From: Actinomycetes bacterium
GTDB taxonomy: Bacteria; Actinomycetota; Thermoleophilia; Gaiellales; F1-60-MAGs149
Direction of reading: 5' to 3'
Assembly: GCA_025360225.1 (NCBI GenBank)
Contig: JANYCN010000034.1
Coordinates: 34,063 to 98,062 of the forward strand
Length of the DNA: 64,000 nt
Shown here: positions 1 through 64,000 of the stretch, piece after piece
Position numbering within the stretch: position 1 is the stretch's first letter
Layout: each line of letters starts with the position of its first letter
The notes under the pieces: generated by a model
The model's database searches: none
What the model was told of the DNA's origin: nothing
What the model saw: only the letters and a program-made list of their open reading frames with translations
Made by a program: the position numbers and the translations under genes

Positions 1-1
1 T

Positions 2-793
2 GGCAACCCGTGCGCGATCGACGAGATCGAGACCGTCATCGAGCGTGCCAACGGGGCCGGTGGGCGGATCGACCTGCTGGAGGACACGTGCGAGGCTCTC
101 GGCGCGAGCTTCGCCGGCAAGCAGTGCGGGAGCCACGGGGTGATGGGGACGTACAGCTTCTTCTTCTCCCACCACATCTCGACGATGGAGGGGGGGATGG
201 TCGTGACGGATGACGCCGATCTCGCCGAGACGCTCACCTGTCTTCGCGCCCACGGCTGGACGCGCGATCTCCCGCCCGGGTCGATGCTTGCTCGCGGGCT
301 CTCCGACGATCCGTTCGAGCGGCAGTTCCGCTTCCTTCTTCCGGGCTACAACGTCCGGCCGCTCGAGCTTGCAGCGGCGGTCGGGCTCGTCCAGGTGGAG
401 AAGCTGCCGCGCTTCATCGAGCAGCGTCGCGAGAACGCCGCCACCGCCCGGCGCCTGCTCGCGCCGCTCGCGGGAACGTTTGACCTGCAGAGGGAGACGG
501 CCGAGAGCTCGTGGTTCGGCTTCGGCATCACGATCACCGGCGTTGACCGTCGGGTCGTCACGCGGGCACTGCTCGCACGCGGGATCGAGCACCGGCCGAT
601 CATCACGGGGAACTTCGCCCGGCAGCCGGTCCTCAGGCACCTCGACCACCGGATCTCGGGCCCGCTCACCGGGGCAGACCACGTCGACCGCTGCGGCCTG
701 TTCGTCGGCAACCGGGAGCACGACCTCAGCGCCGAGCTCTCGTTGCTCGCCGCGACCCTGGAACGCCTCACCGAGGAGCGGCTGGCAGCATGA
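2..793 (+). CDS. ColD/E1-like PMP-dependent nucleotide-sugar 3-dehydratase with the DegT/DnrJ/EryC1 fold; the 5' end lies outside the window
   Basis: Frame 2 is open from the window edge into ORF 140..793. The translation ...[17 protein letters not shown] fits the SFxxxKxxxxGEGG cofactor motif but has His in the Lys position, as in ColD and E1 dehydratases. There is an ATGA overlap with gmd at 790-793. Confidence 0.75.
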
Positions 794-1845
794 GACGCGC
801 GTTGATCACCGGCGTGACTGGCCAGGACGGCTCGTACCTCGCCGAGCTTCTCCTCGCCAAGGGCTACGAGGTCCACGGTCTCGTACGGCGATCGTCGTCC
901 TTCAACACGGCGCGCATCGACCACCTGTTCCGCGATCCGCACGACCCGGAAGCCCGGCTGCACCTCCATCACGGAGACCTGTCGGACTCGGGGAACCTCC
1001 GTGGCCTCCTCGAGCGCACCCGGCCAGACGAGATCTACAACCTTGGCGCGCAGTCGCACGTGCGCGTCAGCTTTGACCAGGCCGAGTACACGGCGGACAT
1101 CGACGCTCTCGGCACGCTGCGGTTGCTCGAGGCGATCCGAGACCACGTGCGGATGACGGGTCACGATGTCCGCTTCTACCAGGCAGGGTCGTCGGAGATG
1201 TTCGGCTCCACGCCGCCGCCACAGTGCGAGACGACGCCCTTTCACCCACGCTCGCCCTACGCCGTCGCGAAGGTCTTCAGCTACCACCAGACGATCAACC
1301 ACCGCGAGGCGTTCGGCCTGCACGCTAGCAACGGGATCCTCTTCAACCACGAGTCGCCGCGCCGAGGCGAGACGTTCTTCACGCGCAAGATCACGCGCGC
1401 GGCGACGCGGATCGTCTACGGGCTGCAGGACGCCGTGCACGTCGGCAACCTCGACGCGCAGCGAGACTGGGGGCACGCCGAGGACTACGTCGAGGCGATG
1501 TGGTTGATGCTCCAGGCCGACGAGCCGGGGGACTACGTCGTTGCGACCGGCCAGATGATCGCCGCAGGCGAGTTCGCCCGGAGGGTGTTCGCCCGTCTCT
1601 CGCTCTCCGCCGAGCGGCACCTGCGCTACGACGAGCGCTACCTGCGAGCCGCCGAGGTCGATGCGCTCCAGGGCGACGCCGGCAAGGCCCGGGCCGTGCT
1701 CGGGTGGGCACCGCGACGCACCGTTGACGACCTGATCGAGGACATGGTCGTGAGCGACCTGGAGCTCGCTCGCCAGGAACGTCTGATCCGTGACAGCGGG
1801 AAGCCAGCCGACGCTCCCACCTGGAGCGAGCGGTGGGCGAGCTGA
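790..1845 (+). CDS. gmd: GDP-mannose 4,6-dehydratase
   Basis: [46 protein letters not shown]..., the YAVAKV (YxxxK) motif and [11 protein letters not shown] are all characteristic of Gmd. Length is 351 aa. Confidence 0.95.
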
Positions 1846-2759
1846 TCCTCGTCACCGGCGCCGGCGGCTTCGTTGGCGCGGCGCTGACGGCACGGCTCGT
1901 CCGGCTCGGACACGACGTCGTCGCGGTCACTCGGCCGGACGGGAACACCGCTCGCCTCACCGGGCTCCTCGGTCAGATCGAGGAGCGTCCCGTCGACCTG
2001 ACGTCGGGAGCCGCGATCGGACGGCTCGTCGACGACGTGAGGCCGACGGTCTGCGTCCACTGTGCCGCCGTCGGCGCGACGACGGTCTCGGAGGACGCCG
2101 ATGCGCTCGTCGCCGTGAACACGCTCGCCCCGCTCGCGTTCGCCAGGGCTCTGAGCCTGACCGGTTGCCGGCGTCTCGTCACCGTCGGCTCGAGCTCCGA
2201 GTACGGCCCGTCCGGCGAGCCGATGACGGAGGCGATGCTCGCGCGCCCCGACGACCTGTACGGCGCGACGAAGCTCGCCGGCGGGATCCTCGCCGGTACC
2301 GCAGCCCGGGCCGCCGGCCTCTCGGCCTGTCACGCCCGCCTCTTCTCGGTGTACGGCCCTGGGGAGGATCGACGACGGCTGATCGCCGCCGTCGCGAGCG
2401 CCGTCGTGAGCGGCAGGGCGGTCGAGCTCACCGAGGGCGCGCAGCGTCGCGACCTGGTCTTCATCGATGACGCCGTCGAGGCCCTCGTCCTCGCGATCGC
2501 CTCACCCGACCCGCCGGCGGTGTTCAACGTCGGCACGGGCCTCGGCTCGAGCGTTCGCGACGCGTGCCTTGCGCTTGCCGACGCCGCAGGGGCCAACCAC
2601 GACCTGCTGCGGTTCGGCGCCCTACCGTACCGGTCTGGCGAGCGGTTCGCCTGGAGCGCCGATCCTGCACGGGCCACGGCGCGCCTGGGCTTCGTCGCGA
2701 GGACGTCCCTCGTCGACGGCGCGAGGAAGACGGTGCAGGCGCTACTGGCCCACGCCTGA
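1833..2759 (+). CDS. NAD-dependent epimerase/dehydratase (extended SDR); possibly a ColC/Fcl-like GDP-4-keto-3,6-dideoxyhexose epimerase-reductase
   Basis: GTG start. It has the [13 protein letters not shown] Rossmann motif and the YGATK catalytic YxxxK. Length is 308 aa. It sits immediately downstream of gmd with a 13-nt overlap. Confidence 0.8.
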
Positions 2760-3305
2760 CCAGCGGACACGCCACCAGGCGTCGGCAGCAAGGAACGCCT
2801 CGTCGACCGTCGCGGCCTGGGCGACATGACCGAGATCGGCGACGATGACCGAGTGCCCACGCGCGCGGACATGCCAGGCGATCTCCGCCTCGAACGCTTC
2901 TGGCGGCACGAAGGCCGCTCGCTCGACGAGGTCGAGGTGGGCGGGTGCGACGGCGATCACCGGCGGCGCAGGGCAGTGCACCTCTCCCGCTTCGACGACC
3001 TCCGCTGTCCACCAGCGCAGGTCTTGGACGTGACGCGCGCCGGCGGCGGCGACGAGGCCGACCCCCTCGATCGCCAGCGCCGCACGGATCCGGGCACAGA
3101 GCCCGAGCGATCCAAACGTGGCCCGGGGCCGCGCCAGAACAAGCGCCTCGAGACCGGCGAGGCCACGCGCAGCTACGGCGATCTCGCGGTAGCCGTCGAC
3201 GAGGTCGTGCGCGTCCGACACGTAGCTGAGCGAGTCCGCCTCACCGTGTGTCTGCACGCACGCCTCGAACGTGCCAGCGGGCTCGAGCGACCCGAAGACG
3301 ATCAC
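2742..3305 (-). CDS. Hypothetical protein, last gene of the minus-strand sugar operon
   Basis: It lies within ORF 2742..3356. The GTG at 3305 forms a GTGA overlap with the stop of the upstream gene (3302-3304). I recognise no family motif. Confidence 0.4.
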   Translation of the reverse strand: MIVFGSLEPAGTFEACVQTHGEADSLSYVSDAHDLVDGYREIAVAARGLAGLEALVLARPRATFGSLGLCARIRAALAIEGVGLVAAAGARHVQDLRWWTAEVVEAGEVHCPAPPVIAVAPAHLDLVERAAFVPPEAFEAEIAWHVRARGHSVIVADLGHVAQAATVDEAFLAADAWWRVRWSGVGQ

Positions 3306-4327
3306 GCGGGCTGGCCCCACACGACGTCGAGCATCGCCCGGAAGCGCGCCGTCCACGTGTGCTCCCGGCTCGACCGCTTCCAGGCTGCCGTCGCCATCGC
3401 GATCCGCCGCTCGGGGTCGGCCAACAGGCGCCTGGTCTGCGTCACGCAGTCGTCGGGCGTCGCGTAGATCGCGATCTCCGAGCCGATCGCGAGCAGGTCC
3501 TCCAACCCGATGACGTAGTTCGAGAGCTGCGCCCCACCAGCGATGGCGATCTCGAAGTGCCGCGCCTTCACCTGCTCGTGCGCCTTTGCCATGTCACGGT
3601 TGGAGAGGAAGTTGCGCGGGTCCTCGAGCAGGTAGCGCGTGTCCATCTGACGTGAGTTCGAGACGTTCAGGTTCACGCGGCTCGTGCGGAAGACGTCGGC
3701 CATCTCTGCGAAGGTGACGCGACCGCGCGGCCAGCCTGCGCCGAAGCACTGCACGTCGATGCCGTCTCGTTGGAGGAACCGGACGAGCCAGGCCCGCCAC
3801 GGGTTGACGCCGCCGACGAAGGAGACGTCGTAGCGGAACGCCTCGTCGTCGCTGATCGGTCCGCCCCCGGCGTCGACCAGCTCAGCCGCGTACGCCGTCA
3901 CGATCGGGTGCCCACCGAGCGCCCGGTAGGCAGGTACGACGGATGCCTCGGTGGTCGCGCAGTACGTGAAGACGTCAGCGTAGTGGCGCGAGAAGGAATC
4001 GAAGCGCCACTGGTCGTCCCAGAAGAAGGCGAGCGTCGGAGCGTGCGAGCGGACCGTCCGCCACAGGTCGGTGGAGAAGTCGTGCTCGAACGTTGAGTAG
4101 AAGACGAGGTCGGGCCGGAAACGCTCGACCGCGTCGAGCAGCGCCGCGTCGAGGCTTCCCTTGGAGCGCATCGCGCCGTCGGTGTCGAACACCTCGCACT
4201 CGCCAACGAGCCCGGTGATCGCCGGCTGGAAGAACGAGCGGTCAAACGACGTCCCGCGCGCCGGGTCGCCGTAGTCGTACGCCGGGATCGCGAGAAGGAC
4301 CCTCCGGTCCGGATGGTCAGGCGGCAC
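3302..4327 (-). CDS. CgeB-family (Glyco_trans_1_2 type) glycosyltransferase-like protein
   Basis: The motifs RYDVSFVGGVNPWRAWLVRFL...GAGWPRG...RVNLNVS...KARHFEIAIAGGAQL...ADPERRIAMATAAWKRSSREHTW resemble the CgeB/YkvP family. I chose the GTG at 4327 as start. The Arg/Ser-rich N-terminal extension of the 403-aa ORF overlaps rfbG and is unlikely to be coding. Confidence 0.7.
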   Translation of the reverse strand: MPPDHPDRRVLLAIPAYDYGDPARGTSFDRSFFQPAITGLVGECEVFDTDGAMRSKGSLDAALLDAVERFRPDLVFYSTFEHDFSTDLWRTVRSHAPTLAFFWDDQWRFDSFSRHYADVFTYCATTEASVVPAYRALGGHPIVTAYAAELVDAGGGPISDDEAFRYDVSFVGGVNPWRAWLVRFLQRDGIDVQCFGAGWPRGRVTFAEMADVFRTSRVNLNVSNSRQMDTRYLLEDPRNFLSNRDMAKAHEQVKARHFEIAIAGGAQLSNYVIGLEDLLAIGSEIAIYATPDDCVTQTRRLLADPERRIAMATAAWKRSSREHTWTARFRAMLDVVWGQPA

Positions 4328-5312
4328 GCCGCTGGCCGTTCGCGCCGTCGAGGTATCGCTCGTACCACCCGACGGTGCGCTCGATCCCGGCGTCGAGCCC
4401 GAACCGCGGCTGCCAGCCGAGCAGCGTCCGGGCCTTTGCCGCCGAGAGGTGCTGTGCGGGGATCTCGTGGAGCGCGGTCGCGCCGATCGATGCCTCGAGA
4501 TCGGGGCGTCCACATGCCTCGATCAGGCGGGTGGTCATCGCGAGCGCGCTGAGCGGCGTCTCGTTCGAGAAGTTGAAAGCCTCGCCACGGATCATTGGCT
4601 CGTGCGCGCGCTCTGCGAGCCGCACGTAGGCGTCGGCGGCGTCGTCAACGTAGAGGTAGTCGCGGATCGGTGAGCCGTCGCTCCGCAGGAGCGGCGAGCG
4701 GCCCGCGAGCGCGTCCCGGATCGCTCCAGGCACGAGACGGTTGAAGTTGAGGTCGCCGCCGCCGTAGAGGTTTCCGCAACGCGTCACCACGACCGGCAGG
4801 TCATACGTCGTCGCGTAGGTCTGGGCGATCAGGTCGGCGCAGCTCTTTGAGACGTCGTAGGGATGGCGTCCGGCGAGCGCCTGGTCCTCGCGATACGGCA
4901 GATCGACCTGGCTTCCGTACGCCTTGTCCGACGAGGCGACGACGATCCGGCTCGGGCGGGCGCTTCGCCGGCAGGCGTCGAGTAGCTCCCACGTCCCTGC
5001 GACGTTCGCGCGGAACGTCCCGATCGGGCTCCGCAGGGCGTGGCCGACGATCGTCTGAGCCGCCAGGTGGAACACCGCGTCGATCTCATACTCGACGAGC
5101 ACACGCTCGACGAGGGAGCCGTCCTCGACGTCCCCCGACACGGTGACGCAGCGCGCACGGTCGCCGCTCGTCTCGAGGAGCGCGTCGGGCACGACGTCGC
5201 GAACGAGCGCCACGACGCGCGCTCCCTCTCCGATCAGACGTGGCACGAGCCACGAGCCAAGCAGCCCCGTGGCACCGGTGACGAGGACCGGCCTGTCCTG
5301 CCAGAAGCTCAT
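4317..5312 (-). CDS. rfbG: CDP-glucose 4,6-dehydratase
   Basis: [26 protein letters not shown] is the typical RfbG N-terminus, and YDVSK is the YxxxK motif. The ATG at 5312 (by frame arithmetic) shares one nt with the rfbH stop (TGATG). Confidence 0.85.
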   Translation of the reverse strand: MSFWQDRPVLVTGATGLLGSWLVPRLIGEGARVVALVRDVVPDALLETSGDRARCVTVSGDVEDGSLVERVLVEYEIDAVFHLAAQTIVGHALRSPIGTFRANVAGTWELLDACRRSARPSRIVVASSDKAYGSQVDLPYREDQALAGRHPYDVSKSCADLIAQTYATTYDLPVVVTRCGNLYGGGDLNFNRLVPGAIRDALAGRSPLLRSDGSPIRDYLYVDDAADAYVRLAERAHEPMIRGEAFNFSNETPLSALAMTTRLIEACGRPDLEASIGATALHEIPAQHLSAAKARTLLGWQPRFGLDAGIERTVGWYERYLDGANGQRRAA

Positions 5313-6673
5313 CAGCCGGCCTTTCGCAGGCGTGAGCGCCACGTTGCGAACGTCGCCGCGACGTGCTCAACGTGCGCTTCCCCGATCCCCGGGAAGCACC
5401 CGATCCAGAGGCTGTTCTCGGCAATCTGGTCGGTCGTGTCGAGCCGGCCAACAACGCGGTGAACGCATTCCCGGTAGGCGGGCTGGCGTAGGAGGTTTCC
5501 GGCGAAGATCTGCCGCGTTGCGATGCCGGCTCCTTCGAGGTGACGGACGAGGTCGCGGCGACTCAGACCGGCCTCGGCACGGAGCGTGAGCGCGAAGCCG
5601 AACCAGCTCGGGTCGCTTCCCGCCGTCGCCTCGGGCAGCACGAGGACGTCGGCGTAGGACGCGAGCGCCGTGGAAAGCCGTGCGTGGTTGGCCCGACGGG
5701 CGGCGACGAACTGGGGGAGCCGTTCGAGCTGGACGCGGCCGATCGCCGCCTGCAGGTCGGTCGCCTTCAGGTTGTAGCCAACGTGGGAGTAGACGTACTT
5801 GTGGTCATACCCGGCAGGGAGCGTGCCGAGCTGCTGGTCAAACCGTTTCCCGCAGGTGTTCTCGCAACCAGGCTCACACCAGCAGTCCCGGCCCCAGTCG
5901 CGGATCGACTCGACGATGCGCTTCAGCGCCGGGCGTCGGGTCAGGACCGCACCGCCCTCGCCCGTGGTGATCTGGTGCGCCGGGTAGAAGCTAAGCGTCG
6001 CGAGCGCACCGAACGTGCCAACCTGGCGTCCGTCAAACGTCGCACCGAGAGCGTCACAGCAATCCTCGACGAGGTAGAGGTCGTGCCGCTCGCAGAAGGC
6101 AGAGATCGCTGCGAGGTCGAACGGGTTGCCGAGCGTGTGTGCGAGCACGACCGCCCGCGTCCGCGCCGAGCGAGCCGCCTCGAGCCGTGCAACGTCGATG
6201 TTGTAGGTCGGCAGCGTGACGTCGACGAACACCGGCACGAGGCCGTTCTGCAGGAGCGGGGCGACGGTCGTCGGAAAGCCGGCGGCGACGGTGATCACCT
6301 CGTCACCGGCGACGAGGCGTCGATCCGCGAGCAGCGGCGAGCAGAGCGCGGAGACGGCAGCAAGGTTGGCGCTCGACCCCGAGTTCACCATCAGGGCGTG
6401 GCGTTGCCCCGTCGCACGGGCCAGCGCGCGCTCGAAAGCGCGCGTCTCCGGTCCGGCCGTGAGCCAGAAGTCGAGCGATGCGCGCACCGCCGCGACCACC
6501 TCGGCAGCGCCGTAGACACGACCGGAGACCGGCACCGACGGTGCGGCCGGGTTGAACGACGCCGCCTCGCAGCGTGCGTCAACGAGGTCGGCGACCTGCG
6601 CCAGCAGTGCATCGCGGGGCTCCACGCGTTCGCTATCGGCAGGCAGACGACCATCCTTGAAAGCGGTCCTCAT
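5312..6673 (-). CDS. rfbH: CDP-4-keto-6-deoxy-D-glucose 3-dehydrase (E1, RfbH/DdhC-like), PMP-dependent
   Basis: It has the DegT fold and the motif [14 protein letters not shown], with His replacing the Schiff-base Lys. It also has the Cys-rich [16 protein letters not shown] segment expected for the E1 Fe-S site. I chose the ATG at 6673, 15 nt after the upstream stop. Confidence 0.85.
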
Positions 6674-6687
6674 CCTGCTTTCAAGCA

Positions 6688-8025
6688 CTACGCCGCGCGC
6701 TCCGTGGCCGGAAGGCGGTGCCATCGTGCAGGATCGATCGGTTGATCGAGCGGGTCGGGCGCCGCATAGGGATACACCGGGTAGCCGAGATCCTCGATTC
6801 GTCGCCCCTCGTCGCTGCCGAATCGCGTCAGGAGCAGAGATCCTGGCGTAAGCACCGCCTCCGGTCGGGTGCCGCAGAGGAGATCGCAGTCAAGATCGGG
6901 AGCCGGCTCGAAGGCTGGTCCGATCGTCTCGAGCACGACGTTCGCGTCCTCGTTCTCGCTGACGACGGCGATCCTTCCCGCCCCGGCGCGCTTCAGCGCC
7001 TGAAGCGTCTCGACGAGCGACACGGCCTCCTCGCTCGTCGTCGGCGTCGTCGCGATGACGGTGAACGGGCGCGCGAGGCCCGGCAGGTCGGCATCGCTCA
7101 GGGTGATCCTCACGACGTCGCGAACCTCCTCGCTCTCGGGACAGTGCAGGAGGGCGCTGATCGCCGCGGCGTAGCCCGAGTGCCCGGTGACCGCCGCCCG
7201 GCGGTGCCCGTCGGTGAGGAGCCGGGCCCGGACGCTCAGCGCGACCCGCGCCTCGAGCCGCGCGGCCGCTTCACGCACGGCGTCGGGCATGGCAGCGTCG
7301 CGGGTGATCGAGCGGATCGCCGCTGGTAGCTGGCTCGCGTAGACGGCGGTGCGGCGCGAGTCAGACGTGCCGGAAGAGGCGTGGAAACGAAGCCGTACGA
7401 GCGGCTCAGCGAGCGAGACGACGCCGTAGCGCGCCGCGAGCCGCACCCAGAGGTGCCAGTCGCCGCAGAACGTCAGGCGCGCATCAAACCCGCCGACGGC
7501 GAGGAGCGCCGCTCGTCGAGCGACGACGCTTGGCAGCGACGCCTCGTTGTCGGGCAACAAGCGGGGGACGAACGCGCCGGCAGGGAGGTATCGCGGCACC
7601 TCAGCGAGCCCGAGCGGCCACTGGCCGAGCACGTTGTCGGCGTCATCGATGAGCGTGCAGGTGGAGTGTGCGAAAGCGGCGTCGGTCGTGGCGAGCGCGT
7701 CGACCTTGCGCGCCAGGTTCCCCGGCTCCATCACGTCATCGTCGGTGAAGAACGCGACCCACGGCGCTCGCGACTCGGCGATTCCCCGGTTCATCGAGCC
7801 GTAGACGTGCAGGTCGTGCTCGTTGCGGGTGTACCGGACACGACGGTCTCGCGCGGCGTACGCGGTGACGATCGCCGCCGTCTCGTCCGTCGACCCGTTG
7901 TCGTACACGGCAAGCTCGAGCGACACGCCCTTCTGTGCAAGGATCGAGTCGATCGACGAGCCGAGGTATCGCTCGCCGTTCTTCACGGGCAGGATCACGG
8001 TCAGCTGCGGCTCGTTGTCCTGCAC
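6688..8025 (-). CDS. Family 2 glycosyltransferase with a C-terminal extension of unknown function
   Basis: [24 protein letters not shown]...[12 protein letters not shown]...FFTDDDV is the GT-A fold with its DxD motif. The start is the GTG at 8025. Confidence 0.85.
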
Positions 8026-8032
8026 GAACGGT

Positions 8033-8061
8033 GTATCGACCGCTCACGCGCCTTCCTCAAG
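8033..8061 (-). promoter_or_regulatory. Sigma-28-like promoter (copy D) for the GT2-rfbH-rfbG operon
   Basis: On the minus strand the sequence reads CTTGAG-N15-GTCGATAC, then 7 nt, then the GTG at 8025. The -35 hexamer is the reverse complement of the -35 of copy A. Confidence 0.55.
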
Positions 8062-8084
8062 CCAGCTTCAAGCGTTGCCGATAC
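8056..8084 (+). promoter_or_regulatory. Sigma-28-like promoter (copy A) for the ThDP enzyme-rfbF operon
   Basis: CTCAAG (8056-8061), then N15, then GCCGATAC (8077-8084). The ATG at 8095 follows 10 nt downstream. Confidence 0.6.
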
Positions 8085-8094
8085 CACGGAGAAG

Positions 8095-9813
8095 ATGGCA
8101 ACCCTGGCTGACTGGCTCGGCTCGTTCCTGTTCGAGCAGGGCGTTCGCCGCGTCTATCACGTGCCGGGCGGGATGATCGCGTTGCTCATCGACGCGCTCG
8201 CGCAAACGCCTGGGATCGAGGTGATCACGACCCGCCACGAACAGGGCGCGGCGTTCGCGGCCGAGGGCGAGGCGCGGCTCACGGGCATCCCGGGCGTCGC
8301 CCTCGCGACCTCGGGTCCCGGCGCGACGAACCTCCTCACAGGGATCGGCTCGTGCTACTTCGACTCGATTCCCGCGGTCTTCATCACAGGCCAGGTGAAA
8401 CGCTCCGAGCAGCGGGGGACGCGAGCGGTCAGGCAGGTCGGCTTTCAGGAGACCGATATCGTCGTGATGGCGGCGCCGGTGACGAAGGCGGCGATCGCGA
8501 TCCGGACGATCGAGGAGGCTGCGGGCGTCTTCGAGGACGCGTTCCGCATCGCGCTCAGCGGCCGGCCGGGGCCTGTTCTCGTTGACGTTCCGCTCGACCT
8601 GCAGCGCGCGGAGGTGAGACGCCGCCCGCGCCTCGTCGCGGGACAGCCTCCCGTTGCGGCGTCCGAAGCCGACGTGAAGCGCGCCGCTCGTCGTCTGCTC
8701 GCGGCGGAACGGCCGCTGCTCCTCGCGGGCGGCGGTGTCTGGCACGCCGACGCCCAGCAGGCGCTGGTGCGGGTGGCCACGCTCGCCGACACGCCGATCG
8801 TGCACAGCTTGATGGCGACCGACGTCGTGCCCGCCGGCCACCGTCACCGCTGCGGGATGATCGGCACGTACGGCAACCGTTGGGCGAACCTCGCGCTCGG
8901 GCGCAGCGACCACCTGCTCGTCGTCGGCAGCCGACTCGACATCCGACAGACAGGTGCTGACGTTGCGTGGTTCTGTCACGATCGCACGGTCGATCGAGTG
9001 GACTGTGACGAGGCCGAGCTCGCCGAGCCGGCGGCTACGGAGGCGATCCGCGGAGACGCGCGGCTGTTCCTGTCGGCGCTCGCCGACGAGCTGCTCCAGC
9101 TCGAGCCACCGCCTGCGCGTAACGCGTGGCTCGACGAGATCGGCGACCTGCGCACCGCGTGGCCAGACGTCGACGAGGTCGGTGACGTCGGGAACATCAA
9201 CCCGAACGCGTTCGTCGCGGAGCTGACGGCGGGCGCCGCGAGCGTCAGCGCCATCGTCACCGATGTCGGCCAGCACCAGATGTGGCTCGCACAGTCCGTC
9301 CGTCCGCGTTCTGGTCAACGGGTGATCACGCCCGGGGGCATGGCCGCAATCGGCTTCGGGCTGCCGGCAGCGATCGGCGTCTCGCTCGCCGACCGGTCGA
9401 GCCGCGTGCTTCTCGTCACCGGCGACGGCGGGCTCCAGACGAACCTGCAGGAGCTCGAGACGCTCGTGCACCTGAACCTCGACGTGACCATCGTCGTCCT
9501 TGACAATCGCTGTCACGGGATGGTGCGGCAGTTCCAGACAAGCTACCTCGACGGCAGGCACGTCGGGACGCGCGACGGCTACAGCGCGCCAGACTTCCTG
9601 CGCGTCGCAACGGCCTTCGGCATCCCGTCGCTTGGGATCGCCGAGCCGGCGGAGGTCGGCTCGGGGGTCGACTTCGCGCTCGACGGGTCGGGCCCACGGC
9701 TCCTCGTCGTCGCCGTCGATCCGGACTGCGACGTCTACCCGAAGGTCGCCTTCGGGCGCCCGCTGACCGAGATGGAACCGTTCGTTCGACCCGTTGCCTT
9801 GGAGGGAACGTGA
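8095..9813 (+). CDS. Thiamine-diphosphate-dependent enzyme of the acetolactate-synthase fold; YerE-like candidate for branched-chain sugar synthesis
   Basis: MATLADWLGSFLFEQGVRRVYHVPGGMIALLIDAL...TRHEQGAAFAAEGEARLTG...ATSGPGATNLLTG and the later GDGGLQTNLQELET motif mark a ThDP enzyme. Length is 572 aa. It has a GTGA overlap with rfbF. I saw no ALS small subunit. Confidence 0.8.
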   Translation: MATLADWLGSFLFEQGVRRVYHVPGGMIALLIDALAQTPGIEVITTRHEQGAAFAAEGEARLTGIPGVALATSGPGATNLLTGIGSCYFDSIPAVFITGQVKRSEQRGTRAVRQVGFQETDIVVMAAPVTKAAIAIRTIEEAAGVFEDAFRIALSGRPGPVLVDVPLDLQRAEVRRRPRLVAGQPPVAASEADVKRAARRLLAAERPLLLAGGGVWHADAQQALVRVATLADTPIVHSLMATDVVPAGHRHRCGMIGTYGNRWANLALGRSDHLLVVGSRLDIRQTGADVAWFCHDRTVDRVDCDEAELAEPAATEAIRGDARLFLSALADELLQLEPPPARNAWLDEIGDLRTAWPDVDEVGDVGNINPNAFVAELTAGAASVSAIVTDVGQHQMWLAQSVRPRSGQRVITPGGMAAIGFGLPAAIGVSLADRSSRVLLVTGDGGLQTNLQELETLVHLNLDVTIVVLDNRCHGMVRQFQTSYLDGRHVGTRDGYSAPDFLRVATAFGIPSLGIAEPAEVGSGVDFALDGSGPRLLVVAVDPDCDVYPKVAFGRPLTEMEPFVRPVALEGT

Positions 9814-10616
9814 ACGCACCGAAGGTCGTGATCCTCTGTGGTGGACAGGGAACGAGGCTCCGCGAGGAGACGGAGTTTCGCCCGAAGCCGATGGTCGAGG
9901 TGGGTGGTCGGCCGCTCCTGTTCCACATCATGAAGCTGTATGAGCACCACGGCTTGAACGAGTTCGTGCTCTGCCTCGGCTACCGCGGCTCGATCATCAA
10001 GGAGTACTTCCTCAACTACCGCACGCTGAACGGCGACTGCACCGTCGACCTGCGTTCGGGTACCGTCGAGCTTGAAGGCTCGCCGACCGAGGACTGGCGG
10101 GTCACCCTCGCAGAGACCGGAGAGGACGCGATGACGGGCGCTCGGATCAGCCGAGTCGCGCGTCACGTCGGCAACGACGACGTGTTCTGCTGCACCTACG
10201 GCGATGGCCTCGCGGACGTCGACGTGTCGGCGCTCCTCGACTTCCACCGCGCACACGGGAAGGTCGCGACCGTCACCGGCGTCGTCCCGCCTGGCCGCTT
10301 CGGCCAGCTTCGCACGAGCGGCGCCGCCGTCCAGCGCTTCGCCGAGAAGCCGACGGGACGCGAGCGGATCAACGGCGGCTTCTTCGTCTTCTCCCGTTCG
10401 ATCTTCGACGTCCTCTCCGACAAGCCGAGCTGCGTGCTCGAGCGCGAGCCGCTCGAGCAGCTCGCCGCCGCGGGTGAGCTGATGGTGTACGAGCACGACG
10501 GGTTCTGGCAGTGCGCCGACACGCTGCGCGACGTCGAGCTGCTTCGCGGGCTCTGGGATGGCGGCGCGCCGCCGTGGCGGGTGTGGGACGCGGTGCGCGC
10601 ACCGCTCGCCGCGTAG
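9810..10616 (+). CDS. rfbF: Glucose-1-phosphate cytidylyltransferase
   Basis: KVVILCGGQGTRLREETEFRPKPMVEVGGRPLLFHIMKLYEHHGLNEFVLCLGYRGSIIKEYFLNY is a near-canonical RfbF sequence. Confidence 0.9.
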   Translation: MNAPKVVILCGGQGTRLREETEFRPKPMVEVGGRPLLFHIMKLYEHHGLNEFVLCLGYRGSIIKEYFLNYRTLNGDCTVDLRSGTVELEGSPTEDWRVTLAETGEDAMTGARISRVARHVGNDDVFCCTYGDGLADVDVSALLDFHRAHGKVATVTGVVPPGRFGQLRTSGAAVQRFAEKPTGRERINGGFFVFSRSIFDVLSDKPSCVLEREPLEQLAAAGELMVYEHDGFWQCADTLRDVELLRGLWDGGAPPWRVWDAVRAPLAA

Positions 10617-10623
10617 TCCCTGG

Positions 10624-12003
10624 TCAGGCAGCGAGCGCAGCGAGGTACCGCGGCGCGACGGCGTCCCACGAGTACTCCGCGCGGTAGCGCGCGCGTCCTG
10701 CCACACCGAGCTGCTGGCGAACGGCGCCGTCCGCAAGGAGCGCGGCGATCGCCTCGCCGAGGCCGCTGTTCGGCACGATCAGGCCGCCGGCCAGGTCAGG
10801 AGCGGAGCCGCACGTCTCGGACGCGATCCAGGGAAGGCCGTGGCTCATCGCCTCGAGCAGCACGAGCGGCGTTGCCTCGGCGATCGACGGCAACACGAGG
10901 ACGTCCGCTTCCCGCATCGACCCGGCGACCTCCTCCCGCGTCCGTCCACCGAGCAGCGACACGCGCGCGTCGCTGGACGCCGCGGCGATGATCGCGTGCG
11001 CGAGATCGCGGTGCCCCGGAGCCGGGCCGCCGATGCAGACGAGGCGCGCGTTCGACGGCGCGGCGCGGAAGGCCTCGAGGAGACCGAGATGGTTCTTCTC
11101 GGGCCAGAAGTTCGCGACGTGCAGGACGAGCGGCGTCGCCAGATCAACCTCAATCGCGTCTCGAAGACCAGGCGTCGGGTCGATCACCGGAACCGCGTTC
11201 GGCAGGTACGTCCCCGGCACCCCGAGATGATCGAGCAGTCGCCGATCCCAGCCTGCGTACGAGCTGAACCCGACCGCGTCGACCCGCAGGAGCGCCCTGC
11301 TGTAGGCCTCCGCCTGGTCAGCGCGTGCCCGGACGAGCCGGTCACCATCCTCGTTCACGCACGGCACCACGAGCGAGCGGATGCGCTGCAGGGGGTGGGG
11401 AAGGCCAAGCACCGAGCGGATCGGGTAGCCGCCCGGCGAGGAGATGCCGATCACGGCACCGAAACGGCCGGACGCGAGGAGCGCGTGCAGGGCTTCCTCG
11501 GCGAGTGCCGGCGCCGTGCCGTGGACGGTGATGCCACGCCACCCCGCAACGCGGTCCCGGTGCTCGTAGCAGAGCACCTCGGTCGGTCGGCCGCGTGCGG
11601 TCAGCTCGAACGCGAGGTCGGCAGCGAGCATCTCGGTGCCGCCGACGGACGGGTGGAACAGCTCGACGACGAGCAGGATCCGGTCGCTGACCATCCGCTC
11701 GTCGCCGCCGTAGGCGAGCGCCTCGCCGCAGACGTCGAGCGCCTGGCGCGCCTCGACGAGGTCGGGAGCGACAGCGACGGCGTGTCGTGCGTAGGCGTAG
11801 GCGTCGGCGACCTCGCCCGCATCGTGGAGGACGACCGCGATGTCGGCGAGCGCCTCCGCCCACAGCCGCGTACCGGCGCCGGCGGCGCGTCGGACGGACT
11901 CCAGCGCGCTGTAGGCACCCGTCGCGTCGCCGTCAGCGAACTGCCCCTCCGCCGCCTCGAGCAGGTGGCGGAGATGCTCCTCGTCCGGCGCGTCGGCGAT
12001 CAT
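10624..12003 (-). CDS. TPR-like N-terminal region fused to a GT4 (GT-B) glycosyltransferase
   Basis: ILLVVELFHPSVGGTEMLA...EATPLVLLEAMSHGLPWIAS are GT4 motifs. The start is uncertain (ATG 12003, ATG 12009 or TTG 12063). I chose 12003 because it lies 8 nt after the -10 block of promoter copy C. Confidence 0.75.
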   Translation of the reverse strand: MIADAPDEEHLRHLLEAAEGQFADGDATGAYSALESVRRAAGAGTRLWAEALADIAVVLHDAGEVADAYAYARHAVAVAPDLVEARQALDVCGEALAYGGDERMVSDRILLVVELFHPSVGGTEMLAADLAFELTARGRPTEVLCYEHRDRVAGWRGITVHGTAPALAEEALHALLASGRFGAVIGISSPGGYPIRSVLGLPHPLQRIRSLVVPCVNEDGDRLVRARADQAEAYSRALLRVDAVGFSSYAGWDRRLLDHLGVPGTYLPNAVPVIDPTPGLRDAIEVDLATPLVLHVANFWPEKNHLGLLEAFRAAPSNARLVCIGGPAPGHRDLAHAIIAAASSDARVSLLGGRTREEVAGSMREADVLVLPSIAEATPLVLLEAMSHGLPWIASETCGSAPDLAGGLIVPNSGLGEAIAALLADGAVRQQLGVAGRARYRAEYSWDAVAPRYLAALAA

Positions 12004-12011
12004 CTGCATCG

Positions 12012-12040
12012 GTATCGACGCGCACGTCTGACCACTTGAG
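12012..12040 (-). promoter_or_regulatory. Sigma-28-like promoter (copy C)
   Basis: On the minus strand the sequence reads CTCAAG-N15-GTCGATAC. ATG codons follow 2 nt and 8 nt downstream. Confidence 0.6.
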
Positions 12041-12058
12041 GAGGTTGCCCGTACCACC

Positions 12059-12087
12059 CTCAAGTGGTATCGCGACTCCGTCGATAC
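12059..12087 (+). promoter_or_regulatory. Sigma-28-like promoter (copy B) for the 14-kb plus-strand glycosyltransferase/flagellar gene string
   Basis: CTCAAG-N15-GTCGATAC, then 7 nt, then the GTG at 12095. It is an exact mirror image of copy C. Confidence 0.6.
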
Positions 12088-12094
12088 CGACGAA

Positions 12095-14764
12095 GTGTCG
12101 GCAACCTCGCCACGGGTGACGCTCGCGATCGCAACCCACGACCGTCCAGCGTACCTCGCTGAGGCGCTCGCCAGCGCGTACGCGCAGGACTACGCCGACC
12201 TGGAGATCCTCGTCGTTGACGACGCCTCGGGGCCGGAGACCGTGGCGCTCCTCGACGCCCAGAGCGACCCGCGCCTGCGCGTCCTGCGCCTCGACGAGAA
12301 CGTCGGCATGGTCGGCGCGTTCAACCGGCTCTGGCAGGAAGCACGCGGTGAGCTGGTCGCGATCCTCGACGACGACGACGTCTGCGTGCCGGATCGCGTC
12401 AGCCGCTCGGTCGCCGTCTTCGACCGGCACCCCGGTACGCACGTCGCCTTCGGCGACTCGATCACGATCGACGCGAACGGTCTACCGATCGGCGAGTGGA
12501 CGGTCGGGCACCTCGCCGGCGAGCGGCTCCTTGACGTCCTCGTACGGCGCGTCAACATGATCTGCCACACGACCGTGATGGTCCGTCGCAGCCTGTACGC
12601 GACGCTCGGCGGCTACGACGTCGACCTCCCTGTCGCGCAGGACTACGAGCTGTGGCTCCGAGCCCTGCCCGATCACGAGTTCCGGACGATCCCGGGTGGG
12701 CCGGTGGTGCGCGTTCGCCGACACGGGGCGAACTCGACCACGGCGGCGATGCCTGAGCGAGAGCAGGCGTACGTCGAGCTCAGCATCCGAAAGGCGCTGG
12801 GGTACAGGACGCTGCGCGAGCTCGTCCCGGAGATCGCCTGGGACGCCATCCCGGAGGCGTGGGCCGAGCGGCACGCGCGGATCGTGCTCGCAGCGGCGTT
12901 CGCGCGCCGCGGGCTCACCGCGCTCGCCGCCGAGCAGCTCGAAGGCGCCGACGCGGGCCCGCAGACCTTCGACGCGGCGGCCCGTGCCGACCCGACGTTC
13001 GCGGAGCCGGGCTCGCGCGGCTCGATCGTCCTCACCTCGTTCGGCTGGAACGATGCCGGGGGCGGCACGCGGGTGCCGCGAAACGTCGCACGCGCGCTCG
13101 TCCGTCGTGGGTACGCCGTGACGGTGTTCTACGCCGGCGTCGCTGAGCGTCCCGGGTTGACGCCGTACGCGGTCGAGGAGACGAGCGAGGACGGGATTGA
13201 CCTCGTCGGCGTGTTCAACCGACCACACGGCCTGCTCGACCTCGGCCACCCGCTTCGCGAGATCGACGACCCACCGATCGCGCGAGCCTTCGGCGAGCTG
13301 CTCGATCGGGTAAGGCCCAACGTGATCCACTACCACAACCTCCACAACCTCGGAGCGTCGCTCGTCGACGAGTCGCGATCACGGGGTATCCCAGCCGTCT
13401 TCTCGACGCACAACTACTGGCTCGTCTGTCCGCGCAACTACCTCTTCCGCGCCGACCTCTCGCTCTGCGACGGCCCGGCGGACGAGGGTCGGGCGTGTGC
13501 GTCGTGCGTCGACGCACCGCACCTGAGCGACGGCTACGCGGCCCGACGCAGCGGTGTTCGCGACCGGTTTTCGGCCGGCGTCGAGACCTGCCTCGCCGTC
13601 TCTGAGACGGTCGCTCACACGCTGCTCGACACCGGCTTCGACGATCGGCTCGTGCAGGTCCTGGCACAGGCGATGCCCGAGCCGGAAGGGCTCTGGCGCG
13701 CCGTCGGCGAGGCGCGACCGGCAGGCCGCCGCGGGCGCGACCTCGTCGTCGGCTTCCTCGGCTCGGCGTACCCACACAAGGGGCCCCAGGTGCTCGTCCT
13801 GGCAGCGCAGGCGATGCCCACGGACGTGCGCGTCGAGGTCCACGGCGACGTGCCGCAGCGCACGATCGGCGCCCTTCAGGCGCTTGACCGGCTCGGTCGC
13901 GTCGAGTTCGCCGGCCCGTACTCCGAGCACGACCTGCCGGCGATCCTCTCACGGATCGACGTGGCGGTCGTCCCCTCGGTCTGGTGGGACTGTGCACCGC
14001 TCGTCGTCGCCGAGTGCCTCGCCGCCGGCGTGCCGGTCGTCGGCGCGCGGATGGGCGGGATCGCCGAGGCGATCGACGATGACGTCGATGGGCTCCTCGT
14101 CGCCGGCGGCGACCCGGGCGCGCTCGCAGGGGCGATCACCCGTCTGACGACCGAGCAAGGGCTGCTCGAACGTCTCCAGGCCGGCATCAAGGCACCCGCG
14201 TCGTTCGCCCGCTACGTCGACGCGCTCGAGAGCGCGTACGCAGGCACCTATCGACGAGCGGTCGGAACGCTCACCACCGAGAGCGGCGTGGGACTTCCCC
14301 AGCGCCCCCGACCGGAGCGGGAAGTCCCGCACGCTGCGGAGAAGCTGGTGCGCTTCACGACCCGGACGAGGGCGCTCGTCGCGGCGCCCTGCTGGGGCGA
14401 CCCGGACGGTCTCGAAGCGATCCTCGCGTGCTGGGCGTCGGCGTTCACCGAGGCCGACGACGTCGCCCTCGTGCTGCTCGCCGACACGCACGTCGACGGC
14501 CGCAGCGACGAGCTCGCGGGACGGATCGATGAGGCGGCGCGGGCGCGCGGGATCGACCTCGACGGTGACCTCGCGGAGCTCGTGCTCGTCGATGACGCCA
14601 GCGCCGGCCGCGCCCTCGCGCACGCAGCGGCGGGCGATGGCTACCTGTGCCTGCACCGCGGCGCGCCTGGCCTCGAGCGCGCAGCGGTGCGCGCCGGAGT
14701 GCCGTTGCTCGAGCTCGACGTTGCAGCGTTTCGCGGCTGGTCGACGGGGCGGATCGCCGCGTGA
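12095..14764 (+). CDS. Three-module glycosyltransferase: GT2, GT4 and a C-terminal half-Rossmann module
   Basis: The N-terminus VTLAIATHDRPAYLAEAL...VVDDASGPET...ILDDDDV is GT2. The middle region IVLTSFGWNDAGGGTRVPRNVARAL...APLVVAECLAAGVPVVGARMGG is GT4. The C-terminal ~130 aa (LVAAPCWGDPDGLEAILACWASAFTEADDVALVLLAD) recurs in the next two GT4 proteins. Confidence 0.85.
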   Translation: MSATSPRVTLAIATHDRPAYLAEALASAYAQDYADLEILVVDDASGPETVALLDAQSDPRLRVLRLDENVGMVGAFNRLWQEARGELVAILDDDDVCVPDRVSRSVAVFDRHPGTHVAFGDSITIDANGLPIGEWTVGHLAGERLLDVLVRRVNMICHTTVMVRRSLYATLGGYDVDLPVAQDYELWLRALPDHEFRTIPGGPVVRVRRHGANSTTAAMPEREQAYVELSIRKALGYRTLRELVPEIAWDAIPEAWAERHARIVLAAAFARRGLTALAAEQLEGADAGPQTFDAAARADPTFAEPGSRGSIVLTSFGWNDAGGGTRVPRNVARALVRRGYAVTVFYAGVAERPGLTPYAVEETSEDGIDLVGVFNRPHGLLDLGHPLREIDDPPIARAFGELLDRVRPNVIHYHNLHNLGASLVDESRSRGIPAVFSTHNYWLVCPRNYLFRADLSLCDGPADEGRACASCVDAPHLSDGYAARRSGVRDRFSAGVETCLAVSETVAHTLLDTGFDDRLVQVLAQAMPEPEGLWRAVGEARPAGRRGRDLVVGFLGSAYPHKGPQVLVLAAQAMPTDVRVEVHGDVPQRTIGALQALDRLGRVEFAGPYSEHDLPAILSRIDVAVVPSVWWDCAPLVVAECLAAGVPVVGARMGGIAEAIDDDVDGLLVAGGDPGALAGAITRLTTEQGLLERLQAGIKAPASFARYVDALESAYAGTYRRAVGTLTTESGVGLPQRPRPEREVPHAAEKLVRFTTRTRALVAAPCWGDPDGLEAILACWASAFTEADDVALVLLADTHVDGRSDELAGRIDEAARARGIDLDGDLAELVLVDDASAGRALAHAAAGDGYLCLHRGAPGLERAAVRAGVPLLELDVAAFRGWSTGRIAA

Positions 14765-16422
14765 CACGGGTGCTCCTGACCTCCTACGGCTGGGAGGATG
14801 CCGGCGGCGGGACGCGCGTCCCACGAAACGTCGCGCGGGAGCTGCGCCGTCGCGGACACGACGTGACGGTGTTTCACGCCGCTGTCGACGACCTCGCAGG
14901 GGCGCCAGAGTACGCCGTCCGCAGGTGGCGGGACGGTGACGGCATCGAGCTCGTTGGCGTCCACAACCGCCCGCACGTGATGCTCGATCTCGACCAGCCG
15001 CTGCGCGAGATCGACGACCCGGCGATCTCCGCGACGTTCGGCGCGACGCTCGATCGTGTCCGCCCCGAGGTGGTGCACTTTCACAACCTGCACAACCTCG
15101 GCGCGGCGCTGATCGACGAGACGCGTGCGCGCGGCATCCCGGCGTTCTACACGACCCACAACCACTGGCTCGTGTGCCCTCGCGCGTACCTCGTCACGGC
15201 GGCGGGCGAGCTGTGCGACGGCGTCGCCGACGAGGGACGATCGTGCGCGGCGTGCGCGAACGCGCCAGCGCGGGCGCGGGAGTTCGCCGTGCGCCGGAGC
15301 GAGGTCCGCGATCGCTTCACCCTCGGCGTCGAGCGGTGCCTCGCCGTCTCGGCCAGCGTCGCACGCACCATGGAGAGCGTCGGCTACCGGCCCGACCAGA
15401 TCGTCGTGCTGCAGCAGGCGATGCCTGAACCAGAGGAGCTGTGGCGGCTGGTCGGCCGCGATCGCGCTCCGGGGCCGATCGGCGAGGGCCTCGTTGTCGG
15501 CTTCATCGGCTCGGCGCACGCGCTGAAGGGTCCAAAGGTGCTGGTTGACGCCGCGCAGCTGCTCCCGCCCGGTGTCCATGTCCGGATCCACGGCGACGTG
15601 CGCCCGGACGTCGAACGGTGGCTTCGCTCCGCCGACACAGGAGCCCGCGTCGAGCTCGCCGGTGCGTTCGCGACTGCCGAGCTGCCGACGATCCTCGCCT
15701 CGATCGACGTCGCCGTCGTGCCATCCGTCGTGCAGGACTGTGCGCCTCTCGTGATCGCCGAGTGCCTCGCGGCACGCGTCCCCGTGGTGGGCGCACGGAT
15801 CGGCGGCATCCCCGAGCTTGTTCGCGATGGCGTCGACGGTCTGCTGTTCGCCCCTGGCGACGCCGACGCCCTCACGGCCGTGTTGACGAGGCTCGCAGAC
15901 GAGGACGGCCTGCTCGAGGAGCTGCAGGGTGCGATCGTCGCGCCGACGCCGTTCGCGACCTTCGTCGACGAGCTCGAGCGTACCTACGCAGGCTCCACGA
16001 CGGTGGCTGTGAGCGCCTCCTCGCAACGGAGACGTACGGGCGAGGTGCCGGGCGGCCGTGGTCGGAACCTGCTCGCAGCTCCAGCATGGGGACGCGGCGA
16101 TCTGCTCGACGCCCTGCTGCAGAGCTGGACAGAAGCGTTCTCACCGACCGACGACGTGGCGCTCGTGCTGCTCATTGACACCACTGGCGACAGCGACGTC
16201 ACGGCAGCGGGCGAGCAGATCGAGGCGATCATTGGCGGCGCCGGCGTCGCGGACGTCGTCCTGCTTCAGGCAACTGCCGGCGAGGCGCTCGCCCTCGCGG
16301 AGTCGTGCGACGGCGTCGTCGCCCTGCACCGCGGTGCACCCGGCCTCCTCCGCGCTGCGATCGCGAGCGGCGTACCCGTCGTCGCGCCCGACCACGCCGC
16401 GCTGCGAGCGTGGGCCGCATGA
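14761..16422 (+). CDS. GT4 glycosyltransferase plus a C-terminal half-Rossmann module (paralog 2)
   Basis: GTGA overlap at 14761-14764. Motifs are VLLTSYGWEDAGGGTRVPRNVAREL, APLVIAECLAARVPVVGARIGG and LLAAPAWGRGDLLDALLQSWTEAFSPTDDVALVLLID. Confidence 0.85.
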   Translation: MTRVLLTSYGWEDAGGGTRVPRNVARELRRRGHDVTVFHAAVDDLAGAPEYAVRRWRDGDGIELVGVHNRPHVMLDLDQPLREIDDPAISATFGATLDRVRPEVVHFHNLHNLGAALIDETRARGIPAFYTTHNHWLVCPRAYLVTAAGELCDGVADEGRSCAACANAPARAREFAVRRSEVRDRFTLGVERCLAVSASVARTMESVGYRPDQIVVLQQAMPEPEELWRLVGRDRAPGPIGEGLVVGFIGSAHALKGPKVLVDAAQLLPPGVHVRIHGDVRPDVERWLRSADTGARVELAGAFATAELPTILASIDVAVVPSVVQDCAPLVIAECLAARVPVVGARIGGIPELVRDGVDGLLFAPGDADALTAVLTRLADEDGLLEELQGAIVAPTPFATFVDELERTYAGSTTVAVSASSQRRRTGEVPGGRGRNLLAAPAWGRGDLLDALLQSWTEAFSPTDDVALVLLIDTTGDSDVTAAGEQIEAIIGGAGVADVVLLQATAGEALALAESCDGVVALHRGAPGLLRAAIASGVPVVAPDHAALRAWAA

Positions 16423-17795
16423 GCGTCTCGCTGCTCCTCGTCGTCCGGTTCGGCGCCACGGCGCTCGTCGGCCTTCTGGAGCATCTCGCCGCGCTCCCAT
16501 CGGATCTCGACTTCGAGCTGGTGATCGCCGCCCACGGACCGGACGGCGCCGTCCGCACCGTGCTCGACACCCTCGAGGGCGACGTGACGATCGTCGAGGT
16601 CGCGGACGACGCGAGCACCGCATCGGCCCTCGAGGTGGCGCGCGGCGCCGCGCGCTGGCGAAGGCACGTCGTGCTGACGCCTTCCCTGCGTCCCACCTCG
16701 AGCGAGCTGGAGCGTCTCGCCAGCGGGGGGAGAGCTCGCGTGCGACGCGTCGCGACCGGTCCGCTCGCGTCCGTGATCATCTGCACGCGCGATCGCCCGC
16801 AGGAGGTACGCGGTTGCGTCGAGGGCCTCCTTGCGGCGGGACTCGGGGCGTCTGGCTGTCAGGTGGTGATCGTCGACAACGGTGCGACCGATGACGCGGT
16901 GGAGACGATCGCTGCCCTGGCGGCGAGCGCGCCGGGCACGGTCGCCGCCGTGCGAGAGCCGATCGCCGGCCTCTCCCGGGCTCGGATGACCGGTGCGATG
17001 GCCGCCGTACACGACGTCCTCATCTACCTCGACGATGACGCGCGGGCGGACGACGGGTGGCTCGAGGCCCTGCGCGACGCCTTCGACGATCCTGCTGTCG
17101 CGATCGCCGGCGGGCCGATCCGCGCGGTCTGGGACGCCCCAACCGAGGGCGAGCGGGTGCCGCCCGCGTGGGGCTTCCTGCTTGGGGTGCTCGACCTTGG
17201 CGACGCTGACCGGACGATCACACCCGACCAGGGACCGTATGGCGGCAACTGGGCCGTTCGCCGGCCCGTCCTCGAGGCCGTCGGCGGATTTGACCAAGCG
17301 TTCGGCCCGAGCGACGCCTCGCGCCTTGGCGGCGAGGAGAGCCACGTCAGCCAGGAGGTCAGTCGGCGCCACCTCGGGCTGATCCGCTACGTCGCGGCCG
17401 CGTCGGTCGGCCATCGCACGTCCGCTTCCGTGACGGACGCGCAGCTCGCGCTCCGGGCGTTCCGGGTCGGCGCGGGAGAGATCGCCGTCGGCGCGCGGGG
17501 CGGGACGATCGACGCTGCCGCCGCGCGCCGCCGCATGCGGACGGCCGCCCAGGGCGTCGCGGCGGTGCTCGACCCGTTGCCGACGAGCATTGCCGCGTGT
17601 CTCGCCGCGCTCGCAGACAGCGAGGCGGCCCTCGCCGACCGGCTGCTCGCCGCCGCGCGAGCCGGGCACGTCGCCGGGTGTGCGCAGGTCGCCGCGACGT
17701 GGACGGTGACGCTTGGCGCGCGATCGCTCGCGATCGAGCCCGAGAACGCGCGTGGAATCGTCGAACAGACGGGAGAGGCGGTCTCGAGCTGGTGA
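16419..17795 (+). CDS. Family 2 glycosyltransferase preceded by a degenerate GT2-like N-terminal half
   Basis: ATGA overlap at 16419-16422. SVIICTRDRPQEVRGCVEGL...VVIVDNGATDD...LIYLDDDA are the GT2 motifs. Confidence 0.8.
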   Translation: MSVSLLLVVRFGATALVGLLEHLAALPSDLDFELVIAAHGPDGAVRTVLDTLEGDVTIVEVADDASTASALEVARGAARWRRHVVLTPSLRPTSSELERLASGGRARVRRVATGPLASVIICTRDRPQEVRGCVEGLLAAGLGASGCQVVIVDNGATDDAVETIAALAASAPGTVAAVREPIAGLSRARMTGAMAAVHDVLIYLDDDARADDGWLEALRDAFDDPAVAIAGGPIRAVWDAPTEGERVPPAWGFLLGVLDLGDADRTITPDQGPYGGNWAVRRPVLEAVGGFDQAFGPSDASRLGGEESHVSQEVSRRHLGLIRYVAAASVGHRTSASVTDAQLALRAFRVGAGEIAVGARGGTIDAAAARRRMRTAAQGVAAVLDPLPTSIAACLAALADSEAALADRLLAAARAGHVAGCAQVAATWTVTLGARSLAIEPENARGIVEQTGEAVSSW

Positions 17796-20548
17796 GGGTG
17801 CTGATGACGATGTTCGGCTGGGATGACGCCGGCGGCGGCACGACGATCCCGCGCGAGACGGCGTACGAGCTCGCCCGCCGCGGCCACGACGTGACCGTCT
17901 TCTACGCCGCCACCGAGCCGCTCGCCGGGGCCGGTCGCAACGCGATCCGTGAGCGGTCGGTGGGCGGCGTCCGGCTTGTCGGCGTGCACAACCGCCGCTC
18001 AGTGCTGCTCGACATCGGCCACCCGAGACGGGAGATCGAGGACCCGGAGATCACCGCTGCGTTCGGGTCGCTGCTCGACGAGGTGCGCCCTGACGAGGTG
18101 CTCTTCCACAACCTCCACAACCTCGGCGTCGCCCTCACCGGCGAGACCGCTGCGCGCGGGATCCGTGCGACGTTCACGCCGCACAACTTCTGGCTCCTCT
18201 GCTCACGCAACCACCTGTTGCGACCCGGACCCGCGCTCTGCGACGGGCCTGCTGATCGCGGCGCGGTCTGCGCGTCGTGCACCGGCAGCGGTGCGGTGAT
18301 CGACCACGAGGGCCGCACCAGCGAGCTCCGCGAGCAGGTCTCGCTGAACGTCGAGACGATCACCTGCGTCTCCGCCACCGTGCGCGACGTCCTCGAAGGC
18401 GCGGGCTTTCCCGCGGCGATGCTGGACGTCGCGCCGGTCGCGCCGCCGACGGCTGCGAGCATCTGGGAGGCCGTCGGCAGGGACCGTACCCCGTCGCGGT
18501 CGACGCCCCTGCGGGTGGGGTTCATCGGCTCGTTGCAATCGTTCAAGGGCGCCGCCGTCCTCGCCGCCGCGGCGTCGCTCGCCCGGGCGGAGGTTCTCGT
18601 CGATATCCACGGCGCCGGCGACGAGGAGGCGAGAAGGGCGATCCTTCGCGAGGGCGAGGGGCGCGTGCGGCTCGCCGGCGCCTACAGGACCGCAGACCTG
18701 CCGCAGATCCTCGCGAGCATCGACGTGGCCGTCGTCCCCTCGCTGGTCTGGGAGACCGCTGGCCTGACCGTGCTCGAGTGCCTTGCTGCGCGCGTGCCGG
18801 TGATCGTGCCGCGGCTCGGTGGTCTCGTCGAGTCGATCACGGACGGCGTCAACGGCCTCGTCTGCGAGGCATGGAGCGCTCCCGCGATCGCGGCGGCGCT
18901 CGACCGGCTCGCGGCCGAGCCAGGCCTCCTCGAACACCTGCAGGCGAGCATCGAGGCGCCGCGGACGTTCACGGCGTACGTTGACGACGTCGAGCGGCGT
19001 TGGCGGGATGGTGCGCCAGCGATCCGGACGCGGAACGAGCTGGCCGTTGCGTGGAAGGGCGATCAGCTGCGTCTCTCGAGCCTTGCGGCGGTGAACCGGG
19101 CGGTGTGTGACGGCCTCGAGCGGATCGCCGGGATCCGCCTCGCTCGGCGGGCCAACGACGACCCGACGGCACGTGCGCCGCTGCCACACCCAGCCCACGT
19201 CGAGGTACGACACCAGTGGCCGCCAGACTTCACTGCCGTCGGCGCCGGTCGTCTCGCCCTGATCCAGCCGTGGGAGTTCGGCTCGATCCCGCTCGGCTGG
19301 CGGGACGCCATCCGCGAGTCGGTCGACGAGGTGTGGGTGCCGAGCGAGCACGTGCGGCGCATGTACGTCGACGACGGCATCGACGCGGACCGTGTTCACG
19401 TGGTTGGAAACGGCGTCGACCTCACGCTCCTGACGCCCGAAGGCCCCCAGCATCCGCTGCTGCCGACTCGCGGCGTACGGTTCCTCTACGTCGGCGGCAC
19501 GATCTACCGCAAGGGCGTTGACGTCCTCGTTGAGGCGTTCAAGGAGGCGTTCGGTGGCGGCGACGCGGCGACCCTCGTCGTCAAGGACGTCGGCGCGGCG
19601 TCGTTCTACCAGGGGATGTCGGCCGGGGAGAACATCCGCCAGACGCCCGGGTTGCTGTACGTCGACGACGACCTGACGGACGAGCAGATGGCGGCGCTGT
19701 ACCGCAGCTGCGACGTCCTGGTGCACCCCTACCGCGGCGAGGGCTTCGCGATGCCGGTGCTCGAGGCGATGGCGTGTGGCCTGCCGGTGATCGTCAGCGC
19801 CGGCGGCCCGACGGACGAGTTCTGTCCCGCGGAGGCGTGCTGGCGGATCGTGACGACGCGCCGGGCGGTCCCGCAGGGACGGATCGGGATGGAGACGGTG
19901 CAGGAACCGTGGATGCTCGAGCCCGACGCCGACGATCTCGTCCGGCTGTTCCGCGCCGTTGCCGATGACCCGGCGGAGCGTGCGCGGCGCGGCGCTGCTG
20001 GTCGGGCGGCCGCGCTGGAGCATGGCTGGCAGGCGATCGCGGACCGCTATGCCGAGCGCCTTCACGCTCTCGCTCGGCGGCCGCCGCTCGTGCGCTCGCG
20101 GCCGGTCGAGCCGTTCCCGCTGCCGGGCGCCCGAGCGCGGAACGTGCTCGCCACCCCGGCCTGGCTGGGCGACGATCGCCTCCCCGAGCTCCTGCGCGCG
20201 TGGTCGGAGGCGTTCGACGTGAACGACGATGTCGCTCTGTTCCTGCTCGCCGACCCGCGCCGCGACGGCGACGCTGACCGCTGGGAGAGGCACGTGATGG
20301 CGGCAATCGACGAGGCGGGCGTCGATCCCGACCGGCTCGCCGACATCGCGGTGCTCGATCACCCGTGCCAGGGGGACGACGCCCGGCGCATCCACGACGC
20401 CTGCGACGCCTTCGTTCCCCTGCACGCCGCGTGCGCCGGACACGCACGGCTCGCACGCCTCGTCATCGAACCAGACGCACGTACGCTCAAGCTCGTGCCC
20501 GTACGCGCCGAAAACGATACCGATACCGTGGTGAAGGTGAGGATCTGA
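17792..20548 (+). CDS. Double GT4 glycosyltransferase plus a C-terminal half-Rossmann module (paralog 3)
   Basis: GTGA overlap at 17792-17795. The first GT4 has VLMTMFGWDDAGGGTTIPRETAYEL. The second GT-B domain has FLYVGGTIYRKGVDVLVEAF...HPYRGEGFAMPVLEAMACGLPVIVS. The tail is VLATPAWLGDDRLPELLRAWSEAFDVNDDVALFLLAD. Confidence 0.85.
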   Translation: MRVLMTMFGWDDAGGGTTIPRETAYELARRGHDVTVFYAATEPLAGAGRNAIRERSVGGVRLVGVHNRRSVLLDIGHPRREIEDPEITAAFGSLLDEVRPDEVLFHNLHNLGVALTGETAARGIRATFTPHNFWLLCSRNHLLRPGPALCDGPADRGAVCASCTGSGAVIDHEGRTSELREQVSLNVETITCVSATVRDVLEGAGFPAAMLDVAPVAPPTAASIWEAVGRDRTPSRSTPLRVGFIGSLQSFKGAAVLAAAASLARAEVLVDIHGAGDEEARRAILREGEGRVRLAGAYRTADLPQILASIDVAVVPSLVWETAGLTVLECLAARVPVIVPRLGGLVESITDGVNGLVCEAWSAPAIAAALDRLAAEPGLLEHLQASIEAPRTFTAYVDDVERRWRDGAPAIRTRNELAVAWKGDQLRLSSLAAVNRAVCDGLERIAGIRLARRANDDPTARAPLPHPAHVEVRHQWPPDFTAVGAGRLALIQPWEFGSIPLGWRDAIRESVDEVWVPSEHVRRMYVDDGIDADRVHVVGNGVDLTLLTPEGPQHPLLPTRGVRFLYVGGTIYRKGVDVLVEAFKEAFGGGDAATLVVKDVGAASFYQGMSAGENIRQTPGLLYVDDDLTDEQMAALYRSCDVLVHPYRGEGFAMPVLEAMACGLPVIVSAGGPTDEFCPAEACWRIVTTRRAVPQGRIGMETVQEPWMLEPDADDLVRLFRAVADDPAERARRGAAGRAAALEHGWQAIADRYAERLHALARRPPLVRSRPVEPFPLPGARARNVLATPAWLGDDRLPELLRAWSEAFDVNDDVALFLLADPRRDGDADRWERHVMAAIDEAGVDPDRLADIAVLDHPCQGDDARRIHDACDAFVPLHAACAGHARLARLVIEPDARTLKLVPVRAENDTDTVVKVRI
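20486..20514 (+). promoter_or_regulatory. Sigma-28-like internal promoter (copy E) inside the 3' end of the preceding gene
   Basis: CTCAAG-N15-GCCGAAAA, ending 35 nt before the GTG at 20550. AAGGTGAGGA lies between and could act as a Shine-Dalgarno sequence. Confidence 0.5.
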
Positions 20549-20549
20549 C

Positions 20550-23066
20550 GTGGCGCTGAAGATCGTTCGGGCATCCCAGGACGAGCGCCTGCAGACGCCG
20601 CTGCGCGCCTGGTACGGCGGCCAGCACGACGAGGCCATCACCCTGCTCGCGTCGCCCGAGGGCGGCCGTTTCGCGGACGACGCGACGCAGGTCGTCGCGG
20701 CAGCGCTCGCCACCGAACCGGAGCGCGTCGCGGCGATCGGCACGGCCCTGACGCGCTGGACCGACGAGTCGGCCGCCTACCGGATCCTCCGCCGCAGCGC
20801 CGAGAGCCTGATCGACGAGACGGCCGCGATCTCGCCCGCGCGCTGGGCGCCCCGCGGGATGACGCTGCTTGCCCTGACACGTCCGTGGCTCGACGTCCAT
20901 CCAGCCGAGCCGGTCCTGCTCAACTACGTCGGTGTCACGCTGTACGGGTTGAACGAGCCGTCCCTCGCGCTCGGCCTCTTGCAGGCTGCGCAGGCGATCG
21001 ACCCGACGGTCGAGAACATCGCCGGCAACCTGGCCGCCGTTCGCCACCGGGTGCGACACCCTGTCGTCCTGCACCTCGGCCCGCGCGAGAGCGGACAGAT
21101 GAAGGCACAGCGCGCCTTCTTCAAGGCGCTCGGCGGGCGTGCCCGCGTAGCCGCCGACCCGGTTCGCCTGTCGCTCTGCATGATCGTCCGCGACGAGGAG
21201 GAGATGCTCCCCGAGTGCCTGGCGTCGTGCGCCGCAGGGGTTGACGAGATCGTCATCGTCGACACCGGATCGACCGATCGAACCGTCGAGATCGCCGAGT
21301 CGTTCGGCGCCACGGTGCTGCACTTCCCGTGGAACGGCTCATTCTCCGATGCCCGTAACCACGGCATCGCTGCGGCAACGGGCACCCACATCCTCTGGCT
21401 CGACGCCGACGAGCGGCTCGAGGACGGCGACGCGGAGAACCTGCACGCGGTCGCCGGCGAGCCGTACCGCGAGGCGCACTGGCTCGTCGAGACGAACTTC
21501 ACCGGTCAGGAGGAGGTCGGAACCGCGGCCACCCACCTCGCCCTGCGGATCTGGAAGAACCGGCCGCAGTACCGTTTCACCGGTGCGATCCACGAGCAGA
21601 TCCGCGTCTCGATGCCGACCGATCTGGGAGAGCGGTTCGCCGTCTCTAGCCTCCGCATCCGCCACTACGGGTACCTGAAGAGCCGGATCGACGAGCGCGA
21701 CAAGCACCAGCGCAACCTGACGCTGCTGCTGAAGGAGCTTTTGCAGAGCCCGAACAACGCCTTCACGCACTTCAACCTCGGCACCGAGTACCTCGGCACG
21801 CAGGACCTCGACCTGGCGTCGAAGCACCTCGAGGAGGCATACCGGCTGCTGCAGCGCGACGAGGGCTGGTACGAGTACGCGTACGCGTCGCTGCTGGCGA
21901 CGCGCCTCGTGGGCATACGCCGCGTCCGCGGCGACCTTGATGGTGCCGACGTGCTCGCCTCGCAGCTCTTGCAGGCCTACCCGGCGTTCACCGACCTCGT
22001 GTTCGAGCGTGGCTTGATCGCCCGTGAGCGGGACGACAGGCACGGTGCGATCGAGCACTTCGAGACGTGCCTTGAGATGGGCGACGCACCGGCGCGGTTT
22101 GCCGGGATGGTCGGTCGTGGCACGTTCCTCGCGCTCGCGGCGCTCGCGACGACCGCCCTCGAGATCGACGACCAGGACCGTGCGATCGGCTACCTCGAGC
22201 GGTCGCTGGACGAGCACCCGTCCTACCTCCCGGCAGGCCTCGACCTGACGGACGCGCTCCTCGTCGCTCCGGGCTGCGATCCGGCCGCCGTCCTCGCCCG
22301 CATGGAGGCAACGGGCAACGACGTCGCGACCTGGTGGCTGTTCCTCGGCACCGCGTTCTACGAGCGTGGCCACTCGCTGATCGCCGAGTCCCTGTTTCGT
22401 CGAGCGCTCGCGAAGGCGCCGACGAACCCGGCCGCGAGCATCGGCCTCGTCGAGACGCTGCTCACCCAGCACCGTTACGCCGAGGCAGCCGCCGGAGCAC
22501 CGGATCTGCCGGTCGGCACGCCGTTCTTCCTCGCCGTCGAGCGCGCGCGGATCCTCGCCCTCTCGCTCGCCAACGAGGCGACCGCCGCGACCGCCGCGGC
22601 CGAGCGGTTCGCCGCGGGCGGCGCCGACCCAGCGGAGGCGGCGTTCCTCGTCCACCTCGCACCGGCGATCGCTGGGATGGAGGACGGCGTCGCGCTGCCC
22701 GCTTCGTCGGCGCCATTCGCGCTTCGCATGCTCGACTCGCTCGCACGTCTCGAGGAGTACGACGCGTTCGGGCGGCTCGTCCCGCTCGTCACCGGCGCGA
22801 TCGGCAACGGTCGTGTGGCGGCGCTGTCGCTCGCCGAGCTGTACCTCGCGCGCGGCTTCTACCAGCTCGCGGGTGAGCAGGCGATCGCCGCGATCGAGAT
22901 CGGCGGGCCCGAGGCGCGCGCGCTCGCCGTCCTCGGCAAGGCGGCGGTTGCCGAAGGACTGTTCGACGACGCGTTGCCGGTGCTCGAGGCCTCGCTCGAG
23001 CTCGATCCGTCGCAGGTGCCGGTGCGCACCCTGCTCGACACGCTACGCACCCGCGTCGCGGCGTAA
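20550..23066 (+). CDS. TPR-GT2-TPR protein (FlmG-like architecture); candidate protein glycosyltransferase
   Basis: The central LSLCMIVRDEEEMLPECLASC...IVIVDTGSTDRT...LWLDADERLE is a GT2 domain. It is flanked by TPR-like helical repeats (FNLGTEYLGTQDLDLASKHLEEAY, GLDLTDAL...FLGTAFYERGH...). Confidence 0.8.
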   Translation: MALKIVRASQDERLQTPLRAWYGGQHDEAITLLASPEGGRFADDATQVVAAALATEPERVAAIGTALTRWTDESAAYRILRRSAESLIDETAAISPARWAPRGMTLLALTRPWLDVHPAEPVLLNYVGVTLYGLNEPSLALGLLQAAQAIDPTVENIAGNLAAVRHRVRHPVVLHLGPRESGQMKAQRAFFKALGGRARVAADPVRLSLCMIVRDEEEMLPECLASCAAGVDEIVIVDTGSTDRTVEIAESFGATVLHFPWNGSFSDARNHGIAAATGTHILWLDADERLEDGDAENLHAVAGEPYREAHWLVETNFTGQEEVGTAATHLALRIWKNRPQYRFTGAIHEQIRVSMPTDLGERFAVSSLRIRHYGYLKSRIDERDKHQRNLTLLLKELLQSPNNAFTHFNLGTEYLGTQDLDLASKHLEEAYRLLQRDEGWYEYAYASLLATRLVGIRRVRGDLDGADVLASQLLQAYPAFTDLVFERGLIARERDDRHGAIEHFETCLEMGDAPARFAGMVGRGTFLALAALATTALEIDDQDRAIGYLERSLDEHPSYLPAGLDLTDALLVAPGCDPAAVLARMEATGNDVATWWLFLGTAFYERGHSLIAESLFRRALAKAPTNPAASIGLVETLLTQHRYAEAAAGAPDLPVGTPFFLAVERARILALSLANEATAATAAAERFAAGGADPAEAAFLVHLAPAIAGMEDGVALPASSAPFALRMLDSLARLEEYDAFGRLVPLVTGAIGNGRVAALSLAELYLARGFYQLAGEQAIAAIEIGGPEARALAVLGKAAVAEGLFDDALPVLEASLELDPSQVPVRTLLDTLRTRVAA

Positions 23067-23188
23067 CCACGGTGTTTCCCCGAACGGGGGATCTTTCGAC
23101 ACGCTTGCGATCCGTCCAATATGATCTTGTGTAGCTGTGTCCCCGGCATGAGGCCAGGGTCCTGCGAGGTACCGCCAAGGAGGCCGCG

Positions 23189-23503
23189 GTGCAAGCACAG
23201 CGCGCGACAGATGTCAGCGAGTTCCCCGACCGCATCACGCCGATCGAGCGCGTGCACGCGGCAGCACAGGTGCACGCGGCGACGCAGGCCCATGCGGGGT
23301 TCTCCGTCGTCGTGGCGGACGCGACGCCGAGCCGGACGTTCGAGGTCCGCTACGGCCTCGATCCGATCGCCAACGTGTGGGTGGCGAGCTTCTTCGACGG
23401 CGCCACCGGCGAGCTCGTGAAGACGGTGCCCTCGACGAAGGTCATGCACCAGCTGGCAGAGCTGCGGGCGATCCACGAGCGCTCCGTCGATCACCACGCC
23501 TGA
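23189..23503 (+). CDS. flaG: FlaG-like flagellar protein
   Basis: GTG start preceded by AAGGAGG. The C-terminal FEVRYGLDPIANVWVASFFDGATGELVKTVPSTKVMHQLAEL resembles the FlaG family core. Length is 104 aa. Confidence 0.7.
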   Translation: MQAQRATDVSEFPDRITPIERVHAAAQVHAATQAHAGFSVVVADATPSRTFEVRYGLDPIANVWVASFFDGATGELVKTVPSTKVMHQLAELRAIHERSVDHHA

Positions 23504-23552
23504 CGACTCCGGATCCGCGGTTGACGTACGTCGCGAAAACGGCAAACTTCCC

Positions 23553-23581
23553 CTTCACCGATGGGGGTTGCACGCCGATAG
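23553..23581 (+). promoter_or_regulatory. Weaker sigma-28-like element (copy G) upstream of fliS
   Basis: CTTCAC-N15-GCCGATAG, ending 47 nt before the GTG at 23629. The -10 half and the spacing are good but the -35 half is poor. Confidence 0.35.
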
Positions 23582-23628
23582 ATGGAGAAGGCGATACCGC
23601 ATCGCACCCCATCGCGGTCGGAGGACAC

Positions 23629-24000
23629 GTGGCAACGGGCTACCAGGCGTACCAGACGAACGCGATCCAGACCGCTCCGCCAGAGCAGCTCGTCGTGATG
23701 CTCTACGACGGCTGTCTGCGGTTCCTTCGTCGCGCCGAGAGCGCCGCGAAGACCGGTACCCGGCCCCAGGTGACCGAGGCCGTCGCACGCGCGACGGCGA
23801 TCATCATGGAGCTCAACGCCACGCTCGACATGGAGCGTGGGGGAGAGATCGCGTCGAACCTGCGCTCGCTGTACTTCTTCCTGCACCGGCACCTGCTCGA
23901 GGCGTCCCGCGAGGGTTCGCCGGAGCAGATTCGCCAGGCGATCGGGCTGATCGGAGACCTGCGCGACGCCTTCGCGGAGGCGGCGAAGAAGGTCGCGTGA
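23629..24000 (+). CDS. fliS: Flagellar export chaperone FliS
   Basis: YQAYQTNAIQTAPPEQLVVMLYDGCLRFLRRA...ATAIIMELNATLDMERGGEIASNLRSLYFFLHRHLLEA is canonical FliS. The GTG at 23629 is preceded by GGAGGA. Confidence 0.9.
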   Translation: MATGYQAYQTNAIQTAPPEQLVVMLYDGCLRFLRRAESAAKTGTRPQVTEAVARATAIIMELNATLDMERGGEIASNLRSLYFFLHRHLLEASREGSPEQIRQAIGLIGDLRDAFAEAAKKVA

Positions 24001-24326
24001 TCGGCAGCGACGTCGAGAGGGTGCTGCGAACGGTCGTCGAGCTGACCGAGCTCGAGTCGGCGCTGATCGCCGAGCGCGACGCGGCGGCCCTGACGATGCT
24101 CGGCGATGAACGCGAGGCGCTCCTCCGTGAGCTTCCCGACGCCCTCCCCGAGCGCTGCGCACCCCTCGTCGAGCGCTTCAGGCGCGCTCGCGACGCGAAC
24201 CTGATCGCTGCCACGGCGGCGGCGGCGGCGATCCGCTCCCAGCTCGGCACGACCCACCAACGACGCAAGGCGATCGGCGGTTACGCCTCCGACGCCCGTG
24301 AGCGTCCGGAGCGCGGGGTCGCCTGA
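23997..24326 (+). CDS. Small helical protein, possibly an FlgN/FliT-like flagellar chaperone
   Basis: GTGA overlap with fliS and TGATG overlap with fliD. The sequence VVELTELESALIAERDAAALTMLGDEREALLREL is weakly FlgN-like. Length is 109 aa. Confidence 0.45.
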   Translation: MIGSDVERVLRTVVELTELESALIAERDAAALTMLGDEREALLRELPDALPERCAPLVERFRRARDANLIAATAAAAAIRSQLGTTHQRRKAIGGYASDARERPERGVA

Positions 24327-26188
24327 TGAGCACGACGCCGACGACCTCGACCTCGGGGAACTCGATCAACTTCACCGGGCTCGCGTCCGGCATCGACACC
24401 GCGTCGATCGTCACCGAGCTGATGCGGATCGAGCACCGGCCGGTCGACCTGATGACGATCGCGCAGACCGTCGAGCAGACCCGCAACCAGGCGCTCGCTG
24501 ACATCTCAACGAAGCTGAAGTCGCTGAAGACGGCAGCGGACTCGATCAGCGACCAGGCGTTCTGGACGGGAGCGGCGCACGGAACCTCCGGTGACGAGTC
24601 GTCGTTCACCGTCGCCGTCGCCGCGGGCGCGCCGAAGGCCACCTACCAGGTGCAGGTGAAGAACCTCGCCTCAGGTGACGTCTGGGCACAGCAGGCAACG
24701 GCGGGGACGCACACCTTCGGCGAGGTGTACGCCGGCGCTGGCGTCCTCGGTACGAGCACCTCGCTGCTCAGCTCGCTGACGACCGCGACCGGCACCTCGC
24801 TCGGCCTCGTCGCCGGCCAGACGGTGTCGCTCGGGGCATCCGTCGGCGGCTCGCCGCTGACCACGACGCCCTTCACGGTCACCGCGACCTCGACGCTCGA
24901 CGACCTCAAAGGCTGGGTGCAGACCCAGCTGCCAGGCGCGAGCGTCGGCATCGCGACGGGCGGGCGGATCCGCATCACGAGCGGTGTCGGCACCGACCAG
25001 GACGTCATCGGCGCACGGCTCAGCAGCTCCGGACCAGCCTCCGCCGTGTTCAACAGCCAGTTCAACGCGCCCGTTGCGAACACGCCGGCTCTCGGTCTCG
25101 GCAAGGTGAACGCCGACGACACGCTGCACGTCGGCGCGTCAGGCATGACCTTCGACGTGACCGTGCGCGCCGGCTGGACGATGGCGCAGGTCGCCCAGGC
25201 GATCAACGGCGCGAACGGCGGCGTCACGGCCGGCGTCACCGATGGCCGCCTGCGGATCTCCGCGAAAGACACCGGAACCATCGGCGGGGGCGTATCGATC
25301 TCCTCGAGCGGCTCGGCCGCGGGTGACCTCGCGCTCGTTCGCCAGTCGACGGCACGAGACGCGCTCGTGACGGTCGACGGCATCGACGTATCGAGCGCGA
25401 CGAACACCACGAGCTCGGTGATTCCCGGCGCGACGCTGACGCTGCTGAAGAGCATGACGACGAGCGCGACGGCGACGACCGACCCGAACTGGGTCGACTC
25501 CGCGGAGGCAACGAAACGCGCGCAGGGGTACGTCGACGCGTACAACGTGGTGCTCGACACCGTCAACGCCGCGGTCACCGAGCAGAAGGTGCCGAAGCCT
25601 GCAAACGCCGGTGACCGTCTGCGGGGCCTGCTGTTCAACGACGGGACGCTGACGACGATCCAGGACGGCCTGCGCAACGCGATGGCGAACGCCGTCGGCG
25701 GTCTCGCGCCGGGCAAGGGGCTCGGCACGAACATCGGCATCTCCACCGGCGCAGCGAACAGCGGCGGGGTGGCGAACAACAAGAGCGCGATCGACGGACG
25801 GCTGACGTTCGACGCGACGGCGTTCCAGGCGGCGTTCGCGAACGACCGGGAGTCGGTACGCAACGTCATCGGCCAGGTCGGCTCGACATCGCGCACCACC
25901 GGTCTCGCCGCCCGCGTCTCCGACCTCGTCGCGAACTACACCTCCTCGACGAGCTACATCGGCGTCAACGGCACCCTGCACACGCTGAACGGCGGCGGCA
26001 TCCTCGCGGCGGCGATCACGGGATCGGCCGCGAAGATCAAGGACTACGACCAGCGCATCGCCGACATGACCGACCGCCTGACGCTCCGCGAGGCGACGCT
26101 GAAGGCGCAGTTCACCGCGATGGAGACGGCGATCAGCCGGCTGAAGGCGGCGCAGGTCAGCTTCCCGACGACCACGACGGGCGGGTAG
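24326..26188 (+). CDS. fliD: Flagellar filament cap protein FliD (HAP2)
   Basis: INFTGLASGIDTASIVTELMRIEHRPVDLM...TKLKSLKTAADSI at the N-terminus, and C-terminal ...RLTLREATLKAQFTAMETAISRLKAAQ, are typical of FliD. Confidence 0.9.
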   Translation: MSTTPTTSTSGNSINFTGLASGIDTASIVTELMRIEHRPVDLMTIAQTVEQTRNQALADISTKLKSLKTAADSISDQAFWTGAAHGTSGDESSFTVAVAAGAPKATYQVQVKNLASGDVWAQQATAGTHTFGEVYAGAGVLGTSTSLLSSLTTATGTSLGLVAGQTVSLGASVGGSPLTTTPFTVTATSTLDDLKGWVQTQLPGASVGIATGGRIRITSGVGTDQDVIGARLSSSGPASAVFNSQFNAPVANTPALGLGKVNADDTLHVGASGMTFDVTVRAGWTMAQVAQAINGANGGVTAGVTDGRLRISAKDTGTIGGGVSISSSGSAAGDLALVRQSTARDALVTVDGIDVSSATNTTSSVIPGATLTLLKSMTTSATATTDPNWVDSAEATKRAQGYVDAYNVVLDTVNAAVTEQKVPKPANAGDRLRGLLFNDGTLTTIQDGLRNAMANAVGGLAPGKGLGTNIGISTGAANSGGVANNKSAIDGRLTFDATAFQAAFANDRESVRNVIGQVGSTSRTTGLAARVSDLVANYTSSTSYIGVNGTLHTLNGGGILAAAITGSAAKIKDYDQRIADMTDRLTLREATLKAQFTAMETAISRLKAAQVSFPTTTTGG

Positions 26189-26242
26189 GCGCTGCTCCCC
26201 TGCGACACGCGTGCCTGGCACCGGTGTCGCAGCTGGCCTACC
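26184..26242. terminator. GC-rich bidirectional hairpin between convergent fliD and the 925-aa gene
   Basis: There is a perfect 9-bp stem, CTGCGACAC (26200-26208) paired with GTGTCGCAG (26224-26232). An outer pair GGTAGGC/GCCTACC contains both stop codons. There is no U-tract. Confidence 0.5.
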
Positions 26243-29015
26243 GCCCGAGCGAGACCACGAGCGCGACGCGGAAGCCGGTGGCGAGTCGGGAGCCGACGGC
26301 GACCTTCGCGCGGATCACGCGCCCCTTCGCGACCGTGCGCGAGCGGGCCTTCGTGACCGCTCCGACGCCGCAGTGCGCGGCAACGAGCCGCGCCTTCGCG
26401 ACCGCCAGCGTCGCCTTCGCAACCGTCGGTACGACGCACTGCACGAGCGCCCGCCCGATCACCGGGCCCGAGGTTGCCGACGCGCCGCCGCCGGCGTTCG
26501 AGGCGGTGACGGTGCACGTGATCGCCTTCCCGACGTCCGCCACGACGACGGCGTGTGTCGCCGGCATCGCGGAGCCGAGCGCGGTTCCGGCGCGCGACCA
26601 CACGTAGGAGTACCCGGTCGGCGCGTTCGTCCACGTCCCGGTCGAGCAGGTCAGTCCCGAGCCGACCACGGCCGACCCGGAGATCGCTGGGACCGTCTGG
26701 TTGACAGGTGCCGGTGGAGACCCGACGAGGACGGCCAGCGAGGGCGCCGTTGCCGAGCCGCCGTCGTTGGAGGCCGTCACCTCGCAGCGGACGGCCAGGT
26801 CGACGTCCGCGCTGACGAGCTGGTAGGTCGCCCTCCTTGCCTCGGGGATCACCGATCCCTTCTTCCCCCGTACCCAGACGTACTCGTAGCTGGTCGGCCG
26901 GTTCAGCCACCTGCCGGTCGAGCACTGGATCCTGCCACCGACGAACGCTTCGCCCCGGATCGCCGGGGCCGCGTCGTTCACGGGAGGCGGCACCGCAATC
27001 ACGACGGCGCCCGAGACGACCGTGCTCCGCAGGTCCGAGCGAAGCGCCGTCGTCGCGGTCGTCGCACAGGCGATCCTCTGGGCGCCGTCGCTGGCGGTCG
27101 GCGTGTAGGTCGAGGCCGTGGCGCCCTCGATCACGACATCGTTCCGAAGCCAGACGAATGGGCCGATCGTGAAGGCGACGTCATTGACGACGTCGAACGC
27201 CTGCCACAGAGCCGGCAGGCAGGTCAGCTCCGACCCGACCGCCGCCGCCGGCGGGACGACCTTCGGCGCCATCACCTCGTACATCAGCCCGTCGAGGCTC
27301 GGTACGGTCACGTCGGCCACGCCGATCAGGACGCTCGTGCCCGGCCCGATGTTCGTGGCGTACACGTGGACGGTGTGCGAGCCGGGCGTCAGCCCGCCGA
27401 TCGTTGCGTCGAATCCCGTGGTGTCACCGAGCCCGAGTCCGGTGTACACGGCGGCGACGTCCGGACGGCTGACGGTGGTCGTGCCGAGGTCGTAGGCGCT
27501 GCCGACGCCCGGAACGCCGTCGACGTAGGCGTCGATCTGGAGAGGCGTCGTCGGCGCGTCCACGTCGAACGCCCACCCGGCAACGCGGATGCCTGACGGG
27601 TCGGCACCCTGCGCGACCTCAAGGTGGGCGGTCGGCGAGCCGGTCGTGGCCGGGTCAATCGTGACGGCGACCTGGGCCAGCAGCGCGATCGCAGAGCCCG
27701 CGACCTTCGTCCCGTAGACGTACAGCTGGTGCGTCCCGCTGGAGAGGCCTGGGATCGAGACGTCGAATCCGTGGCCGGCCGACGCGCCCGGGTAGGCAGC
27801 AGCGACGTCGCTGCGCACGAGGTCGGCGACGTGGTCGTAGGACGACGCGCCCGAGCCCGCCGTACCGTCGACGTACACCTTCACGTGCGCGGGAGCGGTC
27901 GGCGCGTCACCGTCGAGCACCCAGCCTGCAACGTTCGTTGTTCCCGAGAGGTCGGCGCCCCAGCGATCGACGTGTCCGATCGGGTCGGATGCTGGCGGCG
28001 GGGGAGGCGGGGGAGGGGCCGGCACGGCCGGGACGCAGGCGTGGTCGGTGTTCGACCAGTATCGCTCGACGAGCAGAAGGCTCGTGGCGAGCGTCCGTAC
28101 GGGGTCGCTCGGCACGCCGTCCGGTGCGGTCGCGCTCGGCTGGCAGATGTCACCTGCCTCTCCGGTGTCGAGCCAGAGCTCGAGCGATCCGCCGAAGTGC
28201 GTGTTGTCGACCCAGCCGGTTCCCGGCGTCGGGTCGGTCGCGGCCTCGACGAGCTCGTGTGACCAGGCCTGCGAGTAACGGTCGAGGCGCATCGCGGCGT
28301 CGCTGGCGTGCATGCACTGCTGCGGGACGACCGTGAACGAGAAGCCCTGAATCCGGAACGCGAGCGGGTTGTAGAGCTGGGGGTCGGGGACGACGGCCGC
28401 CGAGAACGCGTGGAACGCCGCGGTCGTCGTGCAGTCCGCCTTCGGCGAGCCGGTGATCGTGACGCCGTCGGGCAGGAAGACGGCGTAGAGCGTGTTGTCG
28501 TCGGGATACGGAACGCCCGTTCCCGGCACCTCGACCTCGCACTCCACCCATCCCAGCAGGCTCACGAAGTTCGTCGCACCGGTTGGCCTGCGCGTGCCGC
28601 ATGCAGACGAGGACTCGTGCCCGCTGTGGAACATGCCGTGCCCGACGCCGTACTGGCGCGCGCCGTCGAGGTAGCTGCTGGCGACGACGCCTTGGATCAT
28701 CGCGTTGATCGTCGCGCGCTTCGGGGCGTCCGCGTTCGTCGTGTCGGTGTCCCACGCGTTGTCCCAGTAGAGCGCAACGACGTGCGGCGACGCGATCACA
28801 CGGCCGAACACGTGCGTGCCGGTGCAGTTCGTTGGCGGGCAGACGGGGATGAGGCCCGTGAACAGCCCGAGCGTGGCCGCCTGGAACACGCCGTTGCCGC
28901 GGTTGTCGTTGAGCTGGATCGGCCCTCGACCCGCCTGGGCCGCCGGGACCGCGCTCAGGACGCCGAGCAGCAGCACGAGCGAGGCCGTCCACCGCAGGGG
29001 GTGGCGCAGGAGCAT
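26238..29015 (-). CDS. Large secreted multidomain surface protein
   Basis: The signal peptide is MLLRHPLRWTASLVLLLGVLSAVPAAQA. A Cys-rich N-terminal domain of ~330 aa has unknown function and is followed by a Pro8 linker. Two copies follow of a ~110-aa module (GWVLDGDAPT...VYVDG...RSDVAAAYPG...GF). Three copies follow of a (L/I)xCxxGxW...Y.Y.W Ig-like repeat. The tail is PASTA-like (CVVPTVAKATLAVAKARLVAAHC). Confidence 0.8.
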   Translation of the reverse strand: MLLRHPLRWTASLVLLLGVLSAVPAAQAGRGPIQLNDNRGNGVFQAATLGLFTGLIPVCPPTNCTGTHVFGRVIASPHVVALYWDNAWDTDTTNADAPKRATINAMIQGVVASSYLDGARQYGVGHGMFHSGHESSSACGTRRPTGATNFVSLLGWVECEVEVPGTGVPYPDDNTLYAVFLPDGVTITGSPKADCTTTAAFHAFSAAVVPDPQLYNPLAFRIQGFSFTVVPQQCMHASDAAMRLDRYSQAWSHELVEAATDPTPGTGWVDNTHFGGSLELWLDTGEAGDICQPSATAPDGVPSDPVRTLATSLLLVERYWSNTDHACVPAVPAPPPPPPPPASDPIGHVDRWGADLSGTTNVAGWVLDGDAPTAPAHVKVYVDGTAGSGASSYDHVADLVRSDVAAAYPGASAGHGFDVSIPGLSSGTHQLYVYGTKVAGSAIALLAQVAVTIDPATTGSPTAHLEVAQGADPSGIRVAGWAFDVDAPTTPLQIDAYVDGVPGVGSAYDLGTTTVSRPDVAAVYTGLGLGDTTGFDATIGGLTPGSHTVHVYATNIGPGTSVLIGVADVTVPSLDGLMYEVMAPKVVPPAAAVGSELTCLPALWQAFDVVNDVAFTIGPFVWLRNDVVIEGATASTYTPTASDGAQRIACATTATTALRSDLRSTVVSGAVVIAVPPPVNDAAPAIRGEAFVGGRIQCSTGRWLNRPTSYEYVWVRGKKGSVIPEARRATYQLVSADVDLAVRCEVTASNDGGSATAPSLAVLVGSPPAPVNQTVPAISGSAVVGSGLTCSTGTWTNAPTGYSYVWSRAGTALGSAMPATHAVVVADVGKAITCTVTASNAGGGASATSGPVIGRALVQCVVPTVAKATLAVAKARLVAAHCGVGAVTKARSRTVAKGRVIRAKVAVGSRLATGFRVALVVSLGR

Positions 29016-29055
29016 GGGACGACGCTATCACACCCCGCGCGTGAGCGCGAACCGG

Positions 29056-29304
29056 TCAGCCCCGGCGCGGACCTGGAGCGAGCGCGTCGTTGCCGGGCCT
29101 CGTCAGGACGACCTGCAGGTCTCGGAGGACGCGGATCGCGAACCCTGCCTCGCAGGACGCGAGGTAGGAGCGCCAGGTGCGAAGGAAGCGCTCGTCGTAG
29201 CCGAGCAGGCGGACCTGCTCGATGTCGCGGATCCAGTCGGGCCGCCGTCGGAACCGCTCGTAGCGGTCGGCGGGAACGGCGATCGACTGGAGGCACGCGA
29301 GCCC
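29056..29304 (-). pseudogene. 3' remnant of a cyclopropane-fatty-acyl-phospholipid-synthase-family methyltransferase
   Basis: LQSIAVPADRYERFRRRPDWIRDI..EQVRLLGYDERFLRTWRSYLASCEAGFAIRVLRDLQVVLTRPG matches only the C-terminal ~20 percent of CFA synthases. It appears to have an internal gap. The rest of the 208-aa ORF is low-complexity. Confidence 0.5.
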
Positions 29305-29307
29305 GGT

Positions 29308-29688
29308 CGGCTCCCGGTGACGGTGACGCCGCGCGGCGTCGCGAGCCGCACGCAGCCGATCGCCGTCGAGGATGTGATCGGGTATCTCGTCGCTGCACTC
29401 GATCACCCCGCGTCGCCAGGCGGAGTCGTCTTCGAGATCGGCTGCCGGGACGTCGTCACCTACCGCGACCTGATCGGGGAGTGCGCCGTCGTCGAGCGCT
29501 TCGAGATCGGGCACGTCAAGCGCCTGCTCCAGCTCGAGCTCACGGCCGGCACCGTTGGCTCCGTGATTGCCCCGACCGCATTCCTCGAGCCAGCCGGGCT
29601 CGCCGGCCTTGCCTACCGGTACGCGACCTGGCCGATCCACGACCGGATCTTCCGGGGGATGGCGCGCGCGATCGGCCGACATGCGGAA
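29308..29688 (+). pseudogene. 3' remnant of an SDR / DUF2867-type NAD(P)-binding protein
   Basis: VTVTPRGVASRTQPIAVEDVIGYLVAALDHPASPGGVVFEIGCRDVVTYRDLI ... AYRYATWPIHDRIFRGMARAIGRHA matches only the C-terminal part of that family. There is no Rossmann N-terminus. The upstream part of the ORF overlaps the 925-aa gene. Confidence 0.45.
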
Positions 29689-29758
29689 GCGGGTGGAGGG
29701 AATCGAACCCTCGTCTGAGGCTTGGAAGGCCGCCGCTCTACCATTGAGCTACACCCGC
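29688..29758 (-). tRNA. tRNA-Gly (anticodon UCC)
   Basis: The reverse complement GCGGGTGTAGCTCAATGGTAGAGCGGCGGCCTTCCAAGCCTCAGACGAGGGTTCGATTCCCTCCACCCGCT folds as a cloverleaf. The anticodon loop is CTTCCAA and the T-loop is TTCGATT. There is one C-U mismatch in the anticodon stem. CCA is not encoded. Confidence 0.9.
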
Positions 29759-29775
29759 CCGCTGCTCGGAGGATA

Positions 29776-29804
29776 CTCAAGCCGGCGGCCGCAGCGTCCG
29801 ATGC
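29776..29804 (+). promoter_or_regulatory. Sigma-28-like promoter (copy F) for the PilZ gene
   Basis: CTCAAG-N15-TCCGATGC, then 7 nt, then the GTG at 29812. This is the same geometry as copies B and D. Confidence 0.5.
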
Positions 29805-29811
29805 CCTGAGG

Positions 29812-30426
29812 GTGGGGCAGACCGCACCAGACGACCGGCTCCTGTTCGCCCACGCGCTCGACGCCGGCCACGAGCTGACCGTCGCGCGTGCCGACGGGCC
29901 GCTCGTCGACACGACGGTGATGGCGGTGACGGGCGTCGACCTTGACCTACGAGCCGCGCCCGGGGCGTTGCCTGAGGGAACGCTTGCCACGGCGCGACTG
30001 CACGACGGCTCTTCAGCGTGGTTCGCGACGTTGATGGTGCTCTCGGTCGACGGAACGCTGGTGCGTGCCCGCATCGGTGACGCCGTGCCGGTGACGTCGG
30101 AGCGCTGGGCCGAGCGCGTCGACCTTCCCGGGCCGGCGGTCGTTCGTCCAGAGTCCGGCGCGACGGCGATCGTCCGCGCCGAGTCGGTGAACATCAGCCT
30201 GACCGGGATCGCGCTTGCCGTGAACGGCGCGGCGCCGGCGGCGGGAACGAGCGTCGGCGTCGTGCTGGCGGGCGACGGTGACGGCTCGATCGCCTGCCGC
30301 GCTCGCGTGCAGCGGCGCACGGCGACGCCCGGTGGTGCGTTGCTCGCGCTCGAGATCATCGGGATCTCTCGCGAGGATCATCGGCGGCTCGCCCAGGCGA
30401 TCGATCGCCGGCTTCAAAGCTGCTGA
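29812..30426 (+). CDS. PilZ-domain protein (candidate c-di-GMP receptor, YcgR-like)
   Basis: The C-terminal half has RWAER (RxxxR) followed 24 aa later by NISLTG ((D/N)xSxxG). The longer ORF start at 29722 would overlap tRNA-Gly. The GTG at 29812 is in frame and matches the promoter geometry. Confidence 0.7.
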   Translation: MGQTAPDDRLLFAHALDAGHELTVARADGPLVDTTVMAVTGVDLDLRAAPGALPEGTLATARLHDGSSAWFATLMVLSVDGTLVRARIGDAVPVTSERWAERVDLPGPAVVRPESGATAIVRAESVNISLTGIALAVNGAAPAAGTSVGVVLAGDGDGSIACRARVQRRTATPGGALLALEIIGISREDHRRLAQAIDRRLQSC

Positions 30427-30528
30427 AATCCCCCGAAATGGGACGTCGGTAAGGTGATCGTCCGCCGATATCGAAAGAGGCCGCGGATGCGCGCGGCCGA
30501 CGTTCTGGCGAACGACAAGGGAGATGGA

Positions 30529-31950
30529 ATGGGCCTGCGACGGCGCACCACCATCCTCGGGGCGGTGACCGCGGCGCTCGCCGTGGTCGCTCCTGCCGAG
30601 GCAGCACAGCACCGAGGGACGGTGCTGTCGTTCAGCACCGCGAAGCACGAGCTGCGGGTCGTCGACGCGAACGGCAAGGCGGCAACGTTCCGTCTCGTCG
30701 GCAAGGTCCGCGGGCACCTCGCGGTCGGCGCGAAGGTATCGTTCGCGGCGAAAGGCACGAAGGCGTCGAGCGTGCGGGTGGCGGGTCGCTCCTCCGCCTT
30801 CCACGTCAAGGGCAAGGTCGCCCACGCCGCCGGCGGTGCGCTCGGCGTGCGTCTCGCCGACAACCGGCCGCTGACGGTCGGGAACGTCTCGGTGACGCTC
30901 GTCGGGTTTGCGCCTGACCAGAAGGTCGACGTGACGGTGACCGACTCGGACGCCGGCGACATCAACGTGATCATCAAGCTCGACGGCGGCGGTGGCGCCG
31001 CGTGCACCGCGCCCTGCCCGATGCAGGCCGAGGGACACGTGACGAGCGTCAGCCTGACGAGCGGCGCGGAGACGTTCACGATCGACTCGGGCGACCACGG
31101 GCCGGGCTACACCTTCAAGGCCGACCCGGCGTTGATCGCCGCGAACGCGATCACCGTCGGCGACGAGGTACGCGTCGCCGCCACCGACAACGGCGACGGC
31201 ACGTTCACTGCGACCGCGGTGAAGGTCGAGCACGACTCCTCCCACGATGGCGACAGCAAGAAGCCGCACGACGTCTTCGGCGTCGTCTCGAACATCACCG
31301 CGACGACCTTCACGCTGTCCCATCCGGGATCGGGTGGAAGCGAGTCGCTCGTCATCACCGCCGCGCCGGAGCTGCTCGCGACGCTGCACGCCGACGAGGT
31401 CGTGCACGCTGTCGTCGTCCGCGCCGCCGACGGCACCGTCACCGCGACGGCCGCGACGGAGGTGACGCTACCGCCGGCGACGATCGACCTGCGCGCAAAG
31501 GTGCTGGCGATCGGTGCCGACAGCTTCCTCGTCGGCGACGACAACCCGGAGCATCACGGCCTGACCGTGCACGCAACGGCCGAGCAGATGACCACGTGGG
31601 CGCTGTCGGCCGGCGATCGCGTGCACCTCACGGCACACCGCGACGCGCCAGAGCACTGGGTGGCGGACACCGTCGAGAAGCTCGCACCACCCCCGCCGCC
31701 CCCGCCGCCGCCGCCACCCCCGCCGCCGGTCGGCTTCGACGCTCACGGTACGGTCGGCGAGATCCACGCTGACGGCAGCTTCACGATCGTCCGCGAGGAT
31801 GGCCCCGACCATCACCTCGTGACGTGGCTCCTGCTCGACCCCGGTCACCTGCTCGGCGCGGTCACCGCCGGCCAGGTCGTCAACCTGCACGTGCACGTCG
31901 AGGGTGCCGAGCACCGCATCATCCTCGACGCGATCAGCGTCGCCGTGTAG
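30529..31950 (+). CDS. Secreted repeat protein (DUF5666-like beta modules) with an internal Pro14 linker
   Basis: The ATG at 30529 is preceded by GGGAGA. The signal peptide is MGLRRRTTILGAVTAALAVVAPAEA. There are repeated V.V.G.V...-type modules. The 3' end overlaps the convergent S8 gene by 17 nt. Confidence 0.65.
   Translation: MGLRRRTTILGAVTAALAVVAPAEAAQHRGTVLSFSTAKHELRVVDANGKAATFRLVGKVRGHLAVGAKVSFAAKGTKASSVRVAGRSSAFHVKGKVAHAAGGALGVRLADNRPLTVGNVSVTLVGFAPDQKVDVTVTDSDAGDINVIIKLDGGGGAACTAPCPMQAEGHVTSVSLTSGAETFTIDSGDHGPGYTFKADPALIAANAITVGDEVRVAATDNGDGTFTATAVKVEHDSSHDGDSKKPHDVFGVVSNITATTFTLSHPGSGGSESLVITAAPELLATLHADEVVHAVVVRAADGTVTATAATEVTLPPATIDLRAKVLAIGADSFLVGDDNPEHHGLTVHATAEQMTTWALSAGDRVHLTAHRDAPEHWVADTVEKLAPPPPPPPPPPPPPPVGFDAHGTVGEIHADGSFTIVREDGPDHHLVTWLLLDPGHLLGAVTAGQVVNLHVHVEGAEHRIILDAISVAV
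31687..31728 (+). repeat. Run of 14 consecutive proline codons (CCN)
   Basis: The sequence ccacccccgccgcccccgccgccgccgccacccccgccgccg encodes Pro14 inside the 30529..31950 CDS. Confidence 0.9.
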
Positions 31951-34438
31951 CGAGCGTCGCGAGCCAGATCCAGGAACGGTAGGCGGTGAGCCGCAGCGTC
32001 CCGTGTGAGGGGGCGCTGCGGCTCGTCGTGCCGAGTCGCACGCTCGCGACGCCGGCTGCGGCGAGCGAGACGTCGATCAGCCGCGGCCCCCGCCCGAGCG
32101 GGTGCCAGGCGCCGGCGATCCTGCCGCGGACGGTGCGCGTCACGAGACGCCCACCGATGCGCGCGAGGTCGACGCGGAGAAGCTCACGGCCGCGTCGGTC
32201 GCGCACGGCAAGGACCGCGAGGCAGCCACGGACGCTGGCTGCGTCGGCGTCGAGCAGGAAGGAGACCTCGAGGGTTCCCGCCCTGGTTGGCGTCGGCTCC
32301 GCAACGAAGGTCGCACGCCCACCGAGGCGGATCGTGAGCGCGGAGAGGCGGGCGCTAAGCCGCAGCGGCAGGACGACGGTGGCGGCGACGGGCGCCGACC
32401 AGTTGCCGGCAGCGTCTCGCCCGCGCACGGAGAGCACGTGTGCACCCGGCGTCCAGCCGCTCGCGTCGACCGCCGCGGCGACGACCCCCGCGACGATCGC
32501 CAGCGGGTGGTGCGCGCCGGCGCCGTCTGACCACTCGGCGGTCGCGGCATCGCCGACGGACGCCGCGAGGTGGACGCGCGCGTCACGGTCGAGCGTGACG
32601 CGCCACCCCTGCACGAGCGGTGGCGTGCGGTCGAGGAGGAACGGGACGTCGAGCGCGTCGCTCATGTTGCCCACGAGGTCGGTGGCAACGAGGTGAGCGA
32701 CGTGCTGGCCGTCGGGCAGCGAAGCGGCGTCGAACGCGACCGCCACCGGCGACCCGCTCGCGGGCGTGATCACCGCTCCGCCGGCGTCGAGCGCGAGGCT
32801 GATCGAGGCGAGGCCCGAGCCGACCTCGGTGACGTTCGCGGTGATCACGCTGGCGCCGACGAGCCCTGCCGAGAGCATCGGCGCGGTGCGGTCGACGATC
32901 ACCTGCGCGGTGTCGAGCACGCCGACGTTGCCAACGGTGTCGACGGCGAAGGCCGTGAGCGGGTAGGTGCCCTCCGCGAGCCCGGCCGGAACGTCGACGG
33001 TCGCCACCGGGCCGGCCGTCGTCACGGTGGCGCCGCGGAACGACGTCTCGAGGTGGTCGACGGCGGAGACGACGTGAGCGAGCGCCACCGCGTCGGTCGC
33101 CGTGATCGTGATCGTGCGGCCGCCGCGGGTGACGATCACCGTCGGCAGGTCGAGCACGGGCGCCGTCGTATCGCGTGCCGTCGGCAACGACGTAGCGAGG
33201 AGCGCCGCGACGTCGAGGCGGCCATAGCCGGCGCCGGGATCGGCGATCGCGGCGGCGGTCGAGCGCAGCGCCGCCGCCTGCTCGTCGGCGGTCATCCCGG
33301 CATGGCGTTGCAGCAGGACGGCGAGCGCGGCGGCGACCTGCGGCGCCGCGACGGAGGTTCCGGCAACCGGGTTCGTCACGAGGAACGGGCGGTGCGCCAC
33401 GTCGATGCCGACGGCGGGGGCGACGACGTCGGGAAACGGCGCGCTACCGCGACACGCCGACGCGTCGCCATGCCCGGAGAAGGCGGCGACGGTGGTTGCC
33501 GTCTCGAGGCCACCGACGGCGAATGCCTCAGGTAACGAGGCGGGGGAGTCCGGCACGCCGCTGTCGCCCGAGGCGAAGACCGGCAGGATGCCGGCGGCCC
33601 GTAGCGCCACGAGCGGCATCTGGTACACGGTGCCGCAGACGACGCCGGTCGAGCCCCAGGAGGCGTTGACGACGTCCGGGGCGTCGGGCGTGCGCGGGTC
33701 GCCGTCCGGGTCGAGGGCCCACTGGAGGGCAGCCGTCGTGCCACTCACGGTGTCGCTGCACTGGCTGTTGAAGATGTTCGCGGCGATCAGCGACGCGCCG
33801 GGGGCGCCTGCCGCGACGACGCCGGCAACCGAGGTGCCGTGACCGTCGCAGCCGTGCGGGGCGTAGCCATCGACCGGCGTTGTCGACGTTGCCGTCGCGT
33901 CGAACCAGTCGCTCGGACGGCCGCGATAGCGCCCGGCGGGCAGCCCGCTCAGGTCAAGGCCCGAGTCGATCACCGCCACCGTGATCCCCGTGCCGTCCGA
34001 CGGCGTCGTCGGGTCACTCCAGACGGGAGCGAACGCGTCCAGGCCGACCCAGTCAAACCCTTCCGGATGCACGGACGCACCGTCGGGCGTGATGCCTGCG
34101 ACGTCGCCGCGGCCCCGGAGAGCATCGAGGAACGAGCGACGCGCAACGACGGCGTAGCTACCGTTGATCCAGAGCACGCGGACGCTGCGCACGATCCCAT
34201 GCCGGCGACCGTTGGCGAGCGTCGCGGCGACCATCCGGCCCCGCCGAGCGAGCTGCGCGCGCAGAAGCACCTCGACGCTCGCCGCGCGCGTCTGCCGGTC
34301 GGGCGCGAACAGCAGGCGCGGAACGGAGATCGAGCGCACGTGGATGATCGCCGCGACGTACGGGTCGCTCCCCGCGACGGAGGCGCTCGCACCGGTGGCG
34401 AGGAGGATCGCCGCGGCGGCGAGCGCTCGCCGGATCAC
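31934..34438 (-). CDS. Secreted subtilisin-family (S8) serine peptidase with a long Ig-like C-terminal region
   Basis: The catalytic triad contexts are VAVIDSGLD (Asp), HGTSVAGVVAAG (His) and GTSVAAPQVAAALAVLLQ (Ser). The GTG at 34438 forms a GTGA overlap with the copCD stop. Confidence 0.85.
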   Translation of the reverse strand: MIRRALAAAAILLATGASASVAGSDPYVAAIIHVRSISVPRLLFAPDRQTRAASVEVLLRAQLARRGRMVAATLANGRRHGIVRSVRVLWINGSYAVVARRSFLDALRGRGDVAGITPDGASVHPEGFDWVGLDAFAPVWSDPTTPSDGTGITVAVIDSGLDLSGLPAGRYRGRPSDWFDATATSTTPVDGYAPHGCDGHGTSVAGVVAAGAPGASLIAANIFNSQCSDTVSGTTAALQWALDPDGDPRTPDAPDVVNASWGSTGVVCGTVYQMPLVALRAAGILPVFASGDSGVPDSPASLPEAFAVGGLETATTVAAFSGHGDASACRGSAPFPDVVAPAVGIDVAHRPFLVTNPVAGTSVAAPQVAAALAVLLQRHAGMTADEQAAALRSTAAAIADPGAGYGRLDVAALLATSLPTARDTTAPVLDLPTVIVTRGGRTITITATDAVALAHVVSAVDHLETSFRGATVTTAGPVATVDVPAGLAEGTYPLTAFAVDTVGNVGVLDTAQVIVDRTAPMLSAGLVGASVITANVTEVGSGLASISLALDAGGAVITPASGSPVAVAFDAASLPDGQHVAHLVATDLVGNMSDALDVPFLLDRTPPLVQGWRVTLDRDARVHLAASVGDAATAEWSDGAGAHHPLAIVAGVVAAAVDASGWTPGAHVLSVRGRDAAGNWSAPVAATVVLPLRLSARLSALTIRLGGRATFVAEPTPTRAGTLEVSFLLDADAASVRGCLAVLAVRDRRGRELLRVDLARIGGRLVTRTVRGRIAGAWHPLGRGPRLIDVSLAAAGVASVRLGTTSRSAPSHGTLRLTAYRSWIWLATLATRRR

Positions 34439-36165
34439 GTTGGTCGTCTCCGGCGCCAGAGCAGCAGCGCGTAGCTGATGAGACCGCCGACGCCGAGCGT
34501 CCAGGCGACCGGCGTCGAGGTCGCGGTGATCGGTGCGCGGGAGTAGGTGACGGGCGCGAGGTCGCGGACGGCGCCGCCGACGATCCACGGGGTCGTCACG
34601 GACTGGTCGGCCTGGCCGGCGCGGACGATCAGCGCGGAGAGGCGGATCGCACCTGGCTGGCGAAGCGCTAGCCCGTTCACGTCCCACTCCGTCCCCGTTC
34701 CGTGCGTGGCGGGGTACGGCGTGAAGCGCCGTCCGTCGCTGTTGACGCCGAGGGTGACGGCGGTGATCGGTCCGGGCGCGGGGTGGCGCGTCTCGAGGAC
34801 GTCGACGGCGACGAAGTTGGTGCCTGGCCGGTTCGGTTTGGCGCGGAACACGACGATCATCGTGTCGGCGTTCAGCGTCGCGATCTGCGTCGCGGCCGGC
34901 GGCGGCGGCGGGTCGGCGAAGCGCACGCCGCGGGCCGGCGCGCCAGCCGCGGCGATCCCCGCCGGCAGCAGGACGGCGACGAGCAGCAGCGCCTCGAGGG
35001 GGATCGAGCGCGCCGCGACGAGCGGTCGGCCGCGCGCGGCGTGCAGCGCACGGTTGGTGACGAGCGCGAGCGCGCCGGCGGCGACCAGCAGCAGCCCCTT
35101 CCCGAGGATCGCCGTGCCGTACACGGTCGTCAGGAGCGCGTCGACGGTGGCGACGTGGATCCCGGCGCTGACGATGCCGGTGATCGCGATCACGCCGGCG
35201 GCGGGCCCGGCGATCCAGCCGGCGCGGCGCAGCGTGGCGATGGCGTCGTCGCGCTCGCTGCTGCGTCGCAGCGCCGGCACGACGAGCAACACCATCGCGA
35301 GGACGAGGCCGATCCAGACGGCGGCGGCGGCGAGGTGCACGGCGAGGACGACCTCAGACGGCGCGCCGATCGCCGCGGCGTGCGAGCCGACGGCGCCGGC
35401 CGCCGCTGCGCCGATCGCTGCAGCCAGGGCTGCCCGAACCTGCTGGGCGCGGACGGCGGCGACGGCAGCCAGGACCAGCGCGGTGCGAAGCAGGAGCCCC
35501 TGCCCCGAGCCTGTGTCGAGCAGCACCCGGCGCAGCTCGTCGACGCCGATGCCGATCTCCGAGAGCTGGATGCTGAGCAGGCCGACGCCGGCGCCGACCG
35601 CTGCGAGCGCCACGACGGCGGTCCGACGCTGGCGGACAGCGGCGGAGGCGGGGGAGAGCAGGGCGAGCGCGAGGAGCCCGACGAGCAGCGCGATCGCCGC
35701 GAACTGCACGGCGCGAACGGTCGCCTCGAGGTAGGAGGGCGTTGGCTCCGGTGGCACGAGCGCGACGCGCGCGCGGGCCGGCACGACGTCGGTGCCGACG
35801 CCGAACTCGAGCTGGTCGCCGATCGTGTGCAGGTCGTCAGCGGAGACGGCGCGCCACACGACCTTGTACGCGCCGTGGGGGAGCGTCGGCAGCACGACGT
35901 GGACGGTGGCCTGGTCGAGGGTCGCGACGAGGCGCTTGCCGGCGCCGCTGGTCGACGCGACGACGCTGCCGTCGCTGGCGACGATCTTCACCGTGACGTA
36001 GTGCAGCACGACCGGCTGGCTGAAGTCGAGCCGCAGCTCGGGAGGCGTCGCGGCGGTCGTCGAGCCGTCGGCGGGGAGCGAGCGGATCAGCTCGGAGTGC
36101 GCCAACGCCACGGCAGGCACGACGAGCGTGATCGCGAGCGCCAGCAGGAGCGCGAGGCGCCGCAC
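34435..36165 (-). CDS. CopC-CopD fusion protein (YcnJ-like copper handling/transport) with an extra C-terminal domain and a terminal TM helix
   Basis: The signal peptide is followed by AHSELIRSLPADGSTTAATPPELRLDFSQPV...YKVVWRAVSADDLHTIGDQLEF, which is a CopC domain. Multiple hydrophobic helices follow and are CopD-like. The start lies 3 nt after the upstream stop. Confidence 0.85.
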   Translation of the reverse strand: MRRLALLLALAITLVVPAVALAHSELIRSLPADGSTTAATPPELRLDFSQPVVLHYVTVKIVASDGSVVASTSGAGKRLVATLDQATVHVVLPTLPHGAYKVVWRAVSADDLHTIGDQLEFGVGTDVVPARARVALVPPEPTPSYLEATVRAVQFAAIALLVGLLALALLSPASAAVRQRRTAVVALAAVGAGVGLLSIQLSEIGIGVDELRRVLLDTGSGQGLLLRTALVLAAVAAVRAQQVRAALAAAIGAAAAGAVGSHAAAIGAPSEVVLAVHLAAAAVWIGLVLAMVLLVVPALRRSSERDDAIATLRRAGWIAGPAAGVIAITGIVSAGIHVATVDALLTTVYGTAILGKGLLLVAAGALALVTNRALHAARGRPLVAARSIPLEALLLVAVLLPAGIAAAGAPARGVRFADPPPPPAATQIATLNADTMIVVFRAKPNRPGTNFVAVDVLETRHPAPGPITAVTLGVNSDGRRFTPYPATHGTGTEWDVNGLALRQPGAIRLSALIVRAGQADQSVTTPWIVGGAVRDLAPVTYSRAPITATSTPVAWTLGVGGLISYALLLWRRRRPT

Positions 36166-36168
36166 GGC

Positions 36169-36678
36169 TTAGACGACCCGGATGTGCTTGATCTCGAGGT
36201 CGCCGACGAAGATGTCGAGGTAGTCGCCTCGGATCACCGTGCCGGCCGCGTTGCGGAAGATGATGTAGTAGCCCTGGCCGGCGACGAGCGTCGAGTCGCC
36301 CGGGGTGAGGGCGCGGGTGTCGAGGATCTTCGCGGCGCGTTCGTCGCCGATCAGCATCTTCACGACGGAGTGGTGGCCGACGACGGGCTCGGCCTTGAGC
36401 GGGTCGAGGATGCGGAAGCGGACGTCGATCAGGCCGTCGTCGCCGGTCAGGCCGACCTGGTAGAACTGGATGCCGTACCTCGCCTCGATGTCAGCGTGGG
36501 CGGGGATCGCGCTGGGCTTGATCGCGCCAGCAGCCGGCGCGGGCGCGGCGGTCGGGTCGGCGCTGATCGCGCGGGCGCCGATGAAGGCGCCGACGGCGAG
36601 CAGCCCGGTAACGACGATGGCCGCGATCGCTGGTCGGCGGTCGCGGCCCCGTGGGATTGGTGGTGTGTCGATGCTCAT
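36169..36678 (-). CDS. Small N-terminally anchored extracytoplasmic protein of unknown function
   Basis: It has one TM helix (PAIAAIVVTGLLAVGAFIGA) and then a ~120-aa domain containing an HH pair. It sits between the cupredoxin genes and copCD. Confidence 0.6.
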   Translation of the reverse strand: MSIDTPPIPRGRDRRPAIAAIVVTGLLAVGAFIGARAISADPTAAPAPAAGAIKPSAIPAHADIEARYGIQFYQVGLTGDDGLIDVRFRILDPLKAEPVVGHHSVVKMLIGDERAAKILDTRALTPGDSTLVAGQGYYIIFRNAAGTVIRGDYLDIFVGDLEIKHIRVV

Positions 36679-36698
36679 GCTCGTTCAGGTTCTCGCGG

Positions 36699-36732
36699 CT
36701 CCCCCGTCCGGCGCATCGTCCGGACGGGGGAG
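36699..36732 (-). promoter_or_regulatory. Perfect 13-bp GC-rich intercistronic stem-loop
   Basis: CTCCCCCGTCCGG (36699-36711) pairs with CCGGACGGGGGAG (36720-36732), leaving an 8-nt loop. It lies between the stop at 36743 and the ATG at 36678. No U-tract follows. Confidence 0.6.
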
Positions 36733-36742
36733 GCTGCGAGAG

Positions 36743-39700
36743 CTAGTGCGTCGAAGCGTACTGGTCGACGTACAGGGTACCGGCAGCCTTCGCGGTGCCG
36801 GTGGCTCCGAGGCTGACACGATCGACCCGCTGGGTCGCCGTGTCGATGCCGGTGAGGCTGGTGAGGGCGACGCCATCGAGCTTGACGTTGATCTCACCGG
36901 TCTTCGAGGCGTACCAGTCCACCGCGATGGTGTGGACGTCGTCGGAGACGAGCACCCAGTCACCGGTCTTGACGGTGGATCCGTCGTGGGCGGTGACGCG
37001 CAGGTACTGGCCGGTGGCGTCCGTCTTGCGCTCGAGCGTGAACACGCTCGCGGCGCCGTTGTTGCCGGCGAGGATCACCTGGGCGTCGCCACCGGTGGTG
37101 GAGCCGTTGGTGTCGAGCTTGAACGATGCGTGGTACGCGCTGACCGCGAGGTGGTCAACGTGCGTCACGGCGCCGTTCGTCACCGCGAGGCCACGCTTGC
37201 CGACGAGTGCGGCGGCCTTCGTGACCTTCACCTTGCCGCTTGCCTTCCAGCCCTTCATGCCGTTCTCGAAACCGGACGCGAAGAGCGGGCGGAAGTTGAT
37301 CAGCACGGTGAGCTTCTTGATCGGCGACCAGTTGCCGGCCATGTCACGCACCCGCACCGAGAGGGTGTGGACGCCCGACGACCAGCGGCTGACGTCGATC
37401 TGTGCCGCGAGCTTGACGACGTACCTCGTGCCCTTGATGCCGGTCACGTTGAGCGCGTTCGCCTTGCCGAGGCCCGGGTCGCTGCCTTCGAACCACTCGG
37501 CTGCGGAGAGCGCGCCGCCTGCTGCTGCGTCGGCGCCGAGGTTCTCGGTGCCGCTCAGCCGGAGGATGAAGCGCGAGGCCTTGCCGAGCTTCTTGCCAGC
37601 CTGACGGAAGGCGATCGCGCCGCCCTCCTGGGTGACCCCGGCCGGCTCGAGCGTCGGCACGAGCGGCTTCGTCGTGTCGATGATCTCCGTCGTGGAGGCG
37701 CACGAGCCCCAGTTTCCGGCCTCGTCCTGCGAGCGGGCGTAGTACTTCACGGTGAGCGTGAGGCCGTACTTGGCGCCGGCGGCAGGAGCCAACGCGGCGA
37801 CCTCGAGGTTGGCGTTGTCAATCCGCCTCCAGCCATCGGTGAAGGTGATCTGTCCGGTACTGGTGTTCCCTGTGATCCTCGCGAACTTGCCGACGTCCGT
37901 ACCGACGGTGGAACTCGTGATCGCGATGGTGTTGGGCGTCGCCAGGTTTTGAAGCAGGTTCGGGCTCCACTTGCCAGCCTTGCCGCTGTCGGTGATCGAG
38001 GTCGCCGTGCTGCTCGAGATACCACCGGCCATCACCGAGATGAACCGGTTCAGGTCGGCGAGCGGGATGTACGCGAAGCGTCGCTCGGAGAGCGGGTTGA
38101 CCTGGGTGACGCCGTCGAAGTCGAACCGGGTGCCAGCCGGGTTCAGTGCGCTGCACATCGCCGGCTGGGCTGCGGAGCTGACGTCCTGCCAGGCACCGAC
38201 GACGTCGGCAACGTGCGAGCTGGTGTCGACGGCGCTTGCGTAGGCGCGGACGTAGTACTGGTTGATGTCGTAGCCGAGCGTGCCGTTGTTCCAGCCGACG
38301 GCGATGCCGCCGTTCGGATGTGTTGCGTCGGCCGGAAGGCGCTGCTGGAGGGCCTTCAGCGGATCGACGTCGAACGAGGTGGTCGGCCCGGTCGCGTCGT
38401 AGAGGAACGTTGCGGTGCCGACATCGTTCAGCGTGGCGTCCGTCGTGCTCGTCGTGTTGCCGAGCGCGTCGGTGGCGGTGATCTGCACGGTGTAGGTCTG
38501 ACCGTCGGTCAACGATGTCTTGCAGTCGGCGAGCGGGATGTCGCCCTGCAGGTCGACGGACACCGCCGGGACGACGCCGATCTGCGTCACCGCACAGCTG
38601 GTGCCGAGAACCGTTGCCGTGAACGACGCGACGTCCGAGCCGCCCGTCTGGGAGTCATCGCCGGTCGCCCAGAAGTGCAGCGCCGCCGTGCCGTTCGTGA
38701 CGGGGGCGCCGAGCGAGACGCGCGTGACGTCCGGCCCGACGTTGTCGAGCATGAAGGAGATCGAGCTGACCTCGCCAGCGACGCCGCTAAACGTCGCCTG
38801 GAAGTAGATGCGATGGAGCTTCGCCCAGCCGGTCGACGGCGACGCGGACTCCTTCTGGAGGATCGTCAAGAGATCGCTGTCGGTGAGGCTGATCGAGAAC
38901 GCCCCGCCGGCAGCGGATCCGGAGACGCTGCCGCTTGCGGAGGCCGGCGTGGCGTCAACGCTCCACGCGACGGTGTCCGCGGCGCCGCCTGCTAGGCACT
39001 GGAGCGCCGAGCCGGTGACGGTCACGCCGGTGCCGGAGCTCCAGTGCGCCGCTGCCGCGGAACCGAGCGCGAGGTTCTGCACGGTCGCCTTGGCGGTCGG
39101 GCAGAGCCCTGTGGTTGACGAGCTGACGCCCGCGACCTGCAGGTACAGCGCCATGCCGAGGCCACCGAGTCCCATGTCCTTGCCCTGGTCGGCGATGACG
39201 GTGCGCTCGTCAATGGTGGTGGAGGTGATCGCGATCAGGTCGTCGGCGGTCGAGCCGCCCGGGAGGGCCTCGATCACGGCGTCGATGCCCTGGCCGAGGC
39301 CGCTCACGACGTTCGTCAGCGCGTGGGCGTCGAAGCCGACGTGGTGCTGGCGGCTGCCGAGAACGCCCATCCAGTGGTTCTCGATGCCGGCGTTGACGTA
39401 GCGCACGAGCGTCGTGCTGCCACCGGTGACAGGGACGTCGCTCGCGGTCGGCTGACCGTTCACGAGGTACCAGGAGGGATTCCAGCCGTTCGGGTCGTTC
39501 ATCTCGAAGGCGAGCGGGTCCGGCGACAGGTTCAGCGCCGGGTCGAGGTCGGAGAGCACCGCAACCTGCTCGTCGGTGAACGTTGAGGCCTCGCCGTAGA
39601 CGCCGGTTGTCGCTTCGACGACGAGCGCGCCGTAGAGGCCCATCGCGTTCTCACGCTTGCCGTTCGGCGTCGCGCCGGCGCCGTAGAGGTACGTGCCAGG

Positions 39701-40177
39701 CGCGGCGTTGACGATGCGGTACGTCGCGACGCTTCCGGGAGCGACGCCAGTGATGTCCGAGCCGCTCCGCCACGTGGTGCCGTTGTCGTGCGACCACTGC
39801 GACACCGCCTGAGGAAGCCCGAGCCCCAGCTCGCCCGCAAGCAAGCCGTTGTGAACGTTGATCGTGATCGTCACGCCGGCGGCGGCGACGATCGTCGGAC
39901 CGCCAACGCCGGTGTTGTCCGCCGGGGCTGCGCCCATCGCGAAGCGCCAGGTCGGGATGGTCAGTCCAGTTGCCGACCCGTCGGGGAGGGTGATGTGGCT
40001 GGCGCCAGCGTACAGCTCGACGGTGCAGTCAGCGGCACACTGCACCGGCAGCTTGCCGGTCGCCGTGGCGGGCGTCGAGGCGCCCGCGACCGGGACGGTG
40101 ACGACCAGCCCGGCGAGCGCGAGCGCGCCGGCCAGGATGCCGCGTCGGGCCCGGGGCCTCGTCTGGTGGTTGGTCAC
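36743..40177 (-). CDS. Tat-signal surface protein: two ligand-less cupredoxin (MCO-like) domains, Ig-like modules and a LamG/ConA-like C-terminus
   Basis: The GTG at 40177 is preceded by AGGAGA. The Tat-like signal is RARRGILAGALALAG. The MCO-fold landmarks GTYLYGAG...MGLYGALVVEA and WYLVNGQPT...LVRYVNAG are present, but the HxH and HCH copper ligands are absent. The C-terminal region, ending ...GTAKAAGTLYVDQYASTH, looks like a lectin fold. Confidence 0.75.
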   Translation of the reverse strand: MTNHQTRPRARRGILAGALALAGLVVTVPVAGASTPATATGKLPVQCAADCTVELYAGASHITLPDGSATGLTIPTWRFAMGAAPADNTGVGGPTIVAAAGVTITINVHNGLLAGELGLGLPQAVSQWSHDNGTTWRSGSDITGVAPGSVATYRIVNAAPGTYLYGAGATPNGKRENAMGLYGALVVEATTGVYGEASTFTDEQVAVLSDLDPALNLSPDPLAFEMNDPNGWNPSWYLVNGQPTASDVPVTGGSTTLVRYVNAGIENHWMGVLGSRQHHVGFDAHALTNVVSGLGQGIDAVIEALPGGSTADDLIAITSTTIDERTVIADQGKDMGLGGLGMALYLQVAGVSSSTTGLCPTAKATVQNLALGSAAAAHWSSGTGVTVTGSALQCLAGGAADTVAWSVDATPASASGSVSGSAAGGAFSISLTDSDLLTILQKESASPSTGWAKLHRIYFQATFSGVAGEVSSISFMLDNVGPDVTRVSLGAPVTNGTAALHFWATGDDSQTGGSDVASFTATVLGTSCAVTQIGVVPAVSVDLQGDIPLADCKTSLTDGQTYTVQITATDALGNTTSTTDATLNDVGTATFLYDATGPTTSFDVDPLKALQQRLPADATHPNGGIAVGWNNGTLGYDINQYYVRAYASAVDTSSHVADVVGAWQDVSSAAQPAMCSALNPAGTRFDFDGVTQVNPLSERRFAYIPLADLNRFISVMAGGISSSTATSITDSGKAGKWSPNLLQNLATPNTIAITSSTVGTDVGKFARITGNTSTGQITFTDGWRRIDNANLEVAALAPAAGAKYGLTLTVKYYARSQDEAGNWGSCASTTEIIDTTKPLVPTLEPAGVTQEGGAIAFRQAGKKLGKASRFILRLSGTENLGADAAAGGALSAAEWFEGSDPGLGKANALNVTGIKGTRYVVKLAAQIDVSRWSSGVHTLSVRVRDMAGNWSPIKKLTVLINFRPLFASGFENGMKGWKASGKVKVTKAAALVGKRGLAVTNGAVTHVDHLAVSAYHASFKLDTNGSTTGGDAQVILAGNNGAASVFTLERKTDATGQYLRVTAHDGSTVKTGDWVLVSDDVHTIAVDWYASKTGEINVKLDGVALTSLTGIDTATQRVDRVSLGATGTAKAAGTLYVDQYASTH

Positions 40178-40215
40178 GTCAGGGTCTCCTGCAGGGATGC
40201 GGGGGTTGGCGGTGG

Positions 40216-41736
40216 TCACTGTGCGCACCCCCAGTGGCCGGGCGGGTCGATGCGGTAGAGCGTGAGCATGCCGCCCATCGCCGCGCCGAAGGTCGTCGCC
40301 TCGTTCACTGCGTGGCTGTGGGCGACGTGGTAGTACTCGCCGCACTCGTTGAACGAGGTGATGCCCATCGGCAGGTCGTCCTGCTTGCCGAGGTACGGGG
40401 AGCCACCGAACCAGCTGTTGCCGACGGTGTAGCGGGTATCACGGAAGTCGTGCGTCGGCACGGGAATCGGGTTCGTCGCCGGATCCCAGCCGTGCGTGTC
40501 CTTCCAGAACCACGTGGAGTCGATCGTCTGGTTCGCGGCGATCTCGATCACGTAGTGGTTGATCGTGAGATCCGTGCCGTTCGCGACCAGCGGCGCACCG
40601 TCCACGCCGTGCACGAGCGTGTCTGCGGCGTGCGGGTGGAACGGATGGGCCGTCTCGCTGGCGTTGAAGTAGCGCACCGCGACGGGCAGCGGGTCGTAGC
40701 CGTTCAAGACGGTGTGCGGAAGTCCCAGGTTGGTCACGACGTGAGTCACAGGGTCCGTACGCGTCAACTGGGCACCGTCCGCCAGCGGCAGCACGTGGAC
40801 GAGGCCCGAGTACGGCTGGGCGGGGAGCCACTCGGCGCCGTTCGGGGCGATCGTGTCGGGCATCGAGCGCCCGTTGATGAACCAGTAGCGCGGCGTGAAC
40901 GCCGTCATCTCGTATGGCTTACCATGGTCGAGCGCCTGGTGCAGGTCAGAGTCGACGTCGCTCAGCACCTGCGCGTACTCGCGCCCGTAGCTATCGGCGA
41001 ACGTCGACGGCAGCAGCTCGGTGGTGTGGTTAAACAGCGTCGGGTTCGGACCCGTCGCATCGCTCGACGGATGGATCACGAGAGCGCCGAAGAGACCCAT
41101 CTGCTCCTGCTGGGCGGCGTTCGTGCCGCTCAGGTAGAGGAACGAGCCGGGCTTCGACGCGACGAACGAGTACGTCACCGACTGGCCAACGTCGACGGAC
41201 TGGACGGCCGACTGCAACGTCGTCGCCGGCGTGCCAGGGGCCGCTGTGTTCGTGACGATCTCCGGCTGCACCGGTGCGCCGTCCGCGGTAACCCCGGTCT
41301 GGCCGGGGAACTGGATCGACGTGCGCGGTGGCAGGGCCCCGGCGACGATCGGATCGCTGAGCGCGAGCCCGTTCGTGAGGCTGACCTTGATCGTCTCGCC
41401 CTCGTTCGCGCAGAGGAAGGGCGACGGGTAGCTGTAGTCACCCTCGTCCGATGCGTAGCCCCACATCGGAACCTGGTTGCCGTCTGGCGTGTGGATCTGG
41501 CCGTACTTCGCCGTCAGCTTGAACGTGCGGATCGTGACGCCGGTCTCGACGCTCTTCGTCCCGTTCGTGCAGACGAGCTCGTCGCTGCGGGTGAGGCTGG
41601 CCGACTTCGTGTGGCCAGGGGTCGTGAAGGCCCCGAACGCGCCTGCGGCCGTGATCGCCGCGACCGGCAGGAGCCAGATCGGGCGGACACGGCGGAGGCC
41701 GCGGCGGGGAGCGGTGGTGTTAGGTGTTCCGTCCAC
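40216..41736 (-). CDS. Two-domain multicopper-oxidase-like protein with copper ligands only in the C-terminal domain and no type-1 Cys
   Basis: The GTG at 41736 lies 9 nt after the upstream stop. The signal is PRRGLRRVRPIWLLPVAAITAAGAFG. The N-domain ends MGLFGALVIHP and has no HxH. The C-domain has AHPFHPHA (HxxHxH) and YYHVAHSHAVNE (HSH). Confidence 0.8.
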   Translation of the reverse strand: MDGTPNTTAPRRGLRRVRPIWLLPVAAITAAGAFGAFTTPGHTKSASLTRSDELVCTNGTKSVETGVTIRTFKLTAKYGQIHTPDGNQVPMWGYASDEGDYSYPSPFLCANEGETIKVSLTNGLALSDPIVAGALPPRTSIQFPGQTGVTADGAPVQPEIVTNTAAPGTPATTLQSAVQSVDVGQSVTYSFVASKPGSFLYLSGTNAAQQEQMGLFGALVIHPSSDATGPNPTLFNHTTELLPSTFADSYGREYAQVLSDVDSDLHQALDHGKPYEMTAFTPRYWFINGRSMPDTIAPNGAEWLPAQPYSGLVHVLPLADGAQLTRTDPVTHVVTNLGLPHTVLNGYDPLPVAVRYFNASETAHPFHPHAADTLVHGVDGAPLVANGTDLTINHYVIEIAANQTIDSTWFWKDTHGWDPATNPIPVPTHDFRDTRYTVGNSWFGGSPYLGKQDDLPMGITSFNECGEYYHVAHSHAVNEATTFGAAMGGMLTLYRIDPPGHWGCAQ

Positions 41737-41745
41737 GTCGTTACC

Positions 41746-43422
41746 TCAGATGCCCAGGTCGTTGGGGATGGCGATGCGCTGCGCGGCGACGGTGCCCGCG
41801 GGGTAGACGCGCACCTGGGTAGCGATACCCGTGTACACCGTTCCTCCGCCCGAGCCGTCGTTCGCGAAGTCGCGGTCGTAGAACATGTAGATGTCGGGCC
41901 CGTCAACCGCGTTGCCGGTGGAGTGCGCCGGCGCGATGAAGGTGGCGTCGTAGCTCTCACCCGGCGACACGTCGATCGTGTCCGTCGTGTAGACGTTGTT
42001 CTCGAGCCAGTCGGCGTCGCGCCCGACGACGGTGAGCGGGATGCCGTCCATCTGGAGCGAGTGGTCCTGATAGCCGAGGCAGGCGATGCGAAGCAGCACC
42101 CGCTCGCCGGGGTTGCACGTGATCAGCGAGGTGTACGGCTGGTAGGCGAGCTGCGTGTCGAGCAGGGAGTAGCTCACTGAACCCACGGCGGGGAAGCTCG
42201 GCGACCCACCCTGAATCGTGAAGGTCGTGCCCGTGTTCGCCGAGACCGTGAACGGCACGCCCCCTACGTTGGCGGTGGTGCCGACGAGCATGTTGTCGAC
42301 CCAGATCGGCAGGGGTGCGACGGCGGGCGTGATGACGGCCTGCGATGTTGCGGGCACGCCGAGAACGATCGGGTCGGCGACCGGCGCCGCCATCGTGCCG
42401 CTGCCGGAGCCGAGGTCGATGCCGACCTCGAGCACGGCGTTCGGCTTGATCGAGTCCGGGTACGAGCGCCCGTTGATCGTCCACGCGTCAGCGTGGAACT
42501 CCGACCAGTCGGGCTGCTGGATGTGCGAGAGCTTCTGGTGCTGCTGCAGGTCGTAGTCCATCAGCATGAAGGAGAACTCGCGGTTGTAGTACGTCGACCT
42601 CGGATCGGTGGGCTGGACGCCGTCGTTGTAGACGTACCTGATCGGCAGCCCGGCCACGGCACCGGCGAAGGTCGCGGCGCTCGGGAAGGTCACGTTCGAG
42701 TTCTGCTTCGGGCGGATCCAGACGGAGCCGGTCATGCCGAGCTGGATGTGCTCGACGTCCTCCCAGTGGCAGTGGTACATGTACGTGCCGGGCACCTGGC
42801 AGTCGTAGAAGTACGTGAACGTCTTGTTGATCGGTGCCGCGCCAGACATCTCCGGGACGCCGTCAAACCATGGCGTGGCGTTCTTGAAGCCGTGCCAGTG
42901 CACGGTGTGTCCGTCGGGGATGTCGGGGCGCTGCGCCCAGCCGAGGTTGTACAGCGTGATCTCGACCTGGTCGCCCTCGTCGTAGGACATGATGTACGAC
43001 GAGGTCTGGGTGAGGCCTTTCAGCCGGTAGATCTTCTGTCGTGCAGCGTCGGCGTCGCTCGACGTCGGGTCGATCTTCGCGGCCGCCACCCACTCCAGGT
43101 GCGCCGCGGTGACATCACGGAAGCCGTAGCAGTACAGGTTCTGCGGCGCTCGTGCCATGTCGTCCGGGAAGTAGACCTTCCCGTCGATCCCGGTCTGGCC
43201 CGGGCCAGGGATGTACGCCCAGCCGTCGGTGCCAGCGAGGGCGACCTGCGTCTTGACGGCGCTCGGGATGTTGGCCGCGCTCTCCCCTCCGTGCGCCGCG
43301 GCTGAGCCGGGCGCACGAAGGGTCTGGATGAGCGCTCCGGCGCCGAGGGCGCCAGCGGTGAGCCCGCCGCCGAGCTCGAGCAGCCGACGGCGGCTCATGC
43401 GCGGGTTCGAGGCGTGGGTCAC
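41746..43422 (-). CDS. Tat-exported two-domain multicopper oxidase with all its copper ligands in the N-terminal domain
   Basis: The GTG at 43422 forms a GTGA overlap with the giant gene's stop and is preceded by AAGGGGG; the ATG at 43398 is an alternative start. The Tat signal is MSRRRLLELGGG. Ligand motifs are HTVHWHG and YMYHCHWEDVEHIQLGM. The C-domain has YQDHSLQMDG in place of HxHxH. Confidence 0.85.
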   Translation of the reverse strand: MTHASNPRMSRRRLLELGGGLTAGALGAGALIQTLRAPGSAAAHGGESAANIPSAVKTQVALAGTDGWAYIPGPGQTGIDGKVYFPDDMARAPQNLYCYGFRDVTAAHLEWVAAAKIDPTSSDADAARQKIYRLKGLTQTSSYIMSYDEGDQVEITLYNLGWAQRPDIPDGHTVHWHGFKNATPWFDGVPEMSGAAPINKTFTYFYDCQVPGTYMYHCHWEDVEHIQLGMTGSVWIRPKQNSNVTFPSAATFAGAVAGLPIRYVYNDGVQPTDPRSTYYNREFSFMLMDYDLQQHQKLSHIQQPDWSEFHADAWTINGRSYPDSIKPNAVLEVGIDLGSGSGTMAAPVADPIVLGVPATSQAVITPAVAPLPIWVDNMLVGTTANVGGVPFTVSANTGTTFTIQGGSPSFPAVGSVSYSLLDTQLAYQPYTSLITCNPGERVLLRIACLGYQDHSLQMDGIPLTVVGRDADWLENNVYTTDTIDVSPGESYDATFIAPAHSTGNAVDGPDIYMFYDRDFANDGSGGGTVYTGIATQVRVYPAGTVAAQRIAIPNDLGI

Positions 43423-46400
43423 TTCGCCCCCTTCCGGTTGTTGGAGATGGACACGGTCTGCCACGCGGACACGTTCTTGCTGCGGCCGGTGGCGATCACG
43501 ACCCGCACCCGGTAGGTGCCGGCCTTCAGGTTGACGGAGACGTTGTACGTCCTCGTGCCAACCGTCATGCGGTACGAGCGAACGGTCGAGCCGACCTTGA
43601 CCTGGAGGGTCGCGGTCGATCCGGCCGAGACGGGGCTCCAGCGAAGGCCACCGATGCTGCCCACCGGGGCTGCGTGCGGGTCCTGGCTGGCGAAGCGACC
43701 GATCGCGGCCGACACCTTGAGGGTGCCGCCCTTCACGAGCGGCGCGATCCACGCGGACTTCGTGCCGCCGTTGTACTGGTCGGCGCCACGATCGTTCACT
43801 GCCGTGGCCGCTCGCGGCTCACCGTCAATGTCGGTGCCTGGAGCGAAGAAGCGCTCCCGTCCGAGAGCAGGCGGGTTGCTGCCGACGCCTGTCTGGAGAC
43901 AGTTCGTCTGCGACGTCGACAGGTAGGTGCTGGCTGGGCCAGCGCCATCCGCGACGTCGACGCACTGGACGCCGCCGCCGATCGCCGAGCTCGACTTGTA
44001 GTTCCCCATCCGGACGGACGGGAAGTCGATCGCGAGGATCGTCCCGGCGATGAAGTTCGCGTCGCCGCGGAACGGTGCGAGGATCACGCTCGTGTCGTAG
44101 GTCGCATCCTGGATGCTCGCCGGTGCGGGAACAGCCAGGAGGCTCGAGTCAGGGCTCGCACCGGCGGAGCTCGACGTGGTCGTCGTGCTGCCCTGCGGGT
44201 AGAGCGTGACGCCGTCGACCGAGCCGATGTCCCAGATCGCCGGGTTCGACGTGTCGCCCGAGAGCCCGATCCCGGTGACGATGCCACCGTTGTAGGTGCC
44301 GGCGAGGTTGCCCCAGAAGTAGTTGTTCAGGAGCGTCGGCGGCGTCGAGGCCGGGACGTTCGCGGAGCCCATCAGCACCACGCTGTTCAGCGCCGTGGAG
44401 AGACCGGCCGGGGCAGGCTGCCCGTTCGACGTCATCGCGGTGGCGGTGGTGAGGTTCTTCATGATCGTGTTGTTCGCGATCAGCAGCTTGCTCGTGTCGT
44501 CGATCGCGATGCCGCCGCCCTCGTGCGCGGAGACGTTGTTCGCGATCACGTTGTTCGTGACCTTGATCTGGTGGTTTCCGGCCATCAGGAACCGGATGCC
44601 ACCTCCATCGTCACCTGCGAGGTTCGACTGAATGACATTCGCGTCGATCGTCACCGTGCCCGAGCCAGCCGAGATGCCCGGCTGGGGCGGCAGGCCCGGG
44701 AAGAGCTTCGGGTTCGGCAGCTGGCCGGCGATGAACACGCCGGCTCCCTCGTCGTAGCTCTGGTTGAAGTAGACGCGGTTCTTCGTGATCATGCCGTTCG
44801 GCGAGAGGCCGTAGTGCGAGATGCCACCACCGTACTCGGCGGAGTAGTTACCGCAGACGACGTTGCGCTGCACCGTGTAGTCATCAGAGCCGTTGAACAG
44901 GCCCACGGCACCGGCGAGGCGGAAGCCGCCGTTCGCGTCGAGCTGGTTGTTCGCGATCGTGACGTGGTCGTTCTTCTTCGCGCTCTGTAGGAGCTCCGGC
45001 ACGTACGGCGAGCCGATCCGGATGCCGCCGCCGAGCGAGCCAGCGTTCTGGTTGATGATGTTGTTCTTGACCTCGAGGTAGTGCGCCGAGGAGGCTGCGA
45101 AGACGCCGCCACCCTGGCTCGCCGGCTGGCCGACGGCCTGCGTGCGGGCTGGCAGCGGGCCACCGCCGGTGGCGGTGTTCAGGCCACCCGGCAGCTCGAA
45201 CGACGTGCCACCGGTGAGCTGGAAGCCGTCCACGGCAGCGCGGTAGGCGCTGTTGAAGAGGCTGTTGTTACCACGCTGTCCGGTGAGCACCGTGACGACA
45301 GCGCCGTCCTGGAGCGTGTCGGTGTTCCGGATCATGCCCTGCACCCAGGTGGCGAGGTCGTACCACCACACCGCGTACGCGGTGCCGGAGCCGTCAGCGA
45401 GCGACGCGGTGCCGAACTGCGAGCCATCGATCACCGTGCCGTCCTCCGTCGTGCCGCGAAGGTTGACGTCGGAGTAGCTCGACGGGTAATCACCGCCGGC
45501 ACCGAAGCCCTGGAGCTTGATGCGCGTCGGAACGATCAGGTTCTCGAAGTAGGCGCCACGCGGGTTGATCACCGAGCGGCCACGGTTCGTCGGGTCGTAG
45601 GAGACCTCGTGCGAGCCAGGGTGCACCATGATCAGGCTCGGACGGTTGTCTAGCTGGTCGCCTGGACCGGGCGTGTTCTCGCCGAGCCCACCGATCGCGT
45701 TGGCGTCGATGTTCGCCGAGGCGTCGATCGCTGCCTGGATGCTCTTGAACTGGTTCGCGAGCGGCGCCAGGTAGCCGTTGCCTGCGCTGCCGGCGTTCGG
45801 GCCGACCTCGAAGAGGCGCGGGTTGGTCGGCGTGCCGACCGCACCGGAGCCGAGCAGGAAGATCGAGACGGCGTTGACCGCCTCCTGGTTGTTGTTGGTG
45901 TTGTCGACGTACAGCTGGTAGCTGCCCGCCGCTCCGGCCGGGACGTGCACGGTGATCAGGTTGTCGGCCGAGGCCGCCACCGAGGTCGTCGTGACGCCGG
46001 CAAGACCGGGCAGGAACTCCCACCGCTCGCCCGGCAGCGGCAGCCGCTGGCGGCCGACCGTGGTCGGATCGAGGGCGAGCGTGTTCGTGCCCGTGGTCAC
46101 GCCGGCGATCGTTGCGGTGAAGCCGGACGCCGTGCGGACCTGGCGTCCAACCATCGCCTGCACGAGCGCCGTGCCGCCATCCACCGCGACGACCATCGAG
46201 TTGTGGTCGACGGCGACCGCGTTGGCGGTAGCGGAAGCGGGAGTGCCGTCACCGGCAACCGGTGGGGTGCCCTGTGCTGCGCTGAGGAAGAGCTGGGTCG
46301 CCTGGATCCCCGGGTTGAAGGTGGCGCCCTGAGAGCTATCGATCCGGGCCGAGAACGCCTGGTCCTTGAAGTACAGGCCGGCGGGGTCGACGGTGAGGCG

Positions 46401-49400
46401 CGGGCTGATCGTCACCGACTGCGTGCCGGCGATCGAGTACGTCGCTGCACCCGACGGCGCTGGTATCGCCGGGGTGATGCCGGTCAGGCTCAGCTTGCCC
46501 GTTGCCGTCCCGGTCGAGCTGACGGTGCCCGAGATGGTGCCGGTGTAGGCGCCCGGCGCGGTGAAGCTCACGGTCGCTCCGACCGCCCCGGTAGCCGTGT
46601 ACGGCGTTGCGACGATCGCGCCGTCGATCGTGTAGGCCGCGCCCGTCGCGGGAGCGGTCGTACCGGCAAGCGTGAGCCGCGCTGGCACGGCGAAGGCCCT
46701 CGTGCCGGCACCAGCGGTGGATGGAGCGGTGTAGGCGGTGACGGTGTACGTCGCGGCGCCGACGCGGACGATCGAGCCGACCACCGCGCTCGACGTGTAG
46801 CTCTGCGAGACGTACGCGCCGTTCGTGAGCTGGGTCAGGGTGACGGTCCACGGCGTGCCAGCGGCGAGGTTGAACGTCCCGAGGATGCGGATCCCAAGCA
46901 CGTTGACGACCGTCACCGGGTAGTTGACACCGCCCGCTACGAGCGTCCCTGCCCAGCCGGTCGGGTAGCCCGGAGCGGGAATGCTGAAGGCCGCTCCGCC
47001 GGCGGCGACGGTGCCGCTCCCGTTCTTGACCCGCGACAGCGACACGTTCCAGGTCGAGCCAGCCGGCAACGTGAAGGTGCCATTGAGCGTCGAACCGCTC
47101 GCGTTCGTCGAGACGTCGTAGGTCGTGGTGCTTCCGCCGACGGTGCGGGAGATCGTTCCTGTCCAAGGCGCCGGGAAGGGGTTGACGGCACCCACGTTGA
47201 TGGTGTTCGTCGCCCCGCCGCCGCCAATGGTGACCGTTCCCGTGTACACCGCAGGAGCGACGGTGCCGCCAGCGAGCTGCTGGTAGGTGCCCGTGCCGGT
47301 CGTCGTCGGCGAGTACGCCTGCACCTGGTAGCCCTGGGTGTCGTACGACGTGACCGAGCCGGCGTAGCTGAGCACGCCGTTCTCCTCGTTCACGAGCTTC
47401 ACGCTCGGCGCGGTGCCGAACCCGATGCCCTTGACGACGAAGTCGCCGCCGGTGGCTGCCGAGGTCGCAACCTTGTCGATCGAGAACACCTGCGGCGTCA
47501 CGTTCGCGCCGGTCTTCTGCAGCATGCAGTCGGCCGGGTGGTTCGACGTTGCGCCCGCACCCTGCACCGGCGCTGCGGCCGAGGTGAGGGCGAGGTCGGT
47601 GATGTAGGAGACGCCAGGGTAGAGCTGGAAGGGCGCCGCGATCGTGCGGTACTGCGCGTTGTAGTGCTGGTTCGGCTTCGTCGGCCGCGGGTTGTAGAGC
47701 GGGTCGTTGACCGCCTTGCCGTCCGCCGTCCAGGTGCCGCCATCGTTGTAGTCGGCGTGCTTCGGGTCGGCCGTCGACGGGTCGTTCGCGACCAGGGTGT
47801 AGACCTGGGGCGAGACGCCCGACGGCGTCGGCGCGTTGATGCGGTTCGTCGTCGGCAGCATCACGCTGTAGTAGCCGTTGGCGTCCGTGACGGTCTCCGC
47901 CTGGAGACGACCCGACCAGTCGTAGAAGGAGAGCGGCATGTGCACTGCCGGCGACTTGTCGCCGTAGAACGACTCTTTCGGGTCGATCGACACGTTCAGG
48001 TCGTCGATCAGGAGGCCGAAGTGGATGCCGGGGAGCGGCGTGTTCGTGAAGAGCTCGAACGACGGTGCGACGGACTCGCTGTTGTCGACGTGCACGACCT
48101 TCGAGTCGCAGAGCGCGGCGCGCTTGCCCTCGTAGGGGCTGCCACCCGTGCCTGCGAAGGCGTCGTTGGCGATCGGGAACGACTGCGGCAGCGCGGTCTT
48201 GTTGATGTCCGTCGTCTGACCGGTCGCCGTGGCACTGACGGCCCCGTACCCGTCCGTCCCGGCTCCAAGAACATCGACCTGGCGGCTGATGCCAGAGCAC
48301 TCCTGGAAGAGGATCTTCGGCGCGTTCGGCTGGCCGACGGTATCACCGGTGTAGACGTTGATGTCCTCTTCCTTGGTGACGTTGTAGATCGCGTTGCCGT
48401 TCTTGTCGACAGGGATCTCCTCCTTGACGACGTAGTCGCCCGGCGACATCGGCACCGTGGTGCCATGCGAGGAGTCGGTGAACACGTCGGTGAGCGCGTA
48501 GTTGCCGTTCAGCTTCGCGCCCCAGTCCTTGCCGCCGTTCCCGTCCGGGATCAGACCAACCTTCGAGCCGCCGCCGATGCCCTCGACGCACTCGTGCGGC
48601 TGCGTCGCGGACTCGTTCGTTGCGAGGCCCACCGGCGTCGTCCAGGGCACGGCGTTGGTGGCGGCGGTCTCGGCGTTGAAGTGATCCTGGACGCCGGAGA
48701 AGTTGCCGTTGACGAGAGCGTTGCCGGTGCCGAGCGTGTAACCCCACTCGGCCTGCCACGGGTAGGCGACGGCGCCGCCCTTCGCGTTGAAGGTGGTGCA
48801 GTCGACCGGGCGCGCCCAGCGCTCGGTCGTGTACGCCGGGCCTGCGTCGTAAAGGTCGGGGCTCGCGGCGGTCTTGTCCTTCACGATCAGGTCGTTCTGG
48901 TTCGCCGGCACGCCCGACGGATCGAGCACCATCACCGACCCGTCCTTCGGGTCATAGAGGGTGTGTCCGGCCGCGTCCTTCGCGACCTTGAAGAGGTGCA
49001 TGCGGATTCCGGGAATGCCCGGCTGCCAGTCCTCGAGCTTCGCCTGGTCGGCCTGCGTCTCGTTGCGCGTCGTGCCGTAGGAGACGGTGCCGACGATGCC
49101 GCCGTTCTCGGTCTTCGTGTACGGCTGCTTCGCCCAGTTGATCCGGACGGCCTGCGTGATCCACGGGATCACGTTGATGTCGACCGCGCCACCGAGGTAG
49201 GTGGTTGGCTTCGCGTCGTTGCCGGACTGCACGGTGATGCCGGTGTTCTTGTAGGCGGTGTCGAAGGCCTCGAGGATCGTCCACTGGCCGATCGGGTAGA
49301 GGCCGGGCAGGTCGTAGTTGCCGTTCTGGTCGGTGAAGGTGGAGTTCGTGCCCTGCTCGAAGAGGGTGTTCTCGCGCGAGCGATGGCTGAGGAAGAAGTG

Positions 49401-51680
49401 CGGCAACCCGGGCTCGCCCGGCTCACCCTTCTCCCACATCCCGTCGTGGTTGGTGTCGACGAAGTCCTGCTTGCCGTTGCCGTTCAGGTCGTTGAAGACC
49501 GAGCCCTGCAGGTGCGTCCACCAGCGCGGCAGGCGCAGCGTGTCCATCTCGGACTGCTCGCCGGCGACGACGGTGACGTTCTGCGAGTAGAGGATCTGGT
49601 TCTGGTCCCAGTCCCACACGGTGATGCCATAGTCGCCGGGCAGCACGCCCTCGACCTTGAACTCGCCGGTCTTGTACAGCGCCTTGATCGCCGGATCGTC
49701 GGCGAAGAAGGAGCGCGACCAGATCGTGCGGTCACCGTTCTGGAAGTCGACCAGCGCGACCTCGAGGCGCTTCTCCGCGCCCGCATCCTGCTGCAACGAG
49801 TACTCGTTCTGGCCGATGTAGTTGCCGTTCACGGGGTTCGGCGAGTAGGACAGCGAGTCGTGCACGAAGCCGTGGATCGAGCCGGTGGCGGTCGCGGCGA
49901 CGGCTCGTGTGAACGGACCCTGCGGGCGGTTGACCGTGAACGAGGCGCCAACGGCCGGCACGTCGGAGAACGGCGTGTCGACGGTGAACGTACGATCGCG
50001 GAGCGACAGGACCGTGTGCACCGTGCCGCTCGTGTCGCCCACGAGCGTGACGGTGCGACCGATCAGGTTCCCGGGCACGTTGCCGTTGCCGGCGATCGTG
50101 ATCGCCGTGGTCGGCGTCGTCGGGCCAGGGGTCGGCAGACCATCGGCACCGTTGTAGGAGGAGGTGTGCACCCAGCCGGAGAACGCCCAGGCGACCTTCT
50201 CGCCGCCGTTCACGAGCTCCCAGTCAAAGCCGCTGTCGCCGGCGACGCTCCAGATGTCCCAGTCGTGCGCGCCCTCGAGCGTGCTCGTCTGCGTCCACTC
50301 GGGACGATGGATCGTCGCGGGCGAGCCGCCCGTCACGTCCGGCGGCGAGATCGTCGTCGTGTTGCGGTTCGGCTCGAGGTTGCGGATCACGACGTGACCC
50401 TTCTCCTGAATGTAGGAGCCCGCGTTCTCCGGGTCAGGGATCCACTCGGAGTGCGAGAGGCACTTGCCGCCCGTCCCCGGGATCACCTGCGGCTGAGCGA
50501 TGTTGCCCTGCGCGTCGATCCAGCGCTCGGGATGGTTCGCGTCGACGGCGTCGTAGTGGACGCCACGGTAGTCACCCTCGGCGGTCTTGAAGACCGGGTC
50601 GCCGTTGCCGTCGTACAGCTGGTACACGGAGAGGCCGGCACCGTCAAGCACCGGCATGCCCTTCATCTTGTTCGGCGGCACGGCATTCGTCGAGTCCAGC
50701 TGGTCCGCGCCGTAGAACAGCGGCACGTAGTCCGAGCAGATCTGGTGGACGTAGGCGTCCGTCGTGATCGCCTCGCCGGTGATGTCCGTGACGACCGCCT
50801 TGAAGCCGTTCAGGCCCTGCTCCTCGGTGCGGTCGTACTCGCTGTTCGTCGGCGCGACGTCCGCGAAGACGTCGCGGCGCACGGTCACCAGGGGCTGCGG
50901 GTTGAACTGGGCGAACACGTCTACCGCCTTCGTCGTCGGCTGCGAGCAGCCAACGCCGTTGACGTCGAGGTTGTCCGCGCCGCAGACGACCGTGAAGCTC
51001 GTGCCCGCGACCTCGTAGCCCTGTGCGTAGACGGAGACGAAGTACTTGCCGGCAGGCAGGTCGGCCGTCGGCGTGGCGGTGTACGGGGACTGGACGGAGG
51101 GACCCCAGCCCGCGACCGTCGTGCGGGTTCCGGCGAGGACGGTCTGGTCGCCGAGGGTGCGCGGGTCGGTGGCGACGTTGTCGCCCGCCGTCATGACGGC
51201 GACGGTGCCGGCGTCCTGGGCGCTGTTCGCCGCAAGGCTGCCGGACGCTGGAACCTGGACGTTGCCCGTGGTGCCCGGGTCGATCGCGCGCAGCGAAGCC
51301 CAGTTGCAGCCGACGGGGTAGGTCTGGTAGAGGGCGGCCTGCTGCGCCGCGGGCGCGTCGCTCGGCCGGCAGGCGAAGTAGGAGCTGAGCTGCGCCGCGC
51401 TTCCACCGAGGCTCAGGAACGAGCGGCCGGTGGCCTCGTCGAAGCCCTGCCACGGGTCGCTGACGGTGTCGCGGACGATCACCCAGTGGTAGGGCGTGCT
51501 CGCGTCGATCTTCGCGCCGTCGTGCTTGAAGATCGTGCTGTCGGCCGGGTTCGCGACCGTCCGACCCTCCCTGACCTGCAGCGTGAGCGTGTCTGCAAGG
51601 GCAGGGATCGCCCCGGCCAACACGAACGCAGCCGTCGAGGCGGCTGCCAGCACGGTCCTACGCAATCGTCGGTGGATCAT
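43419..51680 (-). CDS. Giant (about 2750 aa) secreted protein with SdrD/Cna-B-type beta-sandwich, IPT/TIG-like and right-handed parallel beta-helix repeats
   Basis: The ATG at 51680 is preceded by GAGGAG. The signal is MIHRRLRRTVLAAASTAAFVLAGAIPALA. The SdrD-B-like segment is LQGSVFNDLNGNGKQDF...FTDQNGNYDLPGLYP. The beta-helix turns are VKNNIINQNAGSLGGGIRI, VQRNVVCGNYSAEYGGGISH, IDANVIQSNLAGDDGGGIRF and VTNNVIANNVSAHEGGGIAI. Confidence 0.85.
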   Translation of the reverse strand: MIHRRLRRTVLAAASTAAFVLAGAIPALADTLTLQVREGRTVANPADSTIFKHDGAKIDASTPYHWVIVRDTVSDPWQGFDEATGRSFLSLGGSAAQLSSYFACRPSDAPAAQQAALYQTYPVGCNWASLRAIDPGTTGNVQVPASGSLAANSAQDAGTVAVMTAGDNVATDPRTLGDQTVLAGTRTTVAGWGPSVQSPYTATPTADLPAGKYFVSVYAQGYEVAGTSFTVVCGADNLDVNGVGCSQPTTKAVDVFAQFNPQPLVTVRRDVFADVAPTNSEYDRTEEQGLNGFKAVVTDITGEAITTDAYVHQICSDYVPLFYGADQLDSTNAVPPNKMKGMPVLDGAGLSVYQLYDGNGDPVFKTAEGDYRGVHYDAVDANHPERWIDAQGNIAQPQVIPGTGGKCLSHSEWIPDPENAGSYIQEKGHVVIRNLEPNRNTTTISPPDVTGGSPATIHRPEWTQTSTLEGAHDWDIWSVAGDSGFDWELVNGGEKVAWAFSGWVHTSSYNGADGLPTPGPTTPTTAITIAGNGNVPGNLIGRTVTLVGDTSGTVHTVLSLRDRTFTVDTPFSDVPAVGASFTVNRPQGPFTRAVAATATGSIHGFVHDSLSYSPNPVNGNYIGQNEYSLQQDAGAEKRLEVALVDFQNGDRTIWSRSFFADDPAIKALYKTGEFKVEGVLPGDYGITVWDWDQNQILYSQNVTVVAGEQSEMDTLRLPRWWTHLQGSVFNDLNGNGKQDFVDTNHDGMWEKGEPGEPGLPHFFLSHRSRENTLFEQGTNSTFTDQNGNYDLPGLYPIGQWTILEAFDTAYKNTGITVQSGNDAKPTTYLGGAVDINVIPWITQAVRINWAKQPYTKTENGGIVGTVSYGTTRNETQADQAKLEDWQPGIPGIRMHLFKVAKDAAGHTLYDPKDGSVMVLDPSGVPANQNDLIVKDKTAASPDLYDAGPAYTTERWARPVDCTTFNAKGGAVAYPWQAEWGYTLGTGNALVNGNFSGVQDHFNAETAATNAVPWTTPVGLATNESATQPHECVEGIGGGSKVGLIPDGNGGKDWGAKLNGNYALTDVFTDSSHGTTVPMSPGDYVVKEEIPVDKNGNAIYNVTKEEDINVYTGDTVGQPNAPKILFQECSGISRQVDVLGAGTDGYGAVSATATGQTTDINKTALPQSFPIANDAFAGTGGSPYEGKRAALCDSKVVHVDNSESVAPSFELFTNTPLPGIHFGLLIDDLNVSIDPKESFYGDKSPAVHMPLSFYDWSGRLQAETVTDANGYYSVMLPTTNRINAPTPSGVSPQVYTLVANDPSTADPKHADYNDGGTWTADGKAVNDPLYNPRPTKPNQHYNAQYRTIAAPFQLYPGVSYITDLALTSAAAPVQGAGATSNHPADCMLQKTGANVTPQVFSIDKVATSAATGGDFVVKGIGFGTAPSVKLVNEENGVLSYAGSVTSYDTQGYQVQAYSPTTTGTGTYQQLAGGTVAPAVYTGTVTIGGGGATNTINVGAVNPFPAPWTGTISRTVGGSTTTYDVSTNASGSTLNGTFTLPAGSTWNVSLSRVKNGSGTVAAGGAAFSIPAPGYPTGWAGTLVAGGVNYPVTVVNVLGIRILGTFNLAAGTPWTVTLTQLTNGAYVSQSYTSSAVVGSIVRVGAATYTVTAYTAPSTAGAGTRAFAVPARLTLAGTTAPATGAAYTIDGAIVATPYTATGAVGATVSFTAPGAYTGTISGTVSSTGTATGKLSLTGITPAIPAPSGAATYSIAGTQSVTISPRLTVDPAGLYFKDQAFSARIDSSQGATFNPGIQATQLFLSAAQGTPPVAGDGTPASATANAVAVDHNSMVVAVDGGTALVQAMVGRQVRTASGFTATIAGVTTGTNTLALDPTTVGRQRLPLPGERWEFLPGLAGVTTTSVAASADNLITVHVPAGAAGSYQLYVDNTNNNQEAVNAVSIFLLGSGAVGTPTNPRLFEVGPNAGSAGNGYLAPLANQFKSIQAAIDASANIDANAIGGLGENTPGPGDQLDNRPSLIMVHPGSHEVSYDPTNRGRSVINPRGAYFENLIVPTRIKLQGFGAGGDYPSSYSDVNLRGTTEDGTVIDGSQFGTASLADGSGTAYAVWWYDLATWVQGMIRNTDTLQDGAVVTVLTGQRGNNSLFNSAYRAAVDGFQLTGGTSFELPGGLNTATGGGPLPARTQAVGQPASQGGGVFAASSAHYLEVKNNIINQNAGSLGGGIRIGSPYVPELLQSAKKNDHVTIANNQLDANGGFRLAGAVGLFNGSDDYTVQRNVVCGNYSAEYGGGISHYGLSPNGMITKNRVYFNQSYDEGAGVFIAGQLPNPKLFPGLPPQPGISAGSGTVTIDANVIQSNLAGDDGGGIRFLMAGNHQIKVTNNVIANNVSAHEGGGIAIDDTSKLLIANNTIMKNLTTATAMTSNGQPAPAGLSTALNSVVLMGSANVPASTPPTLLNNYFWGNLAGTYNGGIVTGIGLSGDTSNPAIWDIGSVDGVTLYPQGSTTTTSSSAGASPDSSLLAVPAPASIQDATYDTSVILAPFRGDANFIAGTILAIDFPSVRMGNYKSSSAIGGGVQCVDVADGAGPASTYLSTSQTNCLQTGVGSNPPALGRERFFAPGTDIDGEPRAATAVNDRGADQYNGGTKSAWIAPLVKGGTLKVSAAIGRFASQDPHAAPVGSIGGLRWSPVSAGSTATLQVKVGSTVRSYRMTVGTRTYNVSVNLKAGTYRVRVVIATGRSKNVSAWQTVSISNNRKGAK

Positions 51681-51888
51681 GTCGTCGCATCTCCTCGGCG
51701 CATTGGGCAACTGCTCCTTCTCTTCTCGCGCGTGCGTTGTCTTGAACCGCACGGCGCGGCTCGTTTCGGGTGTGTTCGGGGCGGCCAGGACGCGTTCCGT
51801 GGCGGGCCTGAACGATCGGTTTCTCCGTCGTGGGGATAACGGAGGTCTCCGCTAACCTACATGGTTCTACCGGAAACTGTCGATGTTT

Positions 51889-51904
51889 ATGACAAAGTTG
51901 TCAT
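51889..51904. promoter_or_regulatory. Perfect palindrome ATGACAA-AG-TTGTCAT in the AT-richer leader/promoter region of the giant gene
   Basis: I read this directly from the sequence. It lies in the 259-nt gap between the HK stop (51940) and the ATG at 51680. It is flanked by related half-sites (TGTCGAT, CTGACATC) and by small hairpins at 51909-51926 and 51823-51844. Confidence 0.5.
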
Positions 51905-51939
51905 CAAGCTGACATCATAGCGTCAGATTGGCAGGATCG

Positions 51940-53055
51940 TCAGATCGCGCGGCGCGGCGCCTTGCCGCGGGCGCGCGCCGGCACGAAGCCGGGCAGCCGC
52001 ACGGTGACGCGCGTCCCCTCGCCGGCGGCGCTCGCGGCGGCGACGGTGCCGCCGTGCGCCTCGACGACGTCGCTGACGATCGCCAGACCGAGACCGGAGC
52101 CGCCCGTCTGGCGCGAGCGCGAGCGATCGCCGCGGTAGAAGCGATCGAACACGTGTGGAAGCGCCTCCGGCGGGATGCCGACGCCCGTGTCGGAGACGAC
52201 GATCACCAGGACGTCGCCGTCGGAGGAGGCGTCAACGGCGATCCGGTCGCCTGCGCTGGTGTAGCTGACGGCGTTCTCGAAGATGTTGTCGAGCGCCTGC
52301 GCGAGCGTGTTGCCGTCGCAGACCAGCGTGCCGTCAGCAGCGATCGCGACGTCCCAGACGCGGTCACCGACCGCGAGCCAGCGTTCCGCGATCGACTCGA
52401 GCAGCTCCTGCGCATCCGTCGGCGCGCGCTCGAGCGCGGCGGCTGCGTCGAGCCGGCCAACGAGCAGCAGGTCACCGACGAGCGACTCGATGCGCCGTAG
52501 CTCGTCGATGACGATCCGCTTCGCCTCCGACACGTCCGCGGCGCTCGGCGGCCCAGCGCGGCCGAGGATGTCGAGGTGGCCGTGCGCGATCGTCAGCGGC
52601 GTCATCAGGTCGTGCGTCACGTTCGCGAAGAACGCGCGCTCGCGCTCGAGCACCCGGCGGCGCTCCTCGGCAAGCTCCGTCACCTGCACGGCAGCCTTCT
52701 GGCGGCTGCGCACGTGCCACGCGGTCGAGAGGAACATCGAGATCATCATCGGCACCTCGACCAGCTCGGCGACCCCCTCACCGCCGCCGACGACGTTCAC
52801 GAGCGTCAGCCCGCCGGTCGTCACCGTCACGCCGACCGCGGAGACGACGACGCCGCGCGTCTGCCAGAGGCGCAGCCCGTAGACGATCGTCACCGCCGTG
52901 TAGATGAAGTGGAACGGGATCGGCGCGAGCGCCGCGTGCACCACCAGCATGCCGACGAGGCAGAGGGCGACGAACGCCGTCAGGAGCCACTCGGCGCGGT
53001 AGCCAACCGCCGCCCAGCGGATCAGCGAGCGGACCGCTCCGACGCCCTCCGTCAT
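51940..53055 (-). CDS. Sensor histidine kinase (membrane-embedded N-terminus, HisKA and HATPase_c domains)
   Basis: The H-box is FFANVTHDLMTPLTIAHGHLDIL. The G-boxes are DTGVGIP and GGSGLGLAIVSDVVEAHGG. About four hydrophobic helices are present and there is no large sensor domain. ATGA overlap with the response regulator. Confidence 0.9.
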   Translation of the reverse strand: MTEGVGAVRSLIRWAAVGYRAEWLLTAFVALCLVGMLVVHAALAPIPFHFIYTAVTIVYGLRLWQTRGVVVSAVGVTVTTGGLTLVNVVGGGEGVAELVEVPMMISMFLSTAWHVRSRQKAAVQVTELAEERRRVLERERAFFANVTHDLMTPLTIAHGHLDILGRAGPPSAADVSEAKRIVIDELRRIESLVGDLLLVGRLDAAAALERAPTDAQELLESIAERWLAVGDRVWDVAIAADGTLVCDGNTLAQALDNIFENAVSYTSAGDRIAVDASSDGDVLVIVVSDTGVGIPPEALPHVFDRFYRGDRSRSRQTGGSGLGLAIVSDVVEAHGGTVAAASAAGEGTRVTVRLPGFVPARARGKAPRRAI

Positions 53056-53714
53056 TCCGAGAGGCGGTAGCCGGCCGACCTGACCGTCTCGATGCGATCC
53101 TGGCCGATCTTCCCGCGCAGCCGACGCATCGACACGTCGACGACGTTCGTGTTCGGCTGGTGCGAGTAGCCCCAGACCGCGCTGAGCAGGCGCTGACGCG
53201 AGATCGTGCGCCCACGGTTGCGCATCAGGTACTCGAGCAGGCGGAACTCGAGGCCCGTCAACACGATCGGTCCCTCGCCACCGTCGACGCGGTGCGAGCG
53301 CGTGTCGAGCACGAGACCGCCAACCTGCAGCACCTCGGCGCCGGCGTCGGTCGCCGCACGGGCCCGCTGGTGGATGCGGATCCGTTCGACGAGCTCGTCA
53401 AAGGAGAACGGCTTCACCATGTAGTCGCAGGCGCCGCCCCGCAGACCCTCGAGCTTCGTCGCGATGTCGCGCCGCGCCGAGAGGATCAGCACCGACAGGT
53501 CCGGATACTCGACCTTCAGCCGCTCGAGCACCTCGAGACCGTTCATCCCGGGCAGAGCGAGGTCGAGGATGACGAACTCGATCTCGTTGCGCGAGACCCA
53601 GGCAAGCGCCGACTCGCCGTCCGACACCGCGTCCACGACGAAGCCCTCGGCCTGCAGGCCGCTCGTGAGAAACCGCGAGATCCGGGGCTCGTCTTCAACG
53701 ACGAGGATGCGCAT
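53052..53714 (-). CDS. OmpR-family response regulator
   Basis: The receiver domain is MRILVVEDEPRISRFL...VILDLALPGMNGLEVL. The C-terminal winged helix is LTGLEFRLLEYLMRNRGRTISRQRLL...VDVSMRRLRGKI. Confidence 0.9.
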   Translation of the reverse strand: MRILVVEDEPRISRFLTSGLQAEGFVVDAVSDGESALAWVSRNEIEFVILDLALPGMNGLEVLERLKVEYPDLSVLILSARRDIATKLEGLRGGACDYMVKPFSFDELVERIRIHQRARAATDAGAEVLQVGGLVLDTRSHRVDGGEGPIVLTGLEFRLLEYLMRNRGRTISRQRLLSAVWGYSHQPNTNVVDVSMRRLRGKIGQDRIETVRSAGYRLSE

Positions 53715-53726
53715 GGGTCGTTCCTC

Positions 53727-53751
53727 GGGGTGGGGGTTGGCGGTGGGGGGG
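53727..53751 (+). other. G-run tract (GGGGTGGGGGTTGGCGGTGGGGGGG), C-rich in the response-regulator 5' leader
   Basis: I read this directly from the sequence. It lies 13 nt upstream of the ATG at 53714 on the opposite strand. Confidence 0.6.
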
Positions 53752-53780
53752 TGCCGCCAGCTCAATCCTAACGGACGATC

Positions 53781-56700
53781 CTACGGTCCGATCGTCACCG
53801 TGACATCGATGGCGCTGATCGTCGTCACCTGGCACGGGTTGTTGTGGCCCGCGATCGTGTTGCAGGACGGCGCACCGCCGCCGCCGCTCCACACCAGCGG
53901 CAGGCCGGCGAACCCGCTGACGGTGAGGAACTCGTCGGCGTAGTGCGGAAACAGCCCGCTACACGGGCTCGTCGCCTGCGTGCAGCCAACGATCGTGTTC
54001 GTCGCGTCGGTCACCGAGCCGCTACCGATCACGTGGAGGGTGAGGGCGTGCAGCGCAAGGGTGAAGCTGACGTCGAGGGACGTGTCCGCGGTGGGCGTGA
54101 ACGTGCAGGTCAGGGCACCGGCGGCGCACGGGACTCCCATCCACGTCGCGACCTGCGAGTCAGCGGCCGGCGCAGCGAGCAGCGTGATCGACGAGCCCGC
54201 GCTGACGGAGGTGAAGCAGGTGCCCGGGCAGCTGATCCCACCGCTCGAGGAGACGGTGCCGGTGGCGACGTTCGTCGTCGTCAGCGAGCTGGTCGTGACG
54301 ACGACGGAGAAGCGCCGCAGGGCGAACACCGCGGTCACCGACGTGTCAGCCGTCAGCGTGAGCGCGCATGGCGTCGTCGACCCGGTGCAGCCGCCGACCC
54401 ACTGGGAGAACGTCGAGCTGGCGTCCGGCGTCTGCGTCAGCGACAGCGAGGAGCCGTACGGGTAGCTCGCCGAGCAGGTGCCCGGGCAGCTGATCTTGCC
54501 GTCCGTGCTCGCCACCGAGCCGCCCGACCCGGCGACACCGCCGGTGCCGACCGACAGCGTGACGTTCGCCGGCACGAACGAGGCCTGCACGGCGCGCGCC
54601 TGGTCGAGCAGCACCGTGCACGTCGTCAACGTCGCCGTGAGGCAGCCGCTGAAGCCGTGCGCCAGGGACGTCGCGTTCGGCACGGCGGTCAGCGTCACCG
54701 TCGTTCCCGCATCGAAGGCGCCGGTGCAGGTCGTCGTGCTGGTGCTGGTGCAGGTGACGCCAGGCGCCGGCGTCGCGCTGACGGAGCCGCCGCCCGGGCC
54801 GAGGATCGTCACCGTCAGCGGCGCCTGGATCTTCCAGGTGTAGGTTGCGGTCGCCGGCGTCGCACCGGTTCCGCCGGCAGCGCTGACCGCGAACGTGTGC
54901 TGGCCAAGGGCGAGCGCTGGAAGGGTGTAGCTCGCGGCCGGGCAGACGATCATCACACCATCGAGCTTGCAGGTGAACGGCGTCAGTGCCGGCGTGACGG
55001 TCCAGGCGAAGAAGCCGCCGATCGCCGTCGTCGGGTTGGCGGGCTTGAAGACGAAGGTGATGGTCGGGTCGACGATCACGGTCGTCGACGCCGGGCTCGA
55101 GACGGCGGTGGCGGTGGCGGCGACGACCGTGATCGTGTGCGTGCCGGAGGTTGGCAGCGCCGCCGTGTACGGGCTCGTGCACGCCGTCGCGGCGACGGCG
55201 TCGACCTGGCAGGTGACGCTCGTCGGTGGCGCACCGCCGAGCGTGAACACGACCGGGGCGCTCGTCGCCGTCTGGTGCGTCCCCGTTATCGGCGCGGTGA
55301 TCGTCACGGTCGGCACGGGCGGCAGCACGTTCCACAGCACATGGACGGTGACGGCGTTGCTCGGGGCGGCGCCGGTCGCAGTGATTTCCAGGTCCTGCGG
55401 GCCTTCGGCCAGCCCGCTCACCACGATCGGGCTCGCGCAGGACGCGCGCTGGGCCCTGTTCAGCTTGCAGGTCAGCGTCAGGCCGCTCGTTGGCGTCGTC
55501 GCGTAGGCGACCGAGGCCGTCGTCGCGATCGAGTCCACGGGCGGGGTGGTGATCGTCACCGTCGGGTCGACGATCCAGGTAGCGCTGGCCGTCGCCATGC
55601 CGGTGACGTTGCCGACGGAGACGGCGACCGCGTGCTGGCCGGCGCCGACGTTGACGTTGATCGGCGTGCTGCAGCTGGCGAGCGGCGCGCCATCGAGGGT
55701 GCAGCTCGTCGTCGCGACGAGGCCGCTCGCGGCCCAGGCAACGCTCATCGTCGTCGCCGTCGTGCGGGCCGGCACGACATTCGTGATCGCCACCGTCGGC
55801 GCCGGCGGATCCTGCTGCCAGGTCACGGTCTTGCTCACCGGCGTCGAGCCTGCGCCACCGGTCGCCGTCACCGTCACGGTGTGCTTCTGCGCGACCAGCT
55901 CCGAGTACGGCACCGGCGACGTGCACGGCGTCGACACGGAGCTGTCAATCGAGCAGAGGTACGTCACCTTGCCAGCAGGCGCCGCGGCGAACGTGATCGA
56001 GGCCGAGGTCGACGTCGTCGGGCTCGCCGGCGACGAGATCGTCAGCGCGTGCTGCACGATCCACGAGACGGTCGGGGTCTGGTTCGTGCCGCTGACGTTG
56101 CCGACGCTCACCAGGAACGCGTGCGTGCCAGACGCGAGGCCCGAGAGGTCAAACGGGCTCGTGCACGACGCCGTGACCGCGTCGAGCGTGCAGGTCTGCG
56201 TCGTCACGACGCCGCTCGTCGTCCAGGCGATCGTGCTGGCGGGCTGGCTCGTGATCGTCGCCGTGGGCGCCGGCGGATCCTGCTGCCAGGTCACGGTCTT
56301 GCTCACCGGCGTCGAGCCTGCGCCACCCGTTGCCGTCACCGTCAGGGCGTGCGCGCCGACGGCGAGGCCGGCCAGGCTCAGGGGGCTGGTGCACGACGCT
56401 TTGGCGCCGTTGTCCACCGTGCAGGTGGTCGGGGTCGCGACGGGCGTCGCCGTCCAGGCGATCGTCGCCGACGTCGCGACCGTCGGCGTCGGCGGCGCGG
56501 TGACGGTCAGGGTCGGGTCGAGGATCCAGGTCGCCGACGCCGCGTCGCCGCCGGTGATGTTCGCGACCGTGACGACGAACGCGTGCGTGCCGGCGGGGAC
56601 GGCATCGAGCTTGAGCGGCGAGGTGCAGGGCGTGAAGATCGTGCCGTCGAGCGTGCAGGTGCTGGTCGAGACGACGCCGGAAGCCGTCCAGGCGAGGCGC

Positions 56701-58583
56701 GCTGAGGTCTCCGTCGAGCGTGCGGCGGGCACCGTCGTGAACGCCACGGTGGGTGCCGGCGGGTCCTGGCGCCAGGTCGCCGTCGCGCTCGCATCGATCG
56801 TGCCGGCGCCGCCGGACGCGGTCACGCGCAGGGAGTGCTGGCCGAGGCCGGCGAGCGCGACGGGAGACGTGCACGGCGTGGAGGAGGAGGCGCCGTCGAG
56901 CGCGCAGAGCGTGGTCACGCCAGCGGCGGGCGTCGTCGTGAAGGTGACGCTCGGGCTGGCGTCGGTCGTCGGGTTCGCCGGGCCGCTGACCGTGAGCGTG
57001 GGGTCGACCGTCCAGCGCACCGAGAGCGGCAGAGCGGCGGTGCCGTCGTTGCCGTCGGCGGTGATCGCCAGCACGTGAGGCCCGGCGGCGAGGCCGCTCA
57101 GCGGGGCGCAGGAGCTCGGCAAGACGCCGTCGAGGGCGCACCTGGCGGCGCCGTTCGTCGTGAACGTGATGTCCGCCGTGTCCGCGGTGGTGTGCGCCGA
57201 TGGTGCCGCGGTGAGCGTGAGATAAGGCACCTGCGTCCACGCCGCCTGCGCGGTCGCCTGTGCGCCGTTCCCGCTGGCGGTGACGGTCACGAGGTGCTTG
57301 CCGGTCGCGAGCCCGCTGAACGTGCAGGCCGATGCATCGAGCGTGCACGTTATGTCAGCTCCGGCGCTCGCCGCCCATGCGATCACGACCGCCGTCGCGT
57401 CCGTCGTCGCCGGCGGCGTCACGGTGAACGAGACCGTTGGCTTGGCGAGGACCGTCCACGTGCTCGTGCTGGCGTGTGCCACGCCGCCCGGCCCGGCGAC
57501 CGTCACGGCGACGGCGTAGGAGCCGACCGCGAGGTCGGCGAGCGTCAGCGGCGCCGTGCAGGCTGCTGCGGCGGCGCCGTTCACGCTGCACGTCGCGCCG
57601 TCAACGACGCCGGTGGTCGTGAAGTCGATCGTCGCCGCGGTGAGCAGCGTCCCGCCGGAGGGCGCCGAGCTGATCGTCACGCTGGGCGCCGCGGGAACGC
57701 TCATCGCTGCTGAGCGACGCGCCAGCGATCCGCCGGGGCCGCTGACAGTGGCGCGGCACGCGAGGGCGTGCCCGGCGTCGGCGGCGGTCGTCGGGCGGGT
57801 CGCCGTGGTCGTCGCGTCGCGGGTTCCGTCCACCAGCCAGGCGTACGTCGTCGTGCGCACGCCGGCGAGCGCGTTCGTCTGACACCCGAGCGGCTGGTCG
57901 ACGTGCGCCTCGCCGGTGATCGTCGGTGCGGCCTGCGATGGGGCAGCGCTGGCGCGCGGCAGGGCGACGAGCGTCGGCTGGCCGCCGCGGATGACGAGGA
58001 GGAACACCGTCGTGGCGCCCGCGATCGGGTCAACGCCGGCCGCGGCGCCGCTCGACCCCCCGCGGGCGATCGCCAGGGGAAGCGGCACGCCATCGTCGCC
58101 GGGCGTGGCGGTGACGGTGGTCGCGTGGCCGGTCGTCAACGCGCGCTGCGGCGCGCCGGCAAGGGAGGCGGCCGCGCTCGGTGACGCGGGGAGCAGGTCG
58201 ACGATGATCGCCGTCGCGCTCGCCGGTGCGACGGACTCGCGGACGGCGAGCAGCTGGTAGCCGCGACCGCTCGGCGCGAGCACGACGGTCGTGCGCCCGC
58301 CCGCCGTGAGCGTGACGACGAGCCGCGCGAGACGCACGTGACGACGGTCGAGCGCAACGAGCGTGTGACGCCCGGCCGGGATCGACCAGGTCGGCGAGAC
58401 GCCGAGGGCCCGCGCGCCGGTCGGCTCGAGCTTGCCGTCAACCGTCAGGTCGACGCGGACGAGCGTCGAGACACCGCTCGCGAGGCGCAGCGAGGCCGGC
58501 GCTGCGGCAAGGGCGACTGCCGGCGCGACGGCGAGGAGCGCGCACACGCAGGCGAGAGCAAGGGACGTGCGACGGGGACGCAT
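53781..58583 (-). CDS. 1600-aa secreted surface protein: DUF4397-like N-terminus, more than 12 two-Cys Ig-like modules and C-terminal InlB-B-repeat-like modules
   Basis: The signal is MRPRRTSLALACVCALLAVAPAVALA. The reiterated modules read ...TC(T/S)LDG....C(T/S)SP..L.GLA.G.H...VTA.G. The C-terminal repeats read G.VS..P.G..C...C...F..G..VTLTA.P...S.F..W.G.C. Confidence 0.85.
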   Translation of the reverse strand: MRPRRTSLALACVCALLAVAPAVALAAAPASLRLASGVSTLVRVDLTVDGKLEPTGARALGVSPTWSIPAGRHTLVALDRRHVRLARLVVTLTAGGRTTVVLAPSGRGYQLLAVRESVAPASATAIIVDLLPASPSAAASLAGAPQRALTTGHATTVTATPGDDGVPLPLAIARGGSSGAAAGVDPIAGATTVFLLVIRGGQPTLVALPRASAAPSQAAPTITGEAHVDQPLGCQTNALAGVRTTTYAWLVDGTRDATTTATRPTTAADAGHALACRATVSGPGGSLARRSAAMSVPAAPSVTISSAPSGGTLLTAATIDFTTTGVVDGATCSVNGAAAAACTAPLTLADLAVGSYAVAVTVAGPGGVAHASTSTWTVLAKPTVSFTVTPPATTDATAVVIAWAASAGADITCTLDASACTFSGLATGKHLVTVTASGNGAQATAQAAWTQVPYLTLTAAPSAHTTADTADITFTTNGAARCALDGVLPSSCAPLSGLAAGPHVLAITADGNDGTAALPLSVRWTVDPTLTVSGPANPTTDASPSVTFTTTPAAGVTTLCALDGASSSTPCTSPVALAGLGQHSLRVTASGGAGTIDASATATWRQDPPAPTVAFTTVPAARSTETSARLAWTASGVVSTSTCTLDGTIFTPCTSPLKLDAVPAGTHAFVVTVANITGGDAASATWILDPTLTVTAPPTPTVATSATIAWTATPVATPTTCTVDNGAKASCTSPLSLAGLAVGAHALTVTATGGAGSTPVSKTVTWQQDPPAPTATITSQPASTIAWTTSGVVTTQTCTLDAVTASCTSPFDLSGLASGTHAFLVSVGNVSGTNQTPTVSWIVQHALTISSPASPTTSTSASITFAAAPAGKVTYLCSIDSSVSTPCTSPVPYSELVAQKHTVTVTATGGAGSTPVSKTVTWQQDPPAPTVAITNVVPARTTATTMSVAWAASGLVATTSCTLDGAPLASCSTPINVNVGAGQHAVAVSVGNVTGMATASATWIVDPTVTITTPPVDSIATTASVAYATTPTSGLTLTCKLNRAQRASCASPIVVSGLAEGPQDLEITATGAAPSNAVTVHVLWNVLPPVPTVTITAPITGTHQTATSAPVVFTLGGAPPTSVTCQVDAVAATACTSPYTAALPTSGTHTITVVAATATAVSSPASTTVIVDPTITFVFKPANPTTAIGGFFAWTVTPALTPFTCKLDGVMIVCPAASYTLPALALGQHTFAVSAAGGTGATPATATYTWKIQAPLTVTILGPGGGSVSATPAPGVTCTSTSTTTCTGAFDAGTTVTLTAVPNATSLAHGFSGCLTATLTTCTVLLDQARAVQASFVPANVTLSVGTGGVAGSGGSVASTDGKISCPGTCSASYPYGSSLSLTQTPDASSTFSQWVGGCTGSTTPCALTLTADTSVTAVFALRRFSVVVTTSSLTTTNVATGTVSSSGGISCPGTCFTSVSAGSSITLLAAPAADSQVATWMGVPCAAGALTCTFTPTADTSLDVSFTLALHALTLHVIGSGSVTDATNTIVGCTQATSPCSGLFPHYADEFLTVSGFAGLPLVWSGGGGAPSCNTIAGHNNPCQVTTISAIDVTVTIGP
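55801..55859. repeat. Intragenic perfect 59-bp direct repeat, copy 1
   Basis: gccggcggatcctgctgccaggtcacggtcttgctcaccggcgtcgagcctgcgccacc is identical to 56269-56327. It encodes GGAGSTPVSKTVTWQQDPPAP. Confidence 0.9.
56269..56327. repeat. Intragenic perfect 59-bp direct repeat, copy 2
   Basis: It is identical to 55801-55859 and offset by 468 nt (156 codons, in frame). Confidence 0.9.
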
Positions 58584-58659
58584 CCCCGCTAGGTTCGCAC
58601 GGGATCGTGAGAAAGTCCATAGCGAGCATGAACATCTCAGCGATTTCAGCAGCTTACGA

Positions 58660-58732
58660 CGCGCCCGGCAGGATTCGAACCTGCGACCTTGGGATTAGAA
58701 GCCCCCTGCTCTATCCCCTGAGCTACGGGCGC
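58660..58732 (-). tRNA. tRNA-Arg (anticodon UCU)
   Basis: The reverse complement GCGCCCGTAGCTCAGGGGATAGAGCAGGGGGCTTCTAATCCCAAGGTCGCAGGTTCGAATCCTGCCGGGCGCG folds as a cloverleaf. The anticodon loop is CTTCTAA and the T-loop is TTCGAAT. The anticodon stem has one G-A mismatch and one G-U pair. CCA is not encoded. Confidence 0.85.
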
Positions 58733-58749
58733 GTGCTAACCATCGTAGT

Positions 58750-59202
58750 GTGCCGAGACGCCCGCCGGTGATCGCCCTGCTCCTCCTCGCCACCGGTTGT
58801 GGCGTTGGCGACGGCTCGTCGTCCGCCGCGACGGCGCGCTGGATCGCCGGCGCCGACGCGATCTGCGCGCGGTACGGCGCCCGCGTCGCTGCCATACCGG
58901 CCGGCGTGCCGGCGGTGCGCCTGCCCGCGTTGCTCGCCGTCGCGCTGCCCGAGGTCGCCGAGGTGGCGCGGCTCCCGGTGCCCGACGGGGCGGACGCCAC
59001 CGCGATCCGGGCGGTGATCAGCGCGCGCGCGGACGCGGTCGCGGCGATCACGAAGGCAGCAGGCGAGGCGCTGCGCGGCACCGATCCCACCGCGACGCTG
59101 CGCCGGACGAAGGCGCTCTCCGACCACGCGAACGCCCTCGCGACGACCCTCGGCATGCACGTCTGCGGCCGGGCGCGGCAGGGCGCGACGAACTCGACGT
59201 AG
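58750..59202 (+). CDS. Putative lipoprotein of unknown function
   Basis: GTG start. The lipobox is LLLATGC. The rest is Ala-rich and helical. Length is 150 aa. Confidence 0.55.
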   Translation: MPRRPPVIALLLLATGCGVGDGSSSAATARWIAGADAICARYGARVAAIPAGVPAVRLPALLAVALPEVAEVARLPVPDGADATAIRAVISARADAVAAITKAAGEALRGTDPTATLRRTKALSDHANALATTLGMHVCGRARQGATNST

Positions 59203-59291
59203 GGAGCGGTGTCGCACGGTGCCCGGCCGGAGAGCGCACCGAGCTGCTCCCGGCATGCGCGGGAGCGCCGCCGCGCGCCGGCGGCCCGGTG

Positions 59292-60677
59292 CTACGCCAA
59301 CGACAGGATCTGCGCCCACAGGGCGGCGACGTGGCGGCGCTCGGTGTGGGTCTGGCCGATCGAGATGCGGATCGTCGCGTGGCCGGCCAGGCGGGTCTGG
59401 GTGAGCGCCGCGCGGCCGCTCGCGTTCACGGCCTCGACGATGCGAAGCGTCGCCTCGTCGCCATCCAGGTGGCGCACGCACACCAGCCCAAGCCGCGGCG
59501 GGGCGACGAGGACGAAGCGCGCGTCGGCGGCGACCCAGGTGACGAGCTCGGCAGCGAGCGCGACGCCATGCCGGATGAACGCCTGCAGGCCCGCGACGCC
59601 GTAGTGGCGGATCACGAACCACAGCTTCAACGCCCGGAACCGGCGGCCGAGCGGCACCTGCCAGTCGCGGTAGTCGATCACCGACCCCGCCGCGGAGGCG
59701 GCGTTGCGCAGGTACTCCGGCACGATCGAGAGGGCGTCGACCAGCGCCTGGCGATCCCGGACGTAGAACAGCGTGCAGTCGAAGTTCGTCAGGAGCCACT
59801 TGTGCGGGTTCGTCGAGTAGCTATCGGCAAGCTCGACACCGTCGTTCAGTCCCCGGAGCTCCGGACAGATCGCGGCGACGCCAGCCATCGCCGCATCGAC
59901 GTGAAGCCACAGCCGCTCGCGAGCGCAGAGCTCGCCGAGCGCCCGCACCGGGTCGACGGCGAGGCTCGAGGTGGTGCCGACGCTCGCAGCAACGAAGAAC
60001 GGCACCAGCCCCGCGGCGCGATCCGCCGCAACCTGGACCTCGAGCAGGTCGACGCGCATCGCGAAGGTCGCGTCGACGTCGATCAGACGCAGGTGGGGGA
60101 TCCCGGCGACGCGCGCATCCTTCTCGACGGAGGAGTGCGTCTGGGTCGACACGTACGCAACCAGCTCGCCGTCGCTCACCGCAGCCCGCGAGCGCGCAGC
60201 GACGAGCGCCGTGAGCGCTGCACTGGACGCCGAGTCGTGCAGGACGCCACCGCCGGCACCGTCGCTGCGAAACGCCTCCGGCAGCCCGAGCATCCCGACG
60301 AGCCAGTCCAGGACGTGCGCCTCGAGCTCCGTGCAGGCCGGACTGGTGGCCCACAACATGCCCTGTTGGCCGAGGCCGGCGGAGGCGAGCTCGCCGAGAA
60401 TCGACGGCCCGGAGACGTTCGCCGGGAAGAACGCGAACCAGTCAGGCGACTGCCAGCCAACAACGCCCGGCAGCACGACGCGATCGAGGTCGGCGGCGAT
60501 CACCTCCCATGGCTCACCCTCGACCGGAGGTTCATGCGGGAGCAGCGCGCGGATCGCTCCGGGCGCGACCTGCGGGTACACCGGAAGCCCCTCGACCCGC
60601 TCCATGTAGGACGCGACCCAGTCGACCATCGCGTGTCCGTGACGCCGAAACGCGTCCGGCGTCATGTGCCCCGTCAC
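59292..60677 (-). CDS. Group II PLP-dependent decarboxylase (aromatic-L-amino-acid/tyrosine decarboxylase-like)
   Basis: Motifs are FRRHGHAMVDWVASYMERVEGLPVYPQVAPGAI, WQSPDWFAFFPAN and STNPHKWLLTNFDCTLFYV (the PLP Lys). The GTG at 60677 forms a GTGA overlap with the upstream CHAD gene. Confidence 0.9.
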   Translation of the reverse strand: MTGHMTPDAFRRHGHAMVDWVASYMERVEGLPVYPQVAPGAIRALLPHEPPVEGEPWEVIAADLDRVVLPGVVGWQSPDWFAFFPANVSGPSILGELASAGLGQQGMLWATSPACTELEAHVLDWLVGMLGLPEAFRSDGAGGGVLHDSASSAALTALVAARSRAAVSDGELVAYVSTQTHSSVEKDARVAGIPHLRLIDVDATFAMRVDLLEVQVAADRAAGLVPFFVAASVGTTSSLAVDPVRALGELCARERLWLHVDAAMAGVAAICPELRGLNDGVELADSYSTNPHKWLLTNFDCTLFYVRDRQALVDALSIVPEYLRNAASAAGSVIDYRDWQVPLGRRFRALKLWFVIRHYGVAGLQAFIRHGVALAAELVTWVAADARFVLVAPPRLGLVCVRHLDGDEATLRIVEAVNASGRAALTQTRLAGHATIRISIGQTHTERRHVAALWAQILSLA

Positions 60678-61210
60678 GAGCCGGGCTTCGCGAGCGCCTG
60701 CCGGACGCGCTCCCGGAACCCGGTACGCCGAAGCGTGTCCCAGCGGTCAAGGAAGGTCGCGTAGAGGACCGTGCGCCGCGCCGTCGTGGCGACGACGAGC
60801 GCCTCCAGTCCGACGTACGCCGCACGGTTCGGCAACGCTGCGAAGGCCTCGGGCGAACGATCGGCGGCGACGAGAAAGACGCGGTCCTGCTCACGGAGCC
60901 GGGCGACGTGCGCGTCGATCTCCGGCACGAGGACGTCCGCGTCATGGATCTCGCCGAGCACCTCCTGCAACCACCTCGCCTCACCCTCAAGACGAGCTCC
61001 AACCTTACCGAACGAGAAGCCGACGATCTCGAGGACGTAGCGCAGGCGTTTCGCCGCGATCCGCATGTCGTGCAGCTCGGTCACGCGATCCGGGTCGCGG
61101 ATCGCCGGATCGAAGGCGTACAGCTCATCGAGCCGCGTGCGAACGATCCGCGCCGCGTTCGCGCGGAACGAGCCATCCGGGTCGAGCCCGCGCACGCCGT
61201 GAGCCCTCAT
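60674..61210 (-). CDS. CHAD-domain protein (short, 178 aa)
   Basis: VTELHDMRIAAKRLRYVLEIVG and LGEIHDADVL are CHAD signature helices. Confidence 0.8.
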   Translation of the reverse strand: MRAHGVRGLDPDGSFRANAARIVRTRLDELYAFDPAIRDPDRVTELHDMRIAAKRLRYVLEIVGFSFGKVGARLEGEARWLQEVLGEIHDADVLVPEIDAHVARLREQDRVFLVAADRSPEAFAALPNRAAYVGLEALVVATTARRTVLYATFLDRWDTLRRTGFRERVRQALAKPGS

Positions 61211-61683
61211 CGACGTCCGTCCTCAACGAGCCGTGCGACCTGCCGCGAGAACCGCTCCTTGTCGAGCCGCAAAAGCGCTGGCGGAAGATGGTCGTCGGCC
61301 GCGACCCTGCGGGCGGCGAGCTCCGCGATCAGGCTCTCCACGCCGGCCCGGTCCTCCACCGGCGCGGCTGCCGCGTACGCTCGCAGACCGTCGATCTGCA
61401 CGTCCAGATCGCGGGCCTCGGAGAGCGCGTCAGCGGTGTCCTTGACGAGACGAAGCAGCGTCAGATGGGCGCGCCCGGGAAAACAGCCAGCGTACACCTC
61501 GAGCACGGCGCGCAGGCGCCGGGAGGCGACGCGCATCTGGTGCAGCGCCTCGATGTCCTCGCCGGCAAGGGTGCCGTCGCGGTGGACGAGCAGCTCCGGT
61601 CCGCGAACCGCGAGCGACCGGCGCGCCGCGTCGCGGAACGACCCGCGTGGATCGATCTCCACCGGCTCGGGACCGCCAGCCAT
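61207..61683 (-). CDS. CHAD-domain protein (short, 158 aa)
   Basis: IEALHQMRVASRRLRAVLEVYAG and LSEARDLDVQI are CHAD signatures. ATGA overlap with the next CHAD gene and TGATG overlap with ppk. Confidence 0.8.
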   Translation of the reverse strand: MAGGPEPVEIDPRGSFRDAARRSLAVRGPELLVHRDGTLAGEDIEALHQMRVASRRLRAVLEVYAGCFPGRAHLTLLRLVKDTADALSEARDLDVQIDGLRAYAAAAPVEDRAGVESLIAELAARRVAADDHLPPALLRLDKERFSRQVARLVEDGRR

Positions 61684-63857
61684 CAGCCGGCCTCGGGCGA
61701 TCGGGCACCGGGCTTGCCGGGCTGCGCGCGGCGCACGAGCCGACGCTCCGCCGCAGCCTCACGCCGGTCGGCGGCCTCCTCGCGCTCGGCGTAGGAGACG
61801 GCACGCTCCATCAACGCGGCCTGGCTCGACAGCGCCGTCCCCTCCTCGTCGGGTCGCAGGCGCCGCCACGCACCGTCGCCGTCGAGCTCCCACGCCCCCT
61901 CCGAGTCGGCGAGGAGCAGGTCGAGCACCGTGTCGATCTCCGACACGAGCTCCGGATCGTCGACCGGGGTGATCACCTCGATCCGGTTGTCGAGGTTGCG
62001 TGGCATCAGGTCGGCCGAGCCCATCAGCGTCGCGTCGCCGTGCATCGTGTGGAACCGGTAGATGCGCGAGTGCTCGAGGAACCGGCCGAGGATCGAGCGC
62101 ACGCGGATCGTCTCTGATAGACCGGGGACGCCCGGGCGCAGGCAGCACGTGCCGCGGACGATGACGTCGATCGTCACGCCGACCTGGGAGGCGCGGTACA
62201 GCTCCGCAATCACGGCGCGGTCGACGAGCGCGTTGGTCTTCAGCACCATCCTCGCCGGCTGGTGCGCGTCGTGCTCGTGCGCGCAACGCCGGATCTCGTC
62301 GACGAGACGGTCGCGCATCTGCGCCGGCGCGACCCAGAGGCGGCGGTAACGCGCCGGCCGGCCGAACCCGGTGAGGTGGTTGAACAGGTCGGAGACGTCA
62401 GCGGTGACGTCCTCGCGGCACGTGAACAGCCCGAGGTCGGTGTACAGCCGCGCCGTCGCCGGATGGTAGTTGCCGGTGCCAATGTGCGCGTAGCGCCGCG
62501 CGACGCCCTCCTCGCGGCGCACGACGAGCGCGAGCTTGCAGTGCGTCTTCAGGCCCTGCAGCCCGTAGACGACGTGCACGCCGGCACGCTCGAGCGAGCG
62601 CGCCCAACGGATGTTCTTCTCCTCGTCGAACCGCGCCGTCACCTCAACCATCGCGACGGCCTGCTTGCCCTGCTCGGCAGCGCGGATCAACGCCGGCACG
62701 ATCGGCGAGTCGCCGCTCGTCCGGTAGATCGTGTGCTTGATCGCAAGGACGTCAGGGTCGTCGACGGCCTGCTCGATGAACCGCTCAACCGAGGTCGGGA
62801 ACGAGTCGTACGGGTGGTGGACGAGGATGTCGCCGCGCCGCAGCTCGGCGAACATGTCGACACGGCCGTCCTCGTTGTCCAGGCGCGGCTGCGTCTGCGG
62901 CGTCCACGGCTCGTAGTGCAGGTCGGGCCGGTCAATCGAGGCGATCGGGAACAGGTCTGCAAGGTCGAGAGGGCGCCGCGCGCGGTAGACGTGGTCAGGA
63001 TGCACCCGCAACGCCTGCTCGATCGTCTCGCGCATCGCGACCGACATCGTGTCCTCGACCTCGAGCCGCACGACGTCCCCGAACCGCCGTCGCGAGAGCT
63101 CCTGCTCGACCGCCTCCAGCAGGTCCTCTGCTCCTTCGGAGATGTCGAAGTCGGCATCGCGCGTGACGCGGAACATCGCATGCTCGGAGAAGGCCATGCC
63201 GGGGAACAGCGAGGCAAGGTTGTCGGCGATCACCTCCTCGAGGGCGACGTAGCGACGCCCGCGCTCGAGGGCGACGAAGCGCGGCAGCACCTCCGGCACC
63301 TTCACCCGCGCGAAGCGCTCCTCACCCGTCTCCGGGTCGACGACGTTGACACCGAGCGAAAGCGAGAGGTTCGAGATGTACGGGAACGGTCGGCCGGGAC
63401 CGACGGCGAGCGGCGTCAGAGCAGGGAAGATCTCGCGCTCGAAGAGCGCGCGAAGCCGTCCGCGCTCCTCGTGCGTCAGCTCGTGCAGGGCGAGCACACG
63501 GATGTCCTGTTCGGCGAGAGCGGGGAGGAGCTGGCCGTGCAGGATCGCCTCCAGCTCTGTCTCGAGCGCACGGACACGGTCGGCGATCGCGTGCAGCACG
63601 TCCTCGGGCCGACGGCCCTCGCTCGGGAGCGTTCCGGCCGCTGCATGGTCGACGAGCCCGGCGACACGGACCATGAAGAACTCGTCGAGGTTGTTCGCGT
63701 AGATCGCGCAGAACTTGAGCCGCTCGAGCAGCGGCAGGCTCGCGTCGCCGGCGAGCTGCAGCACGCGATCGTTGAAGTCGACCCAGGAGAGCTCGCGGTT
63801 CAGGTACAACGACGCGTCGTCGAGCGCAGGCTGGCGCCGGCCACGCGTCCGGGCCAT
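61683..63857 (-). CDS. ppk: Polyphosphate kinase 1
   Basis: YLNRELSWVDFNDRVLQLAGDASLPLLERLKFCAIYANNLDEFFMVRVAGL and the later HTKLALVVRRE-type segment (HCKLALVVRREEG) are canonical PPK1. Length is 724 aa. Confidence 0.95.
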   Translation of the reverse strand: MARTRGRRQPALDDASLYLNRELSWVDFNDRVLQLAGDASLPLLERLKFCAIYANNLDEFFMVRVAGLVDHAAAGTLPSEGRRPEDVLHAIADRVRALETELEAILHGQLLPALAEQDIRVLALHELTHEERGRLRALFEREIFPALTPLAVGPGRPFPYISNLSLSLGVNVVDPETGEERFARVKVPEVLPRFVALERGRRYVALEEVIADNLASLFPGMAFSEHAMFRVTRDADFDISEGAEDLLEAVEQELSRRRFGDVVRLEVEDTMSVAMRETIEQALRVHPDHVYRARRPLDLADLFPIASIDRPDLHYEPWTPQTQPRLDNEDGRVDMFAELRRGDILVHHPYDSFPTSVERFIEQAVDDPDVLAIKHTIYRTSGDSPIVPALIRAAEQGKQAVAMVEVTARFDEEKNIRWARSLERAGVHVVYGLQGLKTHCKLALVVRREEGVARRYAHIGTGNYHPATARLYTDLGLFTCREDVTADVSDLFNHLTGFGRPARYRRLWVAPAQMRDRLVDEIRRCAHEHDAHQPARMVLKTNALVDRAVIAELYRASQVGVTIDVIVRGTCCLRPGVPGLSETIRVRSILGRFLEHSRIYRFHTMHGDATLMGSADLMPRNLDNRIEVITPVDDPELVSEIDTVLDLLLADSEGAWELDGDGAWRRLRPDEEGTALSSQAALMERAVSYAEREEAADRREAAAERRLVRRAQPGKPGARSPEAG

Positions 63858-64000
63858 CAGGCCGTGACCCGTGCGGTGGCGATCAGCCTGATCTGCTTCG
63901 GGCGCAACAGCCAGCGCAGCTCACAACGCGATCGCAACGTCCCCGCCTCGATCCGCGCGATCCCGCCCTTCGGCATCGTCACGTGCGCGCCCGTGAGATA
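63857..64000 (-). CDS. 3' end of an unidentified upstream gene; the 5' part lies outside the window
   Basis: The open frame ends ...LTGAHVTMPKGGIARIEAGTLRSRCELRWLLRPKQIRLIATARVTA*, with its TGA sharing one nt with the ppk ATG. The family is not identifiable from 47 residues. Confidence 0.35.
   Translation of the reverse strand, partial: YLTGAHVTMPKGGIARIEAGTLRSRCELRWLLRPKQIRLIATARVTA

Follow-up and report, generated by a model that had tools for sequence, protein, structure and literature searches.

Results

The window (the whole stretch of 64,000 nucleotides that was analysed) comes from an uncultured soil member of the Thermoleophilia (Actinomycetota) and opens inside an island of ~24.4 kb of sugar-synthesis and sugar-transfer genes that lies within a flagellum gene cluster. 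The island starts ~1.4 kb 5' of the window, at a GDP-fucose-synthase-like gene right after fliM-fliY-cheY, and ends at 23066, directly 5' of flaG-like, fliS, fliT-like and fliD genes on the same strand. A locus of the same strain (L032), 100% identical to window positions 1-1056 (a 1056-nt overlap), provides 6.9 kb of upstream sequence with the gene order cheC, cheD, fliM, fliY, cheY, the ColC-like gene and colD; the island is therefore bordered by flagellar genes at both ends. Domains were called with Pfam and families with NCBIfam at its cut-offs (as equivalogs where these were passed). These calls uphold the gene content and coordinates of the first-pass annotation of this DNA, including its two nucleotide-sugar pathways and its ten or so glycosyltransferase (GT) domains, of which we count exactly ten, all soluble, in 1-23066. 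Start/stop overlaps of the GTGA, ATGA and TGATG kinds occur at 790, 9810, 14761, 16419, 17792, 23997 and 24326, linking the GT genes and fliS-fliD as had been claimed, and a 1-nt spacer (20548/20550) separates the GT4+GT4 gene from the TPR-GT2-TPR gene; the two gaps put at about 120 nt measure 122 nt (5' of the flaG-like gene) and 125 nt (5' of fliS). The flagellin gene itself had already been said to be missing: flagellins of relatives, used as tblastn queries, had no match in the window, and the 6.9 kb upstream has no flagellin gene either.

The genes for nucleotide sugars form two pathways: ColD and Gmd point to one of the GDP-colitose type, and RfbF and RfbH/E1, together with a putative thiamine-dependent enzyme for sugar branching, to one of the CDP-3,6-dideoxyhexose type, the sugars themselves being predictions. 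The window opens with the last 264 codons of a gene (1..793, +; ORF part 2-793) for a GDP-4-keto-6-deoxymannose 3-dehydratase of the ColD type, which starts 405 nt 5' of the window; the full protein (P0121, 398 aa) matches the structure of E. coli ColD (2gms) over its full length with 386 bits, compared to 183 bits for E1 (3bcx), and retains the SHH motif. The GDP-fucose-synthase-like SDR gene that precedes colD in L032 (229 bits to GDP-fucose synthase) is a ColC candidate, and colD overlaps, by ATGA, the gene for GDP-mannose 4,6-dehydratase, gmd (790..1845, +; TIGR01472 equivalog, 485 bits, cut-off 415). An SDR epimerase/reductase of 308 aa follows (1833..2759, +; Pfam Epimerase, 8.9e-46), the nearest solved structures being generic 4-epimerases; it is possibly the 4-ketoreductase for either pathway.

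On the opposite strand lie the CDP-4-keto-6-deoxyglucose 3-dehydrase E1 gene, rfbH/ddhC (5312..6688, -; NF011936 equivalog, 662 bits, cut-off 423), and an SDR gene (4317..5312, -) whose product is a candidate CDP-glucose 4,6-dehydratase (DdhB/RfbG-like; TIGR02622, 202 bits, under the 278 cut-off). The true start of rfbH may be the GTG at 6625, just past a promoter-like motif, with the onset of homology at ~6622. The E3 reductase (DdhD), required alongside E1, is absent from the island. Farther right, a thiamine-diphosphate enzyme of the acetolactate-synthase type (8095..9813, +; Pfam TPP_enzyme N, M and C) falls short of all cut-offs for acetolactate synthases (455 vs 538) and is a YerE-like candidate for adding a two-carbon branch to the CDP sugar; we rejected the minus-strand ORF 8068-9819 over the same stretch as a gene. 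A GTGA overlap joins the thiamine enzyme gene to rfbF/ddhA, encoding glucose-1-phosphate cytidylyltransferase (9810..10616, +; TIGR02623 equivalog, 342 bits, cut-off 300). In the fetched loci of relatives, these pathway genes have no close counterpart except a Gmd homologue in L008 (51%); weak ColD/RfbH-like matches (30-34%) occur in L047 and L106.

The GT domains are spread over both strands. The leftward genes encode a CgeB-like glycosyltransferase (Glyco_trans_1_2; 3302..4327, -; PF13524, 6e-26; a 341-aa gene call in L001), a GT2 enzyme of 445 aa, soluble by hydropathy (6688..8025, -; PF00535, 3.8e-24), and a GT4 (GT-B) enzyme with an N-terminal TPR-like region of ~110 aa (10624..12009, -; Pfam GT4, 3.7e-20). 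Of the earlier TPR-GT4 label for the last, the GT4 part stands and the TPR part is weak here (E 0.02-0.08), yet Pfam TPR is found in homologues of 40-45% identity. Orthologues of this gene lie just 3' of fliM-fliY in L114 (one gene after fliY) and L115 (directly after), at or near the head of differing sugar and GT gene sets. The rightward operon includes a two-domain GT2+GT4 gene (12095..14764, +; Pfam; 50% identical orthologue in L007), a GT4 gene (14761..16422, +; Pfam; GTGA overlap), a GT2 gene (16419..17795, +; Pfam; ATGA overlap), a two-domain GT4+GT4 gene (17792..20548, +; Pfam) and the TPR-GT2-TPR gene. The GT4+GT4 gene and the TPR-GT2-TPR gene are recurrent partners: a homologue of the former (57% in L007, 36% in L008) stands immediately 5' of the latter in both of these loci. 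The last gene of the leftward operon (2742..3305, -; gene calls in L001 and L002) encodes an unknown soluble protein of 187 aa with no family match and no membrane segment; its amino-acid composition is natural, as opposed to 17% Arg in the plus frame, and by coordinates the gene shares four start/stop bases with the CgeB-like gene. The ORF that overlaps it on the plus strand (2826-3467) is probably spurious.

The TPR-GT2-TPR protein (20550..23066, +; 838 aa) belongs to the GmaR/SunS class and is, by homology, fold, DAD motif and synteny, a candidate for the (initiating) glycosyltransferase that acts on flagellin. It matches the GT domain of GmaR (22ao) with E 1.7e-36 and, in the TPR part, GmaR 141-637 (7X9R) with E 4e-13; GmaR is the Listeria flagellin O-GlcNAc transferase (PMC9638930). 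The bit score is 129 for GmaR compared to 47 for SunS, and the best NCBIfam match is the SunS family (54 bits, cut-off 350). The predicted model (pLDDT 85) has long C-terminal helical repeats and folds like ThuS and SunS, the top Foldseek matches, which are peptide glycosyltransferases (glycocin S-glycosyltransferases). The DAD motif (D285/D287) and the GT core do not vary among 10 homologues. The first-pass annotation had likened this architecture to that of FlmG of Caulobacter. However, FlmG, a pseudaminic acid transferase, joins TPR to a domain of the GT-B type, whereas the island protein is GT-A and groups with GmaR and SunS, so that FlmG is an analogy in architecture only.

Of the 80 metagenome loci in which the TPR-GT2-TPR gene has a relative, 32 have flagellar genes alongside it. 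Among these 32 are 11 of the 14 loci (L034-L047) that give the best matches over most of the protein length; the remaining three are on contigs shorter than 5 kb, two of them cut less than 150 nt past the gene. In L037, L039, L041 and L042, the relative stands alone, with a divergent sigma factor gene on one side and flaG-fliD-fliS on the other; the sigma factors of L037, L039 and L041 score 196-210 bits, above the FliA/WhiG cut-off of 189.6, and that of L042 is just under it (187.7). In many loci (e.g. L047, L051, L083 and L086) the relatives adjoin flagellin itself, and in L007 and L008 they are embedded in flagellar clusters. The same flagellar position is occupied by different GT sets in relatives.

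A promoter-like motif, TCAAG-N15-GYCGATA, is present in four exact copies in the 64 kb compared to 0.02 expected, for a pattern defined after two copies had been seen, and all four face island operon starts. Two copies have the GCCGATA form, one facing rfbH (6634..6660, -) and one 11 nt 5' of the ATG at 8095 (8057..8083, +); two have the GTCGATA form, one abutting the ATG at 12009 (12013..12039, -) and one 8 nt 5' of the GTG at 12095, the head of the long rightward operon (12060..12086, +). TTGAG-N15-GTCGATAC lies 5 nt 5' of the GTG of the GT2 gene 6688..8025 (-). In the 16 closest relative loci, the relaxed motif was observed 14 times against 0.48 expected. Related motifs in relatives precede fliC, flaG-like, flgB and flgG genes, and variants that keep the -10 but are looser elsewhere (CTCNNG/CTTGAG) stand 5' of the operons of flgF and of x-fliM-fliY and of a gene for a 1208-aa GT. 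The -35 part, TCAAG, is unlike the canonical TAAA. These observations place the island promoters in the type found 5' of flagellar operons in relatives, a candidate FliA/WhiG (sigma-28) type.

Among the downstream genes, fliS (flagellin export chaperone; 23629..24000, +; TIGR00208, 94 bits, cut-off 54) and fliD (filament cap; 24326..26188, +; Pfam FliD_N and FliD_C) are firm. The FlaG-like assignment of the small protein at 23189..23503 (+) draws on position, a 64% identical ORF in L007 and a TGExVKxVPS motif, FlaG matches in its positional equivalents being weak (E 0.03-0.09). This gene is preceded not by the TCAAG motif but by a sigma-70-like promoter in the gap, TCGACA-18-TATGAT (23096..23125, +; 1 found, 0.1 expected); 5' of fliS, we found TTCAC-N15-GCCGATAG (23554..23581, +), the -10-like part of which is kept in L007. 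By its profile matches, the small helical protein at 23997..24326 (+), formerly 'flgN-like', looks more like FliT: its equivalents match FliT with E 8.8e-5 (L008) and 0.018 (L007), and its own FlgN match has E 0.15.

No island protein had a Pfam match to priming transferases, Wzx, Wzy, Wzz, ABC or LCP families, and no 19-residue window exceeded 2.0 on the Kyte-Doolittle scale except at the N-terminus of the 16419 GT2. We rejected that N-terminus as a membrane anchor; it reads as a beta-strand and helix of a degenerate GT-A half-domain. Pfam and NCBIfam scans and hydropathy thus agree with the original observation that a membrane-spanning GT, priming transferase, Wzx/Wzy and ABC exporter are lacking. 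Priming, flippase, polymerase or ABC families, the first three of which the annotation had counted against its reading if found in the flanks, were looked for and not found in the 6.9 kb upstream (L032) or the 38 kb downstream.

Discussion

With functions assigned by homology, this locus is probably a flagellar (flagellin) glycosylation island, which would decorate the filament protein with unusual deoxy sugars. All the tests that were run (flanks, GmaR homology, synteny and promoters) favoured the initial proposal of cytoplasmic, lipid-carrier-independent flagellar glycosylation over a conventional polysaccharide locus. Against it count the service of GT2 and GT4 families in envelope polysaccharides too, the sub-threshold score of the 4,6-dehydratase candidate, the missing DdhD, the lack of a flagellin gene in the window and the 6.9 kb upstream, and, for the promoters, the non-canonical -35 part, the definition of the pattern after two copies had been seen and the sigma-70-like promoter of the flaG-like gene.

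In the mechanism that we infer, at every step from homology and context, Gmd, ColD and the GDP-fucose-synthase-like reductase would turn GDP-mannose into GDP-L-colitose or a closely related 3,6-dideoxy sugar, and RfbF, the 4,6-dehydratase-like SDR and E1 (RfbH) would convert glucose-1-phosphate to a CDP-4-keto-3,6-dideoxyhexose, onto which the thiamine-dependent enzyme, translationally coupled to rfbF, would probably add a two-carbon branch, as in yersiniose. The TPR-GT2-TPR protein would grip flagellin via its helical repeats and, in the cytoplasm, transfer the first sugar from a nucleotide sugar onto Ser/Thr without a lipid carrier; the nine remaining soluble GT2, GT4 and CgeB-like domains would extend the glycan. 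The modified flagellin would then leave through the flagellar export apparatus, with FliS as chaperone, and polymerise under FliD. A TCAAG-N15-G(C/T)CGATA promoter of presumed FliA/WhiG (sigma-28) type would lie near the start codon of every island transcription unit, and we therefore propose that the island is co-expressed with the flagellar genes.

It is unlikely that the island is instead an ordinary locus for an envelope polysaccharide (cell-wall glycopolymer, capsule or EPS) that just lies between flagellar operons, with its priming transferase, flippase or ABC exporter, and ligase encoded elsewhere. Such a locus would account for the GT2/GT4 and multi-domain GTs, whose closest named matches in NCBIfam, each far under its cut-off, are enzymes for EPS and teichuronic acid, and colitose and yersiniose-type sugars are classic O-antigen and capsule components (PMC4509608). 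Nevertheless, ~20 genes in a row code for no membrane protein, the priming, flippase, polymerase and ABC families are missing from island and flanks alike, and flagellar genes stand at both ends. Moreover, the last island gene, 1 nt from the preceding GT, encodes a GmaR homologue, relatives hold differing GT sets at this position, and the island promoters match the type found before flagellar operons in relatives.

An acceptor other than flagellin, such as FliD, other exported flagellar proteins, pilins, an S-layer protein or a glycocin-type peptide (considered because the fold of the terminal transferase is nearest to SunS and ThuS), also appears improbable. The Foldseek and NCBIfam matches to glycocin S-glycosyltransferases would fit it, as would the lack of an adjacent flagellin gene in this lineage (the window, L114 and L115); however, similarity to GmaR is much above that to SunS, there is no evident precursor peptide or bacteriocin ABC exporter, and in many relatives the gene adjoins flagellin. 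That the TPR-GT2-TPR protein is mainly a flagellar gene regulator, the neighbouring GTs making an unrelated product, is highly improbable: GmaR is bifunctional (transferase and anti-repressor), the gene is divergent from a FliA/WhiG-type sigma factor gene in four relatives and the protein has long C-terminal helical repeats, but the GmaR match spans the GT and TPR parts only, without the anti-repressor domain, the catalytic motif and GT core are invariant, and the gene is tightly spaced to the upstream GTs.

For the flagellin glycosylation reading, the first-pass view that flagellin glycans of colitose-like and yersiniose-like dideoxyhexoses were undescribed has lost force, given that genomic predictions precede ours: flagellin islands with CDP-4-keto-6-deoxyglucose genes were predicted earlier (PMC4875605), and a 2026 paper on Clostridium predicted 3,6-dideoxyhexose (paratose) islands with GT2-TPR candidate flagellin transferases (PMC13317340). 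Flagellin glycosylation islands are already known; the group to which this one belongs, the Thermoleophilia, is without an earlier description of such a system.

Genomic setting and gene content

A protein search with the truncated first protein of the window retrieved its full-length version (P0121, 100% identical), which led to L032, a contig of the same strain that matches window positions 1-1056 with zero mismatches; a degenerate DNA pattern derived from positions 5-43 had no match in the JGI metagenomes. The gene order in L032 is cheC, cheD, fliM, fliY, cheY, a 322-aa SDR, colD and gmd, and therefore the island begins some 1.4 kb ahead of the window and is flanked by flagellar and chemotaxis genes on both sides, with fliM-fliY-cheY upstream and the flaG-like gene, fliS, the fliT-like gene and fliD downstream. 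The island starts in the same way in the relative L033 (85% identity). However, L033 has an insertion at 4944-8650 that separates cheY from the start of the island; it encodes a TetR regulator, an MTTB-family methyltransferase, a B12-binding protein and a DUF1638 protein. Public assemblies of this organism that are independent of each other break within gmd (L032 ends at window position 1056; L001 and L002 begin at 1482/1483), which hints at strain-level variation or a change of coverage at the left edge of the island.

Because the window has a G+C content of about 70%, genes were picked by codon-position G+C and then checked against Pfam and NCBIfam, and the gene list of the first-pass annotation, including the overlapping stop and start codons and both gaps of roughly 120 nt, was recovered in this way. 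The genes for sugar synthesis are, on the plus strand, the 3' part of a DegT-family 3-dehydratase gene (2-793), gmd (790-1845; equivalog, 485 bits against a cut-off of 415), an SDR (1833-2759), a three-domain thiamine-diphosphate enzyme (8095-9813) and glucose-1-phosphate cytidylyltransferase (9810-10616; equivalog, 342 bits against 300), and, on the minus strand, an SDR that is nearest to CDP-glucose 4,6-dehydratase (4317-5312; 202 bits, below the cut-off of 278) and RfbH/E1 (5312-6688; equivalog, 662 bits against 423). Ten glycosyltransferase domains are distributed over a CgeB-like protein (3302-4327), a GT2 (6688-8025) and a GT4 (10624-12009) on the minus strand, and a GT2+GT4 (12095-14764), a GT4 (14761-16422), a GT2 (16419-17795), a GT4+GT4 (17792-20548) and a TPR-GT2-TPR protein of 838 aa (20550-23066) on the plus strand. 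These are followed, on the same strand, by a flaG-like ORF of 104 aa (23189-23503), fliS (23629-24000; TIGR00208, 94 bits against a cut-off of 54), a small fliT-like ORF of 109 aa (23997-24326) and fliD (24326-26188); the names FlaG and FlgN found no Pfam confirmation for the window's own proteins.

One gene was added to this list. A soluble protein of 187 aa, encoded on the minus strand at 2742-3305, is the last gene of the leftward rfbH operon; according to the coordinates, four bases are shared between its start and the stop of the CgeB-like gene. The protein matched no family, and none of the relative loci that were fetched contains a homologue. A plus-strand ORF at 2826-3467 was discarded in its favor, given its wrong-frame composition with 17% arginine, and a minus-strand ORF at 8068-9819, which matches no family, was discarded for the plus-strand thiamine enzyme gene. 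The Rfam scan detected no regulatory RNA, and no intrinsic terminator was found after fliD or in the gaps. The GC content of the island (0.69-0.74) is the same as that of its surroundings, and no tRNA or integrase flanks it, so a foreign origin by composition was rejected. The nearest tRNA lies 3.5 kb past fliD, and neither tRNA-Gly(TCC) (29685-29759, minus strand) nor tRNA-Arg(TCT) (58658-58733, minus strand) borders the island.

Sugar pathways and lipid-carrier machinery

The two nucleotide-sugar pathways are represented to different extents. P0121 aligns over its full length with ColD of E. coli at 386 bits, compared to 183 bits for CDP-sugar dehydrase E1, and retains the Ser-His-His stretch of the ColD active site, with His in place of Lys. 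The SDR encoded upstream of colD is GDP-fucose-synthase-like (229 bits), and ColC is itself related to GDP-fucose synthase. Taken as the ColC candidate, this Fcl-like SDR would complete, with Gmd and ColD, a GDP-L-colitose-type route, with ColC and Fcl being indistinguishable on these data. Because this gene set is complete, the prediction of a colitose-like sugar is well supported. The CDP branch consists of the DdhA (RfbF) and DdhC (RfbH) equivalogs, the sub-threshold DdhB candidate and the thiamine enzyme, the stop codon of which overlaps the ddhA start; DdhD (E3) was not found in the island. Yersiniose synthesis needs ddhA-D, yerE and yerF (PMC4509608). The thiamine enzyme is a candidate for YerE and the SDRs are putative candidates for YerF; a yersiniose-like product is a reasonable inference. 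The best ColD relatives in GTDB representative genomes are only 45-55% identical (the best one, 55%) and are scattered over phyla unrelated to the host (Burkholderiales, Desulfovibrio, Flavobacterium, Chlorobium); this distant and scattered distribution is consistent with lateral acquisition of the sugar genes.

Gmd, ColD, an Fcl/ColC-like reductase, DdhA, DdhC and a thiamine enzyme coupled to ddhA are shared with the colitose (ColD/ColC) and yersiniose (DdhA-D, YerE, YerF) pathways of Gram-negative O-antigens, and to this extent the island resembles a conventional envelope polysaccharide locus. However, the context here is flagellar, DdhD is absent and DdhB is sub-threshold. Moreover, no island protein matched the priming transferase, Wzx, Wzy, Wzz, ABC or LCP families, and a Kyte-Doolittle scan detected no convincing membrane segment in any of them. 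The sole stretch above 2.0, at the N-terminus of the 16419-17795 GT2, was rejected as a membrane anchor, its sequence pattern being that of a strand and a helix of a degenerate GT-A half-domain. Thus, hydropathy and family scans bear out the earlier claim that the island encodes neither a membrane glycosyltransferase nor a priming transferase, Wzx/Wzy or an ABC exporter. A priming transferase, flippase and polymerase in the flanks had been named as what would turn this into a polysaccharide locus, and none is encoded in the 6.9 kb upstream or the 38 kb downstream; the downstream stretch is also devoid of Wzz, ABC and LCP proteins. With neither a priming enzyme, nor a flippase and polymerase, nor an ABC exporter in the island or the flanks examined, we consider an envelope polysaccharide improbable.

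In the 38 kb downstream, the genes code for a secreted protein of Ig/PASTA-like type and a subtilase, for a PilZ protein and a two-component system, for CopC/CopD, proteins resembling multicopper oxidases and a beta-helix protein of 2811 aa, and for an amino-acid decarboxylase and polyphosphate kinase; two tRNAs are also present. The PilZ-domain protein (29812-30426, plus strand), a few kb past fliD, is conserved in L007 (18276-18887) and is possibly a c-di-GMP-responsive flagellar brake. The copper-related block (34435-51851, minus strand), which includes CopC/CopD, the beta-helix protein and three large proteins in which the multicopper-oxidase domains are weak, lies in a stretch of strongly positive GC skew.

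A GmaR-like transferase between helical arrays

The TPR-GT2-TPR protein contains a GT2 (GT-A) domain that is homologous to that of GmaR and carries a DxD motif, followed by a TPR domain. GmaR is the Listeria enzyme that places O-GlcNAc on flagellin (PMC9638930). Residues 201-399 match the GmaR glycosyltransferase domain (PDB 22ao) with E 1.7e-36, and residues 345-586 match 7X9R, which comprises GmaR 141-637 (PMC9638930), with E 4e-13. The DAD motif (D285-A-D287) and the glycosyltransferase core are invariant in an alignment of ten homologues, and in the AlphaFold model obtained from these homologues (pLDDT 85) the GT-A core (207-372) is preceded by an array of helices and followed by a long tail of helical repeats.

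The first-pass annotation had likened this protein to FlmG of Caulobacter crescentus, and the likeness stands as a parallel in design but not as membership in the same family. Both combine a TPR module, which in FlmG binds flagellin, with a transferase module, and both are cytoplasmic (PMC7591256). However, FlmG has an N-terminal TPR region and a C-terminal GT-B-like transferase that uses CMP-pseudaminic acid, whereas the protein studied here has a GT-A core with TPRs on both sides, in an island without a nonulosonic-acid pathway: no island protein matched the NeuB/Pse/Leg families above cut-off, nor was there a Pfam match to the Maf (MAF_flag10) domain. The GT4 protein at 10624-12009 resembles FlmG in domain order (TPR-like, then GT-B); its TPR-like N-terminus is weak (E 0.02-0.08), and Pfam TPR domains are present in homologues at 40-45% identity.

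In structural comparisons with Foldseek, the top matches of the TPR-GT2-TPR protein were ThuS and SunS (E about 2e-11, TM 0.57-0.71 on target), followed by TPR proteins, with GmaR lower in the list (E 1.8e-7, TM 0.56 on target). SunS and ThuS likewise join a GT-A domain to helical repeats and act directly on a polypeptide, so that the acceptor could be some other protein or peptide. However, these enzymes modify Cys of small bacteriocin precursors and are encoded in bacteriocin operons, and the sequence similarity is modest (47 bits to SunS; 54 bits for the NCBIfam SunS family against a cut-off of 350). Given this and the recurrent flagellar context of the family described below, we give little credence to a non-flagellin acceptor. 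A mainly regulatory protein, after the example of GmaR as the MogR anti-repressor, is very unlikely, because the match to 7X9R stops at chain residue 241 (about GmaR residue 380), short of the linker and anti-repressor domains. The MogR-binding C-terminal domain was thus not detected by sequence match to GmaR, and no mogR-like gene was seen in the window.

Conserved position and variable content in relatives

More than 2300 proteins make up the TPR-GT2-TPR family; where a source is named, it is a Gaiellales/Thermoleophilia MAG. In L007 (64% identity), other glycosyltransferase genes lie ahead of the gene, and flaG-like, fliD, fliS, a small ORF and another fliD come after it; in L008 (44%), it is part of a full flagellar cluster in which flagellins are encoded at a distance of 7-9 kb. 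At 12956-16931, L007 thus encodes two fliD paralogues, of 453 and 600 aa, on either side of fliS; the corresponding stretch of the window (23189-26188; flaG-like, fliS, fliT-like, fliD) contains the long one alone. By tblastn with flagellar proteins, flagellar genes were found in 32 of the 80 metagenome loci with a relative. Among the 14 best matches with coverage of most of the protein (L034-L047), 11 belong to these 32, and the remaining three are on contigs shorter than 5 kb, two of which end within 150 nt past the gene. In four loci (L037, L039, L041 and L042), the protein is the sole transferase and is encoded between a divergent sigma factor gene and flaG-fliD-fliS. Three of these four sigma factors pass the FliA/WhiG cut-off (TIGR02479, 196-210 bits against 189.6), with the one in L042 just under it (187.7). 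The sigma factor, the TPR-GT2-TPR protein and flaG-fliD-fliS are the minimal conserved unit.

At the same position, related genomes differ in gene content, as the comparison of L007, L008, L033, L114 and L115 shows. In the fetched relative loci, close counterparts of the window's sugar-pathway genes are lacking save for a Gmd homologue in L008 (51%), with weak ColD/RfbH-like matches in L047 and L106 (30-34%). Four of the glycosyltransferases are common to L007 only, and a homologue of GT4+GT4 recurs in L007, L008, L109 and L065. Orthologues of the 10624-12009 GT4 in the large contigs L114 and L115 are at or near the head of differing sets of sugar, methyltransferase and glycosyltransferase genes, just past fliM-fliY. 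The first-pass annotation had noted that the window lacks a flagellin gene, and we found none there, in L032, or adjacent to the locus in the syntenic relatives L114 and L115.

A shared promoter-like motif

The pattern TCAAG-N15-GYCGATA, set after GCCGATA had been seen in two intergenic gaps, so that two copies were already seen, occurs four times in the 64-kb window compared to 0.02 expected; every copy is inside the island and points towards the beginning of a transcription unit. On the minus strand, the motif at 6660-6634 faces rfbH, where homology begins at about 6622 with an in-frame GTG at 6625, and that at 12039-12013 abuts the ATG at 12009 of the GT4 gene; on the plus strand, the motif at 8057-8083 is 11 nt before the ATG of the thiamine enzyme gene at 8095, and that at 12060-12086 is 8 nt before the GTG at 12095 that heads the long rightward operon. 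Near-matches are located 37 nt ahead of the TPR-GT2-TPR start (20487-20513, plus strand), ahead of the GT2 start at 8025, ahead of fliS, and ahead of colC in L032 (5538-5566) and L033. In the 16 closest relative loci, the relaxed form T[AC]AAG-N14-15-G[CT]CGAT was observed 14 times compared to 0.48 expected, and is found ahead of fliC, flaG-like, flgB and flgG; looser CTCNNG/CTTGAG variants with the same -10 precede the flgF operon, the x-fliM-fliY operon and a gene for a 1208-aa glycosyltransferase.

The consensus of sigma-28/FliA/WhiG promoters is TAAA-N15-GCCGATAA. We take the -10 part of the motif to be the hallmark GCCGATAA of this class; the -35 part (TCAAG) departs from the TAAA consensus. 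With this qualification, we read the predicted promoters as regulatory evidence for membership of the island in the flagellar regulon. The distance of 0-11 nt between motif and start codon suggests leaderless or very-short-leader mRNAs. Ahead of the flaG-like gene, a sigma-70-like promoter, TCGACA-18-TATGAT (23096-23125), occurs in place of the TCAAG motif. The gap at 23067-23188 also contains a stretch conserved with L007 12530-12635 (TGTAGCTGTG..CCGGCATGAGGCC..GTACCGCCAAGGAGGC), possibly a structured 5' leader or the site of a regulator.

Discussion

Taking into account gene content, position and promoters, the locus is probably a flagellar glycosylation island, its function being predicted. 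Two cytoplasmic deoxy-sugar pathways would supply a GmaR-like initiating transferase and nine more soluble glycosyltransferase domains, and the glycan would be built on flagellin before export by the flagellar apparatus. Because the GmaR-like gene is embedded in an operon with multiple glycosyltransferases, its product probably starts an oligosaccharide and does not add a single GlcNAc. Both proteins appear cytoplasmic and soluble and share the flagellar context, but the one described here differs from GmaR of Listeria monocytogenes in its extra helical N-terminus of about 200 residues and in its C-terminal TPR array.

Flagellin glycosylation islands of Pseudomonas, Campylobacter, Aeromonas, Enterobacteriaceae, Geobacillus and Clostridium likewise combine sugar synthesis and soluble glycosyltransferase genes inside the filament region, lack lipid-carrier machinery and, as their hallmark, vary in content at a fixed position (PMC4875605, PMC5109656). 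The present island differs in its host, a Thermoleophilia (Actinomycetota) MAG, in its location between fliM-fliY-cheY and flaG-fliS-fliD with no flagellin adjacent, in the joint presence of GDP-colitose-type and CDP-branched-dideoxyhexose-type pathways, and in its large size, with ten glycosyltransferase domains. The nearest published parallel is a 2026 survey of Clostridium, in which 3,6-dideoxyhexose (paratose) flagellar glycans were predicted and GT2-TPR proteins are the candidate flagellin transferases (PMC13317340); enterobacterial islands with CDP-4-keto-6-deoxyglucose genes have been described as well (PMC4875605). Hence the novelty claimed in the first-pass annotation holds in part: we found no paper that links colitose or yersiniose to flagellin, but 3,6-dideoxyhexoses as such had already been predicted in flagellar glycans of Clostridium.

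A more specific scheme, to which we attach only tentative belief, is that the ten or more soluble glycosyltransferase domains, the FliA-type promoters and the carrier-lipid-free gene set could together produce a long cytoplasmic heteroglycan on a short actinobacterial flagellin, started by the GmaR-like enzyme and containing both L-colitose and a C-4-branched yersiniose-like 3,6-dideoxyhexose. If true, L-colitose and a yersiniose-like sugar would be shown in a flagellin glycan for the first time, and Actinomycetota would have their first flagellin glycosylation system. Flagellar genes are present in 41-91% of Thermoleophilia species according to a survey of actinobacterial flagella that does not mention glycosylation (PMC10746217), and we found no report of flagellar glycosylation in this class.

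As such islands are an established concept and comparable dideoxyhexose predictions have been made for Clostridium, the gain is incremental. Nevertheless, these findings extend predicted flagellin glycosylation islands to Thermoleophilia, a soil-abundant and mostly uncultured actinobacterial class; the island predicts rare antigenic sugars on the flagellum, and its clean promoter-like signature would tie glycan synthesis to the flagellar regulon. GmaR-like GT2-TPR enzymes are no peculiarity of Listeria but emerge, with 32 of 80 loci, as a family with broad links to the flagellum, and their sequences can be used to search genomes for flagellin transferases of neither the Maf nor the FlmG type.

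Follow-up and report, generated by a model that had tools for sequence, protein, structure and literature searches.

The window, that is, the whole 64-kb stretch of DNA analysed here, carries genes for CDP-3,6-dideoxyhexose formation in two divergent operons separated by 69 bp (8026..8094, by direct reading). The plus-strand operon opens with a gene for a 572-aa ThDP-dependent carboligase of the acetolactate synthase (ALS) fold (8095..9813). Direct reading places a GGAGAAG ribosome-binding site immediately 5' of its ATG, and its TGA stop shares bases with the GTG start codon of rfbF (cGTGAac, 9810-9813), which bears out the translational coupling proposed in an earlier sequence-only reading of this DNA. 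The product of rfbF (9810..10616, plus strand), a glucose-1-phosphate cytidylyltransferase (RfbF/DdhA), scored 341.8 bits against TIGR02623, above the cut-off of 300.25, and is 51% identical to Yersinia DdhA. The minus-strand operon begins with a GT2 glycosyltransferase gene (6688..8025; Pfam PF00535, E = 3.8e-24), followed by genes for E1 (5312..6688), a variant CDP-glucose 4,6-dehydratase (4317..5312), a glycosyltransferase with a Glyco_trans_1_2 domain (3302..4327, a public gene call; Pfam PF13524, E = 6e-26) and, at its end, a small orphan protein of about 187-204 aa (2742..3356). Every element named in the sequence-only reading was found where that reading had placed it, to within a few codons.

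The dehydratase, which that reading had named rfbG, finds its best PDB matches in the CDP-glucose 4,6-dehydratases 1RKX and 1WVG and keeps the SDK and YxxxK motifs together with an N-terminal FWQ. It is nevertheless a variant, scoring 201.6 bits against a TIGR02622 cut-off of 278.45, and belongs to a divergent sub-family, with 31% identity to Yersinia DdhB. This sub-family occurs in 19 related loci and canonical DdhB in 44, and the two are mutually exclusive across these 63 loci. The orphan protein is 65% identical to its counterpart in a twin locus (L003) and has only 32 relatives among 1.84 billion representatives, one of which shows weak Glyco_tranf_2_3 and Glyco_tranf_2_5 matches. It contains no flavin, NAD or Fe-S motifs and looks like a degenerate GT-A-like protein.

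E1 and the source of its electrons

E1 is a PMP/[2Fe-2S]-dependent CDP-4-keto-6-deoxyglucose 3-dehydrase (RfbH/DdhC/AscC), which is 458 aa long in the public gene call, while the longest open reading frame reaches 6724. It reached 662 bits with the RfbH model NF011936, the cut-off of which is 423, and in phmmer the Yersinia E1 structure 3BCX matched it with 528 bits; tblastn gave 55% identity with Yersinia DdhC. In the alignment to Yersinia E1, His220 and all four cluster cysteines (Cys193, Cys251, Cys253 and Cys261) are kept, Cys193 within EDCCDALG, and the Cys-rich segment aligns to Cys251/253/257/261. Both strings by which E1 had earlier been recognised, one with His in place of Lys and one rich in cysteine, are present, and the retention of every catalytic and cluster residue argues for a functional enzyme.

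The earlier reading had seen no E3, the reductase partner of E1, in the window, and further searches agree. Yersinia DdhD had no tblastn match at E<=1e-3 within the 64 kb, a six-frame search with an FNR-type reductase profile yielded nothing better than E = 8.4, no ferredoxin-type cysteine motif occurred in any credible frame, and none of the called genes matched Pfam Fer2, FAD_binding_6 or NAD_binding_1. An absent E3 is the normal state of loci with this family of ThDP enzymes and no oddity of the window: E1 with the full set of cluster ligands is encoded in 65 of 80 family loci, only 13 of which contain an FNR-type reductase gene. Moreover, of the 50 family loci in which E1 is flanked by 6 kb or more on each side, 37 contain no such gene.

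A comparable case is SpnQ of the spinosyn forosamine pathway in Saccharopolyspora spinosa, an actinobacterial E1-type PMP/[2Fe-2S] 3-dehydrase whose cluster lacks a dedicated E3 and which is served by general ferredoxin/ferredoxin-reductase or flavodoxin/flavodoxin-reductase pairs (PMC8987622). The substrate of SpnQ is a dTDP-2,6-dideoxy sugar of secondary metabolism, whereas the window E1 is of the close RfbH/DdhC type that acts on CDP sugars, and the two are set side by side by description, not by sequence. By this analogy, the electrons for E1 most likely come from a housekeeping ferredoxin/flavodoxin reductase pair encoded outside the locus. A dedicated DdhD/AscD-type E3 elsewhere in the genome, which would make this an ordinary split ddh system, is the less likely source. 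The view is limited to 64 kb of a fragmented metagenome-assembled genome, one family locus (L075) encodes a genuine orthologue of DdhD (40% identity), and FNR-type genes lie beside E1 in 12 others; however, so many well-flanked loci without an FNR-type gene would be surprising if the partner were obligatory and specific, and SpnQ, an actinomycete E1 homologue, runs on general reductases.

The glycosyltransferase island and its likely target

The sugar genes lie in a 23-kb island with about ten glycosyltransferase domains, which is bounded by fliM/cheC-like and cheY genes at one end and by fliD at the other. A minus-strand GT4 gene (10624..12009; Pfam Glyco_trans_1_4 and Glycos_transf_1) is followed on the plus strand by five genes for large, soluble, multi-domain glycosyltransferases assigned by Pfam (12116..23066), in the order GT2-GT4 fusion, GT4, GT2, double GT4 and GT2 with TPR repeats, none of which has multiple transmembrane segments. 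The best NCBIfam match of the GT2-TPR protein is the SunS peptide S-glycosyltransferase, below its cut-off. The right border of the island is marked by the gene for the flagellar filament cap protein FliD (24326..26188, plus strand; Pfam FliD_N, FliD_C and Flagellin_IN). Just upstream of it lies a 104-aa open reading frame (23189..23503, plus strand), possibly FlaG-like by a motif recognised by eye, which has no Pfam match even at E<=1.

No multi-pass membrane protein, Wzx flippase, Wzy polymerase, ABC transporter or priming phosphoglycosyltransferase is encoded in the island. The lack of membrane export genes and the position between fliM/cheY and fliD fit flagellin glycosylation, and flagellin is the most likely target. 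Flagellin glycosylation islands of Gram-positive bacteria, for instance those of Geobacillus, likewise adjoin flaG and fliD (PMC5109656), and share with the window a variable block of nucleotide-sugar and soluble glycosyltransferase genes by fliD without export machinery. They lie, however, between the flagellin gene and flaG/fliD, whereas neither a flagellin gene nor a Maf protein was seen in the window, and its candidate flaG lacks the support of Pfam. No report of a colitose-type or C-branched dideoxyhexose on flagellin was found in the literature searched.

Alternatively, the glycan could belong to a cell-wall polysaccharide, an S-layer glycan or another secreted glycoconjugate, with the flagellar genes as mere neighbours. 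We regard this as rather unlikely, although neither the 64 kb nor the adjoining 10 kb upstream yielded a flagellin gene, the other family loci examined are of the polysaccharide type (with Wzx, Wzy, Wzz or Poly_export) and all lack fliD, and those YerE-type sugars that are known belong to LPS or lipooligosaccharide. Against such a target speak some ten glycosyltransferase domains unaccompanied by any of the export and priming functions listed above, the fliM/cheC-like and cheY genes at one end of the island with fliD at the other, and the GT2-TPR protein on its fliD side.

The ThDP enzyme and its family

The product of the ThDP gene contains the TPP_enzyme_N, M and C domains of Pfam and the catalytic HEQ, GDG(X)25-N and GSRLDIRQTGAD motifs, and it shares its fold and cofactor motifs with IlvB, IlvG and IlvI. 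It is 37.7% identical to Yersinia YerE and 37-39% identical to E. coli IlvB and Citrobacter IlvG, and its top PDB match is E. coli ALS I (335 bits), ahead of a YerE-type structure, 5AHK (319 bits). The latter we take to be PpYerE in view of its 745-bit match to Yersinia YerE rather than from its PDB title. Since identity to YerE is no higher than to IlvB or IlvG, membership was judged by phylogeny, profile scores, signature columns and gene context. Against a profile of the ThDP family of sugar loci, built without the window protein, the window enzyme scored 754 bits, Yersinia YerE 595 and ALSs at most 475, whereas an ALS profile gave the window enzyme 471 bits, a gap of 283 bits. The enzyme also fell below every NCBIfam ALS cut-off (455 bits for TIGR00118, cut-off 538). 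The comparison with YerE and IlvB/IlvG proposed in the sequence-only reading thus came out in favour of the YerE-like family by profile but not by pairwise identity; Yersinia YerE itself shares 42% identity with the family and 30% with ALS.

In a neighbour-joining tree with five proteobacterial ALSs as the outgroup, IlvB and IlvG were split from YerE, the window protein and 80 sugar-locus homologues in 100 of 100 bootstraps, so that the clustering with housekeeping ALSs by which the earlier claim would have failed did not appear. The window protein was basal to the family plus YerE in 96 of 100 replicates. Among 13 signature columns it has the family state at eight and the ALS state at one; it reads RHEQ, the ALS state, where the family reads HHEQ, and GSRLDIRQTG at the alignment position where Arabidopsis ALS has GVRFDDRVTG. 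As noted earlier, no ALS small subunit is encoded nearby, nor was one found elsewhere in the 64 kb, the ThDP gene being flanked by the divergent GT2 gene and rfbF, whereas in the reference loci ilvB adjoins ilvN and ilvG adjoins ilvM. Taken together, these comparisons support a YerE-like enzyme and no housekeeping ALS.

Relatives with 50-54% identity occur in many phyla, in at least 581 stretches of species-representative genomes. An E1 homologue is present in 70 and an RfbF homologue in 64 of 84 clustered loci (80 from genomes, three from metagenomes, and the window itself), and in 62 of 65 loci no more than 3 kb separates the E1 gene from the ThDP gene. The YerE-like lyases of the ThDP decarboxylase superfamily, with PpYerE, ErwE, JanthE, MMAR_2332 and MyGE, have been described as a class together with their chemistry, and more than 200 such enzymes were predicted from gene-cluster similarity (PMC9306805, PMC12247030). 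They and the window protein have in common a three-domain architecture, the catalytic Glu, GDG...N and the signature GSRLD(I/V)RQTGAD, and are encoded next to CDP-4-keto-3,6-dideoxyglucose genes. The window protein stands at the base of this clade and its donor is putative.

A predicted route to a branched dideoxyhexose

A GDP-colitose-type set (Gmd, ColD and Fcl-like) adjoins the CDP genes. The C-terminal part of a ColD-type GDP-4-keto-6-deoxymannose 3-dehydratase is encoded at 2..793 (plus strand), its N-terminus lying to the left of the window. The full gene (L002:1503-2699) encodes a protein that keeps the active-site His and scored 385.7 bits against ColD (2GMS) and 256 bits, below cut-off, against the RfbH model; it is part of a second, E3-independent 3-deoxygenation system. 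It is followed by a gene for GDP-mannose 4,6-dehydratase (Gmd; 790..1845, plus strand; TIGR01472, 485 bits, cut-off 415) and by one for a 308-aa extended SDR (1833..2759, plus strand). This SDR matched the profile of a 307-aa SDR family with 188 bits and those of other SDR sub-families with 19-44 bits. In the loci that carry the 307-aa family, its gene is separated from the ThDP gene by a median of 1 bp, and in 35 of these 37 loci by no more than 300 bp. The window gene is translationally coupled to gmd and not to the CDP genes, and the GDP pathway is already complete without it. Its product shows no significant similarity to Yersinia YerF, which has no homologue in the window or among the 83 related loci, and is likely to be a YerF-type reductase of the new side-chain carbonyl. 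Both this SDR as a reductase and the GDP-colitose-type genes had been overlooked in the sequence-only reading, as had the probably Thermoleophilia-like host and the setting of the genes in an island that lacks membrane export functions and is bracketed by fliM/cheY and fliD.

The central claim of that reading, a YerE-like enzyme coupled to CDP-3,6-dideoxyhexose genes and thus a probable C-branched sugar, is supported by the tree, the profiles and the related loci. We infer, with somewhat more confidence than doubt, that these genes specify a CDP-linked pathway leading to a yersiniose-type 3,6-dideoxyhexose with a carbon branch at C4, which would be placed on protein, likely flagellin. RfbF would form CDP-glucose, which the variant SDR dehydratase would convert to CDP-4-keto-6-deoxyglucose. 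E1 would then remove the C3 hydroxyl by means of PMP and its [2Fe-2S] cluster, with two electrons supplied by a reductase encoded outside the locus. The YerE-like enzyme would decarboxylate a 2-oxo acid and add the acyl anion to the C4 ketone, giving a tertiary alcohol with an acyl branch, the carbonyl of which would probably be reduced by the 1833..2759 SDR. Pyruvate is the default guess for the donor because genes for a donor-making aldolase are absent; ErwE-type clusters contain aldolase and dehydrogenase genes for this purpose, whereas the window has neither. The soluble glycosyltransferases of the island would attach the branched sugar to protein, most likely flagellin, and probably also a colitose-like sugar from the Gmd/ColD/Fcl-like set.

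The ThDP enzyme could instead branch another keto-sugar, either GDP-4-keto-3,6-dideoxymannose from ColD or, if E1 lacks a reductant, CDP-4-keto-6-deoxyglucose. A complete E3-independent ColD route 5 kb away, the absence of an E1 reductase from the 64 kb and the many ketones accepted by YerE-like enzymes in vitro speak for this, but we consider it improbable: the ThDP gene overlaps the gene of the CDP-forming enzyme, its family accompanies E1 and RfbF and not Gmd or ColD, and E1 appears functional from its residues. That the enzyme is an acetolactate/acetohydroxyacid synthase paralogue of amino-acid or acetoin metabolism, lying among sugar genes by chance, is highly implausible in view of its separate clade, its profile scores, its coupling to rfbF, the missing small subunit and the conserved E1 neighbourhood, despite the ALS fold, the top PDB match and RHEQ.

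The predicted CDP-linked pathway is known and widespread, and the window adds a new example in a likely flagellin-glycosylation island. The yersiniose archetype is Y. pseudotuberculosis O:VI, with ddhD-ddhA-ddhB-ddhC-yerE-yerF, and a Yersinia ddhDABC-yerE-yerF O-antigen locus (L086) was recovered, the E1 of which is named Y. intermedia by NCBI. The window and this locus share the enzyme logic, the ThDP clade and the lack of an ALS small subunit. The window differs in having neither ddhD (E3) nor a yerF homologue and in its two divergent operons, in which glycosyltransferase genes are interspersed. Moreover, its context is flagellar and its host probably a monoderm actinobacterium, in contrast to the hemH-gsk O-antigen locus of Yersinia.

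Gene layout around the ThDP enzyme

Because the window is 70% G+C, genes were chosen by third-position GC, and the choice was then compared with the public gene calls made for this stretch. Two divergent operons with 69 bp between them (8026–8094) surround the finding. The minus-strand operon, in which adjacent genes abut or overlap, comprises a GT2 glycosyltransferase (6688–8025), the gene for E1 (5312–6688; the CDP-4-keto-6-deoxyglucose 3-dehydrase RfbH/DdhC/AscC), a short-chain dehydrogenase/reductase (SDR) read as rfbG (4317–5312) and a further glycosyltransferase (3302–4327), and ends in a small orphan ORF (2742–3356). The plus-strand operon consists of the ThDP enzyme gene (8095–9813) and rfbF (9810–10616), joined by the GTGA stop/start overlap that the sequence-only reading had described. 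Left of these operons and on the plus strand are the 3′ part of a DegT-family gene cut by the window's left edge (2–793), gmd (790–1845) and, overlapping gmd, the gene for a 308-amino-acid SDR (SDR308; 1833–2759). The public contig carrying the same locus (L002) extends farther left with a FliM/CheC-like gene, cheY, an Fcl-like SDR and the full DegT-family gene. The right flank holds a minus-strand GT4 gene to the right of rfbF and, all on the plus strand, five very large soluble glycosyltransferases (12116–23066), a 104-amino-acid ORF (23189–23503) and, directly downstream of that ORF, fliD (24326–26188).

The orphan ORF (204 amino acids, minus strand) is assigned to its strand because it is conserved in a twin metagenome locus (L003:352–915) and appears in the public gene calls; an opposite-strand ORF (2826–3467) has similar codon statistics. 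It has only 32 distant relatives among 1.84 billion representative proteins and looks like a GT-A glycosyltransferase minus an internal segment and the acidic motif. The twin locus, 84% identical and from a JGI metagenome, carries between E1 and GT2 an extra gene for a 745-amino-acid BNR/sortilin-like protein (L003:4317–6554), which is absent from the window.

Class of the ThDP enzyme

Pfam detected TPP_enzyme_N, M and C in the ThDP enzyme, which has the catalytic Glu in HEQ at 48–50 and the Mg/ThDP motif in GDG at 443–445 with the Asn of LDN at about 471; its sequence also contains the central domain, a GGG stretch and an RLD(I)R stretch. YerE is a flavoprotein with bound FAD. The window enzyme differs from biosynthetic acetolactate synthases (ALSs) both in score and in context. 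Its TIGR00118 score of 455.1 bits lies under the curated cut-off of 538.35 and the other NCBIfam ALS models are far under theirs, as is likewise true of genuine Yersinia YerE at the ALS cut-off (410.9 bits). Whereas ilvB-ilvN and ilvG-ilvM lie side by side in the reference loci fetched, no IlvN/IlvM/IlvH-type small subunit gene adjoins the ThDP gene, whose neighbors are GT2 and rfbF, and the absence of a small subunit noted earlier is thus borne out.

A search of 5.8 billion proteins returned best relatives 50–54% identical to the window enzyme, usually labeled 'acetolactate synthase' or 'thiamine pyrophosphate-binding protein'. The three contexts of relatives that were sampled were all sugar loci with a cytidylyltransferase, and the two long enough also had an SDR and a DegT/E1-type gene. 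At least 581 relatives were confirmed among 600 matched stretches (one genome per species), and the host groups among the matches listed include Verrucomicrobiota, Bacteroidota, Chloroflexota, Planctomycetota, Acidobacteriota, Myxococcota, Legionella and others. Clustering of all ORFs of 84 loci (80 genome loci, three metagenome loci and the window) showed that 70 of the 84 carry an E1 homologue, 64 a homologue of RfbF and 72 SDRs; the distance between the E1 and ThDP genes was at most 3 kb in 62 out of 65 loci. In the window, rfbF overlaps the ThDP gene, and E1 and the dehydratase are 1.4–3.8 kb away in the divergent operon, so that the ThDP gene accompanies the ddhA, ddhB and ddhC counterparts for making CDP-4-keto-3,6-dideoxyglucose.

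For a YerE reference, a Yersinia E1 query was used to retrieve E1-bearing contigs named Y. intermedia by NCBI. Two such contigs carry ddhD-ddhA-ddhB-ddhC followed by a TPP enzyme gene and an SDR gene in the hemH-side O-antigen locus, corresponding to yerE-yerF. The Yersinia YerE scored 745 bits against PDB 5AHK, which we take to be the structure of Pseudomonas protegens YerE. Pairwise identity was uninformative as a classifier, the protein encoded at 8095–9813 being 37.7% identical to YerE and 37–39% identical to IlvB/IlvG. The wider family, rather than these identities, decides the class. Identity to the family is 42% for Yersinia YerE and 49% for the window protein, while YerE shares 30% identity with ALS. 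Neighbor-joining (NJ) separated ALS from the group of family, YerE and window protein in 100 of 100 bootstraps, so that the enzyme does not cluster with housekeeping ALS. The outgroup consisted of five ALSs encoded by true ilvB/ilvG genes from a plasmid collection, the search of which returned only such genes. Within the clade, the window protein was basal in 96 of 100 replicates, a placement obtained by NJ with this small and wholly proteobacterial outgroup. A family profile built without the window protein, its twin or YerE gave 754 bits for the window protein, 595–598 for YerE and 427–475 for the five ALSs; against an ALS profile, the window protein scored 471 bits. At 13 columns fixed differently in family and ALS, the window protein has eight family residues and one ALS residue, and YerE has ten and one. 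The common motifs GSRLD(I/V)RQTGAD and RQxGFQE stand opposite GVRFDDRVTG and GTDAFQE, respectively, in the Arabidopsis ALS alignment. Taken together, the profile, the NJ tree and the signature columns point to the YerE-like class, and the grouping of the ThDP enzyme with characterized YerE and not with ALS is supported at the level of sequence comparison.

The enzyme is predicted to take an acyl group from a 2-oxo acid and add it to a sugar nucleotide at the C4 ketone, which would yield a tertiary alcohol; with pyruvate as donor, an acetyl branch and then a 1-hydroxyethyl branch would result. C-branched deoxysugars are rare and strongly antigenic, and YerE-type enzymes are used by chemists to make chiral tertiary alcohols. 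A 'YerE-like' sub-class is already recognized, with YpYerE, PpYerE, ErwE, JanthE, MyGE and MMAR_2332 characterized and more than 200 members predicted from gene-cluster similarity (PMC9306805, PMC12247030). ErwE-type clusters produce a special donor by means of their own aldolase and dehydrogenase genes (PMC9306805, PMC12247030), whereas no donor-making genes of this type are present at the window locus, and for this reason pyruvate is our default guess for the donor.

Partner enzymes and the electron supply of E1

RfbF (DdhA), the glucose-1-phosphate cytidylyltransferase, scored 341.8 bits against TIGR02623 (cut-off 300.25), confirming rfbF. The identification of 4317–5312 as rfbG (DdhB) held in part: the protein is closest to CDP-glucose 4,6-dehydratases (best PDB matches 1RKX and 1WVG) and keeps the SDK and YxxxK motifs, but at 201.6 bits it falls under the TIGR02622 cut-off of 278.45. 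The SDRs of the family loci fall into sub-families. Canonical DdhB is present in 44 loci and the 4317–5312 type in 19 (L016, L020, L022, L064, L065, L072, L077, L080 and others), with both in none. Members of the latter sub-family are about 338 amino acids long and share 56–60% identity with the window protein but only about 31% with DdhB. That the two never occur together argues that the variant acts as the CDP-glucose 4,6-dehydratase of its 19 loci and would do DdhB's job there. Because it scores under the TIGR02622 cut-off, automatic annotation will miss it. Across the approximately 80 loci, a second type of CDP-glucose 4,6-dehydratase thus appears to stand in for DdhB.

A comparable substitution is suggested for the reduction of the side chain. 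No homologue of Yersinia YerF was found in the window or in any of the 83 related loci. Of the 37 loci with a 307-amino-acid SDR family, 35 have its gene no more than 300 bp from the ThDP gene, upstream and with a median gap of 1 bp, and a second, weakly YerF-like family of 347 amino acids lies within 300 bp in 12 of 13 loci, downstream. These two families are unrelated to each other, and their ThDP-adjacent members can be seen, for example, at L008:9074–9994, at L004:9716–10747 and in about 50 other family loci. Generalizing from the approximately 80 loci, YerF does not appear to be the general side-chain reductase, its position being taken by the two other SDR families. In the window, SDR308 scored 188 bits against the profile of the 307-amino-acid family and 19–44 bits against the other sub-families, and its similarity to Yersinia YerF was not significant (E = 0.01). 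Its gene is coupled to gmd, and it may instead be an epimerase. Since it matches the ThDP-adjacent family and is unneeded for the GDP pathway, we infer that SDR308 is a candidate side-chain reductase; whereas the Yersinia yersiniose locus has yerF, a member of another SDR family is proposed in that role here.

E1 scored 662.4 bits against NF011936 (cut-off 423) and aligns over its full length with the sequence of the Yersinia pseudotuberculosis E1 crystal structure (3BCX; 528 bits). The alignment agrees with the earlier reading of a His-for-Lys exchange and a cysteine-rich segment: His220 in SFYPAH, which replaces the aminotransferase Lys, is kept, as are Cys193 in EDCC and Cys251, Cys253 and Cys261. 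E1 needs two electrons, which are supplied in Yersinia by the reductase E3 (PMC8987622). E3 (DdhD/AscD/RfbI) had not been seen in the window, and it was found in the 64 kb neither by tblastn with Yersinia DdhD nor by an FNR-type reductase profile in all six frames; regular expressions returned no credible ferredoxin or rubredoxin cysteine motif, and Pfam annotation of every credible gene showed none of the E3 domains (Fer2, FAD_binding_6 and NAD_binding_1). Two ORFs considered in the search were rejected, namely the orphan ORF at 2742–3356 as an E3 surrogate, being a rare, degenerate GT-A-like protein with no cofactor motifs, and the ORF at 31934–34687 as a reductase, the apparently gene-free gap there holding a subtilase-like protease as judged by its GTSVAAP motif.

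The locus contains a second kind of sugar 3-dehydratase. The left-edge DegT-family gene (2–793, plus strand) encodes a ColD orthologue (386 bits against 2GMS) with the active-site His kept, Gmd (790–1845, plus strand) is above its curated cut-off, and the upstream GDP-fucose-synthase-like SDR (Fcl/ColC-like) scored 229 bits against 7LL6. By homology, these three genes (L002:538–2699) form a complete GDP-colitose-type set. Since it adjoins the CDP-sugar and E1 genes, the island holds both the reductant-free ColD and the Fe-S-dependent E1. A ColD-like mechanism without reductant is nevertheless unlikely for the window E1, as its cluster ligands are intact.

The absence of E3 is the majority condition among the family loci. 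An E1 with Cys193, His220 and Cys251/253/261 is encoded in 65 of 80 loci, only 13 of which have any FNR-type gene: one true DdhD orthologue, eight Bacteroidota FNRs with a C-terminal ferredoxin domain and four shorter proteins. Fifty family loci extend 6 kb or more to either side of E1, and no FNR-type gene was found in 37 of them. The partner gene of E1 in Bacteroidota (at about 6170–7200 in each of L030, L031, L037, L047, L058, L062, L067 and L082) encodes an FNR-type reductase with its 2Fe-2S ferredoxin domain at the C terminus, opposite to the domain order of Yersinia DdhD; these proteins are 23–25% identical to DdhD, three of them in short local matches only. A published precedent is the actinomycete E1 homologue SpnQ, which has no dedicated E3 in its cluster and is served by ferredoxin or flavodoxin reductase pairs of general function (PMC8987622); for the window E1, too, the 64 kb contain no E3 gene. 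If most E1/YerE-type loci lack an E3 gene, as the approximately 80 loci suggest, while E1 keeps its Fe-S ligands, the natural reductant of E1 becomes a testable question.

The earlier observation on 4317–10616 is correct, and the coupling of a YerE-like ThDP enzyme to CDP-dideoxyhexose genes is supported as far as sequence analysis reaches. The evidence supports a new and rather divergent YerE-type branched-sugar pathway that would be E3-less like most, within a pathway class already known; it adds a divergent, basal YerE-like member from an uncultured high-GC lineage, and known biochemistry is not overturned by these results.

The flagellar setting and the remaining genes

The setting is unusual in that a probable actinobacterial flagellar island is combined with a colitose-type pathway. 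For the polyphosphate kinase encoded in the window, the nearest relatives with a name are MAGs of Gaiellales, Miltoncostaeaceae, Thermoleophilia and Solirubrobacterales (59–62% identity), which makes a Thermoleophilia-like actinobacterium the probable host; it would have no LPS. The 23-kb island lies between the fliM/cheC-like and cheY genes and fliD; it encodes about ten glycosyltransferase domains, and no multi-pass membrane protein, flippase, polymerase, ABC transporter or priming transferase was found in it. The glycosyltransferases at 12116–23066 reach 983 amino acids and include GT2-GT4 and GT4-GT4 fusions. The last of the island is a GT2 that carries TPR repeats at its C terminus; in NCBIfam it is closest, under cut-off, to the SunS peptide S-glycosyltransferase. 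In Geobacillus, a flagellin glycosylation island adjoins flaG and fliD (PMC5109656), and the sugar and glycosyltransferase island of the window similarly adjoins fliD. The soluble glycosyltransferases lacking export genes, their position between flagellar genes, the GT2-TPR protein and the Geobacillus parallel are the grounds for reading the region as a flagellin glycosylation island. Counting against flagellin, no flagellin domain was detected by Pfam in the window or in L002; the 104-amino-acid ORF has by eye a FlaG-like stretch (FEVRYGLDP...DGATGELVKTVPS) but matches nothing in Pfam or NCBIfam, leaving the FlaG reading without Pfam support; and the other family loci are not flagellar and have no FliD homologue, which makes the flagellar setting a specific trait of this lineage. 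On balance, we give flagellin roughly an even chance of being the target of the sugars. The locus suggests that such sugars may serve beyond LPS, on the flagella of a probably monoderm (Gram-positive-type) bacterium.

A more far-reaching proposal, which we hold to be possible but rather doubtful, is that this Thermoleophilia-like actinobacterium places on flagellin a glycan with two classical Gram-negative O-antigen sugars, a colitose-type 3,6-dideoxyhexose via ColD and a yersiniose-type C-branched 3,6-dideoxyhexose via E1 and the YerE-like enzyme, and that E1 runs routinely on housekeeping ferredoxin or flavodoxin reductases, both in this host and in the majority of the E3-less E1/YerE-like loci, which number in the hundreds across bacterial phyla. 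Were this so, the textbook E1–E3 pair would be the exception and not the rule.

The rest of the window contains a CopC-CopD fusion (34435–36165) and, on the minus strand, a run of giant secreted-looking proteins (36743–51752), among them one of 1200 amino acids with a Big_13 domain and one of 2777 amino acids with a beta-helix; two multicopper-oxidase-like proteins are interspersed in this run. GC and AT skews shift strongly over 36–52 kb. The minus-strand ORF at 31934–34687 (917 amino acids), which escaped the first GC3 filter owing to its second-position GC, has Ig-like repeats in addition to the subtilase-type GTSVAAP motif; an overlap with the CopC-CopD gene call, at the 3′ end of the latter, makes the start of the ORF uncertain. 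Genes for a pyridoxal-dependent decarboxylase, a CHAD-domain protein and polyphosphate kinase 1 follow on the minus strand at 59292–63857.

Follow-up and report, generated by a model that had tools for sequence, protein, structure and literature searches.

In a stretch of 64,000 nucleotides (the window) from an uncultured soil actinobacterium of the class Thermoleophilia, we analyzed the element CTCAAG-N15-G(C/T)CGAT(A/G)C, which is very probably a promoter of the FliA/WhiG family. Judging from the sequence, it would place a glycosylation island together with fliS-fliD and a PilZ gene in flagellum-coupled units, some of them with leaderless transcripts. We suggest that the element is recognised by the organism's own flagellar sigma factor of this family, and that at least six copies (A, B, C, E, F and H), probably eight with D and G, partition the island (with flagellin as its presumed target), fliS-fliD and the gene of the putative c-di-GMP receptor PilZ into separately promoted units, all turned on jointly with flagellum synthesis. 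Leaderless mRNAs that need no Shine-Dalgarno sequence for translation are predicted for B, C, D, F and H. The mRNAs of E and G would carry leaders with good Shine-Dalgarno sequences, and A is ambiguous, with a predicted leader of 3 nt.

Proposed promoter elements in the window

The sites and the features beside them are as follows.

Site H, 6633..6661, minus strand: TTCAAG-N15-GCCGATAG, then 7 nt to GTG 6625
Site D, 8033..8061, minus strand: CTTGAG-N15-GTCGATAC, then 7 nt to GTG 8025 of a GT2 gene (8025-6688)
Site A, 8056..8084, plus strand: CTCAAG-N15-GCCGATAC; ATG 8095 lies 10 nt past the -10 block, predicted +1 at ~8092
Site C, 12012..12040, minus strand: CTCAAG-N15-GTCGATAC, then 8 nt to ATG 12003 of a GT4 gene (12003-10624)
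Site B, 12059..12087, plus strand: CTCAAG-N15-GTCGATAC, then 7 nt to GTG 12095; heads a run of GT genes (12095-20548)
Site E, 20486..20514, plus strand: CTCAAG-N15-GCCGAAAA, 35 nt 5' of GTG 20550
Filament genes, 20550..26188, plus strand: GT2-TPR glycosyltransferase, a 104-aa gene in the flaG position, fliS, a 109-aa gene, fliD
Site G, 23553..23581, plus strand: CTTCAC-N15-GCCGATAG (that is, TTCAC-N15-GCCGA), 47 nt 5' of GTG 23629
tRNA-Gly (TCC), 29685..29759, minus strand, divergent from the PilZ gene: ARAGORN, Rfam 73.6 bits, and alignment to the related locus L005
Site F, 29776..29804, plus strand: CTCAAG-N15-TCCGATGC, then 7 nt to GTG 29812 of the PilZ gene (29812-30426)

An earlier note on this DNA had described sites A to G, and its coordinates, sequences and distances to the start codons were all confirmed (7/7); site H had been missed. 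Its general wording was too broad in three respects. A -35 match to CTAAAG at five of six positions does not hold for site D, where CTTGAG matches CTAAAG or CTCAAG at only 4/6; a -10 match at six to seven of eight positions does not hold for site F, where TCCGATGC and GCCGATAA share 5/8; and a site at every operon head in the first 30 kb is contradicted by the minus-strand genes at 29682-26238, which have none, and by the first operon, whose head falls outside the window.

The window contains 7 matches to the pattern CTCAAG-N17-CGA where chance predicts 0.68, and 0/100 shuffles came to 7; the two matches beyond the listed sites (22076, minus, and 60986, plus) are intragenic and have poor -10 blocks. 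We also used a weight matrix trained solely on 52 flagellin promoters from other Thermoleophilia genomes. Over 128,000 window positions its five best hits are E (18.8), A (17.0), B and C (15.4 each) and F (14.1), followed by H in sixth place (12.5). Score taken by itself shows a moderate enrichment: 5 hits reach 14 bits or more, where shuffles average 0.95 (300 shuffles, maximum 5). It is position rather than score that is decisive for the enrichment: the six best hits all end 7-35 nt 5' of a gene start, on the correct strand. On score, a shuffled window still gives about one hit of 14 bits or more.

Site A precedes a ThDP enzyme gene (8095-9813) and an rfbF-like cytidylyltransferase gene (9810-10616). 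The -35 hexamer of site D is the reverse complement of that of A and uses the same bases, 8056-8061; its -10 block is identical to those of B and C, the 7-nt distance to a GTG is also kept, and the GT2 domain of its gene begins at residue 9. By a hand sum of the matrix values site D reaches ~2.7 bits, and it is missing from the list of hits of at least 9 bits because its -35 matches at only 4/6. No ortholog of site A or site D was found in the related loci. Site D is a probable sigma-28 promoter, although not a secure one. Site H lies in the gap past the GT2 stop codon (6690-6688). The RfbH-type gene behind it (6625-5312, 437 aa), its start revised to GTG 6625, leads on to a dehydratase-like gene (5342-4317) and a GT gene (~4320-3302). 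The RfbH equivalog model gives its product 661.9 bits and pairs residue 4 with model position 10/440.

Sites B and C stand back-to-back, with 18 nt between their -35 hexamers. Site E is internal, within the 3' end of a double-GT4 gene, and precedes the GT2-TPR gene and then the flaG-like gene; its unit is predicted to be leadered, with the Shine-Dalgarno sequence GAGGA. Site G, with a low matrix score and the non-consensus -35 CTTCAC, precedes fliS, the 109-aa gene and fliD and is predicted to give a leadered mRNA with the Shine-Dalgarno sequence GGAGG. The genes at 20550..26188 were assigned by Pfam and by gene calls from a near-identical MAG contig, FliS and FliD being confirmed by Pfam, and they tie the glycosylation island to the flagellum.

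Within the divergent pairs A/D and B/C, the elements on the two strands make up inverted repeats (GTATCGAC...GCCGATAC and CTCAAGTGGT...GTCGATACCGA), as operators of a dimeric transcription factor might. We regard operators in place of promoters as extremely unlikely: E, F, G and H each stand alone and in one orientation, the gap within each element is fixed at 15 nt whereas the distance from -35 to -35 ranges from 2 to 54 nt in relatives, the orientation is always toward a gene, whose start codon follows at a constant 7-10 nt, and the sequence is that of the sigma-28 consensus and of the relatives' flagellin promoters.

Relation to flagellar promoters of relatives

The textbook sigma-28 promoter has the form TAAA-N15-GCCGATAA, and since CTCAAG-N15 equals TCAA-N16, the spacer in the window is 1 nt longer. 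The published actinobacterial WhiG pattern has this same 16-nt spacer, and CTCAA-N16-G(C/T)CGA fits the actinobacterial WhiG/FliA consensus exactly (PMC13595943). In 53 of ~74 Thermoleophilia flagellin loci, CT(C/A)AAG-N14/15-GNCGATNA is found 55-122 nt 5' of fliC. This motif upstream of the relatives' flagellin genes, together with the selection of A, B, C, E and F by the flagellin-trained matrix, bears out the sigma-28 class proposed in the earlier note. That note had also called for a fliA/sigD/whiG gene. In 19 related loci, genes of FliA/WhiG-family sigma factors are found no more than 10 kb from fliC, and two of the three tested reach 202-215 bits with TIGR02479 (cutoff 189.6). Neither a sigma-28 gene nor a flagellin gene lies within the window, so both are demonstrated solely in relatives.

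Sites B, C, E, F, G and H are conserved in four related loci (L004, L005, L006 and L061), where the spacers have diverged and the neighbouring proteins are 51-71% identical to those of the window. The ortholog of H (L061, 6385) reads CTCAAG-N15-GCCGATTC, followed by 7 nt and the ATG of a 438-aa protein. Orthologs of B lie 7 nt from a GTG that JGI called as the start (L006, 1131) and 8 nt from an in-frame ATG (L005, 264), that of C lies 7 nt from a GTG (L006, 1112), and the back-to-back geometry of B/C is seen again in L053. Site E has orthologs at L004 4906 and L005 3947, and in Patulibacter the motif lies 7 nt 5' of the ATG of the TPR-GT2 orthologs. At site G, the blocks CTTCAC and GCCGATA are unchanged and equally far apart in the window, L004 and L005, and the spacer sequence varies.

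Another option is that the promoter is real but serves some other alternative sigma factor (a second FliA/WhiG paralogue, for example of the WhiG2 type under c-di-GMP/RsiG, or a group 3 or ECF factor of similar specificity); the island would then stand outside the flagellar programme. A single genome can encode both WhiG1 and WhiG2, whose target promoters are alike, three FliA paralogues exist in Actinoplanes, and the N15 spacer of the window exceeds that of 45/53 of the relatives' flagellin promoters by 1 nt. Yet N15 spacing also occurs at the flagellin promoters of L011-L015, L030 and L034, and in L080 and L061 one intergenic region holds both the sugar-operon and the fliC promoters. In addition, E and G would drive fliS and fliD in the window, and the sigma genes found in related loci sit in flagellar clusters. 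ECF promoters typically have GGAAC/CGT-type elements, unlike the TCAA/CCGAT of the window. Given the flagellin loci above, we find a non-flagellar sigma factor improbable and prefer the flagellar one.

Start codons and predicted leaderless transcripts

In P. aeruginosa fliC, GCCGATAA occupies -15 to -8 (PMC12784957), and +1 is therefore the 8th base past the block. This base is the G of the GTG start codon in B, D, F and H, and at site C the ATG lies one base beyond the predicted +1; on these grounds the mRNAs are predicted to be leaderless. Strong matches number 232 in the related loci; start codons follow them at 5-10 nt in 67 cases and at 11-30 nt in 8, compared with 35 and 57, respectively, for weak matches, and the start codons form a sharp peak 7-10 nt past strong sites. 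The families with short spacing there are GT2-GT4, TPR-GT2, other GT2s, RfbH-type, CHAP and rod genes. The start codons are backed by homology, namely by the RfbH model, by GT2 domain starts and by a JGI gene call at the predicted base. Leaderless mRNAs are thus probable at many copies of the motif. The leaderless proposal of the earlier note is upheld in its geometry, which fits the P. aeruginosa register and recurs in related loci. At site A, GGAG stands 3 nt 5' of the ATG.

The promoters may also be real while the mRNAs are not leaderless, with transcription starting elsewhere or the true start codons lying downstream, and with short leaders or re-initiation. Site A and many sites of relatives have the ATG at 8-10 nt and not 7, in one assembly the automatic gene call for GT2-GT4 begins 7 codons further downstream (P0075, 882 aa), and site C has a second in-frame ATG (12009), 2 nt past its -10 block. 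Still, almost no start codons follow strong sites at 11-30 nt, 7-8 nt holds no usable Shine-Dalgarno sequence, and N-termini are kept from the predicted codon (MALRL in TPR-GT2, and the RfbH alignment). The register agrees with that of P. aeruginosa fliC, and atsA of Actinoplanes missouriensis, with a mapped start 1 nt 5' of the start codon, is reported as leaderless. Leadered mRNAs at these sites are therefore rather unlikely in our view, and we keep the leaderless prediction for B, C, D, F and H. For the many relatives' sites with an ATG at 8-10 nt, a fixed start point would give leaders of 1-3 nt, which may hamper translation as leaderless mRNAs.

Leaderless transcripts are known in Actinomycetota, for example in mycobacteria. 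Their start codon (ATG or GTG) coincides with the 5' end or is 1 nt away from it, and a Shine-Dalgarno sequence is missing; atsA is such a case (PMC11064477). These cases are not known to be linked to sigma-28, whereas those predicted here are linked to one alternative sigma factor and recur across the class.

Regulon scope and known systems

If correct, the reading of the earlier note would put the island and the PilZ gene in the late flagellar regulon. In relatives, flhA, fliO and rod genes have the motif upstream as well, and "late" is therefore not established.

The PilZ protein has PF07238 at residues 100-197 and shows RWAER and NISLTG, corresponding to the RxxxR and (D/N)xSxxG motifs; a YcgR-type N-terminal domain was not detected by Pfam. 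The ortholog of site F (L005, 21563) reads CTCAAG-N15-GCCGATGC, then 7 nt to the PilZ GTG, and its spacer shares 5/15 bases with that of the window. The promoter of the divergent tRNA-Gly gene must overlap site F on the opposite strand, and part of the conservation at this site may therefore have another cause. If the conserved blocks were only the tRNA promoter, PilZ would stand outside the flagellar regulon. The tRNA 5' end is 16 nt from CTCAAG, and on the minus strand CTTGAG is directly followed by TANNNT in both genomes (TATCCT, TAGACT). Against this, the conserved CCGATGCC would lie upstream of a -35 with a 16-18 nt spacer and is unlike TTGACA, and the 7 nt to the PilZ GTG is exact in both genomes although the spacer and the N-terminal codons differ. 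We give the tRNA explanation a low probability and retain site F as a candidate PilZ promoter.

The identity of the motif with the sigma-28 promoter class is a well-supported extension of known biology and not a new kind of system, as in other phyla sigma-28 is already known to control genes of flagellar glycosylation (C. difficile) and a PilZ protein (YcgR of E. coli). The WhiG1/WhiG2 consensus of Denis et al. 2026 (PMC13595943) includes several promoters in flagellar clusters, with c-di-GMP-related genes as frequent targets; Thermoleophilia, glycosylation genes, PilZ and leaderless transcripts are not mentioned there. Compared with this consensus, the -10 block in the window has C in place of A as its last base, and the start codon directly adjoins many copies. 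In C. difficile, the flagellin-modification genes CD0240-CD0244 adjoin late flagellar genes and are activated by SigD; no separate SigD promoter was found for this cluster, and read-through was therefore proposed (PMC3865298). In contrast, the island of the window is split into at least six separately promoted units, divergent pairs included.

In E. coli, the c-di-GMP effector YcgR and the phosphodiesterase PdeH are FliA-dependent class 3 genes (PMC8669469), and in both YcgR and the PilZ protein of the window a c-di-GMP receptor is co-regulated with flagella through sigma-28, in the latter case by prediction. The two differ in that only PF07238 was detected in the window protein and its transcript is predicted to be leaderless.

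The 838-aa GT2-TPR protein, adjoining fliS and fliD, has a flagellar setting like that of Caulobacter crescentus FlmG, a flagellin O-glycosyltransferase that joins TPR and glycosyltransferase domains and binds flagellin through its TPR (PMC7591256). The window protein has its GT2 domain at 208-304 and a C-terminal TPR, whereas FlmG has an N-terminal TPR and a GT-B domain and is regulated by CtrA, not by sigma-28.

Promoter class of the bipartite elements

Re-reading of the window sequence gave the coordinates, sequences and start-codon distances of seven bipartite elements (A–G) exactly as the earlier note had stated them, and one site, H, was added.

Bipartite elements of the window and the genes that they precede
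8056-8084, +, site A, ThDP enzyme/rfbF
8033-8061, -, site D, GT2 gene
12059-12087, +, site B, glycosyltransferase gene
12012-12040, -, site C, glycosyltransferase gene
20486-20514, +, site E, GT2-TPR gene
23553-23581, +, site G, fliS-fliD
29776-29804, +, site F, PilZ gene
6661-6633, -, site H, TTCAAG-N15-GCCGATAG, 7 nt before GTG 6625 of an RfbH-type gene

All eight sites (8/8) have a GCCGATAA-like element with the -10 core NNCGA(T/A), and their -10 blocks are GCCGATAC, GTCGATAC (three times), GCCGAAAA, TCCGATGC and GCCGATAG (twice). The block of F matches GCCGATAA at 5/8 positions, and not at 6-7/8 as counted before. For the -35 element, where TAAA or, in Actinomycetota, T(C/A)A is expected, CTCAAG is found in A, B, C, E and F and TTCAAG in H; G shows T(C/A)A only when shifted (TTCAC) and the CTTGAG of D does not contain it. 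The hexamer of D is the reverse complement of the CTCAAG of A, made of the identical bases 8056-8061, and it matches the consensus at 4/6 positions rather than 5. D is a probable site by its -10 block and by how far the start codon is from it. The textbook sigma-28 form is TAAA-N15. Compared with it, CTCAAG-N15 equals TCAA-N16 and is 1 nt longer, which corrects the fit claimed earlier. The 16 nt that follow the 5-mer are within the accepted range and equal to the published actinobacterial WhiG pattern, to which CTCAA-N16-G(C/T)CGA is an exact fit (Denis et al., 2026; PMC13595943). Thermoleophilia, glycosylation genes, PilZ and leaderless mRNAs are all absent from this recent phylum-wide WhiG survey.

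Seven copies of CTCAAG-N17-CGA are present in the window, where 0.68 would be expected, and 0/100 shuffles reached 7. Matches at 22076 (-) and 60986 (+) were rejected, as they lie inside genes and have poor -10 blocks. For an independent view of the motif, 78 Thermoleophilia flagellin loci were fetched, about 74 of them with enough upstream DNA. It was found that 53 of these ~74 fliC loci carry CT(C/A)AAG-N14 or -N15-GNCGATNA 55-122 nt upstream of the fliC ATG, with N14 in 45/53 and N15, the spacer of the window, in 8/53; in Patulibacter minatonensis DSM 18081 (locus L063), for example, fliC has CTCAAG-N14-GCCGATCA. The same motif is thus present at flagellin genes of the same lineage, in relatives, the fliC of the source genome being outside the window. 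A weight matrix made only from 52 unique flagellin sites of relatives was then run on the window, and its top five among 128,000 positions are E (18.8), A (17.0), B and C (15.4 each) and F (14.1), followed in sixth place by H, which the earlier note had overlooked. Judged by score alone the enrichment is moderate, with 5 positions at >=14 bits compared with 0.95 in 300 dinucleotide shuffles (maximum 5). The position of the six best matches is beyond what chance gives: all end 7-35 nt 5' of a gene start and have the orientation of that gene. A conserved CTCAAG-N15-GCCGTTGA inside flhA of relatives was rejected because the CGA core is absent, and is attributed to coding-sequence conservation.

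In relatives whose adjoining proteins are 51-71% identical, both blocks and their spacing are kept while the spacer sequence has changed. L006 has both B and C, and L005 has B as well; E and G are present in L004 and L005, G in the form CTTCAC-N15-GCCGATA; H has its counterpart in L061; and in L005 F is again 7 nt from the PilZ GTG, with only 5/15 spacer bases shared. Among the loci reached there are no A/D orthologues. A metagenome scan with the ThDP enzyme returned proteins of <=53% identity, mostly ordinary acetolactate synthases, without the motif. The window FliD gave no relatives as a genome-scan query, and FliD relatives were obtained by protein search instead. In the two closest long-contig relatives, L004 (7912-9184) and L005 (7822-9189), a shorter additional FliD paralogue separates the flaG-position gene from fliS; the window does not have it, and in L004 it is split into two ORFs. 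In L005 (3947-7406) the TPR-GT2 gene appears to be broken up into several short ORFs below an intact E-type promoter, which could mean a pseudogene or a fault of the assembly.

Based on the fit to the published WhiG pattern, the ranking by the flagellin matrix and the conservation in relatives, the assignment of the sites to the sigma-28 promoter class is well supported, with dependence on the sigma factor as its prediction.

Sigma factor and scope of the proposed regulon

Neither a sigma-28 gene nor a flagellin gene is present in the window. In 19 related loci FliA/WhiG-family sigma genes lie <=10 kb from fliC, and Patulibacter minatonensis DSM 18081 has a fliA homologue at 18073-18996 of L063. 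Three sigma genes of relatives were compared with TIGR02479 (cutoff 189.6 bits), of which two pass (214.8 and 202.5) and that of Patulibacter scores 181.8; the family assignment is by NCBIfam and independent of the E. coli FliA sequence used as a probe. A TPR-GT2 homologue divergently adjoins a fliA/whiG-family sigma gene in L037 (~67-3527), L056 (~19-3471), L018, L036, L041 and L042.

It had been proposed that the glycosylation island and the PilZ gene belong to a late flagellar regulon. In relatives the motif is also found upstream of flhA, fliO, rod and flgL genes, and therefore the label 'late' is not established; a large part of the flagellar cluster seems to be under this sigma factor.

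Start codons, predicted leaderless mRNAs and divergent pairs

Another question that is raised by the short distances is where transcription would start. In the P. aeruginosa fliC open complex GCCGATAA is located at -15 to -8 (PMC12784957), and therefore +1 is the 8th base past the -10 block. Counted in this way, +1 is predicted to fall on the G of the GTG start codon at B, D, F and H. At C it would directly precede ATG 12003, which puts the ATG at +2, and A would have a 3-nt leader that leaves GGAG 5' of the transcript. In B, C, D, F and H the start codon follows the -10 block after 7-8 nt, too few for a Shine-Dalgarno sequence, and no usable one accompanies the assigned starts; E (GAGGA) and G (GGAGG), which would be leadered, have one. 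The start codons are based on the RfbH model alignment from residue 4, on GT2 domains that begin at residues 9-10 and on conserved N-termini, and a JGI gene call of the orthologous GT2-GT4 begins exactly at the predicted base. In Actinoplanes a transcription start 1 nt 5' of the start codon was reported as a leaderless mRNA (PMC11064477). Leaderless mRNAs remain our prediction for these window sites.

Site H is intergenic, between the GT2 stop codon (6690-6688) and GTG 6625. This GTG is in frame with an aminotransferase-fold ORF, giving a gene at 5312-6625 (-) of 437 aa. This protein scores 661.9 bits against the RfbH equivalog, with residue 4 at model position 10 of 440. A 470-aa reading would add 33 residues upstream of the model alignment and overlap the upstream gene, so that the RfbH-type gene probably has 437 aa and not 470 aa, and at least this one gene start is corrected.

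The same spacing recurs in relatives. Among 232 strong matrix matches in 1.38 Mb of related loci, a plausible start codon lies 5-10 nt past the -10 block in 67 and 11-30 nt past it in 8; for weak matches the numbers are 35 and 57. The families with short distances are GT2-GT4, TPR-GT2 (whose N-terminus from the short-distance start codon is MALRL, and which in L063, at 10988, has the motif 7 nt before ATG), other GT2s, RfbH-type, CHAP, rod protein, EAL-HDOD and PilZ. The CHAP-domain (peptidoglycan hydrolase-like) family is found beside flagellin in L010-L087 (e.g., L075 2099 and L009 5331-5966), with the motif in 32 cases and a start codon 5-10 nt past the -10 block in nearly all.

Thirteen back-to-back divergent pairs, their -35 hexamers 2-54 nt apart, were counted in the related loci. 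The arrangement is therefore a usual one, and A/D, where one -35 hexamer appears to be common to both promoters, is its extreme form. In both L080 and L061 the fliC promoter lies in the same intergenic region as a sugar-operon promoter. The spacer of A contains a second -35-like hexamer, TTCAAG at 8066-8071, 5 nt (cgttg..., 8072-8076) before the -10 block, whose complement lies upstream of the hexamer of D; its spacing is probably too short or too long for a working promoter.

We would put the chances at about even that sigma-28 of Thermoleophilia routinely drives leaderless mRNAs (in the flagellar loci sampled, ~29% of the strong matches, 67/232, have a start codon 5-10 nt past the -10 block) and that a multi-operon flagellin glycosylation island is wired to it via many small units, with tight back-to-back pairs and, in A/D, a shared -35 whose two directions would be mutually exclusive. 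Sigma-28 promoters that systematically abut start codons have, as far as we found, not been described before. If the prediction of leaderless mRNAs is true, one alternative sigma factor would be tied to Shine-Dalgarno-independent translation across the class.

Glycosylation genes and the PilZ gene

The window has 70% G+C, and by the names that its homologues bear the organism falls within the class Thermoleophilia (Solirubrobacterales/Gaiellales-like). Its first 30 kb contain a GDP-mannose dehydratase (GMD, 485 bits), two more epimerase/dehydratase-family genes, an RfbH-type enzyme, an RfbF cytidylyltransferase (341.8 bits), a ThDP enzyme and eight glycosyltransferase genes. The GT2-TPR gene is followed by a 104-aa gene, fliS, a 109-aa gene and fliD, with the PilZ gene further on, so the sugar-nucleotide and glycosyltransferase genes are clustered with the filament genes fliS and fliD; in relatives homologous glycosyltransferase genes flank fliC. 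An exact match to the GDP-mannose dehydratase, sought as a way into the DNA 5' of the window, gave no record. We infer that flagellin is the predicted target of the island. One of the two epimerase/dehydratase genes is CDP-glucose 4,6-dehydratase-like, below the model cutoff, and its combination at 4317-10616 with RfbF, RfbH and the acetolactate-synthase-like ThDP enzyme suggests a CDP-linked 3,6-dideoxy sugar. Presumably, by analogy with YerE, this sugar may be branched and yersiniose-like, the role of the ThDP enzyme being putative.

The PilZ protein carries PF07238 (E = 6.4e-11, residues 100-197), and the motifs RxxxR and (D/N)xSxxG are present in its translation as RWAER and NISLTG, which makes it a candidate c-di-GMP receptor. 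A near-identical MAG contig, whose gene calls are independent, has a 204-aa PilZ gene called at the position matching GTG 29812. No YcgR-type N-terminal domain was detected, as Pfam gave nothing in the first 100 residues and NCBIfam no family. Site F has a close neighbor:

29685-29759, -, tRNA-Gly (TCC), divergent from the PilZ gene, 16 nt from F

The promoter of this tRNA must overlap F on the opposite strand, and could be the reason for part of the conservation there. On the minus strand CTTGAG is followed by TANNNT (TATCCT in the window, TAGACT in L005), and the tRNA-PilZ arrangement is kept in L005; a sigma-70 consensus scan around F found nothing. The tRNA was the sole Rfam match in bases 1-32000, with no known RNA element that accounts for the sites, and a metagenome scan with PilZ, looking for F away from the tRNA, found nothing. 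The tRNA-Gly promoter does not explain the conserved CCGATGCC block, and therefore F stands as the probable PilZ promoter, with reduced confidence.

Such a regulon has precedents. Sigma-28 control of flagellar glycosylation genes, as proposed for the island, is already known in C. difficile (PMC3865298), and in E. coli the PilZ protein YcgR and PdeH are FliA class 3 genes (PMC8669469); the window protein shares RxxxR and (D/N)xSxxG with YcgR but not a detectable YcgR N-terminal domain. TPR-glycosyltransferase fusions modify flagellin in Caulobacter (PMC7591256), and the window has a GT2-TPR protein. The logic of co-regulating flagellin modification and c-di-GMP effectors by sigma-28 is already known from other phyla, tidy rather than surprising. 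The finding is real, and the predicted genes would extend a known kind of regulon to a further bacterial class. They give a first promoter-level view of flagellar gene control in Thermoleophilia, an abundant and almost uncultured soil class, together with a usable flagellin-promoter matrix and a predicted regulon list (glycosyltransferases, RfbH-type sugar enzymes, CHAP hydrolases, EAL-HDOD and PilZ proteins).

Beyond the island, at 32000-52000, a long minus-strand block with persistently positive GC skew encodes an S8 protease, CopC/CopD, three multicopper-oxidase-like proteins and a 2777-aa beta-helix protein; in L004 related oxidase genes follow fliD.
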